A stretch of 63,983 nt of DNA, counting the filler, from Rhizaria sp. SCN 62-66 (lineage: Eukaryota), in the NCBI GenBank assembly GCA_001724265.1. It is 4 parts of 4 records of this genome, joined end to end, with 100 filler letters (N's around TTAATTAATTAA, not from the genome) between each part and the next. Parts side by side here need not be neighbours in the genome. Positions count along the whole stretch, not along the records: positions 1 to 19,692 come from MEDY01000464.1; positions 19,793 to 39,189 come from MEDY01000465.1; positions 39,290 to 58,628 come from MEDY01000466.1; positions 58,729 to 63,983 come from MEDY01000641.1. The stretch is one strand, 5' to 3'. Shown one piece after another: positions 1 to 63,983 of the stretch (positions are counted from its first letter, which is position 1; the number at the start of each line of letters is the position of its first letter). A model generated the notes under the pieces. It saw only the letters and a program-made list of their open reading frames with translations. It did no database searches and was not told the DNA's origin. A program made the translations under genes and the position numbers.

Positions 1-1194
1 GCTTTGACGATTATTTCACAGAGATTTCTATTGTGGAAGTTACCTGCCGAAAACTGCGTTTTTGGCGTTTTTTAGTTGACGCTACATAGGGGTTACATAT
101 TTGGATGTAAAAAGCTATGGGCAACCAGTCAAACCCGTTTACATTCCGTTAAGGGGCGTTTTGTAGATGGTCAGGGCGTTGTGTTGTACATGTGTACATA
201 ATCGATGCAAGATAATGAGCATCTACATGATGGATTAGCTATAAAATTGCAATTTTACGATTGAATCCGCTTGTTCATTTGCATACATGATAACGGACAT
301 TTCCGTTATCGTGCGGTTGTTTTTCCTGTTGCTGCCCGGTGTATTGGTCGTTCAAATATGTATGTTTTTGCCCGGTTAGACATAGACAACAGCACTCGCT
401 AACAAACCCGCCCACACGCCCAGACAAGGTCCAAGTCCTTAAACTCACTGAAGACGTGATCGGAAACATGTCAGTAAAGACAACAAACAATGCCAACTCT
501 TTTTTCATCATACGTGCACATGAGCGCATGCGTTCTGTTCATCGGGCGGAGGGATGAGATCGCGCTTCTCTCAGAGGCTGTTTGTGACGCAATCGATTAA
601 ATGAATTCAGCTAACAACGCGAATAGGGGGAGTAAGCAACACTTAATGTAGTGAATATAGATATAGTTTCATTATTACTTACATATGTACAATCGTTTTA
701 TTGAGGTCGTCATTTTTCAATCTGAAAATACAAAAATCAACTATTATTATAGTTTTTTGATCATTATCTCTACCTTCGACTGTACATGTACTGTAAATAC
801 ATAAAAAAAATTTACAACAATGTACAAATAATGTATATGTATATTACGTGAGTAACTTATGATGGTTGGAATTTAGGCCTAGGTTGAATCGCTGTTTAGT
901 TTGTAGTAACCCATGACTCGCGTGGTGCGAATTGCAACAATTGTATTACGTACAATAAGTATGTATAACAAGACATCTAATAGCAGTGCGATTGTGGCAG
1001 TGAAAGAAAAGCAGACGCTGGGTAGCGTAAATGCCAAAGACCAGCATAAGCTTAACTATGACGTACGAACAGTCGGCAAACACAAACATACTGTGATATA
1101 ACTCGTCACCGGAGTAAACATGATGCCGAATTAACTCACGCGTGCATCAACAGCCATCATTATTCACTTGCAAACTATTTCATTGCACGTCACT

Positions 1195-2100
1195 CTCACC
1201 TCGGTTTAAACTCACTATACTTGATCGAGATTCTGTCGCCATGCTTGCACGTGCTCCCCATGTACCGCTCTTTGAACCGGTGCAACATTGCCGCGTCGAA
1301 AGGCATGTCTCCGCCGTCCCTACCCGTCGGCTTTCACCACACATAAAGATCATGTCTCGGTAATCCATCACATCTTCGTCATCTAATCCAGAGCATTCGA
1401 CACTGACAAGATTGAGCGTAACAACATAACACCACTGCTACTCACATGAGGGTTTGATAGAGTTACGCGTCACACAACACCCAAAACTACCATGAGTTTG
1501 ACAGTGACGACACTCTTTGTGACAACTCGCTGCTAAAATGTTCGAACACACGTCATTTCTGCATGTATACATCATCAATAATGTTGTCTTTAAGTTGTGG
1601 GATGTCATTTGTTGCCGCAGATTTCGAGCAATATGTGTGCAATATAAATCATAGGTGAGAGAACAGAGCGAATCGAAACGATTTCTCAACAATCATCTCA
1701 TACTCATAAATACCACACTTGTCGGTTGTCTAGCACAGTTTTAACACTGCAAACAGCATTGCAATCTTCTTTTCGACTTTCAAGGTTTTTCATTCCTGAC
1801 AGTTTCTTGCACTCGCTGCTTCAATCTGCGTAACTTCAGCCATCGCCTTGACCTCTCCCGCTATGCGTCAAACAAATCGTCGTATGCGGACGCAGAGCAA
1901 CAGCGTTCCGCTTATTGTGCAAGACATCGAGTCCTCTGAGGCTTTCATGCTCGTTATTGCCTCGCCGTCTCCCGTCGAGACCAACGCGACCGTCACGCCC
2001 ACAGTCTCTTTCGCCTCGCTCGCCACGGCTGTAGTGTACTCTGACCAGATCACGCTAGCCCCACTGGCGGGCTGAAGCGTCGCCGGTGTCACCAGCTGCA
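1195..2100 (-). pseudogene. Possible decayed gene relic
   Basis: One minus-strand frame gives protein-like stretches (e.g. DIPQLKDNIIDDVYMQK, GGDMPFDAAMLHRFKERYMG) broken by several TGA/TAA/TAG codons; no recognisable family. Confidence 0.15.
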
Positions 2101-3384
2101 CTGTGCACCTCGCTAGTGAGTTCGCTAGCTCGTTGCAGTTGCAACAGCGTTATGGCCGCTCCCGCAGCAGAACGTGGCATGCAATGGCATGCTGTGAACA
2201 CCACGCTATGCTCTGTGACGCAAATGCCTACCATCCAATCGTAAGTTTGAGGCAAACAACAATAGACATTATAACAATAAACTTTCGTTTGCTGTTTCAT
2301 TATACACTGCAGTTGTCCTCAAAATGCGGGAAACATCGCGACTGAAATGAACTTTGCAGGAACGCGCCAAATTACTGTCCCTGTGGTCAGCGGCGCTACA
2401 GTTGCTATAGTTTCTGCATGTGCGCTCAAAAGCTCATCCCGCGCAACATGGCGACAAGCTGGTCCGTCGCTGCGTCCGCGGCGGCGACTGCGGCGGGGTC
2501 GGCGGCGTCGGGCGCGGCGAGGGGGCCGAGGTTGGTGAAGATAGCAACGAGGTCGTCACCGTCCATGCCCGCCAGCGCGCCGCCACCGAGCTAAAATAAA
2601 TAAATAAATAGCGCAATCGGCAGAAGTGATGTTGGTGTTAACACAGGAAACTATTAGATATATGCAGAAACATGGGCGTTGTGCGCAGCTGCATTGAAAA
2701 ATATAAGGAGGATGAAGTGTGAGAAGATAACGGACCTCTTGGAGACTGCGGAAGGCGCGAACCCAACCACCGCGCTCGTTCAAGTTGAGCCAAATGCAAA
2801 ACGCATCAATGTCCGCAGCATCAAGAGAAGTGCTCATAACGCGTTGCAGTCCTAATAATGCAGTGTACAGCGCGCAACGTATGATAGTTTGAGCGTGCTC
2901 ACGCCAGCGTTCGTTGTGGTGGGGGATTGCGCACGACCTGAGCGGACTAACGAATCGACTTCGCACACCACGGTCCTTCCGTCAACAAGTACTAGACGAC
3001 TTGTTTCGAAAACCTTGCTCTTGATTATACATTATATTCTTTTGTACCTTCTTGCAGAAACGACATTATCACTTTAACCTTCTTTCCATACTCCGATGTC
3101 CTGCTCACTCAATCAACCGTTGCGCAACTTCTTTAAACAGCATTTATCTCCACAAAAAGTACCTTAATATGGCTTAAACTGCATGTATTTATCTGTTCTA
3201 CCCTGTTTCAATTTACTTTGTTATGCTCACTTTTCCGTCACTGTTGATTTTCCCCCTCTTTTTAACTGTTCTTAGCCTCTCTCCAAACTTGCTTTCTCTG
3301 CCTTTCGAATCACGAACGCTCTCGCCCTCGCGTAACAACAACAGCACGACTGTTGCTGTTGCTGCCGCCACCGCGCCCGCAATT

Positions 3385-5841
3385 ATGCTTTTGCTTTATC
3401 GCTGTGCCGCAACTAAGGGCCTCAGCCTTCTTTGTCTTATTGTCCTCGTCCTCGCGACGCTGTTCTGTGTCGCTCTAGCTGCCGCTGACACTGCGACTGC
3501 GGCTGCTAGTGCTACAGATGTAGCTGAGTCCATGCCGCCGCCGCCCCTGGAGGAGCGCTTGCGCATCTTCTTCCTCCACAAAGACACCGTTCTGATGTCC
3601 CCCCGCGCCGGCGCGAAGATCGCGGTGGGCGCGGCCGACCGCATCGGCTCCGGCACCGACGCCGCAGTCGTCGCCCGCAACCTCTACGGCAGCCCTTATC
3701 GCGGCGACAACAACAACGACAACACGGTTGGCAATGCCAACGACGACGACGACGGCGACGACGACACCGTGTTTACGAGCGACACCGACATCGCCAGCCC
3801 GCGCTTCAACGCCTCGGGGCTGGTCCGGCGCTCGCTGCAGTCGCCCTGGGTGACGATGGCGGTCGCGCTGCCCGCCGTGCTGCCCGCCGCGCTGGCGGCG
3901 CTGGTGCCCGCGCCCGCCGCGGTGGCCGCGGGCGTGCGGAGCATCGCTGCGGCCACGGTCGAGTCGCTCGGACGCAAGCAGCGCGCGGCGACTGCTGCAA
4001 CGGCGGCAAAGACTGCGGCAGAAGCCGAGACGGAGACTGGTGAGACGGAGACGCAGACGGAGCTGCCCAGGTGGGTCCACTGGCTGTGCCTGGTGCTGCC
4101 TGCCCCGGCCGCGCTGGGCCTCGCACAGGCCGTCGCGTCGCCAGTTGGCTACTCCGGCACGCTCATCCTCTGGAGCGCGGCGGCCTGGGGCATGGTCGGC
4201 GCGCTGCTGCGCTATGTGCGCAAGAAGCACTTCCGGACGCCGCTCGGCGCGAGCAAACTCAGGGGCAGGAGCAAGACGCACAAAGCGGACGCAACCCCCG
4301 GTGCCGTGGATGCGAGTGCGAGCGATAATGTTAGCCCTGACTCGGGCGCTGCGGGCAGTGGTACTGCTGCTGCTGTTGCTGCTACTGCTGCTGCTGTTGC
4401 TGCTGTTGCGGAGAAGACTGAGTTGGAGCGCGAGTGCGAGCTGGCGCAAGCGGAGCACGACTACGAGTACAACGCGCTCGGCAACAGCAACTGGGTCGAG
4501 TGGGACAGCTACTTGCTCTCAACTGCGCACGCGGCCGTCTCGCTCGCAGTAAGTACCCCGTACTGGACCCTTACACCGGTTTGGGTTACCCTTACATTCA
4601 CCTTCAAGCAGTACGCAGCTAAGCTCCACGAATTCGTCGTGTCTCTTCTCAGCAGCACTTCAGCCGCAACCGCAGCGACTGCCGTCGTCGCTGCCAACTC
4701 AACGGCGACAGCTGCAGCGGCGGCGACGGCAGCTGCGACGGCGACTGCTCTGGAAAACGCGGCCGTCGAAGACATTCTCTTTGACATTTCCTTCGGGACC
4801 TCCCCGTCGCGCGACGCGGCGCTGGCTGTCACCGCCGGGTACCTGCTCTACGACCTGGTGACGGTGCTGCTGCACCAGCGCGAGTTTTTCTACAAGCACG
4901 TGGCGGCGCGGTCCCCGCTGCCGCGCGCGCGCTCGCTGCTCTCGCACCCGGGATTGCCGATCCTGACGCACCACGTCGTCGTCGTGAGCACCTTCGCGGG
5001 CGGGCTCGCCGCGCGCCAGACGACATGGTTCATGGCCGCGCTCGTCGCCAACGAGGCCTCGACGCTCTTTGTCAACGCCAACTACCTCATGGCGGCCTCG
5101 CGCCACGCGCCGCGGCTCACGGCGGGCCGCTGCTATCGCGCCAACGGCGTCGCGCTGCTGGTCGTCTTCTTCCTGTGCCGCGTGTGGCACAACTCGCTGC
5201 TGGCGCTGCAGGTGGCCGCCGTTGCGTGGCCCGCACTGGGCCGCGCCGCCGCCGATGCCGTGGGGCTAGGGCCCGTCGCCGTCGGCGCGGGCATGACGCT
5301 GGGGCTCTGCGTGCACGTCGCGGTCAACCTCTGGTGGTTCAGGGGAATTCTCACCGCCGTCAGGCGCAAGCTGCTCCGACCCTCGGCCGTGGCTCCCGCC
5401 GCCACACGAACCGTGCGCGCCGGCGCCAGCGCGCGAGATAGAGATGCCAATGCCAAGAGTAAGAACGGCTTAGCAGCTGGGGCGGCAACTGCGACAGCGA
5501 CAGAGGCAGCAGGAGCACTTCAAGAGAGTGTGAGCGCGAGCGGCAAACCGAGTGCTAGTGGCGCGAAGTGTGCGTTGAGTGGTGTTGCGAGTCATGCGGC
5601 TCCTGCTCCTGTCGCTGCGACGTCAGGCAACGCTGCTCTTGCTGATACGGCGTGCGCCTTAGAGTCTGTGGCGAGCTCTGTCGACGACAATAGCACGCGC
5701 CAAGAGCAGGAGGCGGGCTTGCGGAAGCGGAAGCCGAGCGTGGCTGCGGCGACTGCGGAGACTGCGGAGACCGTGTCGAGCACGAGGAGTGCGAGCAGCG
5801 AAGGCAGCAACATCGCCCTGAGTGAAAGTGTCTCTGGTTGA
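3385..5841 (+). CDS. TLC (TRAM/LAG1/CLN8) domain membrane protein, TMEM56/TLCD-like, about 818 aa, with N-terminal signal-like segment and Ala-rich inserts
   Basis: Single-exon ORF. ATG at 3385 precedes a hydrophobic segment (LSLLCLIVLVLATLFCVALA). TLC motifs: SYLLSTAHA, TAGYLLYDL, ILTHH, NEASTLFVN, NGVALLVVFFLCRV, VNLWWFRGI. Stop is TGA. Confidence 0.85.
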   Translation: MLLLYRCAATKGLSLLCLIVLVLATLFCVALAAADTATAAASATDVAESMPPPPLEERLRIFFLHKDTVLMSPRAGAKIAVGAADRIGSGTDAAVVARNLYGSPYRGDNNNDNTVGNANDDDDGDDDTVFTSDTDIASPRFNASGLVRRSLQSPWVTMAVALPAVLPAALAALVPAPAAVAAGVRSIAAATVESLGRKQRAATAATAAKTAAEAETETGETETQTELPRWVHWLCLVLPAPAALGLAQAVASPVGYSGTLILWSAAAWGMVGALLRYVRKKHFRTPLGASKLRGRSKTHKADATPGAVDASASDNVSPDSGAAGSGTAAAVAATAAAVAAVAEKTELERECELAQAEHDYEYNALGNSNWVEWDSYLLSTAHAAVSLAVSTPYWTLTPVWVTLTFTFKQYAAKLHEFVVSLLSSTSAATAATAVVAANSTATAAAAATAAATATALENAAVEDILFDISFGTSPSRDAALAVTAGYLLYDLVTVLLHQREFFYKHVAARSPLPRARSLLSHPGLPILTHHVVVVSTFAGGLAARQTTWFMAALVANEASTLFVNANYLMAASRHAPRLTAGRCYRANGVALLVVFFLCRVWHNSLLALQVAAVAWPALGRAAADAVGLGPVAVGAGMTLGLCVHVAVNLWWFRGILTAVRRKLLRPSAVAPAATRTVRAGASARDRDANAKSKNGLAAGAATATATEAAGALQESVSASGKPSASGAKCALSGVASHAAPAPVAATSGNAALADTACALESVASSVDDNSTRQEQEAGLRKRKPSVAAATAETAETVSSTRSASSEGSNIALSESVSG

Positions 5842-6783
5842 GCTCAAAGCAGAGGGTGGAAACGGATAACCCCCAAGTCCTTTGTACAACATATCTACAC
5901 AATGTATATGTACCTAAATAGTGTTATTGTCAACTTTCTATGACTCATCAAGTCAATCGTGCCATGCTCAAGGCCATGCGAAACACAGCAATACACACAC
6001 ATTTGCACAGTATATCCTTCGCTTTCATTATAAAATCGTTCTTCACGATGATCATATACTTATCAGCAGTTCATATCATTTTTCTTGCGAGTTGGTCAAC
6101 ATCCCTCACTCGTCACTGTGCGCACACTCGTGATCACCTGTCACATTGAGCTCCTTCTCTTTGCGACGAGATTGAGCAGAGATACTGATACGATGGTGGC
6201 TCGGCTTGAGGCGATGGCGGTTGAAACTGGGATTGGGTAGATCGACATCCAAGACTGTCATTTTATGATGCCACTGAGATATTAATGCTGTGAGAGGCGG
6301 GAATATATGTTTCCATTTTGATTTTGTGCTATAAACGCGGAATTATTGCACTCCAGACACCAGACATCCACTGGCTGCTGACACTGGAATGACGAGTCAT
6401 CATCCTATCTTTTAGCCGCTGAGCGCTATTCCATGTGCTTTCCTTTATATGACACGCACTACTTAGATTTTTCCATGGCTTAAAAACTCTTATCTTACTC
6501 CTCATTCCATTTTGCCTTCATCTTGCCCGTGAAGGAGCGTCTCCAGCTCCTCACCTCGCGACCCCCAGCCCGCCGCACGCTCGTCGCTTGCCGCTCGCTT
6601 TCCCCCAGCGTCCCGGCTTTTTCTGCGCGCGCGCACAGAGCTCGTCCCGCAGCACCTTTTTTCCTTGCGCTTGTTCTTCGCAGTGCAAGCCGCTCACTAG
6701 CGAATTAGTCGAACCGCACAGCAGCTCGTATCTGAAGTTCGTTAGATAATCCTTGCGAACCGCTCCTATACATCTCTCTCAAT

Positions 6784-8724
6784 ATGCCGCGCTCGCTGTG
6801 TTCCCGGTTCCTGGCCGCCGCGCTCTTTGCGGCGCTGGCCGTGCTCTTTGTTGTCGCTGCCCCCGCCGTGGCAGACGACTCAAACCACAAGTACGCCGAG
6901 AAAGACGAGGTGACGGTCTGGGTGAACCGCGTCGGGCCATACCCGAACCCGCAGGAGACGTATTCGTACTGGTCGCTGCCGCTGTGCCGACCGGACACGG
7001 GCAAACCGCTGCGGCACAAGAAGTCCTCGTTGGCCGTGCTGCTCGAGGGCGACCAGGTCTCCGACTCGGGCATCTCGGTCGCCTTCAACGTCCCGACGGC
7101 GAAGTCGCCCCTGTGCACCTTCACGCTCGACGCCGACTCGGCCGCGCAGCTGTCCAAGCTCGTCGCGCGTGAATACTGGTACCAGCTCTACGTCGACGAG
7201 CTGCCCGTGTGGGGCATGGTCGGCTCCGTCACCGACGGCGCCACGTACGTATACACGCACAAGCACTTCAGCATCGCCGCCAACGGGCCCCGCATCATCG
7301 AAGTCAACCTCACTTCGTCCGCGCCCCAGCGCATCGCACCCGGTACGTCTTACAATATTTCTCGCCAAGACAACGAGATATAGAGATAATATCCTGGAAG
7401 TATGATATAAAATCAGATTTTCTATTGACTAAACGCGTTGATTCATTTCTATTTCATCACCTCATTGAGAATAATATCCGTGATTGTTTGTACATATGCA
7501 ACAACAGGCGTGTCTCTGGCGATGACCTACTCGGTGCAGTGGTCGGCCACTGACAAGTCCTTCTCGCGCCGCTTCGACCGGTACCTGGACCTGGACTTCT
7601 TCGAGCACTACGTGCACTGGCTGGCCCTGCTCAACTCGGTCGTCATGGTGCTCTTCCTCTGCAGCGTCGTCGCGCTCATCCTCTACCGCACGCTGCGGTC
7701 CGACTTCGCGCGCCACGCGCTGTCGGAAGACAACCTCGACCTGGAAGACGTGATCGACGAGTCGGGCTGGAAGCAGGTTCACAACGACGTGCTGCGTCCG
7801 CCGCGCGCCCTCGCGCTGCTAGCTGGTCTGGTCGGCTCGGGCGCGCAGCTGCTGGCGTTGTGTCTCTTGACCGCGGCCGTGGTCGGCACCACGGGCGCGC
7901 TCTACGACGAGCGCGGCGGCATGCTCATGACTGCGCTCGCGCTCTTCTGCGTGTCGGCCGTCATCGGCGGCTTCGTCTCGGGCCGCCTCTACAAGCAGAG
8001 CTCGGACCCGCGCCGCGCAGCGGGCTGGAAAGGCGCGCTGCTCTACACAGCGACGCTGCTGCCCGCCCTGGCACTGCTGGTTCAGTCGGCGCTTAACGCA
8101 GTCGCCGTCGCCTACGGCTCGCAGGCCGCGCTGGACACCGCCACGATGCTGCGGCTGCTGGGGCTGTGGCTGGGCGTCCAGTGCCCGCTGACGCTGCTCG
8201 GCACCGTCGTGGGCCGCGCGCTCACGGCTCAGGCGCAGCAGCGGTACTCGTTTACGCTGCGGCCGATCCCGCTGCTGCCCCTGCGCTCGCAGGCATGGGT
8301 GACGGCGATGGTCGCCGCGTCGATGCCCTTTGCCGCCGTCTTCATCGAGATCCACTTCATCTTCACGTCCATCTGGTCGTACAAGTTCTACTACGTCTAC
8401 GGCTTCATGTTCGCCGTCTTCGCGGTGATGGTCGTCGTGACGCTGTGTGTGGCCGTGCTGGCAACCTACGTCACGCTCAACCGCGAGGACTGGCGCTGGC
8501 AATGGATGGCGGCCGCGATCGGGCTCTTCATGGCCGCCTACGTGTTCCTCTACGCCGTCTACTACTTCGTCATGAAGACGCGCATGACGGGCGTGCTGCA
8601 GACGTGCTACTACTTCGGCTACGTCGCGCTCTTCTGCGCGGCAGTAGGCGCGCTGACGGCCGGCGTCGCCTTCCTCGGCGCTAGGTGGTTCGTCAACAGG
8701 ATCTACCAGACCAAGACCGACTGA
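6784..8724 (+). CDS. TM9SF3: Transmembrane 9 superfamily (nonaspanin/EMP70) protein, TM9SF3-type, 591 aa; join(6784..7342,7508..8724)
   Basis: Signal peptide; NRVGPYPNPQETYSYWSLPLC; DESGWKQVHNDV; FIEIHFIFTSIWSYKFYYVYGF; EDWRWQW; C-terminal KTD (KxD/E) motif. Phase-1 GTACGT...CAG intron at 7343-7507 restores the frame. Stop is TGA. Confidence 0.95.
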
Positions 8725-9249
8725 GCTGGCCGGCAAAGTGATTGGTCAAGATGACTATAACTACGAACATAACAATGTTTATTTGAACAAGACTTGATCC
8801 CCCCTCTCGAGGTTACACTCAGGTCCAGGTCTGTTTGCTATTGAGAAAAGAGTGTGCGTTGATGATGTATATGTGATACTTGGGCCAATGCGTTTGGTTA
8901 TATTAATACAATAGGTGTTTATTGATCATATTTTCTTACTACATCGCTATACAAGTCCTTTGTTATGTCGTGATCGAGTTGTCTTAGTGCGTTTTCAGTG
9001 AATGGAAAAGAACGGTGGTTCCTAAAAAATCGACCGACGACGACAAGACTGACCGAAGGAGGCATGGAGACGACAAAGTCAGCGTGTTTTGCGAGACACA
9101 AACTTTTATTATTGGCGTGCTGAAAATATGATATGATGTAGTCGTGCGCAATGTTTTTTTGGGTCGAATGATTTCTCCAGCTCACGTTCTCTTCCCTTCT
9201 CTTGCCCACATTTTATCCCCAACTCTTCCCCTCTCTCAGTAGTGGCAGC

Positions 9250-10696
9250 ATGAAGTTTCTCTTTGTGCTTGGCGCTGTCTTCGTTGCCTGCTCGCAGGCG
9301 TACGTTGAGGACATGGTACGTCACTCAGTATTCTCTCCTCTGCGTCCGCTTTCACTTCCCGAGCTCCTATGCTCTCCGCACACAATCCCTCCGATGTTCT
9401 CTCTCGCTCACACACGCCCACTCACTTTCTCTGCATGCTGTTACTTGCAATCCTTCCTCATCGGCCTCTGTCACGTCTTGCTTTCTGTCATCCTGTTCAG
9501 ACGCCGTACCGCTCGGTGATCGGCACCCGCGGCGGCGCCCCGCGTCCCCCCGCGAGCGCCCTGGCCCGCGCCGTCCCCGCCGGCTTCCACGTCCAGGTAC
9601 GGCCCAATCCTCTCAGTCAACCAACAAAGACATCTCATGTGTGACTTCATATCGCTCTACAACGACTTCTCTGTCACAACTTAGTTTACAAAACTCAACT
9701 ATCTACCCAGATCCATTGGTCTCATTTCATACCTCACTCATCTTGTCTTGCCATCTACCCCTGCGTTTGCCCTCTTCTCACGCTCCCGCTTCGTAACATA
9801 AACACCGCGGTGTCCCTCCCTGCGCAGGTGTCGCACGCGCGCGAGGCGTACCAGAAGACTATCCCGTACAACTACGGCGCGCCGGTGCGCTCCGAGGACC
9901 TGATGGCCACCGCGCGCGCACCGCTGGTGCTGCAGCCCGAGGTTGCGTTCATGCCGATCGCCGCCTCGGCCGCACCGCCCACGGCCGACTCGCTGCCCGT
10001 TTACTCGAACGCGCCCATCCCGACCCCCGCCAAGTCCACCTTTGCCTCCTTTGCCGAGCTCGAGGCCGCGGCCGACGCCGAGGCTGAGGCCAACGCCGAC
10101 TCAGCGTCTGCGGCGACTGTGGGCAGCATGAGCGCCAGCAAGCTCGACGCCGAGATCGACACGGCCGCGGACTTCGCCGCCGAGCTGGAGATGGTGCTGG
10201 AGAACGGCGACAAGGCCGCGCTGGAGCGCGAGCAGCAGGAGCGCAACTATGCCCTGATGCGCGGCGGCAAGACCCCCGAGCAGGGTCAGGAGCAAGACGA
10301 GGAGCTCTACTCCATCCACCAGGTACGTCGGACCAATGTCTAAACATGCGCAGACATATGTCACATGTCGTGTTATGATGCTAAAATCACTCTATTCGTG
10401 TTTTTAATGCTATTTTTGTTATATTCTCCACTTTTAATCAAAAATCTCACATGTCATGCCAATATATCTATCTTTGTTTTTAACGACTATCGCAGGCCGC
10501 CTTCCTCGAGGCTGAGGCCGAGGTGGAGGTGGACGCCGAGGCCGCCGCGGCCGCGGAGATGGACGCCGAGCTCGACGCCGAGGTCGACGAGGACCTCGAC
10601 CTCGAGGCTGAGGCCGAGCACGAGGCTGACGCTGAGGCTGAGGCCGAGACTGAGGTCGACGCGGAGGCTGAGTTCGAGTCCGAGTTTGACGCGTAA
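9250..10696 (+). CDS. Secreted, highly acidic protein of unknown function, 285 aa; join(9250..9315,9501..9596,9828..10322,10496..10696)
   Basis: Signal peptide MKFLFVLGAVFVACSQA. Three phase-0 GTACG...CAG introns give one continuous frame. Strong C/G-ending codon bias. C-terminal E/D/A tail (AAFLEAEAEVEVDAE...EFESEFDA). Stop is TAA. Confidence 0.85.
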
Positions 10697-11509
10697 GCGG
10701 TCTGGATCTAGTGTTCCGTGCTTGCTCCTTCAAGGACGGGGATATCGAGATTGACTGTGGATGATTGGGGGTTGACCGTTGTCGTTGTTGCCGTGTGCAA
10801 GTGTCACACTGTGTGTGAGTGATGTAGTACAGTAATTCTGGAGTTTTATGATCGAAATACATTATAACTACTGTGCAAACGTACTGCAGTTAAAGATAAC
10901 GTGAGTAGAGCCTTGGATGATCAAGTAAATTGAACTAAGTACAGTAACATGTACTTAGTAAGCTTACATACGTACGGTATGTACGTACGAACATTCGTTT
11001 GTTGTTCTGACTAAAACTTAATAAATGGATCATCGATGTTCTGAATACACGACACCTATTAACTTGGGTGATCTGTAACATCACGTCACACATGTTAGTT
11101 GTATATTTCATTACCGTGAGTATGATAATAATGTTTGTGTGTATGACATGACTCACATTACTAAGTATGAATTATAATCTCAACAGTTATTTCATCTAAA
11201 AAGAACAACAATCTAGTAATAGTCCCAGGCATTCGTACAACATATTCACCTGGCGTATGCTCACGCGTTCGTTTGCAGTCTTACCATGCTCACATTTGAA
11301 CTAGTTCGTCTTGAATTCGAATTTGAGATCGAACACAGAGATCGCACTATCTTTCGCCCGGAAGCAAGAGATGATCCGGACTACTAGTATTTACCGAGGG
11401 GAAGCTGACTTAGCGCGTTGAGGATTGAGCAGCGGATAGCGCAGATTTGCCGCGCGCGCTGAGTAGTAGTAGCCCTGAAGTACAGACTTGCCGCGCGCGC
11501 CACGTGCGC

Positions 11510-14015
11510 TTAGTACGCCGGGTCGTCGCGGTCGATCATGGTCCAGCGCAGCTTGTTGCGCACGTACAGGAAGGGCCCCAGCGCGGCCTCGGAGCCGGCG
11601 TGGCCGGGCTGGGCGCTGGTCTCCGCAGAGCCGTCCAGGTACCTGGAAGCGAGAACAAGGGGAAAGCAATAAATCAAGATATCCACGGCACGATATGTGA
11701 GAAAAATATTGCGAAACAATACAATGTTACAATTTTCAAGTAGATTCATGAAATTAATTTAAAAACAACTTGCTTATAGATCGACATAATCATTTAACAT
11801 CAACAACAGCCCCAGTCGCGTACCCTTGCTGGCGGTTGTCGATGGCCGAGTCCGAAGCGATGGGGACACCGTCGACGCCCACGGCCATGCCGTTGCTGGT
11901 GGTGCGGAGGCCCAGCTCCTTGCGGCGCTGCGCGAGAGCGGACGTGGAGAGGCCCGTGGCGGAGTAGGGGAAGTGCTTGATGGCGACGTAGAGCGAGCGC
12001 GCGAAGAAGTACGCAATGCCCCAGAAGAGCACCGCGGCGAAAAGCACCACGGTCATGGTGAGCATGACAAGGCGCCACTTGCGGCCTGTGGCGTCGAGCA
12101 TGACGCCCATGATTGACGGCGACAGCGCGTCGCCCAGCGCGTGCGTGAAGATGACTGCGAAGGCCAGCGCCTGCGGGGCGAGCGCGAACGGCACGGTCCA
12201 CATGATGCAGTTGTTGAGCGGCGAGAAGCAGCAGAAGAGGAACAGCTCGGCCACGGTCAGCAGCACGAAGAAGGCCGGTGCGCCGGGCAGGATAAAGGCC
12301 AGCGCGGCGGGCACGATGGCGATGGCCGTGGCCACCGTCACGAGCTTCACCGACACCAGCACCGACTCGACGCGGTCGCGGATGTTGACGGGGTTCTGCA
12401 GGTCGTTTTGCGCGCGCTCGTCGGCGGCACGGCGCTCGGCCGCGGTCAGGCGGCGGCCCGCGCGCCCGCTGGCCGTCACTGCGCGCGCGCCCGCGGGCGT
12501 GGGCGAGAGGAGGTCCACAGGCCGCGTCTCGAGGTGCGCGTCAAACAGCCCTCCGTCAACGGCTTCGCTGTTGTTAGGATTCGCTTCGCTGGCGACGAGC
12601 TTCTTGGTGGCCGAGGGGATGCCGCGCCGCGCGCGGAGGCGGTCGAGCACGACGCCGCCGAGCATGGTGCCGACGATGCCGGTGATCACAGTAACGGCGC
12701 CGAAGCCCATGCCGGCGGTCGACTTGGACAGGCCCAGCTCCTCCTTGGCGTAGTCGATGCCGAAGAAGGCCATGCCGCCCGTCACGAACGTCTGCATCGC
12801 GTAGCCCAGCGCGACAAAGTAGAAGAGCTTGTTGCCCAGGATCGCCTTGACGGCCGTGAGGAACTTGCGGGACTCGCCAGCCACGCCCGCCGCCATGCTG
12901 ACGCCGGAGCCGGAGCCGTTGGGGGCGCCGGCGGGAGAGGCGGCGCCGCCCTCCTCGACCTGGAGCGCGGCCAGCGTCTCGGGGTCGCTGCGCGCGCTGC
13001 CGGCGGCGCCGGCGGCGGCGTTGGCGCTGGCGGGGTCGGCGAACGAGAAGGGCGACTTGCCCGCAAGCGAGAAGAGCACGAAGGGGAACATGAGCACTGC
13101 CTCGGCGATGAAGATGATGCGCCAGGACCAGCGCTCGCCCGCGGGCTGCGCGCCCAGCCACACACCCGAGGCGATAAAGCCCAGCGCGTAGCCGACGGGG
13201 ATGGCCGAATAGAAGACCGAGAGCCAGAGCGACTTGCCGCCCTTGGGAGCGAACTTGTCGATGAAGGGCGGCGCGATGCACAGGAAGGACGCCTCGCCGA
13301 AGCCGGTGAGCACGCGGCCCAGCACGACGAACCAGTAGCTCGGCGCAAGGGCGCAGAGTAGTGTGGCGAGGCACCAGATAAAGAGCCCTGAGGCCATGAC
13401 GCGGAAGGGCTCGAACTTGGTCACCAGGTGCGCGAAGATTGGCGAGGCGATCATGTAGCCGACCATGAAGGCCGAGCCCAGCAGCCCGCGCTGCGCGCCG
13501 CTGACGCCACCAAAGTCGAGGCTGATGTCCTCCAGCACGCCTGAGAGCGCGCCGCGGTCGAAGTACGACAGCAGGTTGATCACGGTGTATACAACGAGCA
13601 TGCCCGCGGCAGTGAGCGGCAGCCCCTCGAGCTTGCCGCTCTTGGCGTGAGCGTCCTCCTCCTCCTCGCCGTCATCGTAGTCCTCCGCCGCCGTGGACGC
13701 GTTCAGGCTCGAGTAGCCGTCGCCTCCGGCGCTGCCGTTGAGCGAGCCGGTAGCGAGCTGCAGCGCACCGCCGTTGTCGTTGTTGCTGCCGTACTTGGCG
13801 TTGTAGGTGGCGGCGTCGTAGTAACGCTCAGGGTCGCCGGAACTGGCGCTGGCGCCGGCAAGCGCGTTGGCGCTGCTGTGGGAGTCCGCGGCGAGCAGCG
13901 AGGCGTCCATGCCCTCCAGCGCAGGCTCGCCAGCGGGCAGCGCGGGCGCGCGCGTCGTCGCCGCCGACTTGGCGGCCGCGGACGAGGCGGCTTGGCCGTG
14001 CTTTTTCGGAGGCAT
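11510..14015 (-). CDS. Spinster-family MFS transporter, 774 aa; complement(join(11510..11642,11824..14015))
   Basis: INLLSYFDRG, GLLGSAFMVGYMIASPIF, GRVLTGFGEASF, APPFIDK, WLSVFYSAIPVGYALG, HALGDALSPSIMG are Spinster-type motifs. Phase-2 GTACGC...CAG intron at 11823-11643 gives a short last exon ending in TAA. Confidence 0.92.
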
Positions 14016-14703
14016 CGGCGGGGGTGGGGACGTGTGGCGGGCCGAGGGGCGCTGTGGAACGGTTACTGCGACACTGGGGGCGGCAGTGACACAAGATCAG
14101 CCAGCGCGAGAATAAGATAGCAAAGAAATGATGAGATGTGACTTGGTCAGACGAGTGTGTTCCTTTGTTTAAGCTGGTTCGTGGCACTCAATAAAGCAGA
14201 AAAGTAATATAAGCAAAGAAATCTAGTAGAAACAGTAGTCGGAAAATCGGAAACAATAGCGAAAGTAGAAATGGCTGGCAGTGCAGCGCGGTATCTTGCG
14301 CCGCAGAGGAGACGCGCGGTGTCAAGGAGCGACGTCGTGCGCAAGGCGCCTAGGAATGAGAAAACTGCGTGCATACCGCAAAGATCGAGTATAGAGCGCA
14401 CTCAATAACGTGGCCAAATAGAAAAATATTAAAATAGTCTTACAAGCACATCCATGAGTGTGTTGACGGTTTCTGGAAGCCGATACACTCTGCTCTTAGC
14501 ACCTTGCAGGTCAGTTCAGTGGGGACAGTTGCCCAAACCAGATCGCTGTGCAGTTCGGTCGCAACAGCTCCAGAGCTCTCGTGTTTTGCGTATCTACTTA
14601 AAAAGACACTTTCTTGGTACTAGTCTCTATGTTGTGTATTATATTGAAACCTGACACTCATACGCCTCATCCTCTATGCGCTATACCCTCCTCAATCAGA
14701 CCA

Positions 14704-16948
14704 ATGAACCATTCGCAGAGTCCGCCAGCACAGCCCCAGCAGCCGTCGCGTCAGTCACAATCGGCGCAGTCTGCGCTGGCCGCCGCGCTCGGCCACGGAC
14801 ACGCGTTGCACCACTCCCCGCTGCTTGTCGGGACTTCCACTGCGCCCGCGCCTGCGCCCGCGCCTGCACCTGCCTGGCCCTTCGCTGCCTCGGCCCCTGC
14901 GTTCGCATCAGCTGCAACATCATCATCATCATCGTCATCGTCCTCGTCCTCGTCGTCGGCTGATGCTGCGCAAGCGCCCGTGTCGGCGTCTTTTGCTCCG
15001 TTTGGCTCTGCGTTCCGCGCTCCTCTGCAGCAACACAACCTCACCCAGCCCTTTGGACAGCCGCAGCCACAGCCACCGACGACGCAGACGCAGTTAGGAG
15101 GCAGCTTCGGGGTTGCTTTCGGCTCGTCAGCGTTCGGGACGGCAGCCACAGCTGCTCCTGTTGCAGCGCCCGGGCTGGCGGGGGCGTCAGGCGCGTTTGG
15201 CCCCGCCTCATTTGCCCCCGCCTCATTTGCCCCCGCCTCGTTTGCCCCCGCCTCGTTTGCCCCCGCCTCGTTCGTCCCCGCTCCGTTTGCCGCGACCGGC
15301 TCTGCTCCCTTCGGCTCTGCTTTTGGCCCTGACGCTGGCGCCGGCGCTGCTTTTGGATCTGGCTCTAACACTGCTCCGTTATCGCTCTTGTCCTCGCCCG
15401 CGAAAGCAACGGCCGCGCCGACAGCTGCAGCAGTGGCACCATCGGACTCCACAACCGCTGCCGCGAACGAGGCAGCTGCTGATGATGATGGCAAGGGCGC
15501 AGGGCGGAGCGTTTTTGCGCCTGCCCCGCCCTTTGGCAGTGCAACAGCGGCAGCAACACCCGCGATTGGTGCGAAGATGACGGCTGAGTCCGAGTCTGAG
15601 CCGAGTGCTGCTCCCGGGGCTGACGACTCTAACCTTGCTACCGATGCGAAGTCTGCCGCGCTCGCCACACTCGAGGCTGCGCTGCGCTCTTCGATTGGCA
15701 CCAACGCTCCCAATTACGACATCTCGAATGCCAACGCTGATAACAACATGCGCAATGACGCTGACGATGACGAAGAGGACGGCGATAACTGTGTCACTGC
15801 AACCTCGAGCTCGAGCGCGAATGCAGGTCCTAGCGCCACTGCTGACGCTGCGACTGAAAGCGCGACTGCGACTGGGAGTGGGAGTGTGAGTGTGAGTGCG
15901 GCAGAGGCCGCGAACGCGCTCGCCCTCACGCTCGCTGCAGCCGCGGACGCCGACGCCGCCGCGCCCGCCGCCGAGGCCCGCGCCGCCGCGGCTGCCGCGG
16001 CCGCCACCGCCGCAGCCGCAGCCGCGGACGCCGCGGTGACCGTGGGCGATGCCGACGTTGCCGAAGCAATGGAACTCATGTACACGTCAGGTACGCACGA
16101 CGTATATTCCTTGATCAAACGCACGAATGCTTTGTCGTACGATATGGATACGTGTTACTCTTATATATTTGTTATTTGCAATTTCAAATCTCACAATCTC
16201 ACAATTACTCTCAATCCCCCTGTTTTGACTCGGCGATTATCCCGCTGCTGTCCGCCGTCATCGCCCCTGCGCGCCACCGCCGCGCGCAGGCGAGTTCGGC
16301 CGCTACGTGCTCGCGCTGCGCCGGCGCCTGACCGCGGACGTCGCCTTCTCGCGCCGCGCCGCCGCCGCCGCTGCCGCGCTGGCGGACCGCGACGGGCCGC
16401 AGCTCTTCTCCGCGCAGGAGCTTGTTGCCACGGTACGTGCCGCACCGTCGCATTCTCGCACTCTTGCGTTCTGGCACTCTTACGTTCTGACTGTCGGCAA
16501 CGCGTGCGCTTGCGAGCGCCGTGCTCAGTCGGAGGCGTTTTATCCTGATCATGTGCAGCTACTATGTTAAGTATTAAGTATTTGTTTGATATTTTGACCG
16601 ATATGAGACTCCTAATTGATTGCTATTGTGCTTATTCAATTACATCTCACACTTCATGCGACACCCTAAACCTGCTCTGTGTTTGTAACCTCACTTTCCC
16701 TGTATACATCTCGACTGCAGCTCGCCTGCGCCGCCCCGCCGTCCCTGGGACTCCTGCCCGAACCTGCAGGCAGCGTCCCAGCGGCCCACGACGCCCACGA
16801 CGCTGCCGTCGCGGCGGCCGCGAGTCGCGCCGCGCTGCTGCGCGCGCTGGCGGGCTCGCTTGAGCGCGCCGCGGCCGCACGCAGCGACGCGGGCTACTGG
16901 GGCGCGCTTGAGCACCGTGGCGACCGCAACAGCAACGGCCAGGCGTGA
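14704..16948 (+). CDS. FG/FA-repeat low-complexity protein, possible FG-nucleoporin (Nup62/Nsp1-like layout), 585 aa; join(14704..16090,16290..16432,16721..16948)
   Basis: N-terminal half carries many FG units (APFG, QPFG, SFG, AFG, PPFG) and a PASFA tandem array, followed by a helical-looking C-terminal region. Two GTACG...CAG introns restore the frame. Stop is TGA. Gene structure is solid; the nucleoporin identity is inference. Confidence 0.55.
15202..15276 (+). repeat. 15-bp coding tandem repeat (cccgcctcRtttgcc) x5 encoding PASFA
   Basis: Directly visible in the sequence; the last copy diverges to PASFV. Confidence 0.9.
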
Positions 16949-16969
16949 CTGCGGGCTACTGGGGCGCGC
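16889..16969 (+). repeat. 19-bp direct repeat gcgggctactggggcgcgc flanking the stop codon of the FG-repeat gene
   Basis: Identical copies at 16889-16907 (coding) and 16951-16969 (3' UTR). Confidence 0.85.
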
Positions 16970-17418
16970 AAGTATAAGTCTGGGTGAGTTTGAATGAGTA
17001 GACGCAGCGCCACTCTGCTCGGAACTGTCGCGGACTGTAACGCCGTTGAGAAATCGGTGTAAGATATCTAGCATTGTTGGTCACATCACAAACGTACACA
17101 TAGACGTGGATGATGATACATAATTGAACTCTTAAATCACCCAGGACTTTGCGTGTGCTTTAATTTCATTTGCCTAATGCAAGTGAGGCACAGGCGTCGT
17201 GCGTTACTCGTCCAACATCAAGTGAAAATCATCTGCAAATAAGCAAGCAGTTGCAATTATATTTATATTTTAACTCGTAAATAATAATTTTAATCCACAT
17301 ATTTTGTGTTGAACTAGAAAAAAGCGAGCGATGACTCGTACGAGTCACTTTTGTGGTGTAGATCCAGCATTAAAATCGGTATGTGGTAGAAACGGATCTG
17401 CTCACGGTCACCGACCCG

Positions 17419-17445
17419 ACCGCCGATTGCTCGGCGCGGTTCTAA
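17419..17445 (+). promoter_or_regulatory. Candidate promoter element ACCGCCGA-N6-GGCGCGG-N3-TAA upstream of MIC10
   Basis: Lies about 100 nt upstream of the MIC10 ATG; a near-identical bipartite motif occurs upstream of RPL6 (38779-38803). Confidence 0.3.
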
Positions 17446-17521
17446 GCGGGAGCCCTTAGTTTCGCTCAAGACCTGTCGGGCGCTCTAGATGTGTGTGCAA
17501 TTTGCAACAAAAGCAGTAAAT

Positions 17522-18137
17522 ATGGCTGATACTCCCGAGACTAAGGTTTCCAAGCAGTGGGACTACGCGATTGAGAAGAGTACGTCCCTAAATACCGATC
17601 GGCAATTCGAGTCATCCCGCCGGCGTGACCGCCTCATGTCCCCCCTGAACTGTCTTCTTATCGGAAATGCACACGCAGAACCACGCGTTGTGGACCTCTA
17701 TAAAATGTATTACATGTATGAGCGGAAATGTCTTTTGTGAGATGCCCGCAGGCAGCGCTTGACGGATTTATCGCACCCTACGCTCGACTGCCGTCGGGTC
17801 TGCGTCGGTTCGACGTCAACCGATTCCGAATGTCCATCAGCCGCCTCCAGCGCCTCCCGTCCCACATTTTTCCTCCTGCAAACGTCTCTTATCTTTTGTT
17901 ACTGCTCTTATGCACATATTCTACCGCTCTTCAGGCCTCATCAACACCGGCTACGGCCTCGTTGCCGGCGCTGCCACTGCGTTCATCTTCTTCCGCTCCA
18001 ACACTTGGCGCGCCTCCGTCACCACCTTCGGTGCCGGCGCTGGCCTTGGCTACTCCGTCTCCGAGATCAAGAACATGTTCGAGGCCGTCAAGCCCGCCGC
18101 GGCCAAGTCTGCTGCCCCTTCGACCCCCGCCCACTAA
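17522..18137 (+). CDS. MIC10: MICOS complex subunit Mic10, 86 aa; join(17522..17579,17935..18137)
   Basis: Spliced product MADTPETKVSKQWDYAIEKSLINTGYGLVAGAATAFIFFRSNTWRASVTTFGAGAGLGYSVSE... shows the WD motif, two Gly-rich TM helices and the GxGxGxG motif. Phase-1 GTACGT...CAG intron at 17580-17934. Stop is TAA. Confidence 0.92.
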
Positions 18138-19175
18138 GCGCGCGGACTCCCGTCGCAACTAAGCAACACACACTCAGCACGTGGCTCGACAGGGCTCGTT
18201 GGCAGCTGTCGTGTGAGTCGTCGCGACTGCGAGGCGGGCGCTCTGTTTAACTTATTATCGCGCCCCTCTTGCACGCGCCCGCTCGCACGCTCATGCTTGT
18301 CTAACATCCGAACCCACGCACACTCGATCAGCTCTCTCCGAACTAGACAGATCGCCTGTTCGTCTTCGCGCTGTCCTGCTCTGTGTCTTGTTTTAGGCGT
18401 CTTGCGTCGCTTGCCGTGCTCGGGCTTGTCGCTCCTGCTTGTCGCGCTGCCGCAGTCGCCTCCTCCTCCTCCACCTCCACCTTATTTCGCTATTTGCTCC
18501 GGCGTCCGCGCTCCCTGACTCACGTTGTCGTCTTGCGCGCGGCGCTCACGCCGTCCAGCCATCATACATACTCGGTATTTAGATCATGCAAACTCATATG
18601 AAACACTGTAAGAACTTAGACTGGACCTAACACAAAGTGCTTTCTCTCTGTGATGAATAGAAAACGAACTGTGCTCTCTCATCGCTGTTGCTCAAGCTTC
18701 ACCCAGTCACCCCTAAAGTCACCGTGCCCATCGTCTTAAGCAAGTGGACCTGATTCAGGGGTGACAGCCAGAAGCATGACACAGAGATCGACGCTGTGAC
18801 AAGGACAATGCATGCGATGGTAAATAGGGTAATCCAAGTGTATTTTTGTTACACGTACACAAATTACAAAACTAGTCATAGAATCACAACTTACAGTTGC
18901 ATTCACGCACATGTTATCGTTAAGTATAAGTAAGTAACTGTAAACAACTATTGATAAATACATGTTACGACTCGTATCAATATTAAAGACAAAAGCTTGA
19001 AGCTAAGTATGTTATGTTAAGTCCTAAGCTAACAAGTTTAAGTTAAGGACAAGTACAGGTGAAAATATGACAGAAGAAAAGCATAGAAACAAAGAGTGAA
19101 GAGAGAAATGAACTATTAGCGCAAGAACAACGATATTGTGACGCTCGCATTGCTTTTATGTTCTCCACGGACAGC

Positions 19176-22100
19176 TCAGTCGTCACTGTCGCTGCCGCCG
19201 CCGAAGCCGCCGCCGAAAGATGCCGCGGCGGCGCCGGGGGCGCGCCTGCGGACGAGGACGACCTCGTCTAGCTCCATTTGCAGCGCCGGCTGCGCGCCGC
19301 TCAGTGCAGGCATGTCCCAGTCGGCCTTCTTGCACTTGCCCTCCGCCGCCGCCGCGGCCGCGGCGGCAGGAGACGGCTTCGCACCGCCAGCGCCAGCGGC
19401 ACCGTCGTCGTCGTCGTCGTCGTCGCTGTCGTCGTCGTCCGAGTCCTCTGCCATGCGCAGCTCGTAAAGCGCGGCGTCGAGCGCGGCGAGCGCAGGCTGC
19501 CGCTGCTGCTGCTCGTACAGCAGCAGCGCCAGCGCCACCACGTCCGCGTTGCTCATGTGCGACCACACGGTGACGGGCAGCGCGCGCGCGTGCGGAGGCA
19601 CCCACACCTGCAGGCGCCGGCCGCGGCCCGTGCCGGCCCCGGCGCCCGCCGCGCCCGCGCCGCCCGCGCCCGCGCCCGCGCCCGCCGCGGCANNNNNNNN
19701 NNNNNNNNNNNNNNNNNNNNNNNNNNNNNNNNNNNNTTAATTAATTAANNNNNNNNNNNNNNNNNNNNNNNNNNNNNNNNNNNNNNNNNNNNGCCGCCGC
19801 CGCGAGCTCGGGCTCCGGCGGCGGCGCGGGCGGCGGCAGCGGCGGCGGCGGCCGAAGCCGACAGTACCGGCTCCTGCACCTGCGCCTTAACGCCCAGCGC
19901 GGCCAGCCCGCCCACCAGCGCCAGCATCGGCGGCGCGGCGGTCACGGCGCCCGCAGTCGCGCTCGCAGAGGCAGACGCGGCGCTCGAGCCGGAGCCGGGA
20001 GCGGGGCTCCCCGCGGTGAGCGCGTGGCCCGCGCCGGGGCCCGCGAGCGTGGCCAGCGGCACGGTGACGGCGTCGAGCGCGAAAGGCCGCACGCGCGCGT
20101 GGCCCTTGGCGACGGCGGCGGCGAGGCGCTTGCGCTCGAGGTCGAGCCCGCGCAGCGCGGCGGCGGCGAGCACGTGCGCGTCGCCCAGGCGGCGGGGGGC
20201 CTCCTGGCTGCACACGGCCGCGAGCAGCTGCGCCGCCGCGGCGGAAGCCGCAAGCGGCGACACCGTGCAGCTGACGGGCGGGAAGCCGGCATAGCCGCCG
20301 CTGGTGTAGTGGCTACCGCTGCTGTGAGCCGCGGAGAGCGTGACGTCGTTGGTGAGCGCAACAGCGCGGAGCAGGCGGCGCAGCGCGGTCACAGTCCGGG
20401 CCTTGGCTGCAGCGGCGTCGCCGTCCGCTGCGAACGCAGAAGCCGAGCCAGCAGCGTCGGTGCTGAGCGAAACAGCACATTCAGCGATTGTGCCCGTCGC
20501 ATGGGTCGCAGCGGCAGTGGCGAGCTCGAGCGGACACAGCACCGCTGCGCGCACGAGAGCCGCGTAGACGGCGTCGCTCACGCTGTCGCCCGCACCGGGC
20601 GCAGCACCGCTCGCCGGGGCAGGAGCGGCGACAGCGGCGGTCGGCGCAGCGCTGGCTGCGTCGGCCACCGGGGTCTGCGTCGGCTGCGGTGCACTCAAGT
20701 GCGCGTGCAGAGGCGCAGGGGACCACGGCGAGGCGGGCGTGGTCAGCGCGAGCGCGAATGCAAGGAGTGGATTGCGGGACGCCGCGAGGTGCAGCGCCGC
20801 GTCGACGCTGAGCACAGCGCCGCCCCCGGTGTTGCCGCTGCCGCTGACAGCGTCACCGTTCGCCCCAGCAACCATCGCCGTCGTGGTGGGGGCGACTGCG
20901 GTCTTGCGGGCAGCGGCCGCCTTGCCCTTGCTGCCCGCTTTCGCGCTGCCAGTGGCGGCCGCGATGCTGCTGCTGATGCTGCTGATGTTGTTGTTATTGG
21001 CGGGATTGGCGGCGGCGGCGGCAGCTGCGTCAGAGTCGGACTCGGCGTCGGACTCCGAGTCCGAGTCGGAAACCAACAGGCCTGTGGCCGCCGCGGCCGC
21101 CGCGAAGGCAGCTGAGATAGCGTTGCGCTTGACGCGTTGCGCAGCGGCCTCGGCTGTCTCAACGGGCTCAGCTACAGCAACAGCGTTCTAGACATCGGTC
21201 TCAGCGGCTGACGCAGCAGAGGCTGACAAAGCAGTCGCAGTCGCGGGGACGTCGACGTCAACCATCGCAGCGTCGGCTGTATCTGCGCCAGCGGCAACGT
21301 CGTCGCCGTGGCTACCACTGCCGCTGCGAGCGTCCGCGGCCATCGCGGCCTCGGGCGGCGGCGAGGTGGAAGGCGTAGTCACCTCCGAGTCCGCCATCGC
21401 GACACCTCCAGCGCCGGAAATGGAGAGGTCCGCGCCCGCCGCAGCGCTGCCGTCGACGCTGTTGCTGCGGCTCATGCCCTCGGTCAGCAGATCGTCCCCG
21501 CCGGCAGCACCCGCGCTGGTACTGCTGGAGCCAGCGCCGGCGCCTGCAGCAGTCGCGGTCCCGCTGGCGCTGGCGCCGGCAGCAGTCTTGGTAGCCTTGG
21601 CGCCCTTGCGCGCGCCGGCCGCGCCTGCCCCGGCCGCGCCGCCGCTGCCGCTGGCGCGCGCGGCCTGCGCCTGCGCCTGCGCTTGTGCCTGCGCCTGTGC
21701 GCGCGCCAGAATCAGCGCCGCAGCCTCGGCCTCGGCGGCGGCGGCGGCGGCGGCGGGCGCGGGGGAGGCCGCGGCCGCGGCCGCAGCGGCAGCGGCAGCG
21801 TCTGACGCCAACAGCGAGGCAGAGACAAGCGCCGCGGCGGCTGCGGCGGACGCGGCGGAGGCAGCGGCGCCGGAGCCGGCGTGTTGTTGCAACTGGAGTT
21901 GCAGCTGGAGCTGCTGCTGGTGCTGCGAGGGCAGCGACGGCCCCACCGCCGGTGCCTGGCCCTGAGACAGCAGCAGGAGCAGCGGCGGCAGCGACGGCGG
22001 CGGCGGGGGCAGCCACAGCGCGTCGCTGAAGCCGCTGCTCGTGCCCATGTGACTGTGGGTCGAGTGACCGTGAGTAGGCTGCCCGGAGGCGCTGCTGCTG

Positions 22101-24010
22101 CTGCTGGGGGCAGCTGTGGCGCTGTTAGAAGACGCTGACGCGTTGGCGCTGGCGCTGGCGCTGGCACTGGCGATTGCGCTGTCTGTATCCGTGGCACTGC
22201 TACTCGACTCACTCTCTGTTGTTGTTGATGGTGTACCTGTTGGCGCAGGTGCAGAACTTGCGCTCGTGTTTCCACCAAGCGCAACTGTGTTAATAGCGGC
22301 ATTCTCGGCATTCATGTTAGTCGCAGATGCGAGTGCGAGCACGGCGCTTGTGGCAGCATCAACTAGACTCAAAATGTTATTCGGAGTGTCATTGGAATCA
22401 GTGGCAGCGCTGACGCTCTGGGCAGTCTCCGCGTTGGCACCGCCGCCCGCAGCAGCGGCCGCAGCAGCGGCAGCAGCGGCAGCCGCTGCCTTGCCCTTCT
22501 TGCTCGCGGCGGTAGCCTTTGTGCCAGCAGAAGCAGCAGCAGCAGGAGCAGTCGCGGGCGCAACAGCGGCGCTTAAGCCCGCACCAGCCTTTGTGCCAGC
22601 CTTTAACTGCGGCTGCGGCTGAGAGTCTGCTGCGGCTGGTGGGGGCGCAGTGAGTGCCCAGCTCCGCGCCTGCGCAGGCTGCAGCAGCGCGGCTACCAGC
22701 GCTTCGTGCACACGGCTTAACTTCAGTTCGCCGCGGCTTGACGTTGCGGCAGAGTCGTCCGCAGCCGTGCCGGACGCAGAAGTGCCAGCAGCCGTGGCAA
22801 AGGCGTCGCCAGCAGCGTCGCTGCCACTTCCGCTTTCGCCACCATAGCCCATAGAAGCTGACGCTGAAGCTGGATTGTAGGTACACACTGGCACAGGCGC
22901 AGTCGGCGGAGCCGCTACAGAAAACAGAGACGCGAACGCGCCCAGCAGCGGCTCCTGTAGCTGGGCTTGTTGTTGTTGCTGTTGTTGTTTCGACTGCGGG
23001 TCATACGTGGCGGCAGCGAGCGTGAGCGCGGCGGCGGCCTCGACCACAGCCGCCGCGCGCTGGCCCGCCACGGCGCCCGCAACGAGCAGCGCGTCGCCCG
23101 CGGCCGCCGCGGCCTCGGCCGAGCCCAGCGCGCGCGCGGCTGCCGCGGCGGCCTTGGTGGCTGCGCACACGGCGGCCGCGGCGGCGGGGTCTGGCCGCAG
23201 CGCGGAGGCCAGCAACGGGGGCGCCGTGGCCGCGGCCGACAGCGAGCCCGCGACCGCGGCCGCGGCGGTCGACGCCAGGGACGACAGCACCGAGGCTAGC
23301 GCCGTGACGTGCGACGACGACGCCGCGCTGTAACCGCCGCCGCCGCCGTGGCCGTGGCCGTGCGCCGATTGACCGTGCGCCGAGTGACCGTGAGCGGAGT
23401 GACCGTGGGCCGAGTGACCGTGCGCATGTGGGCCCGAGATCGAAGTTGCGGCGATGTGCGAGGCTGCGATCGCGGCCGCTGCGCGCTGCAGACGGCGCGG
23501 CGCAGCGCCAGCGGCCGCAGCAGTGGCGGCGGCAGCGGCAGAAGCAGCTGCAGCGGCGAAGGCGGCAGAACTGTCAGCCGACGCCACAGAGCCGTCTGGA
23601 GGAAGACCGGTGCCGCCGAAAGAGGCGGTATACGTGGACGACGCGGGCGAAAGCGCGGGCATCGAACCAATGGCCCCGGACGAAGCGGCGGAAGACGCTG
23701 ACGCAGCGGCGGCGTCGGTCACGTTTGCGGGAATGGTGGGTTGTTCGGGTAGAGTACCAACGTAGCCCGTGCCTGACGGCGTGTCGAACATGGGCTCGCC
23801 ACCGGCCGCGGGCGACGCTGCAGCAGCGCCGGAAGCTGCGTCTGTGGCGGCTGAGGACGGCGAGGACGACGAATCGGCGGTGTCCGCGCCGCCAGCACCG
23901 CCGGGCGCGGCTGCGGCCGTGGCGGGAGGCAGTGCGGGACCGTAGGTCGGAGGAAGCGTGGAGGAAGGCGTGCCGCCGCTGCCGGTGCCGGCGAGGCGGG
24001 CAGTAGGCAT
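19176..24010 (-). CDS. Very long Ala-rich protein with C-terminal Sin1/Avo1-type CRIM-like domain; spans the assembly gap at 19693-19792 and contains an in-frame TAG at 21188-21190
   Basis: ORF 24010-21188 and the frame below 21187 are the same frame, separated only by TAG. The piece left of the gap reads LQVWVPP...LPVTV...ADVVALALLLYEQQQRQPAL...YELRMAED...DWDMPAL, resembling the Sin1 CRIM consensus (Y.LRI.EDDGE.D.DFP.L). Stop is TGA. Joining across the gap is inferred. Confidence 0.55.
19693..19792. other. Artificial assembly gap spacer (44 N + TTAATTAATTAA + 44 N)
   Basis: Exactly 100 nt; the 12-mer places stops in all six frames; identical to the other two spacers. Confidence 0.98.
23348..23430 (-). 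repeat. 15-bp coding repeat encoding HGHSA/HGQSA x4 within a His-rich tract
   Basis: Translation reads HAHGHSAHGHSAHGHSAHGQSAHGHGHG. Confidence 0.85.
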
Positions 24011-25281
24011 GCTGGGCCTGGCCTGGAGTCGAGAGCGAGAGGCGCTGAAGGGGCTAAGGGAAGACTGTGAGCAAGGAATGGATGCTTTGGAAGCGGTCTA
24101 TGGGTGAAGATGAGCTGCACAAAAAACATAATTCAAATATGGTGTAGGTTAAAAAGCGGAGTTTCGCGAAATCTTGGTGATTTCCGGTGGAATCATTAGA
24201 TTCTCACCCCATAGAGCGCGGAGATAGGTTCAAGGTCAAGTCAAGACGAACAGAGTGCCGAGGACCCTTAACGGCGCACCAGCACTGTCAGACTTCCGTC
24301 AATACAAATCTCATTATTACCGGCATATAGACGGCAGGAATGGCAATTGTTGCAAAAACGCACATATTTTTCACGACAATGTACGCGGCATGCAGAGAGG
24401 GAAATGGTTGGGCGGCGACCTATCGCGGAAGAAAAAGTTTTCGGCCCGACTTTTTTGCGAACCGCTCGTGTCAAGTCTCCGACCGCTAGATATCACGCTT
24501 GTTCAACACGTTCTCGTGTATATTTAGTGAAATAATGATGTTCTGAGAGTACCATATAGGACATCTACTGTTCTTCAGTTATTGTTTATCTATACTCGTG
24601 CAACTATGATCTGTACCACACCCCTGCATCTCCGAGGCGACTAGCCTCAACGCGTGTCAACTCAATACACAAACGTGACTCGACATCTATATAAAGCATT
24701 GGAGACATAACCAAGCAACGCTTTGAGATAGCATAACGATTTGTAACTTGGGAGTGTGTTATTTACTCTCCAGCATCCCGCAGCCCCGTGCATGTTGGTC
24801 GGACAGAGCTAACGCAGACAGCTGCTTGATCATGTGCCATTAGTCTGAACCTAGCCACAGAGCATGTGTCGTACCGATAGTGCATCTAAAACATACTCTC
24901 AGGTGTGTAGCATGTGCTATAGTACACTTTTACTTTTTACCACCGCGCGTGACAATCATGAATACGTTCATCATATCTCTTGTTACGACACTCCGCACCG
25001 CTTCTGCAACTCGCCGTTGATGTTCCATCTCTCAACCGGATTTCTCCGTCCAAGTCTTTTAGACAATCACGCCGGTCTTCCGCCGTATACCTGAATAGGT
25101 CATTTGTAATATTTTTTTGGCTACACTCCGCTTGCGCCTGACCACAGCGTCCCAGCTCACTTCCCCCGCGCCCCCCTTCCTCCTCACTGCCCCTCTGCTC
25201 CCCAGCACAACCACAACCCCCTGCCTTCGAACAGCCTTGCTCGCCCGCTCTCGCTCTGCATAGAGTCTGTCTCTTGCCGCG

Positions 25282-28200
25282 ATGTTCCGCCTCCGCGCCG
25301 CCGCCCTGCCCCGCGGCGCGGTCCCCACCCTCCCGGCCTTCCCCCGCGCTCCGCCCACCTCCACGACCTCCGCTGCAGCGAGCACAGCCACCACAGCCTA
25401 CACTCGTCCTTCTCGTTCTCTCGTCTTCTCTGCCTCGAGCGTTCCCTCCGCCCGCGTGGTCCACGTGGCCCTTGCACCCCCGCGGCGCGCATTCTCCGCG
25501 GGCACGTGGCGCGGCGCCTCGCTGCCCCAGTCGGCGCTCACCTCGCAGCTGCCCGAGGTCGCCGCCTTCGAGGCCGCGCTCGCCGCCGCGCGCTACGCGC
25601 CCGCCGCGCAGCAGCTCGAGCGCGCGGGGCAGATTCTCGCGGCCTTCCCGGCGCCCGGCGCGCGGCTGGACCTTCTGCTGCGGCGCGCGCGCCTGGCGCA
25701 GGCCCAGGGCCGCTTCAACGAGGAGGCCGACGCGATCACACAGGCGCTACGTATGCTGCCCGACTCCGCCACCGCCAGCGCCAGTGCAAACGCCAGTGTA
25801 AACGCCAGCGCCAGCGCGAATGCGGCGAGTGGCGGCGCTGCTGCAGGGGCGACTGCGGCCGCGGCGGACTGTGAGCTGCTGTTCAAGTCGCCTCTTGCGC
25901 TCGCTCTCGTGAGCAGCTGCAACACCGCCAACAGCAACTGCAAAAGCAACAACAGTAACAACGACGAGACTGCCGCTGCAACTGCGAGTTCGAGTGTGCA
26001 CTATGGCTCTGCACGAACAACCCCTCTGGGTCTGATCGGCACCCCCGCTCTCTGCCCCGTCTCCTCACTGCGGCTGTCACTGCTGTGCGCCCTCGTCCTG
26101 GCCATGCTCCGCGCCGGCAGGCCCTTAGACGCTCTAAGGGTCCTGGCCCCGCAACTCAAGCTCGCCGCCCTCGCGCCCGCCGCCGCCGCCGAAGCGGACA
26201 CCGGCGCTCTCGCCGCCGCCGCCGACGCCGACACCGACGCCGACCTTGCGCCGGAGCGGTGGTTTCCTCTGGCGACGCTGCTCGACCTCTCCGGTAAAGC
26301 CCTCTCGGCCCTCGCCGTCACCGCCACCAGCACTGGCGCTGGCGTGGGCGCTGAGTGCGGTGTGGCCGAGAGCGGCCGCGGTCGGACTGGAGACCCGCTG
26401 CCGCGGCTGGAGCGTGCCCTGGTCTCCGCGGCGGCCGTCGCTGTGGACGCCGCGGTTACCGCGCGCCTGTCGGAGGAGTGGGCCGCGTGGCAGGAGCAGT
26501 CGGGGGCGCGCAAGGGCGACGTCACGACTACGATGAACAACAGTAACAGCAGCGCTACTCCGTCAGCTCCTGCTGCTGAGTCTACGGCCGCCCCCACCGC
26601 CCCCGCTGGCCCCGCTGCGACTTCGACTGCGGCTGCTGCTGCGGCTGATACCGTGACTGCTGCTGACGGCGATGCGTCTAAGGGTGCCTTGCCCAAGTCT
26701 AAGGGGGGATTCAAGCTCACGCTTTCCTCCGTGGCCAAGGCCGCGCCCGGCACCCCCGCCGCGCCCGCCCCCACGCTACCGCCCCCGCCCACCTTCACTC
26801 AGAGCGACAAGGCGGCTGATGGCGCCGGCGCTGGCGCCAGCGCCAAGAGTGAGGCCGAGGCCGAGGCGGAGGCCGCGCTCGCCGCCGCCGCTGCCGCCGC
26901 CGCCGCCATCACCGTGGTGCCCCTGATCCCCGCATTCACCCCCGGCTCGAGCGCGAACGCCTCTAATGCTGCAGCTGAAGCTGCAACTGCGACGGTGGCT
27001 GCGCTGTCCGCCGTGACCGGGCTGCCGCCGTCCCTGCTACCAGACGCCCTGTGGCGCGCCGCCGCCCCCGCGCTCGCTGCGCACGGCCTCTCCCCGGAGC
27101 TCACTGCAGCGGCCCTGCGCGCGCACGCTGCCGCGCTCGCCGCCGCCGTGGGGCCTGCGCGTGCACTCAGGGCCGCGCTCGCAGTTGCCGTCGCCGATAA
27201 CAGCTCGATCTCCAGCAATAAGAACGACGGGGATGATCAAAGTCAAGCCGCGTTACTAAGCGTTCTGGAGACCGCGGCCGCCGTCGTCGCCCCGCCTAGC
27301 GCCGCCTCTGACGCGGCCGCCGCCTCTGGCGCGTCTAAGTGCCCGCCCGTGCGGAGCCCGTGGCAGGTGCAGAGCGTGGTCGACTCGAGCGTCGCAGTAC
27401 ATAGTCTGTTAGGCTCGGTCAAGGACGTGCTAGCGCTCGACAGCGGCAACAAGCGCGCCGCCGCAAAGGCCGCCGCGGAGCGCGTCGCCGCCCTCAAGAC
27501 CGCCGCTGCGGCCAGTGGCTTTGGGTTCGGCGCGGCGCCCTCCTGGGCCGCTCCGCTGGATCCCTGGTTGTCCCCGCTGCCCTCGTCAATCCACCACAAC
27601 ATCACCGATCTACCCAGCGACACTGACAGCGCCGCCCTCCTCGCTGAGGCCGAGGCCGCGGCCGCCGCCACCTCCGTTGCGAGCGCTGCCGCCGCGTCGC
27701 TGGCGCTGCAATGGGGCGCCGCCGTGGACGCCTGGTGGAGGTCAGCCGCGCTCCTCGCAAAGGCCCACGTCAACGGCGCCGGCGGGCTCTCGGTCACCGG
27801 CGCTGACGCCTCCACCACCAACGTAAACGCCCACACGAAGAACGACACTGCTGACGTCAGCAGCGGTGGCGACGGCATCGCGCCTGGGCTGCGGTGCCCG
27901 CTGCTGCATCTCGCGCCCGCGGGCCCGCGCGTCCCGGCGCTCGCGCTAGCGCTCGGGTCTCGCTCCGTCGCCAACCGCGCGCTGGCGCTGTCTCTCGCGC
28001 GCTGCGTGTTCCAGGACGCCGCGCTGCCCACGGGGCCCGCGCTCGCGCCCGCCGCCGCTGCCGCCGCTGCCGCCGCCTCTCAGTCTCAGAGCGCGGATGG
28101 CGATGATAACGCGGTTGTTGTGGTGAGCGTGGAGCAGGCGGGCTCTGCGGCCGCCGCGGGCGAATTGCGCGCGCACGCCCACTACCACACTGCCGAGAGC

Positions 28201-30334
28201 CTCGTCGCGCTGGCGTCGCTCATGGGGCAGGGCGACCCCGTCAGCGCCGAGGGGCTCTTCCGCGGCGCTGCCAGGGAGGTCGCAAAGGTCGCCAAGAACG
28301 CGCAAGGTACGGATAGATGTAGAGTCGCAAAGACATGTTTTAAGCTGCAATGTCAACATTAAAACGCGAAATGTGTGTGGATTTTTTTGTATTCATGTTT
28401 TATTCGAGCACTGTATTTTGTTTTTTCATATTGTTTATATGTTGCATATCGTCTCGTTTTCTTTGTTTCTGTGCTTTTTAGGGCTCGACCTGTCGCTGTC
28501 ACTGAGCCTGTCGCACGCGCGCCTGCTCTCGCGCCTCAGCTGGAACGCAACTTCCCGCTCCACCGAGACCTTCTCCCTGCTTGCGGCCGCGCGCGAGCTG
28601 GCCTGGGACGCCGCCGCCGCCGCGGGACTGCCCTCAGCGGCCGCCGCGAGCGCGCGCGCGGACGCCGGGTACCTCGTCGCGGTCACAGACAAGGCCGCGC
28701 GCGACGCCGTGGCCGCCGCCGACGAGGCCAGCGCCGCGCGCTCCGCCGCCGCAGCTGCCGCAGCAGCCGCCTCCGCAGCGGTGCGCGCCACCGCCGCAAA
28801 CATCGCGCAGCCCGGCGACGTGACCGTGGACAGCGTGGTCAACGGCGGCCTCGACGACGCCGAGACCGAGGACGCGACGTGGGCTGGCTACACCTCGAGC
28901 GCAAGCGACGACCCGCTGCCGGGCGTCGACAGCGAGCTGGACCTGGACCTCACCGCGCAGCTCGAGGCCGAGCTGGACGCCGAACGGCGCCACGGGGGCC
29001 GCGACGCGGGCGACGAGACGAGTGAGGAGGACTTAATGCGCCAGTTCAACGCGCAGCAGCCACGGCAGCAGCGGGGGCGAGACGGCGGAGCTGACGAGGA
29101 GCAGGAGCGGCTCGAGAGCGAGCTCGCCATGCAGGAACGCGAGCATGCGCGCCAGCTCCGCGCGCACAGCCAAGAGGCCGCGGGCTCACCCTTGGCCTCT
29201 GCGTCGGCGTCCGCGCAGGGCCCGTTCGGCGGCGCGTACGGCGACGGCGGCGACAGCGGGCTCGACTCGGACATGGAGGCCCTGCGCGCGCAGATGCGGG
29301 GCGCGGGCGCCGGTCGCCGCGGCGACGGCGGCGACGACGAGAACGAGTTCGCGCACCGGCACAGCGTGCACACGGTGGTGAGCAAGGACAACTTCAGCAA
29401 GATCCAGCGCCCGCGCGCGGCAAGCGACAAGGACAAGAGCGGTGACAAGGACAAGAATGGCGGCGACGGCGGCGCGGGCAAGACTGGGGCCGGTGCAGGC
29501 GTTGCTGTTACGACGACTGTGACGACTGTGACGAAGACCGCTGTGGCGAGCAAGACTGCTGCCGCTGCGGGTAAGAGTGCTGGCCAGAGTCACAAAGACA
29601 GCAAAGACGCTAAGTTTAACCACAAGACCCACGCCCGCGGCGCTGCCGCTAGCGGCTACAACAGCTACAACGACGACGGCGGCAATGCGCGCCGCTTTGC
29701 CACCACGGCGGCCGCTGTTGGCGTCAGCGCCAGTAGTGGCAGCTACAGTAGCAGCTATAGCTCCTTCGCCACCGCCGTCAACTCACTTTCTGTCAAGGCA
29801 CGCCAACAGCTAACGCTGCAGCAACAACAGCACGTTCAGCAACAGCAGTGGGAGCACCGACTGCGCGGCGACAACGTGCGGCTTAACTTTTCGTCGTCGG
29901 CGTCGCGTTTGTTGCAACCGCCGTCGCTGCCGCCCGCGCGCTGGTTCCCGGGCCGCACAGTACCGCTGGCCTTCACAGTGGCGACGGGACACGACTTGGT
30001 GCTGCCCCCCAGCCAGGGAGGGAAAGTTAAGCCGCTGCCGCGCCCGTGCCTCAACCTCACCCGTGTCAGCAACAAGAACGACACCAGTTGCAGCCGCGTG
30101 AATGCCGACGCCGACGCCGTGGCGAGCAGCGCCACCGCGCGCGCTGTCCTCGATAACAGCAGCGGTGACGGCGATGGTGACGCGCCTGGGCTTGTGTTGG
30201 AGCCAGGCAAGGTGGCCTTCGTTGCGCTGGTGACCGAGGCGATCTCGCCGCAAACGGCGTTCGTGCACTTTTACGACCGTCCCGCGGTGCTCCGCGGCGT
30301 TGCCGCCACGGACATCGAACGTTTCGCCATCTAA
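25282..30334 (+). CDS. Large Ala-rich protein with mitochondrial-presequence-like N-terminus and TPR-like helices, 1625 aa; join(25282..28306,28482..30334)
   Basis: N-terminus is Arg/Ser/Ala-rich with no acidic residues (MFRLRAAALPRG...RRAFSA). TPR-like segments: AAQQLERAGQIL...RARLAQAQGRFNEEADAITQAL and LVALASLMGQGDPVSAEGLFRGA. Phase-1 GTACGG...TAG intron at 28307-28481. Stop is TAA. Confidence 0.65.
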
Positions 30335-31269
30335 GTACGTCTTCTCTGGTCAACACACCACGGCGCGAAGTCGAAGCACAATCTTTAAGCACCATCATGT
30401 GAGTTATTTATTTGTAGCAAACAAGCTACTGATACTGTTCTATGTTTAAGTAATACCAAATGTATATATTGATACACAATAAAAGTTACACCTTCCAGTA
30501 GCAACACGAGTTCCCCGCTAAACCAAACGGTTACGTTGCTCGGCTTTGCGTTAGTGGTGACAAATTGCGTTGGTGGTGACAAAGATCTTGTCAAAGTTCA
30601 TGGAAATTCAGGTCGCTATAGAAGTATATTATGATTGTCGATTTGATAAATTTAGAGTTATTTTGTTTTATGACCTAATTTTCGTCGTAAATCCATTATT
30701 ATTCTTTGAGAAATTGCTTGTTTATGCCGTTTTTTCGACACCAAGTTCGGCCTCAATCTTGACTCGCTCGACAACATCTCTGACTGTTGCTGCTGCTCTC
30801 ATGTTGAGACTGAAACTGGCGCTGCTGTGGCATACTGAACCTGTATACTCTGCTGTTTTATGATTCGTGACGCTGAATGAATTATGGCAGAGGCAGGTGC
30901 GGTTGCGGCTAGCAACGGCGATCGACTAGCACTGACATGACATGACCAAACCCTCCGCAGGTTTGCTGATGCTGTTCCTTCAGTCGTGCGATGCCACAAC
31001 TGTTGCAGCCGCAACAGCGTACACCCATGACGTTTGGCGTGTTGAGGCTCTCGGCTTATACAGCAGCTACTGCGAGTCCTGTGGTCGGCACTCAAAGCTT
31101 CAACTTGAACCACTCGTCGTCGAGAAGTCGACATACTATACGTCTTAAACCCGACCGACCAAACAAAATTGACATAAAACAAACAATACCGCCCACTCAC
31201 ACACGTGTCATCAACTGTTCTTATTTTCCGCGACGCAAACCAGGTTTGCTTGCCTTTGCGCAAAGCTAG

Positions 31270-33677
31270 ATGTCAGAACTGGTGCTCTAGGTCCGTGCCA
31301 GCCTCCACGCCGCCATCGCCACTGCGCTCTCCGCGGCGCCGGACACGAGCGAGGCAGCGAAAACGTTGTTTGATGCTGTCCAGCGCTTTTTTACGTAGTG
31401 CCCCGGAGACGCTACGCGTGAAGTGAGTCTTACTTGTCTCAATACGGGCGTTGTCGACTGGTTGCTTATGGTGCTCGCACAAGATACGGCACTTCTTGCT
31501 GCCCATGTCAGGGATATGACGGAGGAATCTGAGCCCGACGACAATCAAGACGCGGAAGATGAGGAGGGCCAATATCTGAATGACATGCAATTAAATGCCA
31601 AGATCTCTCTTTTATCGATCTTCGCGAAGGAAAGTCTGATCGCTCGGTCTCTGATTATCAACCACAGGGCTCAAGGCGCGCACAATGCAGACGCTAACAC
31701 AACTACAACCAAGACTGGGCAGAGTTGCATTGACACCGATTCCCCAGACGTCGCTTCACTGCTGCTACCGGTTCTTCAGCTGCGTTTTTCTCCCTACATC
31801 GTTGCAATGGCGTTTGATGTCCTCGTGGTCGCCTTCAACCAGAGCACGAGGCTGCAGCAGCAGCGTCTGCTCGATCTGGGATACTTACAGCTCTTGTGTG
31901 GTCGTCGTTGTACGAAGGCGACCCTATCGAACTATGGAATTCAACAACTTCTGCGACACTTGATGGTTTTAAGTGAGGATTACTTCAGCGCCACACCCAA
32001 CATCGGCAGCACCCGCACGAACAGCTTCTCCCGTGCCTCAACGACCGTGAATGATCATAACACGAGCAGCGGAAGGTCTCAAGAGGCAGGGCAGGCGCTG
32101 CCGGCGTTGCCCACCGGCTTATCATACCGTGACCTCATCACGAGAACTGACATTCTCGCGCGCATATCGGCCAGTCTTTGTGGCTACGACATGCCGAAGA
32201 TTATTATCTCGCTGTATAGCCCTAAACGCGCAGATGTGAATTACTTAGGCCTCATTGAATCCGATTCTGAACATTTACGCGCTGTTCTCCAAGGCCACTT
32301 GATCGACCCAGTTTCAAACTTAACCTCGTTTCTCCGCAGCATCATGACTGCGGCGCACAGTAACACCGGTCACGGCGCGGGCGACGCGGCCAAGGCTATT
32401 TTCAACAGCCATATAGCCTTTAGGCGGCTTGCGATGCACGTCTGCTCTGTAGCTGAGTCCAGCGCGTCTGACTGGGGCATGGCGTGGTGTGAGGAAGACG
32501 ATGAAAGCCACGACACTGCAAAGTACGTCACGAGTTTGCACAGTCATTAGTCACGATCATATTGGGATTGAACACAATAACGACGAAATCTATGCAAAAC
32601 CCGCGAGTATTTTCAATGTGAAACGCATTTAAATTGCAATTATGCTTACGCTGCTTCTGTTGTGTCTAAATTGCCTAAATTTTAAACAGGGAAGTGCTCA
32701 AGGTGCTCGCAGCAGTTGCGACCCTGGGACTGAGCTACCAAAGGGCGGTGTTAAGCTGTTGCGCTCTGCACGCAGTGTATAAGTACATCGCTGAAGCACC
32801 TACAGCAAGTATGAACCTGGAAAACAACAGGTGGCGTGTTGCCAAGGCGACGATCACTGTATTCACCAACTTGCTGGCACATGCAAACATCTCAGAGAAT
32901 GGTAATGCTACCTGTGACAAAAATGCGAATACTAGCCGTAACACGGGCGAGTGCAATACTGACGGTTGGGATCACTGTTTTAACGTAGCTTGCTTTGCTG
33001 AACAGTTTAGTGTCGTTCGTTACCTCACCAGGACTCTTGTCGCTGCCGTCAGCAAGGGACCGGAGGCTCCGAAAACGTTGATTAAACACGTGGTGGCTCT
33101 TCTCTTTGTGTTTCTGACCTTGAACAATACGAACCTCTCGCGTGTACTCCAGAAGAAGGTAATGGTGACACTTAACACGTTGTCATCTCTTGATTACAAC
33201 TCTGACTTTTTTAATGTGACTGATGTGACTCTTATTTCTGCGGCAGGTGGCGAAAATGACTGCAGCAACAGCAACGGCGAGGGCAGTGCGTCCCTCGGCG
33301 ATGCCGACCCTGAGGCCGGTGACTGCGGCGGCGACAGCGACTTTGACGCACTGCTCATGGGCCAGAGGGGGCGCCGGTGGAAAGCCATTGACTGTGCGGA
33401 TCCAAAGCACGACGCCAACGGCAATTACATCGGCGGCTACGACTGCGTCTTCAAGTTCCACCTCTACACCGATGACGATGTGAATGCGCTCGACCAGTTC
33501 CTCGATGCCGGCGGCCTGGACGCACTGGCACGGATCAAGCTGACTCCGAACATTGGAGACCGTCGGCTAACCGCTCGCGATATCAGTGTCGTCAGGTACA
33601 GCAGCAGCACTGGATTTGAGCAGTACCGTAATTTGTGCAAGTTCTTGGCAGAGTGTGGCGAGGTCGTGAACAAATGA
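31270..33677 (+). CDS. Armadillo/importin-alpha-like helical repeat protein, about 746 aa, with in-frame TAG codons at 31288 and 31396; join(31270..32522,32690..33677)
   Basis: ARM-like segments: CLNTGVVDWLLMVL, QQRLLDLGYLQLL, QRAVLSCCALHAV, QFLDAGGLDAL. Phase-2 GTACGT...CAG intron at 32523-32689 joins the two ORFs. Stop is TGA. Start is uncertain: ATG 31270, or ATG 30991 which adds a third TAG at 31267. Confidence 0.6.
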
Positions 33678-33973
33678 TCGAAGTGGGGCTTCATGTCAAC
33701 TTGAATACACACAAAGCAAGCTTGATCACGATGTATTATTTTGAGACAGACATTGGTTTCAAGAGTGGATTTTGTATTCATAATATATCCACAAGACACA
33801 TTGTACGCGCGATAATCAAGCTGCATCGTCCACTATCACAGTTCAATAACATCACATTGTGTAACCTCAGTAACTCTAATCACTAACGACGCACGCCAAC
33901 ATTGCGCTGGTACAGGCTCTGGCCCTCTGGTCCTCTGCGATCTCAAAACCACGCGCATCACCGCGTCGCGTGT

Positions 33974-34686
33974 TCACTGCGCCTTCTTCGCGCTGGCGGC
34001 GGGCCCGCGCACGGCGGGTGTGAGCGAGCACGAATGCAGGTGGTGGGTCGAGTCGACCTTCTCCGCGCGTGCGCCGTGCGACACGTAGTTCCCAGCAGTC
34101 TCGCTCTCCAGTGGCAGCGGGTAGAACGACGGGTTCACACGCCCCCATAAGCGCTGGCCGCGCGCGTCGGCGTCCATGCCGGCCGCGGCCGTGGCGGCGG
34201 CGGAGGCGGCGGAAGGGGCGGCGCCGGTTCGGGTGCCCATCTGCATCGTGGGGCGCCCGCGGTTGATCTAAGCGGAACGAAACAAACGCAAATAAGAGAC
34301 AGTAGTGAGCCTAAAAAGCCACAAACAACTATTTTCTGGTGAATGGCATGCGGTTCGTGGAGAAACCTGAAGAATGAGCGCATTTGATGGGAGAACGGAG
34401 GACGTACGTAACGCTGCGTCTGTTGAACCTGGGTGGTGGGTGTCCAGTTCTCAGGGCCCTGGAAGTTCTCCGTGTAGAGGGACGAAGGCTTGTCCTCAAC
34501 GGGAGCAAAACGAGTAGGCTTGGTGACGGGGCCGGTAGCGCCCATGTCGAGCTCAGCGCCCGTGGCGGCAGCTTTGCGAGCAGATGCAGCAGCCTGACCA
34601 ATCTTGGTGTCGCTGGGCTTCAGGTGTTCGTCGCCAGGGCAGACCCACCTCTCTCGCCAGCTCCAACTACCAACGGGTAAAGACAT
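33974..34686 (-). CDS. Uncharacterised 190-aa protein, possibly a ciliary microtubule-associated protein; complement(join(33974..34267,34408..34686))
   Basis: Phase-0 GTACGT...TAG intron at 34407-34268 gives a continuous frame ending in TGA. Short motifs SLYTENF and SETAGNYVSH recall microtubule-inner-protein repeats (function is inference). Confidence 0.6.
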
Positions 34687-35611
34687 TGATACGTGTTCTC
34701 TTGTTCTAGCCAAAAAACGGACCAATCAACGGACTCCTCATCGAGTATGACCTTATCAAAATCGGACCGTTACGCTCCGCCTTCCTCGGTCCGCCCTACA
34801 GTCGTTTCGCCACAAACGCTATCAACGGAACAATACCTGGCATAACATGAGCTATTAATTGTTCTAAGAGTTATAACTGCGTTTTTAGGCGATAAATGTT
34901 GCTGATAGAACGTATACTCTTTGGTTACATCTGTACACAATGCTTCTGATGAGAAATACACCTGAATCAGGCAAAGTCACTTAAAGCGTTGGCACGCAGG
35001 AGGGAGGATTGCAGAAAGTTTGAACGTGTATTTCGGATGTTACAGGTTCTTGAAAGTAAATACCATACACTGCAGCACACAAATCGCAGTACGGCACCGG
35101 TTGAAACGGGAAAGCTTGGGGGGAAACGAGGGCAAAATGACAAGGATGAAGAGCAAGGAAGAAAACGAGCACGAGGATAATGCTCGCACCGCAGGCACAT
35201 AACGAACTGAGACACACCTCCCAGGGCAGGCGTCCAGTTGTATATGCGCCGTGTGGATGCAAAAACAGGTTCAAATGCGCACAACAGACAGACAACGCAA
35301 GCGCAGAAGCCACATGACTCTGAAAAATCATAGACTGATAGACACACTGCAAGGATCCGCATGTTTGCGCGCCGTCGCGACCGAAGAGAAGCAGCAACAA
35401 AGAAACAAATGAAAACAAGGAAAATGCACTCGAAAACAAAAAAGAAATGATATCAAGAGTCACTGTACAATCGGAAACAAAAGGCGGTGTCGTTAAGTTT
35501 ACCAGGAGTCAAAAAAAAAGTGATTATTGAATGACGACAAATAGAAAGACAAAAAGATAACAAGAATAGAGATGCATGTAAAGTCTGCTTTTGTTATATC
35601 TCCCTCGCGCT

Positions 35612-37602
35612 TCACGCGGAGGGCACGAGCTTAGCGTAGGCCTTGGCGTCGACGAGGTGGCCGAACTTGAAGTGGCGCGGGGTGCCCACGTCAGGCCCCG
35701 TCACACCGCACACAGCGCCCGTGGCCGCGCTCGTGGAGGGCCGTTGGGGCACAAAGGCCTCATGCGCCTCAGTGCCATACTGCGCACCGTGGATGCGCGG
35801 TAGTGAGAGGTTCGTCGTGATGCAGGCGTAACTTGAAGAAAAGTCCCCCGGGTGGAGCGACAGCAGCAAATCCTGCACGGCCGCGGGAGCCAGCACGCGG
35901 TCCGCCGGCAGCGCCGTGCCGCCCGCGCGCACGGGCCCGCGATAAAGCTGCGAGCGCGCGTACAGCAGCGCCTGCGACTGCATCGCCTGCTCGCCGCCGC
36001 GCGTCGACCAGCCCTGTGAGCAGCCAGCAGCACCCGCCGCCGCAGCTGCACTCGCGCTCGCACTGGCGGCGGCGGCGGCGTAGGCGGCCGCCGTGCGGTC
36101 GGGGGAGCCCGAGGCGCCGCCGACGGGGATCGCGGTCGCCGCGAACGACAGCGCAGCGCGTGCGCCGTGACGGGACAGCGTCGCGCGGCTCGGCGGCGTC
36201 GCAGGCGGGCGGTCCGCCCCGCCTCGCTGCTGATGCTGGCTGCTCTGTGAGCTCGCCTGAGACTGGGACTGGGACTGCGTGAGCGCGCGCGAGAACGGCA
36301 TGCGCGCCTCCGAGTGCGCACGCGCACGCGCGCTGCCGCGAGCTCCAGCCGGTCGGCCGGTGCCAGTGCCGTTGCCGTTACCGTTGCCGGTGCTGCCGGC
36401 GCCAGAGAGGATCCCGGCGCGTTTCTCGTTTCCGGCGGCGACTGCGGCGGCGCGGGCCTGCGCCTGGACGCGCGCGCCGGGCTCGAGCACGGGCAGCGTG
36501 CCCGTGAGCGCGCAGTGGCCGGGACTCCAGCGCAGCGGCGAGCCCACCGTCAGCGGCGGCGACGTCGCCAGCGCCGCCAACGCGGCCGGGGACGCGCCGA
36601 GCGAGCGCGCTGTGAGCGCGAGCGTGTGCGTCGGGGACGTCGTGAGCGCGTACAGAGGCAGACCGCCCGCGTTGGCCGTCTTGTCCTTGTCGTGCGCGGT
36701 CTGGCTCTTGGCGGGGGACGGGCTGGCGTTGCTCCCGCCGGCCGCGCCGGTGCTCGCGGGGGAGTAGGACGGGGCGGCGTCGATGGTCGCGAAAGAAGTT
36801 AGGCCGCCGGGGGACGAGAGGCCGTACGCGGCGCGGGCCTCGGCGAGGTACTCCTTCTCCAGGGCGCGGTCGCGCGCGCGGCGGGCCGCGTCTGTGTGGC
36901 GCTGGGCCTCGAGAGGCTTCGTACCAGTCGCAGCCTGAAGAGCAACGTGAACAGCAAGAATGAAAATGAGAGATTTAAGAACATGGACAGATTAATATGA
37001 AAATTTAATAGATGATATTCGTACTATAACTCGTTTAAAGTTCAGAAATATTCATATAAATCTGGCACGGCGTATATATACGGCGGAATTGTTCGAGTCC
37101 GTACCTGTCCGATGCTGGTGTAGGGGTGCGCGAGTGGGTTGAGCGCGGACGCGTCATGCGCCCTGAACGGGGCCGTGGTCGCCTTGTCGTCACCCAGGAC
37201 GCCAGTGCCCATCAGCGCCTGTGTCTGTGCGGCGGGCAACAGCTCCTTGGCGGGGAACTCGATTGAGTAGGTCGTCAGCTCGCGCGGGTACGCCGAAAGC
37301 ATTGTGTTGCCCTGGATCGACGAGCCTGCGAGCGCAAGCAAGTGCGCGTCCGGGCGCCGTTGGGCGTAGCCCGCCAGGCACGCGGCGCGCGCGGCGCGGT
37401 GCTGCTCGGCCGCTGCAACCGCCGCGGTCGACGCCATCGACGTGGTCGAAGACGGTGAGGACGAGGACTGTGACGTGCTGGATCCGTAACTGGCGTTGTT
37501 GTTGTGGCGGGCCAGGCTGCCGGGGACGCTCGGCTGGCGGTGCGTGTGGGACAGCGGCACAGTGGGGTCGTATTCCAGCGGGTTGAACACCTCGGTTGAC
37601 AT
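35612..37602 (-). CDS. Uncharacterised 606-aa protein with MIP/SAXO-like short motifs; complement(join(35612..36934,37105..37602))
   Basis: Phase-0 GTACGG...CAG intron at 37104-36935; open frame to TGA. Motifs TTYSIEFP, YGTEAHEAFVP and HFKFGH. Confidence 0.65.
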
Positions 37603-38778
37603 GGAGCGAGGCTGTTGGTGGGCAAATGAGTGCGTTGCGAAAGGACAGGAGGGTGAGAAAATGAACAAGAGCATGAAGCGCGCGCTCGAAAGAAGCGCGA
37701 AAATGGAATGAAAGATTTGGAGGAACAAAACGCACAGATAGAAGTATAAAAACCTAAAAAGAATAATCGCAACAATGTTTAATCAGATCCATCTCTCGCA
37801 GCCATTTTCATGTTAGTCCTGGCTCATACAAAAGCGTAATAATGAGCGATCACCCAGTGTAAGATACATCAAGCCATAGATTAGGCCCACTTCATCACTC
37901 TCCGAACGCCAGGTACTTGACAATAATCGTCAAAGAAGATATCACTGCTAGAGCAACGTAAATGATGAGTCCTTGTAACCCCCAGTGAAGAATTTACCTC
38001 TCCATACTGATGCTATCTTGTATTTATATCACCAAATGCATTCTAAAGGAGAATCGTGGTCCCTTGACGACCTGGCAACACCACGCAGAGAAATTGCACT
38101 AACAATGTCTCGATAGAGTTATATACGCGTGAATAGATAAAAAATAAACGTATACATAGTAAAACTTATACTCAGCTCTGTGAAAGCCTATATGACCGAC
38201 TTCTATCATCAAATAGCGCAAACAAGTGGGCCCAAGATCGATGTCCTAAAGTTGCGACTTTAGAACACCAGCGAATCTCTCATATTAACGCCAATAGCAA
38301 TAGGGCGCAGGGCCCGTAAAATATACTCATAGATCAACTTGATATAGAAGATACGCCAACACCACGTACGAACAACGAGAGTGACGCACAATGCCCTCGC
38401 AATATGCAGCGACGCGTAGCCACAGCAAGAAAGCATGCGAGTCGTGCTCTTAAGACAGACCCATGCATGTTCGGCCAACCTCATAGAGTGCGGTACTGCA
38501 TGCTAATACACGTCCGGCGTAGCGTTAGCATTCCTACAGCTCCTCGTCAGCCTGCGCTAGAGATGCAAACGTGCACGTGAACATGCCGACGCAGCAATCG
38601 GGCTCCACCACAACCCTCCGAGTGTGCATCCGAAACAACCCGCAAAGAAGTCAACAATGGCGTATCGAAGCAAACAAACAAGACAACTCACACCTAGTTG
38701 ATTTGATATGACATCGCAACGATTAAGAGAGGTCGCATGATATGTTTCTTTCGTTTGTCTGAGGTCAGCAGACTGGCA

Positions 38779-38803
38779 ACCGCCGACCGTGGGCGCGGCT
38801 TAA
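38779..38803 (+). promoter_or_regulatory. Candidate promoter element ACCGCCGA-N5-GGCGCGG-N2-TAA upstream of RPL6
   Basis: Matches the motif upstream of MIC10; a further CCGACCG follows at about 38813. Confidence 0.3.
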
Positions 38804-39015
38804 CTTCGGCCCCCGACCGAGCAGCCAGTCCGGTTGGACTCCGCATTCACGTCGGGCCCAACTTTGGCGAGGTCGTTATGGTCTTTACAGTCGCTGTATT
38901 GCGTTGTGTGTGAAATATTGAAGTGTATTTGTCGTGTATATTTTGATAATGTTGTCTAACTTTGCTCTCTCCCTTTGCTTGTGCTCTATTTGTGTCTCGC
39001 CGCTCGACAGGGAAT

Positions 39016-39189
39016 ATGGCTAAGATCACTGCTGCCCGCAAGGCTGTCATTGCCAAGCGCAAGGGTTCGCTCGCGAAGCTCTCCAAGTCTCTCGCCCCCA
39101 AGGTCGTGAACAAGAGCGCCCTCCCCGCCAACATCACCCCCGGCACCGTCCTCATCCTCGTTGCCGGCCTCCACAAGGGCAAGCGCGTT
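39016..39189 (+). CDS. RPL6: 60S ribosomal protein L6 (eL6), 5' fragment truncated by assembly gap
   Basis: MAKITAARK...ALPANITPGTVLILVAGLHKGKRV matches the eL6 signature ITPGTVLILL.GRF.GKRV; highly biased codon usage. Confidence 0.9.
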
Positions 39190-39289
39190 NNNNNNNNNNN
39201 NNNNNNNNNNNNNNNNNNNNNNNNNNNNNNNNNTTAATTAATTAANNNNNNNNNNNNNNNNNNNNNNNNNNNNNNNNNNNNNNNNNNNN
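39190..39289. other. Artificial assembly gap spacer (44 N + TTAATTAATTAA + 44 N)
   Basis: Same 100-nt structure as the other spacers; different genes lie on either side. Confidence 0.98.
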
Positions 39290-39415
39290 ATCGTTGACTC
39301 CAAGGCTCCCATCGTTGACTCCAAGGCTCCCATCGTTGACTCCAAGGCTCCCATCGTTGACTCCAAGGCTCCCGTCGTCGACGCCAAGGCCCCTGTCCTC
39401 GATGCCAAGGCTCCT
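39290..39415 (+). repeat. 21-bp coding tandem repeat atcgttgactccaaggctccc (IVDSKAP) x4 plus two degenerate copies
   Basis: Directly visible; the array runs into the gap and probably caused the contig break. Confidence 0.92.
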
Positions 39416-40750
39416 GAGGTGAAGAAGGCCGTTGAGGAGATCAAGAAGGACCTCGCCACGCCCGTCACTGACTCCGCGGCCCCCAAGTCGACCTCTGCGG
39501 TGCTCGATGACCTCAAGAAGGACCTCGCCAAGCCCGCCGACGCCGTCAAGCCCGCGCCCGCCCCCGGCAACGACACCGCGGCCGCGACCGCGGCTGCCGT
39601 GGCCTCCGCCGACCCCGTCAAGGCCGCCGAGGCCGCGGCGGGCGAGCTGGCGACCCAGGCGCTCAAGATGAAGCTCGAGGCGCAGGCCAAGGCGAGCGGC
39701 GCCCCGCCCCCGGTCGTGGTCGCTCCCACCAACGTGCCGACGACGTCCGAGATCGCTAAGGTGCTGGCGAAGAGCAAGCCGCTCGAGGGCGGCGAGTCTG
39801 CGCCCGCCAGCGGCACGGCCGGCTCCGTCACCTCGGTCGAGAACGCCATGCCCGACACGGTCGTCAAGGAGATCAAGAAGGAGGCCACCGAGTCCGTGGA
39901 GGTGGCCAAGCTCAAGGAGGACCTCAAGACGCCCGCGCCCGAGCCCGCGGCCGTGGACATGGTCGTCAACGCGCTCGAGGCCGTCAAGGCCTCCAACCCC
40001 GACGCCGCCGCCGCCATCGTCGGCGCGCCCGCCCCCGCTGAGAACCCCGCTGCCGCCGCCGCCGCTGTCGCCGGTGCTGCCGTCCCTATTGCTGTTGACG
40101 CCGCCGTCCCCGTCGCCGGCAACTCCACCGCCGCCGTCCCCGCCGCCGCCGCCCCCGCCGCCGCCGCCCCCGTCGCCGTCCCCGTCGTGCCCGCCGACGG
40201 CGCTGTGGTGATCGGCAACGGCACTGTCGCCGACGCCGGCAACTCGACCGGCAACGCGACCGGGATCGTCCCCCCCACTGCGGACATCACCGATGCGATT
40301 AAGTCCGGCAACCTGACCGTGCCTATCACCGTGACTCCCGGCAGCGCGACGCCCGCGCCGCAGCCCGTCGTGGTGACTGCGCCGCGCAGCAAGCCCGACG
40401 GCTCCGACTACACCTCGCCCTTCATGCACCCGCGCCAGGTACGCCGCCCTCTTTCTTTATGTGAAACAATTCAAATGTTATGAATGTAATTTTTTGACAG
40501 TATTAATTGCGTTTGAATAGTTGTATCATCATGCACTCTTATCTCTAATTTGTTTACTGTTCTTTTTCTCCTCTTACAGGCCCGTACTCTGCCCGACTAC
40601 GCGCAGGCCCAGATCGCGAGCCCGGCCTTCCAGCAGCCTGCCAACCCCGTGGCACCGGCCGCGCTGACCGCGGTGACCATCGCCGCCGGCAAGGCCGCCG
40701 CCAAGGCGCCCGCCACCGAGGCCGCCCCCGTCGCGCCATCTGTCATCTAA
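39290..40750 (+). CDS. Ala/Val/Pro/Lys-rich repetitive protein, 5'-truncated by gap; join(<39290..40438,40580..40750)
   Basis: Open frame from the gap edge with strongly C/G-biased codons. Phase-0 GTACGC...CAG intron at 40439-40579. Several N-x-T sequons (GNST, GNGT, GNAT, GNLT). Stop is TAA. Confidence 0.8.
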
Positions 40751-41486
40751 GCGCGCTTTAGTCTAATCGTTCTCTAATGCTCTCAGCGACGCGATAAGTA
40801 AGCCACGCGTACATGTGCCAACATGCGTGTGAGCGAGTGTCGGGCAGCAGAGTGCGAAATAGATATTTGTATGGCTGGTTGATATGATGTGGGAAGCGTG
40901 GTTTGTGATCACAAAACATGATCGCGCTGGAGGTTGGGAATTGAGCCAATTGTCTTTGATTCAAAGCAATGTGTCTTCAAGCGAACAAACAAACTGTTCT
41001 CATTGTCAGTGTGCTGTGCTGTGATATATGCAGCGTGACTGGAATGATGTGTAATACACTGACTATTCAAACAAGAGCATGTATTTTCTCAACTGTACCT
41101 CCATATTTGTGTTTGAAATGTGCGTTATCGTCTTAATGCTTGAGTTATAGACCGTGTTGAACTCACTCAAAGAACTGCAATCGATGGCTTAAATGAGTAT
41201 CTAACGAATACACCTAAGATTTGAGTTTTGGGGCATCTTAATTCCTCGCTTCGCTCTTGTAATGTTGCGAATACCAAGATAGAGCAAAGCATTTTGAGTC
41301 TGACATAAAAATCACGCTCAACAAGAAACTGAAAAGTGTAAAATGCAACATAGCGAGATAAAAACGATTTTACGGCAATTCAAAGAATATTTAAATAAAT
41401 AAATATCTATTGTATCGAATTTCTTCAAGTAGGCTCAGTATATATGAATATTTCGCATATATCGAGTGTTTTTCGTGGCGTCTTCG

Positions 41487-44400
41487 TCAGAAAGCGAACT
41501 CGAGCTTGTCCTTACGCCCCTCGGCGTCGAGCGGCGTCCAGCCTACCACAGCGCCTTCGCGCACGTGCTGGATAGACGCGCGCGCCAAACTGCGGCGCCG
41601 GCGGTTGGCCACGATCGAGACCGCAATCACGTGCTTGTCCAAGCGAGCACTGTCGTCACTGGGGCTGCTCTCCGTATCAGTCGAGATATTACCAGTCGCA
41701 GAGTTATTATCAGTTGCAGCCCCCGCGCTCGCGCGACTGACGGCCTTGACGAACGCCCCATCCCTGTGCTTGATTGCGCCGAGCGCGCGCTGCACGTCCC
41801 CACGGCCGACGACCGAGGCCGCGATGGACGCCGAGAGCTGTTTCATGCGGCGGCCATAGCTGCGGAGCTCGGCCAGCGAGCCCTCGTCGATGCCCACGGT
41901 CAGCGACACCACGAACATCGGGCCCGCGCCGTGACTGCTGCCATTGCTGCTCTCGCTGCCCGCCGCAGGGGCAAAGTCGCCAGTTGGCGGGGCTGCTGTG
42001 CGCGCCGCAGTGTTGACCATGGGCGGGAACGAGACGATCCAGGGCCCGTCGAACGGGACGCCCTCGACAGGCGCCGCGGCCTCCGTGACGAGGCTCGCGC
42101 TGCTCAGGTCAACGCTCGTCCCTTCGGGCGCGTTCGCGGCCTGTGACAGGAGGCTCTTGAGGCGCTGCTGCCGCTGCAGGTGCTGCGTGTTGACAGCGCT
42201 CGCGTGCTCGCAGCGCGCGCCCAGCGACGCGCAGAGGGCGCGCAGCACGCGCGCGTCGTGCTCCTCTTCGCTCAGCCCCGCGCGCACGGCGCCGCGGTCC
42301 TACGAGATAGCAAGTAATGATGTGATGCAACAAATGTAGAATTATGAGAAAGTGAGAGATATCGATGTCAGCTGAGGTTGTAGATAAGATAAACATTGGA
42401 CAAGGACAATTGTTGCGTAGTAGTCAGTTTCAGTCTCATGACGGGTTTGTGGGTTTGTAGCGTACCTGGTCGGCGAGGTCGCGCAGCAGCCAGTCGAGTC
42501 GGCGCAGCAGAGGCTCCGGGTCCCCAGCCCGCAGCGCGGCCGCTACGGCCCGCGTGGCCTGGCCGTCGCGCGCGCGCAGCCCCAGGTCGCGGACCGTGGC
42601 GGCGAGCAGCGGGCCCTGCAGCGCGCTGCGCAGCTCCGTGTTGGGCAGCGACAGGTACAGCACGTCCACGGGCGGCTGCGCGGCGCTCGCGCGGGGCCCG
42701 CGGTACGAGACGCCCGAGCGCGGGCGTCCGCGCGGGGCCGTGGCCAGCGCCGCGGCCACGGCGTCGGGCGCCGCTGGCAGCAGCCCGCTGCCGGTGAGCG
42801 CGAGAACACCCGAGTAGAACAGCTGCACTGCCGTTGCAGCGCTCAGAGAGTCGCCACCCGCGTCGACGTTATGGACCGGGGCGCTGATGTTGCTATTGTC
42901 ATTAAGCAGGAGCCCGGGCCCAACGGTCGCCGAGATGTACGCCGCCGAGGCCGCCGACGCCGCGGTATCAGGCTCGTCGTCGCCCTGCTTGCCCGCACAC
43001 ACGCCACTCGCGGGCACAGCGGCCGTGGTGCGCACAAGGTCCGCGGGCGCGACGGGCGTGCGCTGCCAGAGCGCGCGCAGCTGCGGCAGCGGCAGCTCGG
43101 CGAGGCGCGGCAGCGCGGCCCGCGCAGCGACGGCGCGCGCCCACACAGGCGCAAAGCTGCCGCTCACTAGCGCTGCAAACACCGACGGGTAGCTCGCCGT
43201 GGGCGCCACGCGCAGCGGCGCGAACGTGCCCTGGACCGCGCCCGCGCCTGCGTTTGCGCTCGCAGCGGGGATGCCGCTCACGGAGGCCTGCTTCTGCCCC
43301 CGCGATCGCGGCGGCGGGGCCAGCCTGGCCGTGAGCACGGCGGCGTCGGGCAGCGCGGGGTAACGGAAGCCACCGCAGCGGTCCATGAGCACAACCGCGG
43401 CCTCGACCGGGGTGAGACGCAGCTGTTCCGCGAGCCTGCGCCACGGCGCGCCGGGGGCGCGGTCCGCGGGCGTCGCGCCGTGCGGGTCCGCCAGCGCCGC
43501 GGCGTCGGCCGCCGACACGCCCAGCGCGGCCGCAGACAGCGGGCTGAAGGTCGCGTCCACGAAGCCTCGCTGGGACGGCTTTGCACCGGCACTCACACTG
43601 GCGTTGGTGCTCGCGGTGACCTCGCTGCTGGCGGCGAACAGGGGCACGAGAGCGGGGCCGGCACGCTGCACGCCGACGACCACGGCGTGCGACAGCGCAA
43701 ACTGCTGGTGTTTCTGCTGCGCGCGCGCAGTAGCGCCGGGGCCGGACTCGCGCAGCGGCAGCGCGGCGGCCGCGCGGAGGCCGCGGAGGAAGGACGCGAC
43801 AAGGAACGCGGCCGCCTCGTGCTCCCGCGCCACACCCGCGCTCACCGCGCCAGCAATCGCTCCCACGCCTCTCGCGCGCGAGCGGTGGCACGTCGAATCA
43901 GAGCCGGAGACGGCGTCGGCGAACAGCATCGCGTCCGCCTCAGTCTCAGCGTCGGACCCGAGGAACCCGCGGCCGACCGCGCCGCCGCTGCCGCCAACAC
44001 AGTCGCCCCAATCGCCGCTGCAGTGCTCCTGCTCCATCTGCTCCATGAGGGGCACGAGCAGCGGCGCGTCGTAGTTGTCCACCAGCACGGCGACGGGCCT
44101 GCCCCCGCCGAAGCGTGCGGCGGCCGCGACGAGGCGCGTGACGCGGCCGGCCAGGTCGCGGCGGCGCGGCGTCAGCCCCTCGCCCCACAGCGCGCTCACA
44201 GCGCCGTTCACGCCGCCCACCACGCTGTCCAACGCCAGGGCATCACGAGGAGATGCGGCACCCGCGCTGGCGCCGTAGAGGGCCTCATAGTGCGCGAGCT
44301 GGCCGTCGAGCAACGCAAAGGCCGCTGCGGCGCGTGAGGCGGCCTCGGCGCGGCCCGTCGCAGACTCGCAGCCGGACTGTGACGCCCACTCGCGGGCAGC

Positions 44401-47193
44401 GGCCACGCCCGCGGCCACGGACGCGGGCTCGGCAGCGGCCGCGGCGCAGAACACTGCGCTCTCCCCGTGCTGCTGGCGCTGCTGTTGCTGTTGATTGAGA
44501 GAGTTCTGCGCAGAGTAGCCGACGCCCAGCCCGAGCACCGCGCCGCTGCCGATCGCGGCGGCGGCGTCGCTGCCGCCGGATGAGTGTTGCGTCGCCGCGA
44601 CGAACGGATCGTCCGCGCGGCCCAGCGCGGCGAAGTCGAACCGCAGCACGACGCGCTCGTGCCACGGCCACTGCACGTCGCCCGCGCTGCTGCTGCTGTT
44701 GTTGTTCGAGACATCCGCGCCCATGCTCACGTCCATGGCGTTGTTGTTGCTGTCGACTGCCAGGCCGCGGAAGAGCTCCCTGCGGCCCGCGAGCAGCGCC
44801 TCTGCGAGCGACAGCAGCGTCGACTTGCCAAACCCGGGCGGGCGGTGCACGACGCAGAGCGGGGCGGCCGTGAGCAGGCGCGCCGCGGCGAGCGACTTAT
44901 CCACCACGGCGCAGCGCGCCGCGCGCAGGGCGGACCAGTGGCGCGAGGCGGGCACGGCAGCCAACGGCAGGCAGGGACCCGCGCGGCGCGGCGGGCGCGG
45001 GAAGGCCGTCGACGGGAACGACGTTGAGAGGAACAGCGGCATCGCGAGCCCACTCATGCTCGCACTCGTGGGTACGGGTACTGGGGGAGCACGCGCCGCC
45101 ATGGGCGACGACGCCGCGGACACTGGCCTCAAGTTGACCGCAGCTGCCGCGGCGGCTGCAGCGGCGGCGGCGGCGGCGGCGGCGGTGGAGAGGTGCGCGT
45201 GCGCTGCAAAGTCGGCGACTGTGTCTCGCTCGGCCGCGGGCACGGCGCTCAGCGGTGGCACGCACTGAGGCGGCGCGCTGGCACATGGACTGGCAACGGC
45301 ACTGACGCGGCTGCCGTCCGCCGCAGAGGCGGCTTGCGCACCACGCGCAGCAGAGTGGCAGTGGCTGGAGGAGTGACCGTGGGCCGCGGAGAGCGCGGCA
45401 GAGGGGAAACGCTGGCTGAGTGCGAGCTGCGACGGGTGCACGCCGCCGGTGGAGCTCGGAGTGAAGCGGCCGCTGTGGACGCTGCTGCCATTGAATTTAC
45501 CAGCCGCAGCCGCAGAGGGAACAGCGGCCGCAGTGGCGGCAGCGGCCGCGGGCCCACGCCACGGCAGACGCAGCTGCACTGGTTCACCGGCAGTCGCACT
45601 CGGATTCGCATCCTGATTGTGGCCCAGCGAGTCACTCGAAGCCGTCTGAGCAGTCTTTGCGCCATTGCCAGTAGCGCCAGTGACAGTTACCGTGGGCTTG
45701 ACTGTGAGGAGCGGCGGGGCGCCGCGCGGCGCCGCGGGCAGCGCCGGCTGCGTGATCGCGGCCACGGCCGGCGGCAGCAGCGACAGCGCCGGGGACAGCA
45801 GTGACGCGAGCGCCAGGGCGTAGCTCGCGCTCGCCTCGGCGAGCTACGCACCGGCGCTCGCGCCTGCCTCGGTGGCCTCGGCAGCAGCCGTGGCGGTCGC
45901 CACGCGAGCATTGTCCTTGCTCTTGGTTTTGAATTTGCTCGCAGGGTCTCTGCTTGCAGCGCTAAGGGACGTAGTCGCGGACTGATCTTGCTGTTGCTGC
46001 TGCTGCTGTTGCTGCTGTTGAATCGCGAGACCCTTAGACTGTGTCCCCTTTGACGGAGCACCCCTAGACTTCCTCAACGTCGCAGCGCGCTTAGCTTGCA
46101 AGCGCTACTCGCACGGCACACACACTACATTTGAACTCGTCACCGGCGCAGGCCCAGACTCTCCGCGCGCACTGCTCGTGTCCGTGACCGTGTCAGTGAC
46201 CGCGAGCGCGTCAATGACCGTGAGCGCGGCCTGTGCGGCGTGCCAGAGCGGCCGCGGCAGGTACCCCAGCGCCGTGGGTCGGCGGAACTGCAGCTCCGCG
46301 CCGCAGCAGGCGCACGCCGCCACGGCCTCAGTGCGCGGGCCCTCCGCCGCGCCTAGTGCGGCCAGGGCGGGGGACGCGGAGGAGTGGGAGGGCTGTGGCG
46401 AGGGCTGTGACGCGGTTGGCGCGGCTGCGGTGGTAACGGCTTCATGCTCCGCAGCTTGTGCGGTGACGAGTTGCGGCGCGGCACGGTTGCGCTGTTTACG
46501 CGAGGGAAAAGTCACCGGGATCATGTCGCCGTCTTCATCGTCCTGGAGCATCTCCAGGGGACTGCGGGCAGACCTCGCGCCGAAACCGACATTGTGACTA
46601 AGATCGCTGTTGGCGTCGCTGTCAGAGCGCGCGCCAGTGTGTTGCGCGAGCAGCGCGGCCCACTGCGCGCCCTGCGTCTGCTGCTGCACGTGTTGCTGTG
46701 TCTGCGCTTGCGCGGCCTGCTGCTGCTCCCGCAGCAGCCGCGACTATGCCCTGGGCATCGAGAAGAAGCCGGTCGCAATCAGCTTGGCGTTGCGGCCCGC
46801 GTCGGCGGCCAGCAGCCGCGCCTGCAGGTCCGAGTACGCCTCGGGTACAAACCGCGAGAAGTCGCTCGCAGAAGCCGAGTCTGCTGTCCGTTGCTGTAGC
46901 TGTTGCTGCTGATCAGGAGGCCCGCTGCCGCTGCGGGGAGCGGGATCGTTGGCCTTGGAGCCACGAAGCGGCGTTGCGCGAGAGGACGATGACGCGTGCC
47001 TGTACGGCGAGCACACAACAGGACACAACTGCGTCGCCGATGCAGGACCGCAGATGTTGCTGCTCACTGTCACAGTCAGCGAGGGCCGGAGTGAGAGTGC
47101 GCTGACACAGGGGCGCGCGGGACCCAACAGGCGCGCGGAAGGCGCATGTGCGTGCGGGTAAGCGTGCGCCAGTGCAATGAGGCGAGATGCCAT
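41487..47193 (-). CDS. 1846-codon protein: presequence-like N-terminus + YqeH/NOA1-type Zn-finger + bacterial-type AAA-ATPase-like domain + degenerate PD-(D/E)XK-like C-terminus; three in-frame TAGs; complement(join(41487..42299,42466..47193))
   Basis: ORFs 47322-46744, 46689-46105, 46101-45844 and 45765-42436 share one frame and are separated only by TAG. Motifs: CACCGAELQ...P...GYLP...VCVPC; VVDKS; HRPPGFGKST; LFRGLAV; VVLRFDF; VLVDNYDAPL; LFYSGVLAL; LSLPNTELR; ALGAIKHR. Phase-0 GTACGC...TAG intron at 42465-42300. Stop is TGA. Confidence 0.75.
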
Positions 47194-48124
47194 GCTACAG
47201 ACGGCACGACGGCTGGTTGGCGCGGCGGCGTGAAGAGTTTGTTTTACAGTCTGCGGTAGGTTGGCGGCGAGGCGAGTTGAAGGGGATAGACACAGGTTGA
47301 GCAAGTGAGGTTTTTCAGGCATCGTTGATTTACTAAGTATAGTTCATATTTGAGTAGCATAAGTGCACTGACGGATGGTACCAGGCATGGTGATCTGCAT
47401 TGAATGTCCGAAAGAATGAGAGGGCTGATCGACTTCCGCACGGGTTCCGAAAAAAGACGTGCTCGTTTCTTGCCAAGCCCATTTCTTGCATGCTTCATTG
47501 GAGGCGATCTACGTCGCCTCAGCATCCGCCAATTCACGGTTAGGGAAAATCTCAGCACACAAACATGTTGGACTTACATTGGAATTTGATGGTGTACCAC
47601 CATACCTTCGTTCCAGGCCAGGGTACCTGCTCCTGTCATCCATGCGCCATGCCACCGCGCGTGCCTATGGCAATGAACACAATGTGCTGCAGGCGTCTAC
47701 CAGCGGCTGCTTCTCCGAACAAACGATACTTTTACGGTGCTAGATATGATGTTTTAACTAAGTACTTTCTTCTTTGCGCCTGGATGCATCATTCGCGTGC
47801 ATACCACGCTCCCCACTCTGGGTGAGATTAGATATCAAACCTCTGCATCAGTCACACGAGTTGTCTCCTCTTGCCACGCACTGTCAAGAGCGCCAATCGA
47901 TCTATGACTGCGTCTTATAACACAACGCACTTACATTATGTATTGATCTTTCGTGCTTGCTCTATAGCCTCGCTCTTTCGTTCCCTGTAGCCGACAGAGG
48001 TGCGTTGTGATTGGCCTTGTCTCCTGCGCCCTCTTTCGCCCTTTCCCCCGCTCCCCGCTCGTCCCCGCTTACCAGCTGCTTCGTGGTTCCGCCGGTCCGC
48101 CGCCCGCCCGTTCCACGCCCCAGC

Positions 48125-51100
48125 ATGAGCGCTCCTCTCTCCGGCGCTTCTAAACCCGCTGCCGCGAGCGCGAATGCGGGCTCGAACGCCAACGACGACT
48201 TCATGACGATGTCGCTTAACACACGCAAGCATCGCAGCGTCGCCGGCCTCTTCGACAATGCCGCCGACAATGCCGCCGACGCCGACGGCGCGGACGCGAA
48301 CGCGAACGCGCATAACGACAGTGACCATGAAGGCTTCGGCCTCAGCCCCGCGCCCGACCTCGCGCTCGACGAGTCCCCGTCCTCCCTCAACACCTGCTCC
48401 AGCACCGCGAGCGCGCGCAGTGCCAGCGGCGCCAGCAGCACGAGACCGGCACCGGTGCTGCTTGCGCAGGGCGGCGACACGGAGACGGGCGCACTGAGCT
48501 ACCCTAGCCTGAACCGCATCCCCACCGTGCCGTCACCGCACGCAGCCACGCTCTCGCTCTCGCCCTCGGCGGGCGCAGCGGGCGCAGCGGGCGCGGCGGG
48601 CGCGGCGGACGACGCCGACGCCGCGGCGGAGCTGCGCGAGCGCGAGCGCGAACAGCTCCTTAAGCTGCAGCAGCAACATGAGCAGGAGCAGTTACTGCAG
48701 CAGCAGCAGTTGCAGCAACAGCAACGGGCTCGCGTGGTGGAGCTGGCTTTCTCGCACGCGGGCGCGCTGTTTCCGCTGGGTGGGAGCTTCTTGCTGGGCC
48801 GCGGCGACAAGTGCGACCTCCGCATCCCGCGCGACGGCCAGGTCTCGACCGTCCACGCGCGCGTCACTGCGGGCGCTTTCACCGACGTCGGCTCCACCAA
48901 CGGCTCGCTGCTCAACGGCCAGCCCGTCGCGCAGCTCGTCGCTGTGCCGCTCGCAGAGGGCGACGTCGTCACCGTAGGCACCACCGACCTCCTCGTCGTC
49001 GCGGTCTCCGCCGAGGGCGACGGCGACACCGACAATAACGAAGGCAGCGCTGCCGGAGACGACAGCGCGGCTCTGCAGACTACCGCCGCCGCGGCTGCGG
49101 CTTCTGCGGCTGCTGCTGCTGCCTCGGCTGCTGGCGCTGGCGCCGGCGCTGCGGGCGCGGGGGCCGCGGCCGGGGGCGCCCGCGTTAGCGCCTCGCCCGG
49201 ACTTGTCTCCCGCAGCACCGGCCTGCGCCCCATCGTGCCCCGCGGCCTCACCGCCGGCGCTACCCACAACGCGAGCAGCGGCATCGCTGGAGTGTACGGC
49301 GCGGGCGGCACGGTCAACGCCTCCGCGCTCGCCGCCTCCGCTGGCGCCAGCGGCGCCGGCGACGCCGACGCAAGCAGCGACGGGAGCGCGGCGCACGGCT
49401 ATGGCGCCGGCCTCGGCCTCCGCACCGGTGGCATCGGCGGCACTGGCGGCGGCACTGGCGGGGGCGCGGCCGGGCTGGCGGCGCGGCTGGGCTACGACAA
49501 CCGGTCCGGCATCCCCGCGCAGTGGCGGCCCGCCGTCGCGCCAGGCGCCACGGGGCAGGTCTTGGGCACCGCGGCCGCCGCCGCGGCCGCCGCCGCCGCC
49601 GCGGCCGCCGCGGGGAGCTCGCCGCACGAGCGGACTGTGACGGCGCGGCCTCCGATGCCCCACGGCGGGCTGGGCCACCACAACTCGGTGTCGGCCTCGG
49701 CGCTGTCCGCCGCGCTCGCCGGCAACAACAGCAACAGCAACGGCGTCGGCCTTGGTGTCGGTGTCGGTGCGGGCGCGGGCGGCGGCGCTTCCCCCGCAGC
49801 CCCCTTCACGGGCGCCTCCGGCTCCGGCTCCGGCGCTGGCGCTGGCGCTGGCGTCGGCGTCGCGGGGGCCGCGGGCCCCGGTGGCGCGGGCAGTCCCGGC
49901 GCGCTGCCGTCGGTGGACGACATCATGTCTGCGCCCAACGTGCGCGGCGCCGTAGAACAGCTGCGCACGGACCTGCTGCTAGCGCGCCACCGCGAGGCCA
50001 TCTCGCGCAAGAACACCGTGTCCAGCGGCTGGCGCGGCAACGGCGGCGGCGCAGGCTCCGGCGGCTTCGGCTCCATCGGCGGCGGTGGCGAATACGCGCA
50101 GCTGCAGACCGAGGTCGAGGCGCTCAAGTACAACCTGCTCTACGGTGAGCTCTCGGTCGCGCACTTCCAGCCCGACGTCACCGCCGCCACCAACGCAGAG
50201 GGCAAGGACGCGAAGGATGCTGCAAACAAGGACGACTCTGCGACCGCGGCCGCAAGCAAGGAGGTGGCCGTGCTGCGCGGCGTCGCGGCCGCGCTTGCGG
50301 GCCACGGCGCCGCGCTCAACGCTGCGCTGCTCTCCCTGCTGACTGCGTCCTCGCCCGCGCCCGCCCCCGCGCAGGCCGCCGAAGCCCCGCACAGTGCCGA
50401 GGGCGCGGGCGCGGCCGACGCCGTGAGCGTGGACGCGGAGGCGCTAGCGCAGGCGGCAGCGCGCGCGGCGGCTGCGGCCACGTGCGCGACGGCGGCGCGC
50501 ATCGACTGGCCCCGCGTCTGGGCCGTCCCTACCGCGTCCTCGTCATCCTCGTCGACATCCTCTGAGAGCAAAGAGAGCATCGGCTCCGTGGCCGCGACCG
50601 TGGTCGTGACGGCCGAGGCCGGCGAGGGCGCGGGCGAGGCAGCGGCGGAGCAGCTACTGCTTGCCTACGCGCGCTCCGTCACCGCGGGCCAGCTACCCGC
50701 CGCGCTGCCCGTGGCCTGGGCCGCCCCCGCGAGCGCCAGCACCGCCAGCAGCACCGCCGTGTCAGCGTCATCATCATCGTCGTCGTTGTCGATCAGCGAG
50801 GAGGATGAGAGCGAGACCAGCGCCGACGCCAACGCAGATAGCGACAATGTCGACGACAGCGCCGGCGCCAGCGGCAGCACGAGCGCGTCCCGGGCCCGCC
50901 GGCTGCGGCGCGCGCTGGCGCTGCTGGCGCGCGCGCGCAGCGCCGTGGCGGCCGCAGTGACCGCGCCGCCGCACGCGCTGGCCGCCGCGGTCGCCTCGGG
51001 CGGCTTCGCGGCGCACGTGCGCGCGCTGCGGGCCGCGCTCGACGCCGCCGCGGCCGCCGCCGAGGACGCCGTCACCGCTGCCGAGCGCCCCACCGGCAAG

Positions 51101-52105
51101 AGCGCCGGCGGCGAGGGCGCCGGCGGCGAGAGCGAGAGTGATCGCAAGAGCGCCAAGGACGGCGACGACAGCACAGCTCTCAAGGCGGCGCAGGCTGAGG
51201 CTGCGGCCGAGGCTGAGGCTGCGCGGTCCGAGGCCGCGGTCGCCCGCAGCGAGGCTGCCGCGGCCAAGGCTGAGGCTGCGGCGGCTGTGGCGGCCAAGGC
51301 TGAGGCCGAGGCCGCGCGGGCCAAGGCGCAGGCGGCGCAGGCGGAGGCCGAGGCTGCCCAGTCTGACGCCGAGAAGGCCAAGGCTGGCGCGCAGAAGGCG
51401 CAGACTGAGGCGGAGAAGGCTAAGACTGAAGCCGAGAAGGCGAAGGCTGATGCTGACAAGGCCAAGACCGAGGCTGAGACCGCTGCGGCGGCGCTGCGGA
51501 CGCAGCTGAGCAGCGAGAGCAAGCTCCGTGAGCAAGCCGAGGCCCGCGCTGCCGCCGCCGAGGCCGATGCCAAGGCGCAGAAGACCAATGCAGACAAGGC
51601 TGCCGCCACCGCTGCCGCCGCCGCCGCCAGTGCGAGCACCAAGGCTGCCGCGAGTGACGACGGCAGCAGCAGCAAGGACGCCGAGCTCGCCGCGGCTCGC
51701 GCGGAAGCCGCGGCGGCGCGCGCCGAGGTGGCGGCCGCGCTCAAGGCTCAGGCCGCGGCCGACACGGCTGCCGCTGCGGCCGCGGCGGCGACGGCGGCGG
51801 CGCAGCGGGAGGTCGCCGAGGCCCAGGCCGCGGCCGAAGCGGCGCGCGCCGAGGCCAAGGCCGCCAACGGCAAGGCTGCAGCGGCCGCGGAGGCCGAGGC
51901 GGCGGCCAACAGGCGCGCTGCCGAGGCCACTGCTGCCGCTGCCGCCGCCGCCGCCGCCGGCGCCACTGCGAAGCCTGTGGCTGATGACAAGGCTGCCGAC
52001 AAGAGCGGGATCGGTGCGTTGTCGCCGTTCGTGTGGATTGCGGCGCCGGTCATCGCGCTGGTTACAGGCGCGATCGGTTTCCTTACCGGCAGGAGCTGGC
52101 GGTGA
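48125..52105 (+). CDS. FHA-domain, coiled-coil, tail-anchored membrane protein (SLMAP/Far9-like architecture), 1326 aa
   Basis: FHA motifs LLGRG, VSTVHARV, DVGSTNGSLLNG, LAEGDVVTVG. Long AEKAK-type heptad coiled coil. C-terminal TM helix (FVWIAAPVIALVTGAIGFLTG) followed by RSWR. Single exon; stop is TGA. Confidence 0.8.
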   Translation: MSAPLSGASKPAAASANAGSNANDDFMTMSLNTRKHRSVAGLFDNAADNAADADGADANANAHNDSDHEGFGLSPAPDLALDESPSSLNTCSSTASARSASGASSTRPAPVLLAQGGDTETGALSYPSLNRIPTVPSPHAATLSLSPSAGAAGAAGAAGAADDADAAAELREREREQLLKLQQQHEQEQLLQQQQLQQQQRARVVELAFSHAGALFPLGGSFLLGRGDKCDLRIPRDGQVSTVHARVTAGAFTDVGSTNGSLLNGQPVAQLVAVPLAEGDVVTVGTTDLLVVAVSAEGDGDTDNNEGSAAGDDSAALQTTAAAAAASAAAAAASAAGAGAGAAGAGAAAGGARVSASPGLVSRSTGLRPIVPRGLTAGATHNASSGIAGVYGAGGTVNASALAASAGASGAGDADASSDGSAAHGYGAGLGLRTGGIGGTGGGTGGGAAGLAARLGYDNRSGIPAQWRPAVAPGATGQVLGTAAAAAAAAAAAAAAGSSPHERTVTARPPMPHGGLGHHNSVSASALSAALAGNNSNSNGVGLGVGVGAGAGGGASPAAPFTGASGSGSGAGAGAGVGVAGAAGPGGAGSPGALPSVDDIMSAPNVRGAVEQLRTDLLLARHREAISRKNTVSSGWRGNGGGAGSGGFGSIGGGGEYAQLQTEVEALKYNLLYGELSVAHFQPDVTAATNAEGKDAKDAANKDDSATAAASKEVAVLRGVAAALAGHGAALNAALLSLLTASSPAPAPAQAAEAPHSAEGAGAADAVSVDAEALAQAAARAAAAATCATAARIDWPRVWAVPTASSSSSSTSSESKESIGSVAATVVVTAEAGEGAGEAAAEQLLLAYARSVTAGQLPAALPVAWAAPASASTASSTAVSASSSSSSLSISEEDESETSADANADSDNVDDSAGASGSTSASRARRLRRALALLARARSAVAAAVTAPPHALAAAVASGGFAAHVRALRAALDAAAAAAEDAVTAAERPTGKSAGGEGAGGESESDRKSAKDGDDSTALKAAQAEAAAEAEAARSEAAVARSEAAAAKAEAAAAVAAKAEAEAARAKAQAAQAEAEAAQSDAEKAKAGAQKAQTEAEKAKTEAEKAKADADKAKTEAETAAAALRTQLSSESKLREQAEARAAAAEADAKAQKTNADKAAATAAAAAASASTKAAASDDGSSSKDAELAAARAEAAAARAEVAAALKAQAAADTAAAAAAAATAAAQREVAEAQAAAEAARAEAKAANGKAAAAAEAEAAANRRAAEATAAAAAAAAAGATAKPVADDKAADKSGIGALSPFVWIAAPVIALVTGAIGFLTGRSWR

Positions 52106-52451
52106 AGCGACCGAGTGGCTGATTACTCGGCTTTGGTTTGCTCACTGTTTCATGATTTACTATTTTATATATTTTCACCTGTATATTGATGCATCACGAC
52201 GAGGGCCATGTAGAGCACGTTTACTAATACATGATTGTTTCTCTTGATTATACCATTGTGACAATGGAATCAGATGTGTGGCACACATGCGATGCTTTCG
52301 TTCTTACCACCGTTGTCGCTGGACATTTGTGGCGGCAGGCTGGGGCTACATGAGGAAGGGTCAAAATCTCGTTTGATTTTTGAAATTGCAACACTCACTA
52401 AACTCCGTCACAGCGCCTGTCCTTTGTTTGGAGAATTAAATAAGAGTGAAT

Positions 52452-55400
52452 ATGTCTGATTCCGCTTTTGATCAGACGATCTCGACCGAGATCAACGAAC
52501 ATCTCGCGGTACAAGATCTCGTCGCGGACCTAAAGGAATGCGCCACCGAGCTCGCCGCGCTCCACGCCTCCGGTGCCGCGCCCGACCAGTCTGCAGTGTC
52601 TGCACTCAAGGCGCAGCAACTATCTCAGCTTATGCAGCTGCGTTCACACATGATGCTGCTGACCGCGCGCGGCGAGGCCAGCGACGGCGTCAAGGAGCAG
52701 CTGTCAGCGAAGCGCCAGGCTGTCGAAGCGCACCAGCTCAAGCTGCAGAGCCTACTGTACGAGAAGACTCACTTTCTCAAGGAGGCCGAGAAGCAGCGCG
52801 GGCTCAGCGACATCTCCGCCCTGCGTGAGGCCGTCGACGTCGAGCCTGTGACCGACCCCGCGCAAGTCGCGGCCCTCCGCGCGCAGGCCGCCGCCGCTGC
52901 CGCAGCCGCAGCCGCAGCCGCCACTAGCTCCAGCTCCTCCGTGGGCGCACAGCATGGGCCTCAGCGCGCTGCTGCGGCCCCCGTGGTTATGGACGACTCA
53001 ACATCTACTGCAGCTGCAGAGCCGGTTGCTGGTGAGGTTGATGGCGAGGCAGAGATGGACGCAGAGGAGGCGAAGCAGCACCACTTCGACTTGCTCCAGC
53101 TCCAGCACGAGCTCAAGGCCCGCAAACAGTACGTATACGATCACATGGTCACCTATCAAAGCAAGACTCAGAGATTCTGTCGCAATTACCTTTTATTTTT
53201 GTTTATTGTGTCTCTATCCCTTCCGACTCTTATCACACGACATATCTTGCTTATGTCCACTTGCACAGACTTATCTCGGAGGGCAAGCGCCTCGTGTCTC
53301 GCCGCGCCACCGCGCGCCGCCATCTCGAGGGTGCCCAGGACTCCCTCGCGGGGCTCATCAAACGCGCCACGACTTTTGTCCAGGCCGTGTCCACCCTGCT
53401 GCCCGCCCTCACTGGCCCCGCCGGTGGCCGCACCGTCGCGTCCTCCGCTGCCGCCACTACTGGCGCTGGTTCGGTGGACTCCGCCGCGGACGCTGATGTC
53501 GTGTTGGCGGCCGCGGGGGGGGCGCGCGCGCCGCCACAGCCGTTGGCCGCCGCCGCGGCGCTGCTGCCCGCGCCGCTGTACACGCTCTACGCAGGGCTGC
53601 TGTCGGCGCAGCGTGCGGCCGCGGGGACGCGCCGGGCCGTGCTGCGCGCCGCGCGCTGCTTCGTCGTCCCCACGGCCGCCGTCGCGCCCGCGCTTGCGCC
53701 CGCGGAGGTCGCCGCCGAGGCCGCGGCCGCCGAGGCCGTCGCCGCCGCGGCCGCCGCGGACAGGGCGCGCCGCGACGCCGCCGCCGCCCGTAGCGCCGCG
53801 AGCGCTGCGGGCGAGAGCGGCGGACTGCACGACGAGGACGTCTACACGCCGCCACCCGCGCCGCTGGCCCCGCCCGCGCCCGCGGCGGTGTCGCTGGTGG
53901 TGACCGTGAGCGCGGCCGCCGAGCCTGACACGCCGCTCGTGCCCCGCAACGGCCCCTTCGGCAGCAGCAGCAGTCTCCACAGCGGCGGCGCTGCTACCAG
54001 CGGCGCCGTGATGGACGACGACGGTGATGAGCTCGAGGACGCGGGCGCCGAGGACGAGAGCGGGGTTGCCGGCGGCGTGATTGCGGGCACGCTCGCGCTG
54101 CACTTCGCCTATTGCGCGGCGACCGACAGCGTCCACGCACGCCTGCTGCTGCCCCCAGCGAGCGCCGCCGCGAGCGCGTCATCGAATGCGTCTGTGAATA
54201 GTCCGTCTGATCTCTCTCTCGACGCAGATGCGCCTGACGCGCCCGCGGCGAGCTGCCTGTGGGCCCACGCTTCCTCGGGCCCCGGCGGCGCCGCCACCCT
54301 CATGTCCGCGCTCGCCGCGGCCGCCGCGGAGCTGCCCGCCGCCGCGGCGCCGTGGCTCGCTGCGCTGCCCGCGCCCTGGGCCTTCCCCGCTGCGCCGCCC
54401 GCCGCCGCCGCAGCCGTTGCGGCTGGGGCCAGCGCCGCGGCGGTGCCGGTGGCGGCGCCGGCGCCGCTGCTGCAGTGCCGCGCTTCGGCCGCCGCGGACG
54501 CGCGCGTGCTCGCCTGCTTATACCACAACGACACGGGCCTCACGCGGCCCGACGGGGCGCCCCTCGTCGCTCACACTAGCGTCGCCACACAGCCTGCGAG
54601 CGCTGCGGCGGCTGCGCTAGCTGCGGCGGCGACGGAGGAGGGCTGCGACGTGCGCTGGCGCGTGTGCGGCCGGCCGTACCGCTGGCTGCAGTCGCTGTGC
54701 GGCGCCCCCGCGCTGCTCGCGCCGGCGCCCTTCGCCGACTCCGCCGCGCACGCAGCCTCCGCGGCCTCCGCGAGCGCGGGCGGCGCTGGGCTGAGCGGGT
54801 TGCGCGCGCGGTTCGCGGCGTGCGTGCGCGCGTGCCAGGGCCTGAACCTCGCCACCGCGCCCGCGGCCGACACTGCGGGGCTGCTGCAGCTGCCGCCGGC
54901 GCCGCCGCGTCGCATCAGCAAGAGCACAGGCAACAAGAGCGACAAGACCCTGGCGCTGCCGTCCCTGCTGCGGCTGCCGGGCCCCGCGCCCCCGGCGGCC
55001 CCGCTCGCCCTTTCGGCCGACCTGTTCCTGCCCCTCGCCGAGTCCGCCGCCGAGAGCGGCCCCGACGCTAGCGCCGGCGCGGGCGCGGGCGCGACGTCGG
55101 ACGCGGTGGCGGCACTGAGCGCGGCCCGGGTGAGTGCGGCCGACGCGCTGCACCGCGCGGCGGCGCGCGCGCTGTGCCGCGACCGGCTCTGCGCGGGGCT
55201 GCGCGCGCGCACCAGCGCCAGCGCCAGCACCACGGGCGACGTCGTCTACACTGCGCGCGGCAGCAGCCACAGCCATATCCACAGCAACAGCGGCAGCAGT
55301 GCGGCCGCTGCTGCTGACGACGCAGCGACGGTTCGCGTGGTCGCGTCTTCGTTGGCACCGCTCTCCGCGTCCGCGCTCGCAGCGCTGTCTTCCGCAGCCA

Positions 55401-56461
55401 GCGCGAGCTCGAGCTCCACCAGCGGCAGCGGCGCCGCGTCGTCGTCGCTGCTGGCGCTGGCGCCCGTGGCGGCGCTGCTGCGCGGCGCCGCGCCCGCGCG
55501 CGCTTTGGGGCTGTTGTTCGCGGCCGCGCTGGCCACGCGCGCCGGCGGCGGCTCGCTTTCGCTCTCGCTCCTCGCCGCGCACTGCTCGACGGCTCTCCTG
55601 CCGCCCGGCGCCACTGCAGCCGCAGCGCCAGGCGCTATGAGTGCCGCGGCGGGCTGGGTGCCGGGGCTGCCGGTGCCCGCGCCGCTGCTGGCGCAACTGC
55701 TCGCGCGGGCGGGCGCCCCGTCGACCGCCGCGCTCTCGGCGGCGGCGGCGCTGGGCGCGGCGGACTGCGCACACGGCCACTGCGCTGGCTCCGGCGCGGA
55801 TTACATGCTCAGCGCGGTCACGCCCGCCGGCGCCGCAGGCCCTGTGTGGGCGGCGCTGACCGAAGTGCCCGCCGGCTGTCCGCTGCGCCCGCCGCGGACG
55901 CTGCTCGTGCCCGTCAGCGCCGCCGCCGCCGCCTCCGCCGCCGCCGCCGCGGTGCCCGCCGCGGCGCTGGAGAAGGCGGCCAACTTTGCGGTCCTTGGCG
56001 CGGGCCCTGCGGCCGCGGCCGTCGCGGCCGAGGCGGGCGGCGCGCTGGCCACACTGCTGCGGCTGCACTTGCCCGCGCTTGCCGCTGCGGCGGCCGCGAC
56101 CACGGCCGCGGGCGCCGCGCGTGTCGGCACGACTGTCATCGCCGCCGTCGCAGCAGCGAATCCATACAGCGCACGCAGCACTGATAAGACTGGTGTTGCT
56201 GGCGACGATATCGACGATGACAACGTCGACGGAGAGGACGAAACTGAGGAGCCGGCTGCGGATGCGCTGACGGCCGTGGGGACTGAGCCAGCGCCGGCGC
56301 TGCTGTCGCTGGGCGGCTACGGCGGCCGCGTCACTGTCGCCGCCGTGGCGGAGCGCGGGGGCGAGGTCGCGGGCGGGCTGGGCGGCGGCGCGGGCGCGTG
56401 GCCGCAGCGGCGCGAGTGGGAGGCGCCCGTGCTCGACACCGTCGCCAGGCAGTGGTGCTGA
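52452..56461 (+). CDS. THOC5: THO complex subunit 5 (THOC5/FMIP) homolog with Ala-rich expansions, 1289 aa; join(52452..53128,53269..56461)
   Basis: KRQAVEAHQLKLQSLLYEKTHFLKE, HHFDLLQLQHELKARKQL, LLPAPLYTLY, CLYHNDTG and GRPYRWLQSLCG match conserved THOC5 blocks. Phase-2 GTACGT...CAG intron at 53129-53268. Stop is TGA. Confidence 0.85.
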
Positions 56462-57689
56462 GAGCGATTACGAACACGTGAGCTCTTCTCAAGTTCGTGT
56501 TTGTCTACTGAAATGCAATGTGCGCATAGTATCACTCCAGATTTTCTGAACGTTTTATTTTCGTTAAAGCAATACACATTTTTAGAAAGTGATGTACAAC
56601 CTTCTCTTTGGTTGTTTGGATATTACGTATCAAGCATGAACAAAACAAGTACGTAGGTTCAGATCAGAGTCAAAAACTGAAGATGAAAAACATAATATCA
56701 ACACGCAGTTCAGAGAAATACCATTTGGTAGCGAAGTTTCGTTGTATTTAAGATAGGTGCGGCTGCGACATATGTCTGCTCTTAGAATTGATGGTGCGCA
56801 GAGTACAGGCAATCAAAGCAACACGAAGGTAACACAATGAACTGGCGTCGTGATAAAAACACGATTAGAAAAAATATTCATATGCGGGATTTGCCACGAG
56901 TCAAAAGGAGATTCAAATCATTGCAAACATAAAAGAGGCGATTAAGACAAAGAGATGTCACTCCATGAGATGCGGAGATTCATCGATTTTAAGAGTGACT
57001 CACTGGTCACGCGATGTTTCAACGGTGAGGTAATGACCACACGTGAACTGACAATGCATGCACGAAGCATCAAACAAGCACGCAAAATTATTGATACAGG
57101 AAACACAGGTGCACATGTTCATATTACACCGAAATCGGTACTTGAGACAAGTACACTGTCGTGCAAGTTGTACTCATGCCACCGATAGCTGTGTGCGTGT
57201 GCGACAATAGGGCTGTCTCAAAGTGTGAACGTAACTTCTACAATATCAAAAGGCGAAGAATACCATATAAAAAAAGGGTATACCAAGTTTGAAAAGATAA
57301 AAAAGCTGATGAACTAAAACAAGTGCACGACTGTCGTGTGTACATGTTGGAGCTAACAGTTTTACGAAGTACTTCCAAGAACGCCAAAAAAAAATATTCA
57401 TTCCTCAAACACATAGGAAGTGAAGCAGAACTCTGCAGGCAGCGCGAGCTTGTAGCAAATTAGAGAGAATATATCACACAGGTTATGCACAACATGGATA
57501 TCATTATAACCTACGAAGTACTATGAGAGAAACATAATTGTAGGAGGTTTAAGTTATGAGTTGGAACTGAACACTCTCATACTCTCAAAAAAGACCCTGA
57601 AAAACAAAGACACAGGTACATAAAAGAAAATTACGCAAAGAAAACATTATAATCATCGAGTCATGCATTCATTCACATCATTTCAATGA

Positions 57690-58628
57690 TTAAACAAAGA
57701 CGAGTAACGATGTCAGCAACATGATAACAAGTGCCGACGGAGCAAGAGCATACGCACTACTGACCTTGCCGCATGTGCCGTCAGCGGTGCATGTGCTTGA
57801 GAGACAGTCAGCACCCTCAGTGCAAGGCTGCATCAAATTGCAAGCATAGCATCCGGATGCATCGCTGCCACCGCAGTCAAGGCCAGTTTCAGCGCCGTCC
57901 GTGACGCCGTTGGAGCACGAGGCAGGAACAGCTGCAGTCGTAAGTGCTGATGTGCTCAACACAGGCTTGCCAATGCTGCTGGAAACAGCTTCATTAATCT
58001 CGTTCTCCTTGACGGTCAATAGAGCCTTGATCTCGCCTTCAGTCATCATGGGCGACAGCTCAAACGCAAGCTCAAGCTCGACGTGTGTGGGCGTGCCATT
58101 CTGCGCAGCGTCGTCAAGTGCCCTCTGCGAGATGCCGACAGGGCCTGTGTAGACGAGCTTCTGCGATGTAACCCCAATCGCGCCAAAGCCACTGCCTGGG
58201 ATGCGGCGTTGGTATTCGAGGCGGACTATGCTGATCATTGGCTGCGACAGGAGCGTGTCAGAAATAACGCGCATTGTCTGCATTACAACAGATGTGCCTT
58301 GCTTCTCACCAGTCACTGCGGGTACAGCAACAAACGGAATCTGCGCGACAGGCTTACCGTCAGCGTTGTGCACCACAATGTTCTCAAGTGAGCCTTCGAA
58401 GGGTGCGGCAGGAACAGTCAGCCCAGTGCAGCGGATGCGGAAGGGCGCGTCGGTGATGCGCTCAACAGCGGACTTAAACGTGAGCGCAACTGTCGTTGAC
58501 TCGGTAAAGCCGCCGTTGTTAGCAGGCACGGACACGGTGAGAGCGGACACCTTCTTGTTCCACTTGAGCGCCTGGCACTTGACGTCAGAGCCCGCAGTAA
58601 TGACAGCAGGCAGACGGAAGTAGACGAC
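57690..58628 (-). CDS. GPI-anchored or C-terminally anchored cell-surface protein with Cys-rich juxtamembrane module, 5'-truncated by gap
   Basis: Open frame from the gap edge. SCSNGVTDGAETGLDCGG...CYAC...PC...DCLSSTC...C module, then SSA and a hydrophobic tail (LAPSALVIMLLTSLLVFV) ending in TAA. Confidence 0.75.
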   Translation of the reverse strand, partial: VVYFRLPAVITAGSDVKCQALKWNKKVSALTVSVPANNGGFTESTTVALTFKSAVERITDAPFRIRCTGLTVPAAPFEGSLENIVVHNADGKPVAQIPFVAVPAVTGEKQGTSVVMQTMRVISDTLLSQPMISIVRLEYQRRIPGSGFGAIGVTSQKLVYTGPVGISQRALDDAAQNGTPTHVELELAFELSPMMTEGEIKALLTVKENEINEAVSSSIGKPVLSTSALTTAAVPASCSNGVTDGAETGLDCGGSDASGCYACNLMQPCTEGADCLSSTCTADGTCGKVSSAYALAPSALVIMLLTSLLVFV

Positions 58629-58728
58629 NNNNNNNNNNNNNNNNNNNNNNNNNNNNNNNNNNNNNNNNNNNNTTAATTAATTAANNNNNNNNNNNNNNNN
58701 NNNNNNNNNNNNNNNNNNNNNNNNNNNN
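58629..58728. other. Artificial assembly gap spacer (44 N + TTAATTAATTAA + 44 N)
   Basis: Same 100-nt structure as the other two spacers. Confidence 0.98.
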
Positions 58729-59678
58729 GTGAGCTGCTGGGGGACGGGGGCCTGGTACTCGCAAGCGGGCTTCTCGCAGACGAGCTCGCACTTGGGGCGG
58801 GGGCACATGAGGGGCTTGCGGCACTTCCAGTCGCAGTTGGTGGCCTCGCAAAGAGGAGCGCACTTGGGCTGGGGAGCAATGCAGGCAGTGTGGCAGACAG
58901 GGGGAGAGCAGACGGTCTCGCACTTGGGGCAGTCATCCTTCTCGCAAAGGGACTTCGGGCAGCGGACGGAGCAAGCGGGCTTCTCGCAGTGAACGTCGCA
59001 CTTGGGGCAGGGGAGCTCCTCGCACTGCATCTGGCACTTAGGGCGGGCGCAGATGGGGTGGCAGACGGCCGGGCAAGCCGGGTCGTCGCACTGCCACTTG
59101 CACACAGGGTTGCAACCCTGGACCTGTAGTTGAGAAAAAGTGTGTAAGAGAAGAGTAGAAAAGGGAGTGAGGAAGTGTTTGATGGCATGAGAAGAGGGTG
59201 GTGAAGCTGCTAAGGTCAAGGAGACAGGGCGATTCTCTCAAGCCTTGATGTGCTTCACAAACCAATGTCAATGGGATGACGTTGATTTTTAAAGAGTCTT
59301 AAGGCTGGGGAGATTCCATTAGTTGGGTCGAGGGCTCCCATTTGTGGGTTTTCCTCGCTCAATGTAGGATGGGTAAGAGGGCCAGAGGGCCAGGGAGAGG
59401 ACCCCAGTCGAGGCGACCAAGAACCAAACAAAGCCTTCAGAAGATGCATTAAAGCATCGAAGGGCAAGTGTCATTGATTTTTGGAAAGCCCCAAGCAATG
59501 AAAAAACTAACAAGAGTATCCGAACATCATATTTGGGTCTGGAACACGCCAGTAAGAGGGGAGCAAAGTGAGCATGACGAGAGGAGTGGTGCTCCTTTGG
59601 ACGAAATGAAAATCAACGTACCTCGGTGGCAAAGGTCATTGCGGCGAAGAGAGCCAAGATAAAGAGGATAACCTTCAT
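58729..59678 (-). CDS. Secreted Cys-rich protein with CxxxC/CxxxxC periodicity, 3'-truncated by gap; complement(join(<58729..59123,59622..59678))
   Basis: Exon 1 encodes signal peptide MKVILFILALFAAMTFATE. Phase-0 GTACGT...CAG intron at 59621-59124. Exon 2 has 27 Cys in about 120 residues (CNPVCKWQCDDPACPAVCHPIC...). Confidence 0.85.
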
Positions 59679-60745
59679 CTTACACACTATTTGTCAATTC
59701 GGAGAACCGATTTGGACAGGCAATGAGCGATAAAAACACGTCTTGAAATCAGGCAAGGCACCCTGCAGCCACTGCCCCCGCCCCCCTCATAGTAGCATGG
59801 TAAGCGGTCAGGTGAGTTGCTCACAGTCACCTCTCTTCAACAACGCAAAGGAGCCTTGGTCGCTAAAATGTTCCTTCGATGCAGTCCATATCGTCCAAGT
59901 TGTTAATTTTATCAGCAGCAACACATCAATAAATAATAAGATCTAAACAAAAACTACGTCATATGTCCGGAGTCTAGATAGATACGTGTAAAAATGGCTT
60001 GGAGACATATTTCCTTCCAGTCAAAGCGAGACCCCTTTGTCACTTAAATCGGATTTAAGTGTACACGAGCATGACTTAATCACTGATGTTCGTATGTCGG
60101 AAATATATTCAACTGGCTCGAACAATACTGCTCTGGAGACACATATTATCATCCTTCGTAGTGATTATAATTGTATTTTTGGTTTGTTGACTTTTACAGC
60201 AAGTCACAAACAGAGGTAAGAGGTCGCATTTCCAACAGGTACACAGCCGCATCAGCACCCACTCAAAAATTAAGATGTTAGAATGAAAGGAATGACTTAA
60301 ATGACATCAAGCCACATGCAGTATTCAGTGCCCCATGCACATACTCAGCGTGGGCGTGAACTTAAGTAAGTTCTGTAATTGCCATTCCGCCCGCAATGAT
60401 GGTGTCCGATGGTGTAACAAAGTCGAATATGACAAATGGGAAGGAACAAACGCGTAAGTGTGTGTCCACATGTCACATACAGACGCAACCAGCAGCGTAA
60501 TCTCAAAAAGCGGAGAACGGTGTTGTGCAACGGCAGGTATGCAAATATCTGTGAGGTGTCCTCTGAAACAAAGACAAAAACTGTAGAGCCTGACACACAA
60601 TGGCCTTGTCATTCAAATACAATCTTATCACGTATTCTCAACTTCAAATCTAACTAACGTTATTACAATCACTCTCATTGGTCCCATCATAAAAACGCTG
60701 GAAACTAAAATTACTCATAAAAGTTACAACAGTCGCAGCGAGCGC

Positions 60746-62671
60746 TCAATACTTATAGTGCTGATAGCGGTCCCCGCTGCGCCCGGCGCCGGCCCCGTTA
60801 GGACGCGTGCCATAGTGCACCTGCGCGGCGCCAGTCTCGACGCCGCCGAACGCGCCGCTGACGCCGACCCCGCTGACACCGCCGCCGTCGCCGTCGCCGC
60901 TGCCCGCGCCGTAGCCGTAGCCGATGAAGCCGTCACCATCGTAGAAGGGCGACTGGTACTGCTGGTGGTACACGCGCCGCTGCGGCGACACGGCGCCGCT
61001 CGCGCCGACCGCGGCCACACCAGCGCCCGCGCCTGTGGCGCCGCCATCATAGACGCCGTTACCGACCGCGGACACGGGTACGACCCCGTTGGCGGCGCCT
61101 GTGGCGTAAATGCCCTCGCCGCCGAAGCCGCCGAAGCCGTTGCCCGTGTAACCGTTACCAACGTAGCCGCCGTGGCCGCCGTAGCCCGCGCCGCCCGCGA
61201 ACATGCCCTGGTGGCCGAAGGCGCCCGAACCCGCGCCCGCGCCGCCACCGCCGCCGTCGCCGCCGCCGCCCCCGTAGCCCGAGTAGTCGAAGTAAAGGCC
61301 CTGGCCGTAGCTGTAGGCGTCGCCGCCGCCGGTGCCGCCATGGCCCGCGAGCGGCCCGCCGTCCAGGTCCGAGTACGGCACGCCGCGCACGACCGACTCG
61401 CGCGCGCCGCGGCTGCCGCTGCGCCCGCGGCCGCCGGCGCCGCTGCCCGAGTCGCCCGCAGAGTCGGAGCCGTCGTGGCCGTGGTGCGCGGCGAAGCGGC
61501 GGTGCATGCGCAGCGCATCTGCGTAACCGGGCGGGATGCAGCAGACAAAGCGGCCGACAGCGCCGAGGCAAGGCGCCGTGAAGCAGCAACCGGGCAGCCA
61601 GCGCGCGAGGATGCTGATGCCGCGCTTTGACGGCGGCCCGGCGGACCCGGCCCCAGCCCCGGCGCCAGGTCCGCCCGCGCGCAGGTAACCGTGGGCGGCG
61701 CCGGCGCCGCCGGACGCGTGAGACGCGTGGTGCAGCGGGCCGGGGGACAGCCCGTCGTGGTCGTCGAGCAGCAGGAACGGGTCGTCTGAGACGGCGTTGA
61801 GCGAGGGCCCGGTGTATCCCGCGGCGGCGACGTTGGGCGGGTTGAGGCAGGGGAAGGCCTCAGGGCAGAGGCCATTGGGGGTGGGCGGGATGGTGCGGAA
61901 GAAGGAAAGCACAAACAGCGAAGGCACAACCTCCCACCACACGAGGAGGAAGAAGGCGCGCGGCGCGACGTCGATCATGCCGTCGTCTCCGTACATGAGC
62001 GAGATGGCGAAACGCTTCTGGTCGATCGAGACGAGGATGTTGTAGATCCAGCGAGAGCAGAAGACAACCCACGCGCCCAGCGTCAGGAACGTCACCGAGC
62101 ACGGGACGGACTGGGAGGGGAAGAGCGCGGCGGCGTCGCCGGAGGTGCGCCAGAGTCGCCAGCCGTAAAAGCCGTAGACGAAGACCAAGACGGTGAACTG
62201 CGACGCCATGAAGACGTGGTGCAAGCGGGTGAGACGCTCGTCAAAGACGCACTCATCGCCACTGCGGCAGGCAATGGCAACGTAGACGCAGGTAATGATG
62301 ACGACTGAGGCGTTGACGACGCCGTAGACACCGAAATACAGGTGTCGCCGTGCCTCCCAGGTCGCCTGGTGCAGCAGGAAGGCGTAGAAGATGACTAATA
62401 GCGAAAACGTCATGAACTGCAGGTCGATTGGGAGCCAGTAAACGAGTGTAAAGGCTGCGTCTGGCATGTCTTGTCCCTTGAGGAAGAAAATGGCGCGCAG
62501 CGTGCACCAGAAGAGGCAGATGATGAGGAACCAGGCCTGGAAGGACTTGATCGGGTGGCGGTAGTAGATGATGCGGAGCAGCTGGAAGGCAGACACACAG
62601 GCCAGCACGACGTACGCCGTGACAAGCACGAGCGTAAGGACTGAGTCGATGTTGCTCAGATCCATGCCCAT
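60746..62671 (-). CDS. GPR137/TOM1-THH1 (DUF1084)-like 7-TM protein with long Gly/Tyr-rich cytosolic tail, 641 aa
   Basis: FQLLRIIYYRHPIKSFQAWFLIICLFWCTLRAIFF, YWLPIDLQFMTFSLLVIFY, FCSRWIYN and LVWWEVVPSL match GPR137-family blocks; seven hydrophobic segments; stop is TGA. Confidence 0.85.
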   Translation of the reverse strand: MGMDLSNIDSVLTLVLVTAYVVLACVSAFQLLRIIYYRHPIKSFQAWFLIICLFWCTLRAIFFLKGQDMPDAAFTLVYWLPIDLQFMTFSLLVIFYAFLLHQATWEARRHLYFGVYGVVNASVVIITCVYVAIACRSGDECVFDERLTRLHHVFMASQFTVLVFVYGFYGWRLWRTSGDAAALFPSQSVPCSVTFLTLGAWVVFCSRWIYNILVSIDQKRFAISLMYGDDGMIDVAPRAFFLLVWWEVVPSLFVLSFFRTIPPTPNGLCPEAFPCLNPPNVAAAGYTGPSLNAVSDDPFLLLDDHDGLSPGPLHHASHASGGAGAAHGYLRAGGPGAGAGAGSAGPPSKRGISILARWLPGCCFTAPCLGAVGRFVCCIPPGYADALRMHRRFAAHHGHDGSDSAGDSGSGAGGRGRSGSRGARESVVRGVPYSDLDGGPLAGHGGTGGGDAYSYGQGLYFDYSGYGGGGGDGGGGGAGAGSGAFGHQGMFAGGAGYGGHGGYVGNGYTGNGFGGFGGEGIYATGAANGVVPVSAVGNGVYDGGATGAGAGVAAVGASGAVSPQRRVYHQQYQSPFYDGDGFIGYGYGAGSGDGDGGGVSGVGVSGAFGGVETGAAQVHYGTRPNGAGAGRSGDRYQHYKY

Positions 62672-63697
62672 CTTGGTCGCAGCAAGTGACAACAGACGAA
62701 GCTGACTGTCGCTGTTCGAAGAGTTACGAGAGTTGAAGTCTCAGTAGACTGCAGTCGCAAGAAAGCTGTACAAGAGTGACACAGCAAGCAAGACAATGCT
62801 CAGATGCGTAGCGAAACTGGGGTAAGTGCAGAGCACAACTGGGACACGTACGAGCCCGCGCGACAGAGAGCGCTGGCGAGGTTGTTGTCGCAGCGACCCA
62901 GATGCTGGAGGCGGTCTGAGGTGCGCCAAGAAGAGCGTGCAACCACTAGACTAAAACACAGCGGAGCAAACGCTCTGTGTGATGTGGCTATCGCAAGCAG
63001 AAGTACGTGAAAAACGAAGCCATGAGAGTGTGAGTGGGTGATACATGGCATGGATTGCGTTGGCCAGAACAAGTCGCAATCGTGGTGAGGGGGCGACGTG
63101 GCAAAACGATAAGATTTGAGTGTAACGGCGTATAATGACCGTTAACACGAAACCCATTAAAGCAACAGATAAAATTATACGTGTTTAATACATTATTATT
63201 ATGAGTAAAGTCCTGGTGTTCGGTATGCGTCGCTAGCTGTTAGTGAACATAGGGGGTGACGAGGTTCAGACGAACAAAGCTCTGACCAGAACCACTTCAT
63301 CTCACCGACATCTAACATAAACGAGCGCCCATGGACACCGAGATTCGAGTTAATCTCAACAAAGCGGACTATTCCAAATACACAAGAGAGTCTTGTAGCG
63401 AAAATCGTGTTTTAGTAATTGCATTGTATATGTATTTATCGAGCACGCAGCACTCGCATGCGTACTACTCTCAGCAGAGCTACACCTTCCTCTCATCTTT
63501 CAATCGTTTATAGACTCACCCCGGGAGCGACTCGCAATGTAAACTCAATGCCAGCAAAGCAACAGTGGTTCAACACTCACTGTCAAAATCTTGATCGATC
63601 AGAATCAGCTTCTGCAAAGTCAAGCTTCTCTTAATGTCATCAAGTCAGCGTTGATGTTCCCGCTCGCGGTCGTCGCGTCGGTCCCCGCCCGGCCAAC

Positions 63698-63983
63698 TCA
63701 GTTATTGGCGGGCATCTGGGGCGGGGTGTCAATAGCAACAGCCTGGAAGTTGGGCGGGATGACGGGCATGAATTTGGAGTCCTTGGGGCAAAGCGCCTCG
63801 ACGCCGTCACGCACCACCGACGGCGGGTTCGCGAACAGGTTGGGGATCCACGAGCACACGGGCAGCGCAGGGCACGGCTTGACGATCTGGGGGCCCGAGG
63901 CGTCCATGTGCAGGCAGCCGTTCTTCTCCCAGTAGATGAGCGCCTTGTCGGCGCGCAGCATCGACTCGAGAATCTCGACGCAA
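63698..63983 (-). CDS. 3' end of an uncharacterised Cys-containing protein (window edge)
   Basis: Open frame CVEILESMLRADKALIYWEKNGCLHMD...KPCPALPVCSW... with coding-like codon bias, ending in TGA. Confidence 0.7.
   Translation of the reverse strand, partial: CVEILESMLRADKALIYWEKNGCLHMDASGPQIVKPCPALPVCSWIPNLFANPPSVVRDGVEALCPKDSKFMPVIPPNFQAVAIDTPPQMPANN

What the first reader, a model, noticed from the sequence alone, without database searches (positions are those of the whole stretch)
7343..59621. Invariant GTACG 5' splice site in all 16 reconstructed introns
Seen: donors at 7343, 9316, 9597, 10323, 16091, 16433, 17580, 28307, 32523, 40439, 53129 (+) and 11823, 34407, 37104, 42465, 59621 (-) all read GTACG (then T, C or G), and each intron restores the frame. 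Established: the usual consensus is degenerate GTRAGT (GTATGT in budding yeast), and position +4 is read by U1 snRNA and by the U6 ACAGA box. Inference: fixed +4 C in a moderately intron-rich genome suggests compensatory changes in U1/U6 or altered U6 m6A (METTL16) dependence. Caveat: after the first few cases my search may have been biased toward this motif.
Basis: partly seen in the sequence, partly recalled or inferred. Interest (0 to 1): 0.72.

Follow-up and report, generated by a model that had tools for sequence, protein, structure and literature searches.

The report
C-shifted splice signals, recoded UAG
In this wastewater protist, likely a relative of Guttulinopsis, about three in four predicted introns (not all) begin GTACG although the pairing sequences of its U1, U2 and U6 RNAs are standard, so proteins or weakened U6 methylation likely set the odd choice, and the same genome likely reads the stop codon UAG as an amino acid, probably glutamate.

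Summary
All 16 donors read GTACG and look real: a motif-blind gene finder placed 15 of 16, and RNA contigs join 4 of the 8 covered. 'Invariant' is wrong. In about 1 Mb of the genome, 89 of 120 confident introns (74%) start GTACG; GTATG, GTCCG, GTAAG and GTGCG also occur, and eRF1 alone uses three donor types. The organism groups with Guttulinopsis (Sainouroidea, Rhizaria). U1 (ACUUACCU), U6 (ACAGAGA) and U2 (GUAGUA) are canonical, so snRNA compensation is refuted. SNRNP27K is intact. METTL16 is present but diverged, with no room for a KA-1 domain. The likely branch site also shifts A to C (CTCAC), and donors lacking GTACGT lean on exon AG. A +4C preference with an unchanged U1 is already reported for Thecamonas and Mamiellales, so this is a variant of a known kind. 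The larger surprise came from the METTL16 check: TAG behaves as a rare sense codon while TAA and TGA end genes. There is a tRNA(CUA) closest to tRNA-Glu and an in-frame TAG inside eRF1. Acceptors without a donor before start codons suggest spliced-leader trans-splicing.

The parts
7343..7507 (+). GTACGT intron in a TM9SF/EMP70 gene
   Evidence: blind HMM; EMP70 on both sides; no RNA joint listed
9316..9500 (+). GTACGT intron
   Evidence: RNA joint in X2/X3
9597..9827 (+). GTACGG intron with CTCAC 48 nt from the 3' end
   Evidence: RNA joint in X2/X3
10323..10495 (+). GTACGT intron with CTCAC 47 nt from the 3' end
   Evidence: RNA joint in X1, X2, X3
11643..11823 (-). GTACGC intron in an MFS transporter gene
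   Evidence: predicted
16091..16289 (+). GTACGC intron
   Evidence: predicted
16433..16720 (+). GTACGT intron
   Evidence: predicted; one X1 contig reads through it unspliced
17580..17934 (+). GTACGT intron
   Evidence: RNA joint in X2
28307..28481 (+). GTACGG intron
   Evidence: predicted
32523..32712 (+). GTACGT intron, acceptor uncertain
   Evidence: donor; the two runs chose different acceptors
34268..34407 (-). GTACGT intron
   Evidence: predicted
36935..37104 (-). GTACGG intron
   Evidence: predicted
40439..40579 (+). GTACGC intron
   Evidence: predicted
42300..42465 (-). GTACGC intron
   Evidence: predicted
53129..53268 (+). GTACGT intron in a THOC5-like gene
   Evidence: blind run put the donor 4 nt later
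59124..59621 (-). GTACGT intron
   Evidence: predicted, first exon very short
   Evidence: predicted only
9181..9239 (+). acceptor without a GTACG donor (CTCAC, pyrimidine tract, CAG) 11 nt before an ATG; candidate trans-splice site
   Evidence: no GTACG on + between 7343 and 9300; RNA contig 17 of X3 has 22 unplaced 5' letters here
21188..21190 (-). in-frame TAG inside a long coding exon
45844..45846 (-). in-frame TAG (first of three in one exon)
46105..46107 (-). in-frame TAG
46744..46746 (-). in-frame TAG

Best explanation
These are ordinary GT-AG introns whose donor consensus is AG|GTACGT (about 74% GTACG in predicted introns), read by U1, U2 and U6 RNAs with standard pairing sequences, so position +4 is likely no longer read by Watson-Crick pairing and its C is likely set by changed proteins together with weakened U6 m6A. 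Shown: donor frequencies, canonical snRNAs, the CTCAC enrichment about 49 nt from the 3' end, and the trade-off between +6T and exon AG. Inferred: each donor is held either by +5G/+6U on the U6 ACAGA box or by exon AG on U5 loop 1 and U1. A METTL16 without KA-1 would methylate U6 poorly, which disfavours +4A (5% here). Diverged commitment-complex proteins (U1C with Thr at Leu13 and Pro at Lys29; the branch-binding protein, not examined) would then favour C over U at donor +4 and at branch -1, the two places where the standard A faces a U of U1 or U2.
For: Donor matrix +3A 0.89, +4C 0.83, +5G 0.96, +6T 0.59 on 120 introns. Exon AG in 15 of 53 GTACGT donors against 46 of 67 others, Fisher p=1.8e-5, the two-class pattern described in PMC11732430 (passages). 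U1, U6 and U2 canonical; no variant U1 or U6 by pattern. CTCAC with its A 35-62 nt from the 3' end in 41 of 120 introns, shuffle mean 4.8, maximum 12. METTL16: domain end at residue 249 of a 293-residue last exon; the S. pombe enzyme without KA-1 has about 2% efficiency and fails to rescue splicing (PMC12371086, passages); Ser at Arg82, Ser at Lys47; GC3 0.57 against 0.89 in eRF1. U1C alignment; yeast L13F alters U1 binding (PMC5779234, passages). Local composition cannot give +4C: intron bodies are 24% C, 38% T.
Against: METTL16 keeps all core motifs in order and its U6 target sequence is intact, so it may be fully active; SNRNP27K keeps Met141, which supports +4A elsewhere. Loss of m6A is reported to favour +4U, not +4C, and U is only 9% here. 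The lineage is long-branched, so U1C and METTL16 changes may be general divergence; no close relative was checked for either. U5 was not found. CTCAC is a statistical motif, not a mapped branch point. Most of the 120 introns are predictions.
Confidence: 0.45

Rival explanations
1. U6 is normally methylated. m6A penalises +4U, relaxed U1 pairing removes the reward for +4A, and C is what remains: the METTL16-positive form of a pyrimidine +4 donor.
For: METTL16 and SNRNP27K both present; m6A:U pairs are destabilised (PMC11732430); +4U is only 9%.
Against: m6A:A pairs are favoured and Met141 stabilises +4A, yet +4A is 5%; it does not explain CTCAC at the branch site.
Confidence: 0.25
2. GC-biased mutation or gene conversion filled a weakly selected position with C.
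For: Genome tiles are 62% GC with high GC3; the other +4C lineages named are GC-rich (recalled, not tested).
Against: Introns are AT-rich; +7 and +8 have only 36-38% C against 83% at +4, and +3 stays A (0.89) instead of G. It may contribute but cannot suffice.
Confidence: 0.15
3. An undetected compensated U1 (ACGUAC, as in Mastigamoeba) or U6 (ACGGA) pairs with +4C.
For: Precedent in Mastigamoeba; the assembly has 714 contigs and U5 was not found.
Against: Model and pattern searches with free bases at the pairing site give one U1 locus, canonical; one exact U6 core. The two one-mismatch U6 pattern hits were not opened.
Confidence: 0.07
4. The CpG at +4/+5 is kept as a DNA-methylation or nucleosome mark, or the introns are copies of one mobile element carrying the motif.
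For: Every GTACG donor holds a CpG; intron lengths cluster near one nucleosome repeat (median 174 nt); one C5-methyltransferase gene exists.
Against: No CG periodicity and no CG peak at donors; no information beyond +6; no 24-mers ending in GTACG shared between different introns.
Confidence: 0.05

Closest known systems
+4C donors of Thecamonas trahens and Mamiellales (Roy and Bowser, bioRxiv 10.1101/2022.06.08.495308)
   Same: C preferred at +4 with an unchanged U1 ACUUAC site.
   Different: Those lineages are described as massively intron-reduced, and Mamiellales prefer GYGCGY; here +3 is A (GTACGT), there is on the order of one intron per gene, and two donor classes persist. The paper's logos were not visible, so strengths could not be compared.
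Mastigamoeba balamuthi GUGCGC donors with U1 ACGUAC (same preprint)
   Same: +4C in a genome that is not intron-poor.
   Different: There U1 is compensated; here it is not.
+4U donors of Saccharomycotina (Parker et al. 2023, PMC10581693)
   Same: Pyrimidine at +4 with invariant U1 and U6 sequences.
   Different: There the switch is A to U and goes with loss of METTL16 and SNRNP27K; here it is C and both genes are present.
Nuclear codes with UAG reassigned alone: rhizarian exLh (Leu), Iotanema and some ciliates (Gln), Scotinosphaera (Ser); ciliate with UAA=Lys, UAG=Glu (PMC5304391, PMC11687900)
   Same: UAG read as sense while UAA stays a stop; exLh is also a sainouroid.
   Different: Leu is disfavoured here, the tRNA(CUA) is closest to tRNA-Glu, UAG is very rare (37 of 164,362 codons) and one lies inside eRF1. 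UAG=Glu with UAA as stop is not in the list of PMC11687900 (passages).
Spliced-leader trans-splicing of Paulinella (PMC6053224)
   Same: Pyrimidine tract and AG just before start codons without a cis donor, in a cercozoan.
   Different: No leader sequence or SL RNA gene was identified here.

Membership tests
Major (U2-type) spliceosomal introns | GT...AG ends removed from RNA | tested here: met
   4 RNA joints; 21 homology-anchored junctions
Major (U2-type) spliceosomal introns | U1, U2, U6 snRNA genes with standard pairing sites | tested here: met
   U1 scores below Rfam's cut-off (47.9 against 69.5 bits) but aligns full length
Major (U2-type) spliceosomal introns | U5 snRNA | tested here: inconclusive
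   no match among 48 of 683 candidates scored
Major (U2-type) spliceosomal introns | branch site and pyrimidine tract | tested here: met
   CTCAC enrichment and C/T-rich acceptor; branch A not mapped experimentally
Minor (U12-type) introns | RTATCCTT donor and U6atac | tested here: not met
   no such donor in 120 introns; U6atac not found (weak negative)
snRNA-compensated atypical donors (Entamoeba, Mastigamoeba) | U1 5' end changed to match the donor | tested here: not met
Uncompensated +4C donors (Thecamonas, Mamiellales) | +4C majority with canonical U1 | tested here: met
Uncompensated +4C donors (Thecamonas, Mamiellales) | massive intron loss | tested here: inconclusive
   75 confident to 188 predicted introns for about 121 gene ends in 664 kb: thousands genome-wide, low but not yeast-like
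METTL16/SNRNP27K-loss donors (yeasts) | both genes absent, +4U | tested here: not met
METTL16/SNRNP27K-loss donors (yeasts) | U6 A43 unmethylated | not testable with these tools
   needs RNA modification data
UAG-only reassigned nuclear code | in-frame UAG in intact genes; UAA and UGA end genes | tested here: met
   coding continues after 20 of 42 TAG, 0 of 73 TAA, 0 of 82 TGA; gene ends 77 TGA, 73 TAA, 4 TAG, of which 3 run on as coding; TAG in eRF1
UAG-only reassigned nuclear code | cognate tRNA(CUA) | tested here: met
   one gene, nearest to tRNA-Glu(CUC) among the tRNAs fetched
UAG-only reassigned nuclear code | amino acid identity | tested here: inconclusive
   Pfam score sums over 6 sites E 389.4, K 388.0, Q 387.8, Y 380.1, L 377.4; eRF1 column E in 108 of 119 but V in the closest relative; one kinase column Q in 17 of 50, E in 3
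Sainouroidea | phylogenetic placement with Guttulinopsis | tested here: met
   GRP94 tree of 56 rows, SH-aLRT 100, quick search, one gene, both long-branched
Spliced-leader trans-splicing | common leader on mRNAs and an SL RNA gene | tested here: inconclusive
   indirect only; no SL gene in the sequence fetched

The most novel reading that the evidence does not exclude
This sainouroid has re-tuned two RNA-reading machines without touching their core pairing rules. Its spliceosome reads C at donor +4 and branch -1 through proteins and a U6 that is losing m6A, a third state beside +4A and yeast +4U (about 0.3). Its nucleus uses a code not found in my searches, UAG=Glu with UAA and UGA as stops (UAG sense about 0.9, Glu about 0.6). 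The in-frame UAG in eRF1 would act as a feedback switch like bacterial RF2 (about 0.25), and many mRNAs would be trans-spliced (about 0.6).
Probability: 0.25. Interest if true: 0.85.

Novelty: new variant of a known kind. Interest (0 to 1): 0.6.

Why it matters
Why some lineages abandon GTAAGT while U1 stays the same is an open question, and the METTL16 model explains only A-to-U switches. A genome with 83% +4C, both factors present and a visibly eroded METTL16 gives a direct test of that model. The donor, branch and code rules are also needed to annotate sainouroid genomes at all. A UAG=Glu code with UAA kept as stop would be a new variant and a second UAG change within Sainouroidea, with the tRNA in hand and the codon inside the release factor.

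Tried and rejected
Unfiltered blind calls (64 of 281 GTACG) were swamped by false in-frame introns, many made to skip TAG; I kept only frame-breaking, AT-rich introns with coding flanks (75 of 161 calls; 45 more). In one search, 22 of 40 exon pairs were dropped: 21 with under 6 bits margin (7 of them best as GTACG) and one in-frame insert. GTGAG and GTAAG enrichment at GC drops is mostly TGA/TAA gene ends or exonic sequence, so no hidden GTRAG class was found. METTL16 as a pseudogene was rejected once TAG proved to be read through. UAG=Leu as in exLh is disfavoured by 12 bits and by the short variable arm of the tRNA. Pfam scans of 30 TAG-bearing stretches put none of those TAGs in a domain. 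Two pattern searches for tRNA-Glu found nothing; it turned up among Rfam hits. No relative's DNA was obtained: the metagenome scan gave one identical contig (L173) and distant eukaryotes. CG periodicity: none. The 18S gene could not be placed with these tools and may be mis-binned. Earlier scan notes: nothing.
Full report
Setting. The window is four contigs joined by N spacers from a 34.9 Mb assembly in 714 contigs. Exons are GC-rich and introns AT-rich. Runs holding it come from activated sludge and wastewater. A GRP94 tree of 56 rows groups it with Guttulinopsis vulgaris at SH-aLRT 100. This is one gene, a quick search and long branches, so Sainouroidea (Rhizaria) is likely, not settled.

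Observation. All 16 donors read GTACG. A gene finder given only GT and AG placed 15 of 16 exactly. Of the 8 donors in 1-19690, RNA contigs join 4. The others had no listed joint, and one X1 contig reads through 16433 unspliced. The tool labels X2 and X3 'probably DNA', but they skip GT-AG introns that run X4 carries, so I treat them as transcripts. They are one sample.

Invariance. I analysed 664 kb of window plus evenly chosen tiles and 338 kb of other loci (overlapping in part). After keeping only frame-breaking, AT-rich introns with coding flanks (75 of 161 calls, 45 more), motif-blind calls gave 77 of 120 GTACG, a lower bound. Motif learning started from a flat matrix gave 89 of 120 (74%, 95% interval 65-82%). 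The rest were GTATG 10, GTCCG 4, GTAAG 4, GTGCG 3, GTAGG 2 and 8 singles, some doubtful. The matrix is +3A 0.89, +4C 0.83, +5G 0.96, +6T 0.59. Independently of any motif, candidate junctions were scored against protein profiles. Of 40 exon pairs, 18 were clear introns with at least 6 bits margin: 16 GTACG, 1 GTCCG, 1 GTATG. The three eRF1 introns are GTCCGT, GTACGC and GTATGT. That makes 17 of 21; a few of these are also among the 120. The donor is therefore strong but not fixed. A check for GTAAG or GTGAG donors mistaken for gene ends found no hidden class.

Other signals. Introns are 114-553 nt, median 174. CTCAC is the top enriched word 35-70 nt from the 3' end, in 41 of 120 introns against a shuffle mean of 4.8, and is the likely branch site. 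GTACGT donors carry exon AG in 15 of 53 cases, all others in 46 of 67 (p=1.8e-5), the U5/U6 trade-off described in PMC11732430 (passages).

Machinery. U1 starts ACUUACCU, U6 has ACAGAGA and U2 has GUAGUA. Pattern searches with free bases found no variant U1 and one exact U6 core. U5 and U6atac were not found (weak negatives). SNRNP27K keeps Met141 and LUC7 is present. U1C has Thr for Leu13, Asn for His15 and Pro for Lys29. METTL16 keeps DIGTG, NPPF and the domain-end motif in order, but has long insertions, two in-frame TAGs, Ser for Arg82 (its importance is recalled, not from a call) and 44 residues after the domain, too few for KA-1.

Mechanism. With unchanged snRNAs, +4C mismatches both U1 position 5 and U6 A43, and the branch -1 C mismatches U2. 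That these U1 and U2 positions are pseudouridines is stated for U1 in PMC10581693 and recalled for U2. Site choice then rests on +3A, +5G and +6U or on exon AG (shown as a trade-off). I commit, at 0.45, to weak U6 methylation removing +4A plus diverged commitment-complex proteins choosing C. The weak points are that published m6A loss yields U, that Met141 is kept, and that fast evolution could explain the protein changes. Composition alone fails: intron bodies are 24% C and 38% T.

What is known. Roy and Bowser (bioRxiv 10.1101/2022.06.08.495308; passages and section 22; figures and supplements not seen, and they bear on how strong the Thecamonas motif is) report +4C with a standard U1 in Thecamonas and Mamiellales, and a compensated U1 in Mastigamoeba. 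Parker et al. (PMC10581693; parts 2 and 3 of 10) link +4U to METTL16 loss. Searches listed no description of sainouroid splice signals; the library lacks most subscription journals. So the donor is a new variant of a known kind.

Genetic code. After coding sequence, the frame continues as coding past 20 of 42 TAG, 0 of 73 TAA and 0 of 82 TGA. Gene ends are 77 TGA, 73 TAA and 4 TAG, 3 of which run on as coding. TAG is 37 of 164,362 predicted codons. The only eRF1 gene found has TAG at human position 107, and a second assembly record, L173, is identical (it may not be an independent sample). That column is Glu in 108 and Asp in 11 of 119 homologs, but Val in the closest relative (84% identical). 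eRF1 also has Ser for Thr32 (Thr in 118 of 119) and Lys for Thr58, the latter shared with that relative; Thr32 contacts the G of UAG (PMC5304391; passages and section 8). A single tRNA(CUA) with a short variable arm aligns best, without gaps, to tRNA-Glu(CUC): score 21, next 9.5, Gln tRNAs -5.5 and -14 (not every tRNA type was fetched). Profile scores over six sites exclude Leu and Tyr but barely separate Glu, Lys and Gln. For Gln: a kinase column is Q in 17 of 50 and in the closest relative, a ubiquitin-like copy has TAG where paralogs have Q, and several TAGs lie in poly-Q runs. I put UAG as sense at 0.9 and Glu at 0.6. Two searches and the passages of PMC11687900 showed no UAG=Glu code with UAA as stop. 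A plant eRF1 feedback circuit exists (PMC5397192, listing only); one search listed no internal-UAG switch. One TAG among the Glu codons of eRF1 could be chance.

Trans-splicing. Acceptor-like elements lie within 80 nt before 43 of 165 predicted starts, against 4 and 10 of 165 farther upstream, 1 of 165 antisense and 10 of 240 after stops. Only 2 of 43 have GTACG 80-400 nt upstream, against 45 of 55 internal acceptors. At window 9239 an RNA contig carries 22 unplaced 5' letters. This resembles Paulinella (PMC6053224, passages), but no leader or SL gene was found, and long or weak-donor 5' UTR introns are not excluded.

Other papers: PMC5779234 (passages), PMC12371086 (passages); searches were listings.

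Verdict. The motif is real, the invariance is not, snRNA compensation is refuted, and the cause is still inferred. Interest 0.6, raised by the code and trans-splicing leads.

Noticed in passing
G000 C63 (L150:1594-1596, minus); C84 (L110:1489-1561, minus); window 21188, 45844, 46105, 46744 (minus): TAG is a rare sense codon, TAA and TGA are stops; tRNA(CUA) closest to tRNA-Glu; in-frame TAG in the eRF1 N domain, with T32S and T58K. Likely UAG=Glu, possibly with eRF1 feedback.
   Followed up: yes
window 9181-9253 (+) and 43 of 165 predicted gene starts: Pyrimidine tract plus YAG, often with CTCAC, just before start codons and with no GTACG donor upstream: candidate spliced-leader trans-splicing.
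   Followed up: partly
L069:1501-5945 (G000 C706): AT-rich, divergent 18S rRNA gene with four Rfam group I introns and a further insertion that was not examined; an extra stretch before the first intron may be a homing-endonuclease gene (not tested). May be mis-binned.
   Followed up: partly
L005 (G000 C75): METTL16 with long low-complexity insertions inside the methyltransferase fold, two in-frame TAGs and no room for KA-1.
   Followed up: partly
L243 (C179) and L242 (C144): Divergent U1C zinc finger; a second zf-U1 gene whose three apparent introns all start GTACGT.
   Followed up: partly
L007, L008, L011, L012, L014, L009: Divergent mono-ubiquitin genes starting MSMQIF and ending GG plus three residues; L009 is a ubiquitin-like copy fused to an unrelated C-terminal stretch and carries a TAG. 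No tandem polyubiquitin junction was seen.
   Followed up: no
L001 (C54): The U6 gene lies next to a tRNA-like sequence that ARAGORN did not call.
   Followed up: no
G000 C660:59223-59915: Only one C5 DNA methyltransferase match; CG is not depleted (observed/expected 1.2) and shows no periodicity.
   Followed up: partly
window 1-63983: The window joins four contigs at N spacers (19693, 39190, 58629); genes include TLC, TM9SF, MFS, FHA, THOC5-like and THH1/TOM1 domain proteins.
   Followed up: yes

Follow-up and report, generated by a model that had tools for sequence, protein, structure and literature searches.

Does the organism behind this DNA translate TAG as an amino acid while TAA and TGA remain stops, as a preliminary description proposed? 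The window, by which we mean the whole stretch of DNA that was analysed (64 kb in total), consists of four metagenome contigs joined by linkers:

19693-19792, unstranded: linker between two contigs, composed of N44, TTAATTAATTAA and N44
39190-39289 and 58629-58728: further linkers of the same kind at contig joins

The source organism, a GC-rich eukaryote that has not been cultured, belongs to wastewater and bioreactor communities and shows weak affinity to Rhizaria. The EMP70 protein of the window groups beside Plasmodiophora, a rhizarian, in a single-gene tree that carries a long-branch warning (SH-like support 90). Because the organism recurs in wastewater and bioreactor samples from several studies, it can be resampled; a scan of contig collections gave no match to it. 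Exons reach 75-80% GC in this genome, introns are 166-168 nt long with GTACG donors, about 13 GC-to-AT boundaries within the window bear GTACG, and TGA is the main stop.

All of the TAG positions and peptide contexts given in the preliminary description are correct. It had counted three unrelated genes as continuing across TAG; this holds for two of them, designated genes 1 and 3, and the third, gene 2, is ambiguous. In-frame UAG is therefore found in the coding sequence of two genes, at four sites that we refer to as the strong TAGs. Gene 1 carries one of these:

19793..24010, minus strand: gene 1, an Ala/Ser/Gln-rich orphan coding sequence by translation, with its ATG at 24010-24008, open up to the contig end at 19793
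21188..21190, minus strand: in-frame TAG of gene 1, codon 941 counted from the ATG, in the context GTC TAG AAC

Gene 1 is 1,406 codons long, its 3′ end is missing where the contig end cuts it at 19793, and no Pfam family matched it. GC is 0.68 upstream of the TAG and 0.67 downstream. Coding potential was compared in all six frames with a codon model trained on other genes only, the TAG-bearing genes being left out. The coding signal restarts immediately past TAG 21188 (+20.0), and the 465 codons that follow hold a frame margin of about 143 bits over the other frames. The other three strong TAGs lie in gene 3:

42466..47193, minus strand: long first exon of gene 3, with its ATG at 47193 and a GTACG donor at 42465
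46744..46746, minus strand: first in-frame TAG of gene 3, GCA TAG TCG
46105..46107, minus strand: second in-frame TAG, GAG TAG CGC, two residues past a CxxC pair
45844..45846, minus strand: third in-frame TAG, GCG TAG CTC
41487..42299, minus strand: probable last exon of gene 3, an in-frame ORF and GC-rich segment with TGA at 41487 and GC 0.30 beyond

The 5′ bound of the last exon is TAG 42300, a likely acceptor, to which the donor of the first exon would be joined. An AAA-ATPase_like domain occupies residues 803-872, numbered on the frame translated from 47343. Frame margins in gene 3 are about 12, 39 and 20 bits in segments A, B and C, and the coding score around TAG 45844 is +14.9 upstream and +17.6 downstream with the frame unchanged. 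Taking genes 1 and 3 together, the frame containing the TAGs was the best of six in every segment before, between or after them (five segments), and each of the other five frames holds 1-13 stops in those segments.

Within 150 nt past the strong TAGs GC is 0.58-0.80, compared with 0.30-0.58 past 20 tabulated TGA or TAA ORF ends, one exception having 0.64. The next in-frame ATG after TAGs 21188, 46744, 46105 and 45844 is 105, 65, 335 and 248 codons away, respectively. Such long gaps, together with a coding signal that resumes at once past 21188 and 45844, make a separate downstream gene unlikely. We also scanned 46 GC-rich segments (37 kb) for stops located well within the best frame and found the four TAGs, with no TGA or TAA. 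Not counted in this result were TAG 25261, which is in a 5′ leader, TAA 2150, which is 4 nt off the edge of a short segment (1958-2153) with no single best frame because its top two are tied, and a further three short segments with the same kind of tie.

The TAGs of gene 2 are of a different quality, as they fall at or near the start of the open frame:

31270..33677, plus strand: gene 2, an orphan, with exon 31270-32522, intron 32523-32690 with a GTACGT donor, and exon 32691-33677 ending in TGA
31288..31290, plus strand: TAG within the first 7 codons from ATG 31270, either a sense codon or 5′ leader
31396..31398, plus strand: TAG at codon 43 from ATG 31270, with an acceptor-like T-run upstream; ambiguous

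A further TAG, at 31267, precedes the ATG. Over its first 43 codons gene 2 gave a frame margin of 7 bits, and a 45-codon 5′UTR control reached 12 bits; TAGs 31288 and 31396 may therefore be leader instead of coding sequence.

If TAG is a sense codon it should be missing from gene ends, which we called by the drop in GC, with RNA not the basis. Our tally of 19 ends comprises 13 TGA, 6 TAA and no TAG, so that UAG is unused as a terminator in this small sample. At a TAG share of 15%, 20% or 25% of stops, the chance of 0/19 is P = 0.046, 0.014 or 0.004. The preliminary description had listed 18 ends, none of them TAG; the absence is upheld, but the TGA at 19176 sits on another contig and does not terminate gene 1. 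In non-coding DNA TAG is no rarity: the first stop within an intron is TAG in 2 of about 11 cases.

The main rival to sense TAG is a standard code in which the TAGs are true premature stops, in nonsense alleles or truncated genes. On this account gene 1 is a recent nonsense allele; in gene 3 the N-terminal part is lost and translation begins at a Met further down, with two more stops arising later in the untranslated stretch while codon bias stayed undecayed. We consider this unlikely. With the codons used here, a random single-base change to a stop gives TAG in 63-65% of cases, CAG to TAG being the commonest, which weakens the earlier argument from seeing TAG and never TGA or TAA; the chance that all four would be TAG is about 0.17 under this rival. 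Three of the four strong TAGs fall in 300 codons of one gene, within the 5′ 450 codons of gene 3, and an N-terminal truncation with accumulating stops would look alike. The affected genes are all orphans without homologues, the margins in segments A and C of gene 3 are modest, and the sample against which sense TAG must be judged is two genes and 19 ends. TAG is also absent from the conserved genes, with none in those bearing Pfam domains (TLC, EMP70, MFS, FHA, THOC5, THH1).

Premature stops leave the 0/19 TAG terminators unexplained, however, and neither the other lesions nor the decayed codon bias past the first stop that would mark a pseudogene were found. Genes 1 and 3 (1,406 + 1,635 codons) are free of frameshifts and of in-frame TGA or TAA, and codon bias within gene 1 is strongest past the TAG, where it is as good as in the FHA control (-5.005 and -4.956 bits per codon). 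A DNA contig of X3, a run from a separate study, matches 46024-47219 over 1,196 nt with 0 differences, so TAGs 46744 and 46105, which it includes, are fixed in an independent sample. The stretch is also transcribed, as a polyA-RNA contig (X5) spans 46125-46395, between these same two TAGs. Finally, a 2-kb leader with in-frame ATGs would precede the AAA-ATPase part of gene 3, which counts against this account given scanning initiation.

Less probable still is that TAG remains a stop and these particular TAGs are bypassed, through context-dependent or ambiguous near-cognate readthrough, U to C RNA editing, or unusual GC-rich introns that lack a GTACG donor. The extreme rarity of TAG (4-6 in about 11,000 codons) and the acceptor-like T-run before TAG 31396 would suit such a bypass. 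The base 3′ of the strong TAGs is A, T, C and C, whereas a purine follows 14 of the 19 terminators, 11 of those being G, a difference that is not significant (Fisher p = 0.10). The readthrough motif with which we compared the TAG contexts is of the CARYYA type; the six nucleotides following the strong TAGs are AACGCT, TCGCGG, CGCTTG and CTCGCC, with no common 3′ context of the kind that programmed readthrough would share. As the preliminary description had noted for GTACG, no donor is placed to excise the TAGs: neither GTA[CAT]G nor GTRAGT occurs within 400 nt of the four strong ones. In the RNA/DNA contig comparison no letter change or GT..AG joint is listed at the TAGs, and none of the listed RNA pieces bridges a TAG. 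Readthrough would again leave the absence of TAG terminators unexplained.

A caution on open frames comes from the antisense shadow frames of real genes, which are long and broken by TAG only, such as the minus-strand frame 47884-51747, which lies opposite the FHA gene and contains 7 TAGs, so that open frames alone prove little. That DNA of 65-80% GC merely keeps all frames open, the TAGs being normal terminators with GC-rich untranslated sequence beyond them, is very improbable overall: many non-coding or antisense frames of 150-400 codons are indeed open, shadow frames are broken by TAG only and a GC-rich 5′ leader is present at 25146-25282, but while the idea is possible for gene 2 it is contradicted for genes 1 and 3, where one frame wins the six-frame test in all five segments and every other 3′ region is AT-rich by 150 nt.

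We therefore return to UAG as a codon translated as an amino acid, with termination at UGA and UAA only. The data point to this rather than prove it, and we lean modestly in its favor. No other single account explains four in-frame TAGs and 0/19 TAG ends as well, so the original proposal stands to that extent, on the evidence of two genes in 64 kb, both lineage-specific and of low complexity. The TAGs occur where GC3 is lowest (0.65-0.79, compared with 0.84-0.90 in MFS, FHA and THOC5), which is consistent with a non-preferred sense codon. The TAG-bearing genes have no homologue spanning a TAG from which the amino acid could be read: searches with genes 1, 2 and 3 returned nothing from another organism across any TAG, only fragments of the source organism itself or nothing, leaving no aligned residues to tabulate as the preliminary description had suggested. 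By precedent it would be Gln or Leu. The CUA-anticodon search it had also suggested found no tRNA gene in the window (ARAGORN), Rfam gave no match there, and no eRF1 gene lies within it. By analogy with known UAG-only codes, UAG would be decoded by a tRNA-Gln or tRNA-Leu derivative whose anticodon is CUA, and eRF1 would no longer recognise UAG efficiently. The in-frame TAGs are confined to lineage-specific genes of weak codon bias, the distribution expected of a codon that was captured recently or is decoded poorly.

More tentatively, we speculate that the source is a free-living wastewater protist, not a ciliate and possibly a rhizarian, still early in the capture of UAG, in which UAG was lost from gene ends and has come back, as about 0.04% of codons, solely within fast-evolving genes of weak bias. 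It would then be a natural intermediate in the reassignment of a stop codon and an independent origin of the rare UAG/UAA uncoupling. If TAG is sense, the organism adds another lineage to a known, rare kind of code, and its very GC-rich genes with very low UAG use give a view of early codon capture. Standard- or bacterial-code gene callers would then truncate its genes at TAG; the database fragments P0004, P0005 and P0006 are genes of the source organism cut at TAG.

UAG-only codes bear on the question of why reassignment usually takes UAG and UAA jointly, and the sources cited here name few nuclear examples: one sainouroid rhizarian, Iotanema and some phyllopharyngean ciliates. The preliminary description cited the first two correctly. 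Standard-code premature-stop alleles and pseudogenes resemble the present case in that non-conserved genes carry in-frame stops, most of which would be expected to be TAG, but here frameshifts and other stops are absent, codon bias is intact and 0/19 ends are TAG. In Rhizaria sp. exLh (Sainouroidea), UAG is reported to encode Leu with UAA and UGA as stops (Panek et al. 2017, PMC5304391), and in its ribosomal protein genes UAG is described as the rarest Leu codon, absent from half of them. Like the present organism, exLh is a non-ciliate protist that disfavours UAG, and here too UAG would be the only codon reassigned. It differs in that its conserved genes, as reported, each hold several UAGs at Leu sites, whereas ours hold none, and in dwelling in an insect, the source organism being from wastewater and bioreactors, with its relatedness assessed on one gene. 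In Iotanema spirale (Fornicata) UAG is given as Gln, with UAA and UGA as stops (PMC5304391). UAG is likewise uncoupled from UAA there, and Gln is plausible here, CAG being the commonest codon one transition from TAG; Iotanema, however, is an anaerobic metamonad with no link to the source organism, and UAG is described as frequent in its conserved genes. The further UAG-only reassignment in phyllopharyngean ciliates was, like ours, inferred from environmental assemblies (2024, PMC11687900). That report describes suppressor tRNA genes, widespread UAG and UAA as the preferred stop, whereas the present genome combines GC-rich exons and 166-168 nt introns bearing GTACG donors with TGA as its main stop.

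The window holds nuclear DNA of an uncultured eukaryote. Because its contigs lie end to end, no feature is to be read across the linker points, and gene 1 (minus strand, ATG at 24010) is truncated by a contig edge at 19793. The linkers, and the gene and introns used to describe gene style, are:

19693-19792, 39190-39289 and 58629-58728: linkers (44 N, TTAATTAATTAA, 44 N) joining the four contigs (~19.4 kb)
6784-8724, plus strand: EMP70/TM9SF gene, interrupted once by an AT-rich intron of 166 nt
7343-7508: intron of the EMP70 gene, with a GTACG donor
32523-32690: intron of gene 2, with a GTACG donor

All four contigs share one style, with exons of 65-80% GC as opposed to introns, leaders and trailers of 30-45% GC, and GTACG donors stand at about 13 GC-to-AT boundaries in the window. 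Low-complexity proteins rich in Ala, Ser and Gln are numerous in every contig; HGHSAHGHSAHGHSA, poly-Q, poly-A and (AQ)n tracts are common in this organism's proteins, as in gene 1 at 23300-23400, and the repeats underlying them are CAG/GCA/AGC. Pfam domains in genes without TAG include TLC, EMP70, MFS/OATP, FHA, THOC5 and THH1/TOM1. Among the matches listed, the closest relative of the EMP70 protein is P0048, a database protein from a JGI data set (73% identical), the others reaching at most 48%, and the best named match is from Plasmodiophora brassicae (47%). A FastTree tree of 117 of the 120 matches listed (those of at least 400 residues) placed the window protein and P0048 next to Plasmodiophora (SH-like support 90); the program itself warned of long-branch attraction. 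These identities and this single-gene tree would give a lead to rhizarian affinity and no more. An ESM Atlas search with the EMP70 protein returned nothing beyond the EMP70 family itself.

DNA of the window recurs in metagenomes from wastewater, bioreactors, activated sludge and fuel cells, being at least partly present in fourteen runs from 8 studies, with at least half of the sampled words found in 4 of the 14. Neither the organism nor its 73% relative appeared in the metagenome and genome contig collections scanned: gene 3 had no match in metagenome contigs, P0048 matched 80 loci there (top identity 52%), none with this genome's make-up, and the sole match of two genome-contig scans was to the FHA domain of a protein from a planctomycete MAG.

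The preliminary description proposed that TAG is read as an amino acid, since three unrelated genes appeared to continue in frame across it; its TAG positions and peptide contexts were all correct. Open frames are weak evidence in such GC-rich DNA, because the antisense strands of real genes likewise hold long shadow frames that only TAG interrupts, and these are a trap for calls of TAG reassignment made from open frames alone. One such frame faces the FHA gene (48011-52105); it occupies 47884-51747 on the minus strand, runs for 1,287 codons with TAG read through and contains 7 TAGs, each a CTA codon on the FHA sense strand. An initial codon model scored shadow frames as coding (29 TAG, 12 TGA and 9 TAA matches with coding on both sides) and was dropped. 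Given this, we applied several code-independent tests, among them a six-frame comparison for which the codon model was built from 7,531 codons of ten other genes. In this comparison the frame bearing the TAGs ranked first of six in every segment of gene 3 (minus strand, ATG at 47193) and on both sides of the TAG in gene 1, with the following margins over the other frames:

46747-47193, minus strand: gene 3 segment A, ~12 bits
46108-46743, minus strand: gene 3 segment B, ~39 bits
45847-46104, minus strand: gene 3 segment C, ~20 bits
19793-21187, minus strand: gene 1 past its TAG, ~143 bits (score of -5.005 bits per codon)

The score of gene 1 past its TAG is on a par with that of the FHA control, and the coding score recovers immediately past TAG 21188 and TAG 45844. 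The next in-frame ATG after the four TAGs lies 105, 65, 335 and 248 codons downstream. GC content in the 150 nt past these four strong TAGs is 0.58-0.80, versus a fall to 0.30-0.58 past 20 tabulated TGA/TAA ORF ends (one exception at 0.64). A scan of 46 GC-rich segments (37 kb) found four stops deep inside best frames, TAG at 21188, 45844, 46105 and 46744, and no TGA or TAA. Excluded from this count were TAG 25261, which lies 22 nt upstream of its gene's ATG; TAA 2150, which is 4 nt from the edge of a short segment (1958-2153) where the top two frames tie; and the short segments 18387-18549, 33919-34268 and 62038-62208, where the top frames tie and the stop-free frame matches the adjacent gene.

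Same-frame codon bias thus upheld two of the three genes, 1 and 3, and left gene 2 (plus strand, 31270-33677) ambiguous. Of its TAGs, that at 31267 is upstream of the ATG at 31270, and those at 31288 and 31396 fall within codons 1-43, where the frame margin is 7 bits; as a control for that margin, a 45-codon 5′ leader scored 12 bits. A T-run resembling a splice acceptor precedes TAG 31396.

We defined a gene end as the first in-frame stop past the last coding segment, followed by AT-rich DNA. The 19 such ends use TGA (13) or TAA (6) and never TAG, an outcome with a probability of 0.046, 0.014 or 0.004 at an assumed TAG share among stops of 15%, 20% or 25%. All 18 ends reported earlier are among the 19, although the one at 19176 closes a gene of the first contig rather than gene 1. 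TAG is not scarce in this DNA generally: of the stop triplets in its GC-rich parts, 24% are TAG, and in two introns the first stop to be met is a TAG (7381 and 32548). Terminators across the window (gene ends at 10694, 11510, 18135 and 40748, among others) have a preferred context, with 14 of the 19 followed by a purine, which is G in 11, versus A, T, C and C after the four strong TAGs, a difference that is not significant (Fisher p = 0.10). TAAGCG accounts for 4 of the 6 TAA stops. A GTACGT donor motif lies directly 3′ of the TAA ending the gene at 30334 (30332-30340, plus strand), and may reflect a 3′ UTR intron or alternative splicing in which the stop is skipped.

Comparison with sequencing runs covered one contig, that of gene 3. 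A DNA contig from run X3, a separate study, matches 46024-47219 with 0 differences, so TAGs 46744 and 46105 are not errors of a single assembly. A polyA metatranscriptome contig from run X5 spans 46125-46395, between these two TAGs, so this stretch of gene 3 is transcribed; among the RNA pieces listed for the contig, none bridged a TAG. Joints and loose ends in the comparison were mostly low-complexity matches to other organisms.

Together, we lean towards TAG being read as sense. Over ~3,000 codons of coding sequence there are four in-frame TAGs and otherwise no lesion, and we favor this reading because TAG ends none of the 19 genes and the four strong TAGs are located in the least GC3-biased parts. 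An unlikely alternative, though one to be taken seriously, is that the TAGs are nonsense alleles or truncations under the standard code. Judged from how 10,999 codons are used, a random single-base change to a stop would yield TAG in 63-65% of cases, and finding only TAG has a chance of ~0.17 under this model, as against 0.003 from triplet frequencies. Moreover, three TAGs fall within 300 codons of gene 3, the affected genes are all orphans, and no Pfam-recognised gene contains one. However, nonsense changes explain neither the missing TAG terminators nor the intact frames, nor a codon bias that is undiminished past the gene 1 TAG. It is more doubtful still that the TAGs are bypassed by readthrough, editing or odd introns; the earlier observation that no GTACG donor is placed to splice them out holds, with GTA[CAT]G and GTRAGT donors absent within 400 nt of all four. 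That the frames are open by chance is very improbable, and each of the five alternative frames in the gene 1 and gene 3 segments has 1-13 stops.

A search of 1.84 billion representatives with gene 3 gave 42 matches, namely three of its own fragments and 39 weak ones to the AAA part only. The fragments are database proteins broken exactly where the TAGs lie, with P0006 stopping at TAG 46744, P0005 lying between it and TAG 46105, and P0004 beginning downstream. Gene 2 matched only itself, residues 800-1406 of gene 1 had 0 matches among candidates of 773-2461 residues, and for the stretches flanking the TAGs, Pfam and NCBIfam scans at lenient settings gave noise only. At 46024-46341 (minus strand), gene 3 encodes two CxxC pairs ~60 residues apart, TAG 46105 being two residues past the second; the first pair and the following ...LGY.P weakly and not significantly resemble the N-terminal zinc ribbon of YqeH GTPases (TIGR03597, E = 0.26). 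Further downstream, gene 3 encodes an AAA-ATPase_like domain (PF09820, E = 2e-10). AlphaFold2 around TAG 46105 was uninformative (mean pLDDT 45.7), and ESM Atlas leads for gene 1 past its TAG were under 0.9, to HEAT/TPR-like fragments. The window yielded no tRNA genes and 0 Rfam matches. These searches gave no homologue across the TAGs. By codon usage, CAG is the commonest of the codons one base change away from TAG, which together with precedent suggests that TAG may mean Gln or Leu.

In one ciliate, UAA and UAG reportedly encode different amino acids (PMC10553269). Among the papers listed in our literature searches, none described a wastewater or activated-sludge eukaryote that reads UAG alone as sense, and those on protists with GTACGT donors did not point to this organism. 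PMC5304391 describes reassignment of UAG only, to Leu in the sainouroid Rhizaria sp. exLh and to Gln in Iotanema spirale, and PMC11687900 describes three such events in phyllopharyngean ciliates. The placement of TAG in the least GC3-biased parts matches the pattern that PMC5304391 describes for UAG in the ribosomal protein genes of exLh. If real, the code of the window organism would make it a candidate further member of this group, one that stands out in that its genes are very GC-rich, end mostly in TGA and use TAG very rarely.

Follow-up and report, generated by a model that had tools for sequence, protein, structure and literature searches.

A gene on the minus strand of the Rhizaria sp. 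SCN 62-66 metagenome bin keeps a single coding frame through three in-frame TAG codons, and we consider it probable that UAG has been reassigned from stop to sense in the bin organism, with genes ending mostly at UGA and also at UAA; the sample is small. The window, the whole stretch of DNA analysed here (63,983 nucleotides, filler included), comprises four contigs of this eukaryotic bin (GCA_001724265.1) separated by spacers (N/TTAATTAATTAA), and binning is the only link among them. The bin organism, an uncultured eukaryote with GC-rich DNA and introns, comes from bioreactor/wastewater metagenomes. Read with UAG as a sense codon, the gene would form one two-exon ORF of 1846 codons in which the TAGs are rare sense codons, encoding first an orphan, low-complexity N-terminal part that bears two CxxC motifs and then an AAA-ATPase_like P-loop domain (Table 1).

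Table 1. Features of the TAG-bearing gene and other in-frame TAGs of the window
Feature	Position	Strand	Description
Exon 1	42466..47193	-	1576 codons from ATG 47193, three in-frame TAGs inside; GC3 and codon-model coding signal
TAG 1, codon 150	46744..46746	-	context PRA-TAG-SRLLREQQQ; GC3 0.90 in 40 codons before, 0.85 after
First CxxC (CACC)	46303..46314	-	from translation
Second CxxC (CVPC)	46111..46122	-	from translation; 60 residues after first CxxC
TAG 2, codon 363	46105..46107	-	CVPC, one Glu codon, then TAG
TAG 3, codon 450	45844..45846	-	context AGA-TAG-LAEASASYALAL; GC3 0.97 in following 40 codons
First in-frame ATG past last TAG	45100..45102	-	247 codons downstream; start in the standard-code model
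Pfam PF09820 AAA-ATPase_like match	44728..44937	-	residues 753-822, profile 7-76 of 201, P-loop GFGKST included
Spliceosomal intron	42300..42465	-	166 nt, GC 0.40, GTACGC...TAG, phase 0
Exon 2 and stop TGA 41487-41489	41487..42299	-	coding part 42299-41490, 270 codons
Fourth deep in-frame TAG	21188..21190	-	another gene and contig; ORF 19793-24055, cut by contig end
Two possible in-frame TAGs (31288-31290, 31396-31398)	31288..31398	+	just past putative start ATG 31270, orphan gene

The three TAGs share one minus-strand frame, as an earlier note on this DNA had claimed, and the table 11 pieces between them are likewise those it described: 46744..47322 opens on ATG, 46105..46689 on GTG, 45844..46101 on TTG and 42436..45765 on GTG. 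Its length of 1846 codons from ATG 47193 was reproduced, up to the TGA at 41487, only once the 166-nt intron was removed. A further in-frame ATG upstream, at 47322, sits where coding signal is absent, and the DNA 3' of the stop is AT-rich (GC 0.30). One X4 contig extends into the intron; no listed contig of X5, the polyA metatranscriptome, lies on it, the nearest being 42011-42264 and 42857-43031.

The PF09820 match has an E-value of 3.3e-10 and scores 40.5 bits against a gathering cut-off of 26.1, so that a 70-position N-terminal portion of the profile, together with the P-loop, is matched above the curated threshold. Compared with other PF09820 proteins, however, the rest of the 201-position profile is left unmatched, and the window's protein is three times longer, rich in Ala/Gln low complexity throughout and interrupted by an intron. 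Searches of the C-terminal part found no PDB relative and no NCBIfam match, and no second domain was found there or in exon 2. At the other end, the first ~80 residues contain no acidic residue. Residues 1-560 had no homologues among long proteins, and the N-terminal 558 residues, searched against 1.84 billion representatives, gave two matches, both of them the window's own pieces. The TAGs lie in this N-terminal part, where codon bias is weakest: codons ending in A or T (AT3) make up 26% there versus 15-16% elsewhere in the gene.

Coding signal runs through all three TAGs. Under a codon model of the sense frame that had been trained on other genes, this frame scored highest in all four of the segments that the TAGs delimit (149, 212, 86 and 248 codons), with margins over the runner-up of about 18, 57, 25 and 62 bits, respectively. 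Between 45100 and 47200 the gene's frame holds three stops, all TAG, against 8-25 in each of the five other frames, mostly TGA, and it is the only frame free of TGA and TAA for 700 codons. In non-coding frames of the window's genes, the probability of meeting no TGA or TAA in 450 codons is 0.12 at its most lenient and at most 0.005 in the two shifted sense frames. In the 40 codons to either side of TAG 2, the other two minus-strand frames contain 3 and 5 stops. A pseudogene would be expected to carry mixed lesions spread along its length; here we found no frameshift in the TAG region, a single kind of stop, and no in-frame stop in the last 1396 codons.

Throughout the window's genes, the antisense frame whose third codon positions coincide with those of the sense frame contains 99 TAG versus 48 TGA and TAA together in 10,115 codons. 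Such a frame resembles an ORF broken solely by TAG, and the strand therefore had to be checked before a TAG-only pattern could be taken as recoding. A plus-strand gene with an antisense TAG-only mimic was rejected on this check, as 45100-47200 contains 10 stops (8 TGA) in the partner plus frame and the sense model wins every segment. An initial codon-score scan with flank thresholds did not separate the kinds of stop, because antisense frames score well too.

Recoding, which the earlier note had drawn from the three TAGs, is still the interpretation that suits the locus best, but the note's argument that three chance mutations would hardly all yield TAG is weak. With the GC3-rich codon usage of the region, 62-67% of single-base nonsense changes produce TAG, and three of three would do so at random with P = 0.24-0.30; at about 65% per change, an all-TAG set therefore proves little. 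The case is better argued from the frame and coding signal kept across the TAGs, the absence of frameshifts, the TAG at 21188 and the gene ends of the window.

Across the whole window, 10,828 confident codons include four in-frame TAGs, in two genes on two contigs, and no TGA or TAA, and a search that penalised the three stop kinds equally returned only TAGs as deep in-frame stops. Along 200 codons on each side of the TAG at 21188, the sense model is ahead by 0.30-0.38 bits per codon. Two further TAGs may lie in frame in the orphan gene at 31270; the 35 codons separating them are coding by score, and a homologue search with this gene recovered only itself. The first in-frame stops after 21 coding segments were TGA in 14 cases, TAA in 7 and TAG in none, a small sample in which about 16 are true gene ends, since several are read-ins to introns. 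Scarcity and clumping count against reassignment: in-frame TAG occurs at 0.37 per 1000 codons, whereas position-wise composition predicts 7.7 per 1000, it is missing from about 13 other genes of the window, and a 300-codon stretch holds three of the four TAGs (P = 0.0085 if use were uniform). So low a frequency would suggest that the reassignment is at an early stage or weakly used. Every TAG-bearing stretch is an orphan, so none of the TAGs stands at a conserved column. The window contains no tRNA gene, no Rfam match and no eRF1 gene. An argument that placed a CRIM-domain (Sin1) ORF at 19179-19691 downstream of the TAG at 21188 in the same gene was withdrawn; the N run between the two is a contig joiner, and they are therefore not linked.

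The most serious competing account, which we regard as unlikely, retains the standard code and begins the protein at ATG 45102, giving 1149 codons (879 + 270) that leave the AAA-ATPase_like domain unbroken; the preceding 2.1 kb would then be a recently defunct N-terminal extension with three CAG-to-TAG-type changes or, in a variant, the whole gene would be a young pseudogene. The position of that start suits the account, lying 55 codons ahead of the Pfam match and leaving whole the only recognised domain, yet coding signal is strong, and stops are absent, in the 247 codons from TAG 3 to this ATG, and the leader would hold 13 ATGs, counting all frames, before the start. Nor does the region resemble leader sequence: UTRs and introns elsewhere are AT-rich (GC 0.30-0.45), whereas GC here is 0.62-0.78. 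Decay also fits the placement of the TAGs, none of them beyond codon 450 of 1846 and all in homologue-free sequence with an AT3 of 0.26 versus 0.15, and the odds of an all-TAG set given above are comfortable for random nonsense. Three hits among 147 stop-creating changes, however, correspond to ~6% neutral divergence, or ~128 substitutions, at which the probability of seeing no frameshift is at most 0.014 under assumed substitution-to-indel ratios of 8-20, and each segment still scores highest in one and the same frame. TAG is almost missing from other coding sequence, as the standard code would have it, but the second gene, with the TAG at 21188, must then be broken too, and the absence of TAG from all 21 first downstream stops is left unexplained.

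Improbable in our estimate is a standard code with leaky UAG, organism-wide or at these sites, in which near-cognate read-through would supply a low yield of full-length protein with no true reassignment. A C after the stop codon weakens eukaryotic termination, and C follows two of the three TAGs in the gene (TAG-CGC, TAG-CTC), but T follows TAG 1 and A follows the TAG at 21188. The rarity of in-frame TAG fits a costly codon; three read-throughs in series, on the other hand, would probably leave a very small yield, and the lack of TAG among the 21 first stops is unexplained unless leakiness has purged gene ends, which would be the first step of reassignment.

Four introns were identified in the window, of 140-167 nt and GC 0.33-0.40, all starting with GTACG. 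On the gene strand, 45700-47300 contains no GTACG, and all 166-nt windows containing a TAG have a GC of at least 0.55. Short introns excising the TAGs, the possibility that the earlier note had set against its own reading, thus find no signal of the recognised type across any TAG. Assembly support was assessed on contigs of other runs, among them the DNA runs (X1-X3) and the polyA metatranscriptome (X5). A 1229-nt X2/X3 contig matches 46024-47219 with no differences and includes TAG 1 and TAG 2, and assembly error is ruled out for these two of the three; X2 and X3 are perhaps one data set, because the contig is equal in length and depth in both. No listed piece from other runs bridges TAG 3, an absence of cover that counts neither way. 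Listed X5 contigs at 46125-46395, 46907-47152 and 47285-47400 are collinear with the DNA and fall upstream of or between the TAGs; none bridges a TAG, and pieces stopping short count neither way. Differing letters at the TAG sites were reported in none of four runs, with cover at the sites not guaranteed. That the TAGs never reach the ribosome, through unconventional short introns, RNA editing, or metagenome assembly errors or chimeras, is very improbable: a frame-keeping GT..AG pair of 108 nt can be drawn by eye around TAG 1 and TAG 3 stands without independent cover, but GC3 periodicity continues through that candidate, no intron of the recognised AT-rich type lies over a TAG, the X2/X3 contig carries two of the TAGs exactly, and one X5 contig (46125-46395) joins the DNA without a break.

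Reassignment of UAG to sense would call for a tRNA with anticodon CUA and an eRF1 that has lost recognition of UAG, by analogy with known cases. The codon would then most likely mean Gln, with Leu, Glu and Ser as alternatives; Gln is favoured because of precedent and the one-step route from CAG to TAG. Gln codons are abundant in the gene, and the window's coding set contains 268 CAG codons.

TAG 2 lies beside the second CxxC, in the region the earlier note had pointed out, although one Glu codon intervenes where it had placed the TAG directly after the motif. The 'Zn-finger' label given to this stretch found no support, with no Pfam family matched at E<=5. AlphaFold2, run on 134 residues around TAG 2 in the table-15 reading from a single sequence, returned a low-confidence model (mean pLDDT 50.6), and at that score we discarded the helix it draws across the TAG 2 position as untrustworthy. 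Neither a family match nor a confident four-Cys fold thus marks a C4 zinc finger or zinc ribbon, and what is found is two CxxC motifs. Their pattern, CxxC(G)..LQ..GY.P...CxxC, may resemble that of the zinc finger at the N-terminus of YqeH/NOA1-type GTPases, a candidate likeness unsupported by any tool.

UAG-only nuclear reassignment is known in just a handful of lineages (PMC11687900), with precedents described in PMC5304391 and PMC11687900, and two published cases average 5.4 and 1.6 in-frame UAGs per gene (PMC5304391). A full-text search on UAG code change in activated-sludge eukaryotes found nothing relevant. The uncultured sainouroid Rhizaria sp. exLh reads UAG as Leu and stops at UAA and UGA; 71 of its genes contain 384 in-frame UAGs, many of them at columns where Leu is conserved, and UAA is the stop in 56 of the 71 (PMC5304391). 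Like the window organism, exLh as described there is an uncultured protist known from sequence, with UAG as the only in-frame stop codon and gene ends at UAA or UGA, never UAG; the two may also share a supergroup, a weak hint from a TM9SF tree. In contrast to exLh as so reported, the roughly 16 genes of the window contain four (perhaps six) UAGs, no conserved column holds one, and the stops are mostly TGA (14 of 21) rather than UAA.

UAG is given as Gln, with UAA a stop, in a table 15-like code in Iotanema spirale (Fornicata), Protocruzia and some phyllopharyngean ciliates (PMC5304391 and PMC11687900); in Iotanema, 204 UAGs occur in 126 genes and gene ends are mostly UAA (PMC5304391). Such codes resemble the window in that UAG and UAA are uncoupled in meaning and no gene ends in UAG. 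The window's lineage is nevertheless distinct, being GC-rich with GTACG introns, and Gln, assigned in those codes, is here only a likely meaning. The green alga Scotinosphaera, in which UAG is given as Ser and UAA is still a stop (PMC11687900), offers a similar UAG-only reassignment in a non-ciliate, but the TM9SF protein of the window stands apart from the sole plant sequence in its tree.

In that single-gene tree, a quick one built from 35 of 126 hits and biased in composition, the window's TM9SF protein forms a long branch and falls in a clade that has the rhizarian Plasmodiophora as its single named member, a grouping that is a weak hint of a possible Rhizaria-side affinity. Metagenome contigs were scanned with P0008, a TM9SF relative 73% identical to the window's protein; the best of the 80 loci kept reached 52% identity, and P0008's own contig is therefore absent from the collection. 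A search of metagenome contigs for orthologues of the TAG-bearing gene gave 617 pattern matches and no relatives, and also missed the window itself.

Tentatively, then, the bin organism could be a wastewater eukaryote, possibly rhizarian and unrelated in sequence to sequenced genomes, that is early in a UAG-only reassignment, with UAG gone from gene ends, used at ~0.4 per 1000 codons in coding sequence, and preferring weakly constrained N-terminal regions of poor codon bias. If true, it would give a view, from nature, of a nuclear genome in the capture phase of codon reassignment. Each added UAG-only case puts to the test the proposed coupling of UAA and UAG through eRF1, and a GC-rich, non-ciliate case in which UAG is scarce would bear on how reassignment starts. 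Standard-code gene callers would truncate this organism's genes at TAG; databases list pieces of 192 and 194 amino acids from the TAG-bearing gene as separate proteins.

The minus-strand frame between TGA 47344 and TGA 42436 contains three stops only, the TAGs at 46744, 46105 and 45844. As the earlier note stated, the ORF pieces listed under table 11 start on ATG, GTG, TTG and GTG. With the intron removed, the full 1846 codons were reproduced: exon 1 runs for 1576 codons from ATG 47193, the frame exits coding at a 5′ splice site GTACGC (42465) and re-enters in phase 0 after TAG/G at 42299, and exon 2 adds 270 codons up to TGA 41487. The gene lies on the third contig (39290-58628), and the sole Pfam match of its protein is AAA-ATPase_like (PF09820, residues 753-822). 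Two CxxC motifs are spaced 60 residues apart; the TAG described as immediately following the second zinc-finger CxxC does lie near it, with one Glu between, and the CxxC stretch matched no zinc-finger family in Pfam. We consider it probable that UAG has been reassigned from stop to sense in this organism.

GC3 periodicity in the target frame spans ~46900 to 42466, with GC3 of 0.90 and 0.85 on either side of the first TAG (46744-46746) and 0.97 after the third (45844-45846). When scored with a codon model trained on 13 of the window's other coding segments, the sense frame ranked first in all four segments bounded by the TAGs and ATG 45102. Near the second TAG (46105-46107), the remaining two minus-strand frames are blocked by 3 and 5 stops. 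Across 45100-47200, the target frame has three stops, all TAG, while the other five frames have 8-25, mostly TGA. This six-frame check is valuable because antisense frames that share third codon positions with real genes typically resemble ORFs interrupted by TAG alone and can pass for TAG-recoded genes: window-wide, such frames hold 99 TAG versus 48 TGA plus TAA in 10,115 codons, and one example is TAG-only (see table). At the target, an antisense mimic was rejected: the partner frame on the plus strand is interrupted by 10 stops, of which 8 are TGA, so that strand holds no gene that could produce the pattern.

Confident coding segments of the window (10,828 codons) contain 4 in-frame TAGs, 0 TGA and 0 TAA. 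Beyond 21 coding segments, the first stop reached in frame is TGA in 14, TAA in 7 and TAG in none; in several of these cases the frame reads into an intron. In at least one gene, 28481-30334, high GC persists right up to the TAA, indicating that TAA is a working stop. The TAGs that follow ATG 31270 could be a further pair of sense codons, or may reflect a 6-codon upstream ORF before a later ATG start; the 35 codons between them are GC-rich and score as coding. ATG 31270 is itself directly preceded by a TAG. The 81 codons upstream of gene 25264-28302 are best read as 5′ UTR because they contain no ATG, and they illustrate that moderately GC-rich leaders can appear weakly coding here.

Features of the window, by position along the whole stretch
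Feature	Position	Strand	Remarks
TM9SF/EMP70 gene	6787-8724	+	two exons; eukaryotic gene type
Intron, EMP70	7343-7507
CRIM domain of Sin1 (TORC2 subunit), PF16978	19179-19691	-	E 5.7e-07, above cut-off; ORF reaches contig 1 end
N runs	19693-19792, 39190-39289, 58629-58728		each [44N]TTAATTAATTAA[44N], a six-frame-stop contig joiner
Fourth TAG	21188	-	deep in long Ala-rich ORF, second contig; strong coding signal both sides
Upstream TAGs	25060, 25096, 25261	+	in 81 in-frame codons before gene 25264-28302; 0 TGA, 0 TAA
Two candidate TAGs	31288, 31396	+	after ATG 31270 of orphan gene; gene start uncertain
Intron, gene at 31270	32523-32689
Intron, target gene	42300-42465
Antisense TAG-only frame	47884..51747	-	7 TAG, 0 TGA, 0 TAA in 1287 codons
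Intron, THOC5	53129-53268

Two observations count against plain reassignment. TAG occurs at 0.37 per 1000 versus 7.7 per 1000 expected from position-wise composition, making it ~20 times rarer, and three of the four TAGs are clumped within 300 codons, for which P=0.0085 if TAG were used uniformly. This clump lies where the codon bias of the target gene is weakest (AT3 0.26 vs 0.15), which softens the objection and does not remove it.

The standard code would be kept if the TAGs marked a decaying N-terminal extension or pseudogene, which we find unlikely, although a start at ATG 45102 would retain the only recognised domain. The earlier note held that three nonsense mutations, all to TAG, would be improbable; this argument carries little weight, since 62-67% of single-base nonsense changes in the region yield TAG and three of three has P=0.24-0.30. 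Decay is opposed instead by the reading frame, which is intact across the TAG region. Three hits among 147 stop-creating changes (697 codons) imply ~6% neutral divergence, or ~128 substitutions, with which 4-11 frameshifts would be expected (P(none) ≤0.014, for assumed substitution-to-indel ratios of 8-20). The standard code further requires that a GC-rich leader of 2.1 kb has kept its frame and holds 13 ATGs ahead of the start, that another gene is broken as well, and that TAG terminators are missing by chance.

Leaky read-through of UAG we regard as improbable, and we give least credence of all to the TAGs being removed or artefactual. Four introns, recognised via frame changes and domain continuity, are all 140-167 nt with GC 0.33-0.40, a 5′ end GTACG(T/C) and a 3′ end YAG, a tight and unusual 5′ signature that could aid the prediction of this organism's genes and the binning of its contigs. 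GTACG is absent from the minus strand of 45700-47300, and every 166-nt window containing a target TAG has GC ≥0.55; the suggestion that short introns might remove the TAGs thus found no backing, as the recognised signal (GTACG, AT-rich) was not seen across any of them. One 1229-nt contig, present in the DNA runs X2 and X3, matches 46024-47219 without difference, so the first two TAGs, the only ones it covers, are not assembly slips; X2 and X3 may not be independent, as their contig sizes and depths are identical. Contigs from the polyA-RNA run X5 cover 46125-46395, 46907-47152 and 47285-47400, as well as stretches further along the exons, with none of those listed on the target intron. This cover is consistent with a mature mRNA in which the sequence ahead of the TAGs and between them is retained; among the contigs listed none bridges a TAG, and they show neither transcript ends nor strand.

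Searching target residues 1-560 against long proteins returned no homologue covering a TAG, and 558 residues against 1.84 billion representatives gave two matches, both the window's own pieces (194 and 192 aa). The gene at 31270 likewise returned only itself from the database. Our guess, from precedent and the one-step CAG/TAG route, would be Gln at TAG. Passages of PMC5304391 report UAG as Leu in rhizarian exLh (384 UAG in 71 genes; stops UAA 56, UGA 15) and as Gln in Iotanema spirale (204 in 126 genes); an excerpt of PMC11687900 gives Ser for Scotinosphaera, and between them the two sources also report UAG-only reassignment in Protocruzia and phyllopharyngean ciliates. If true, reassignment here would join these UAG-only cases, set apart from the exLh and Iotanema counts in those passages by very sparse use. 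A full-text literature search returned no paper on UAG reassignment in an activated-sludge eukaryote.

The closest TM9SF relative, P0008 (JGI source, 16.8-kb contig), is 73% identical, all other matches being ≤48%, so a sequenced or assembled relative exists somewhere. In a quick maximum-likelihood tree of 35 of 126 hits, in which query composition deviates from that of the alignment, the query and P0008 share a long branch that falls within a well-supported clade in which Plasmodiophora is the sole named member. The placement hints weakly that the organism may belong to Rhizaria, the supergroup that contains the single protist known to read UAG as Leu.

The three N runs being joiners, the window is four bin contigs (19.7, 19.4, 19.3 and 5.3 kb) placed end to end, and genes that flank a joiner are not adjacent. 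Across it, coding islands of high GC (GC3 0.75-0.9) alternate with AT-rich spacers. Spliceosomal introns and genes for a TLC-domain protein, an MFS transporter, an FHA protein, THOC5 and a THH1/TOM1-3 protein add to its eukaryotic character; no tRNA genes were found in the window, and an Rfam search of it gave zero family matches. Ala/Gly-rich low complexity precedes the Sin1/CRIM ORF at the assembly break. Two metagenome scans detected no DNA from the organism or a close relative. Near-identical DNA occurs in runs whose labels name bioreactor, wastewater and activated-sludge metagenomes; among these is a polyA metatranscriptome. At three positions, contigs of the 2025 runs X4 and X5 carry a different base from the window (42016 A>G, 42082 T>C and 47327 G>A). 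These differences suggest that the samples of another study, ten years later than the probable source sample, contain a slightly different strain of this organism.
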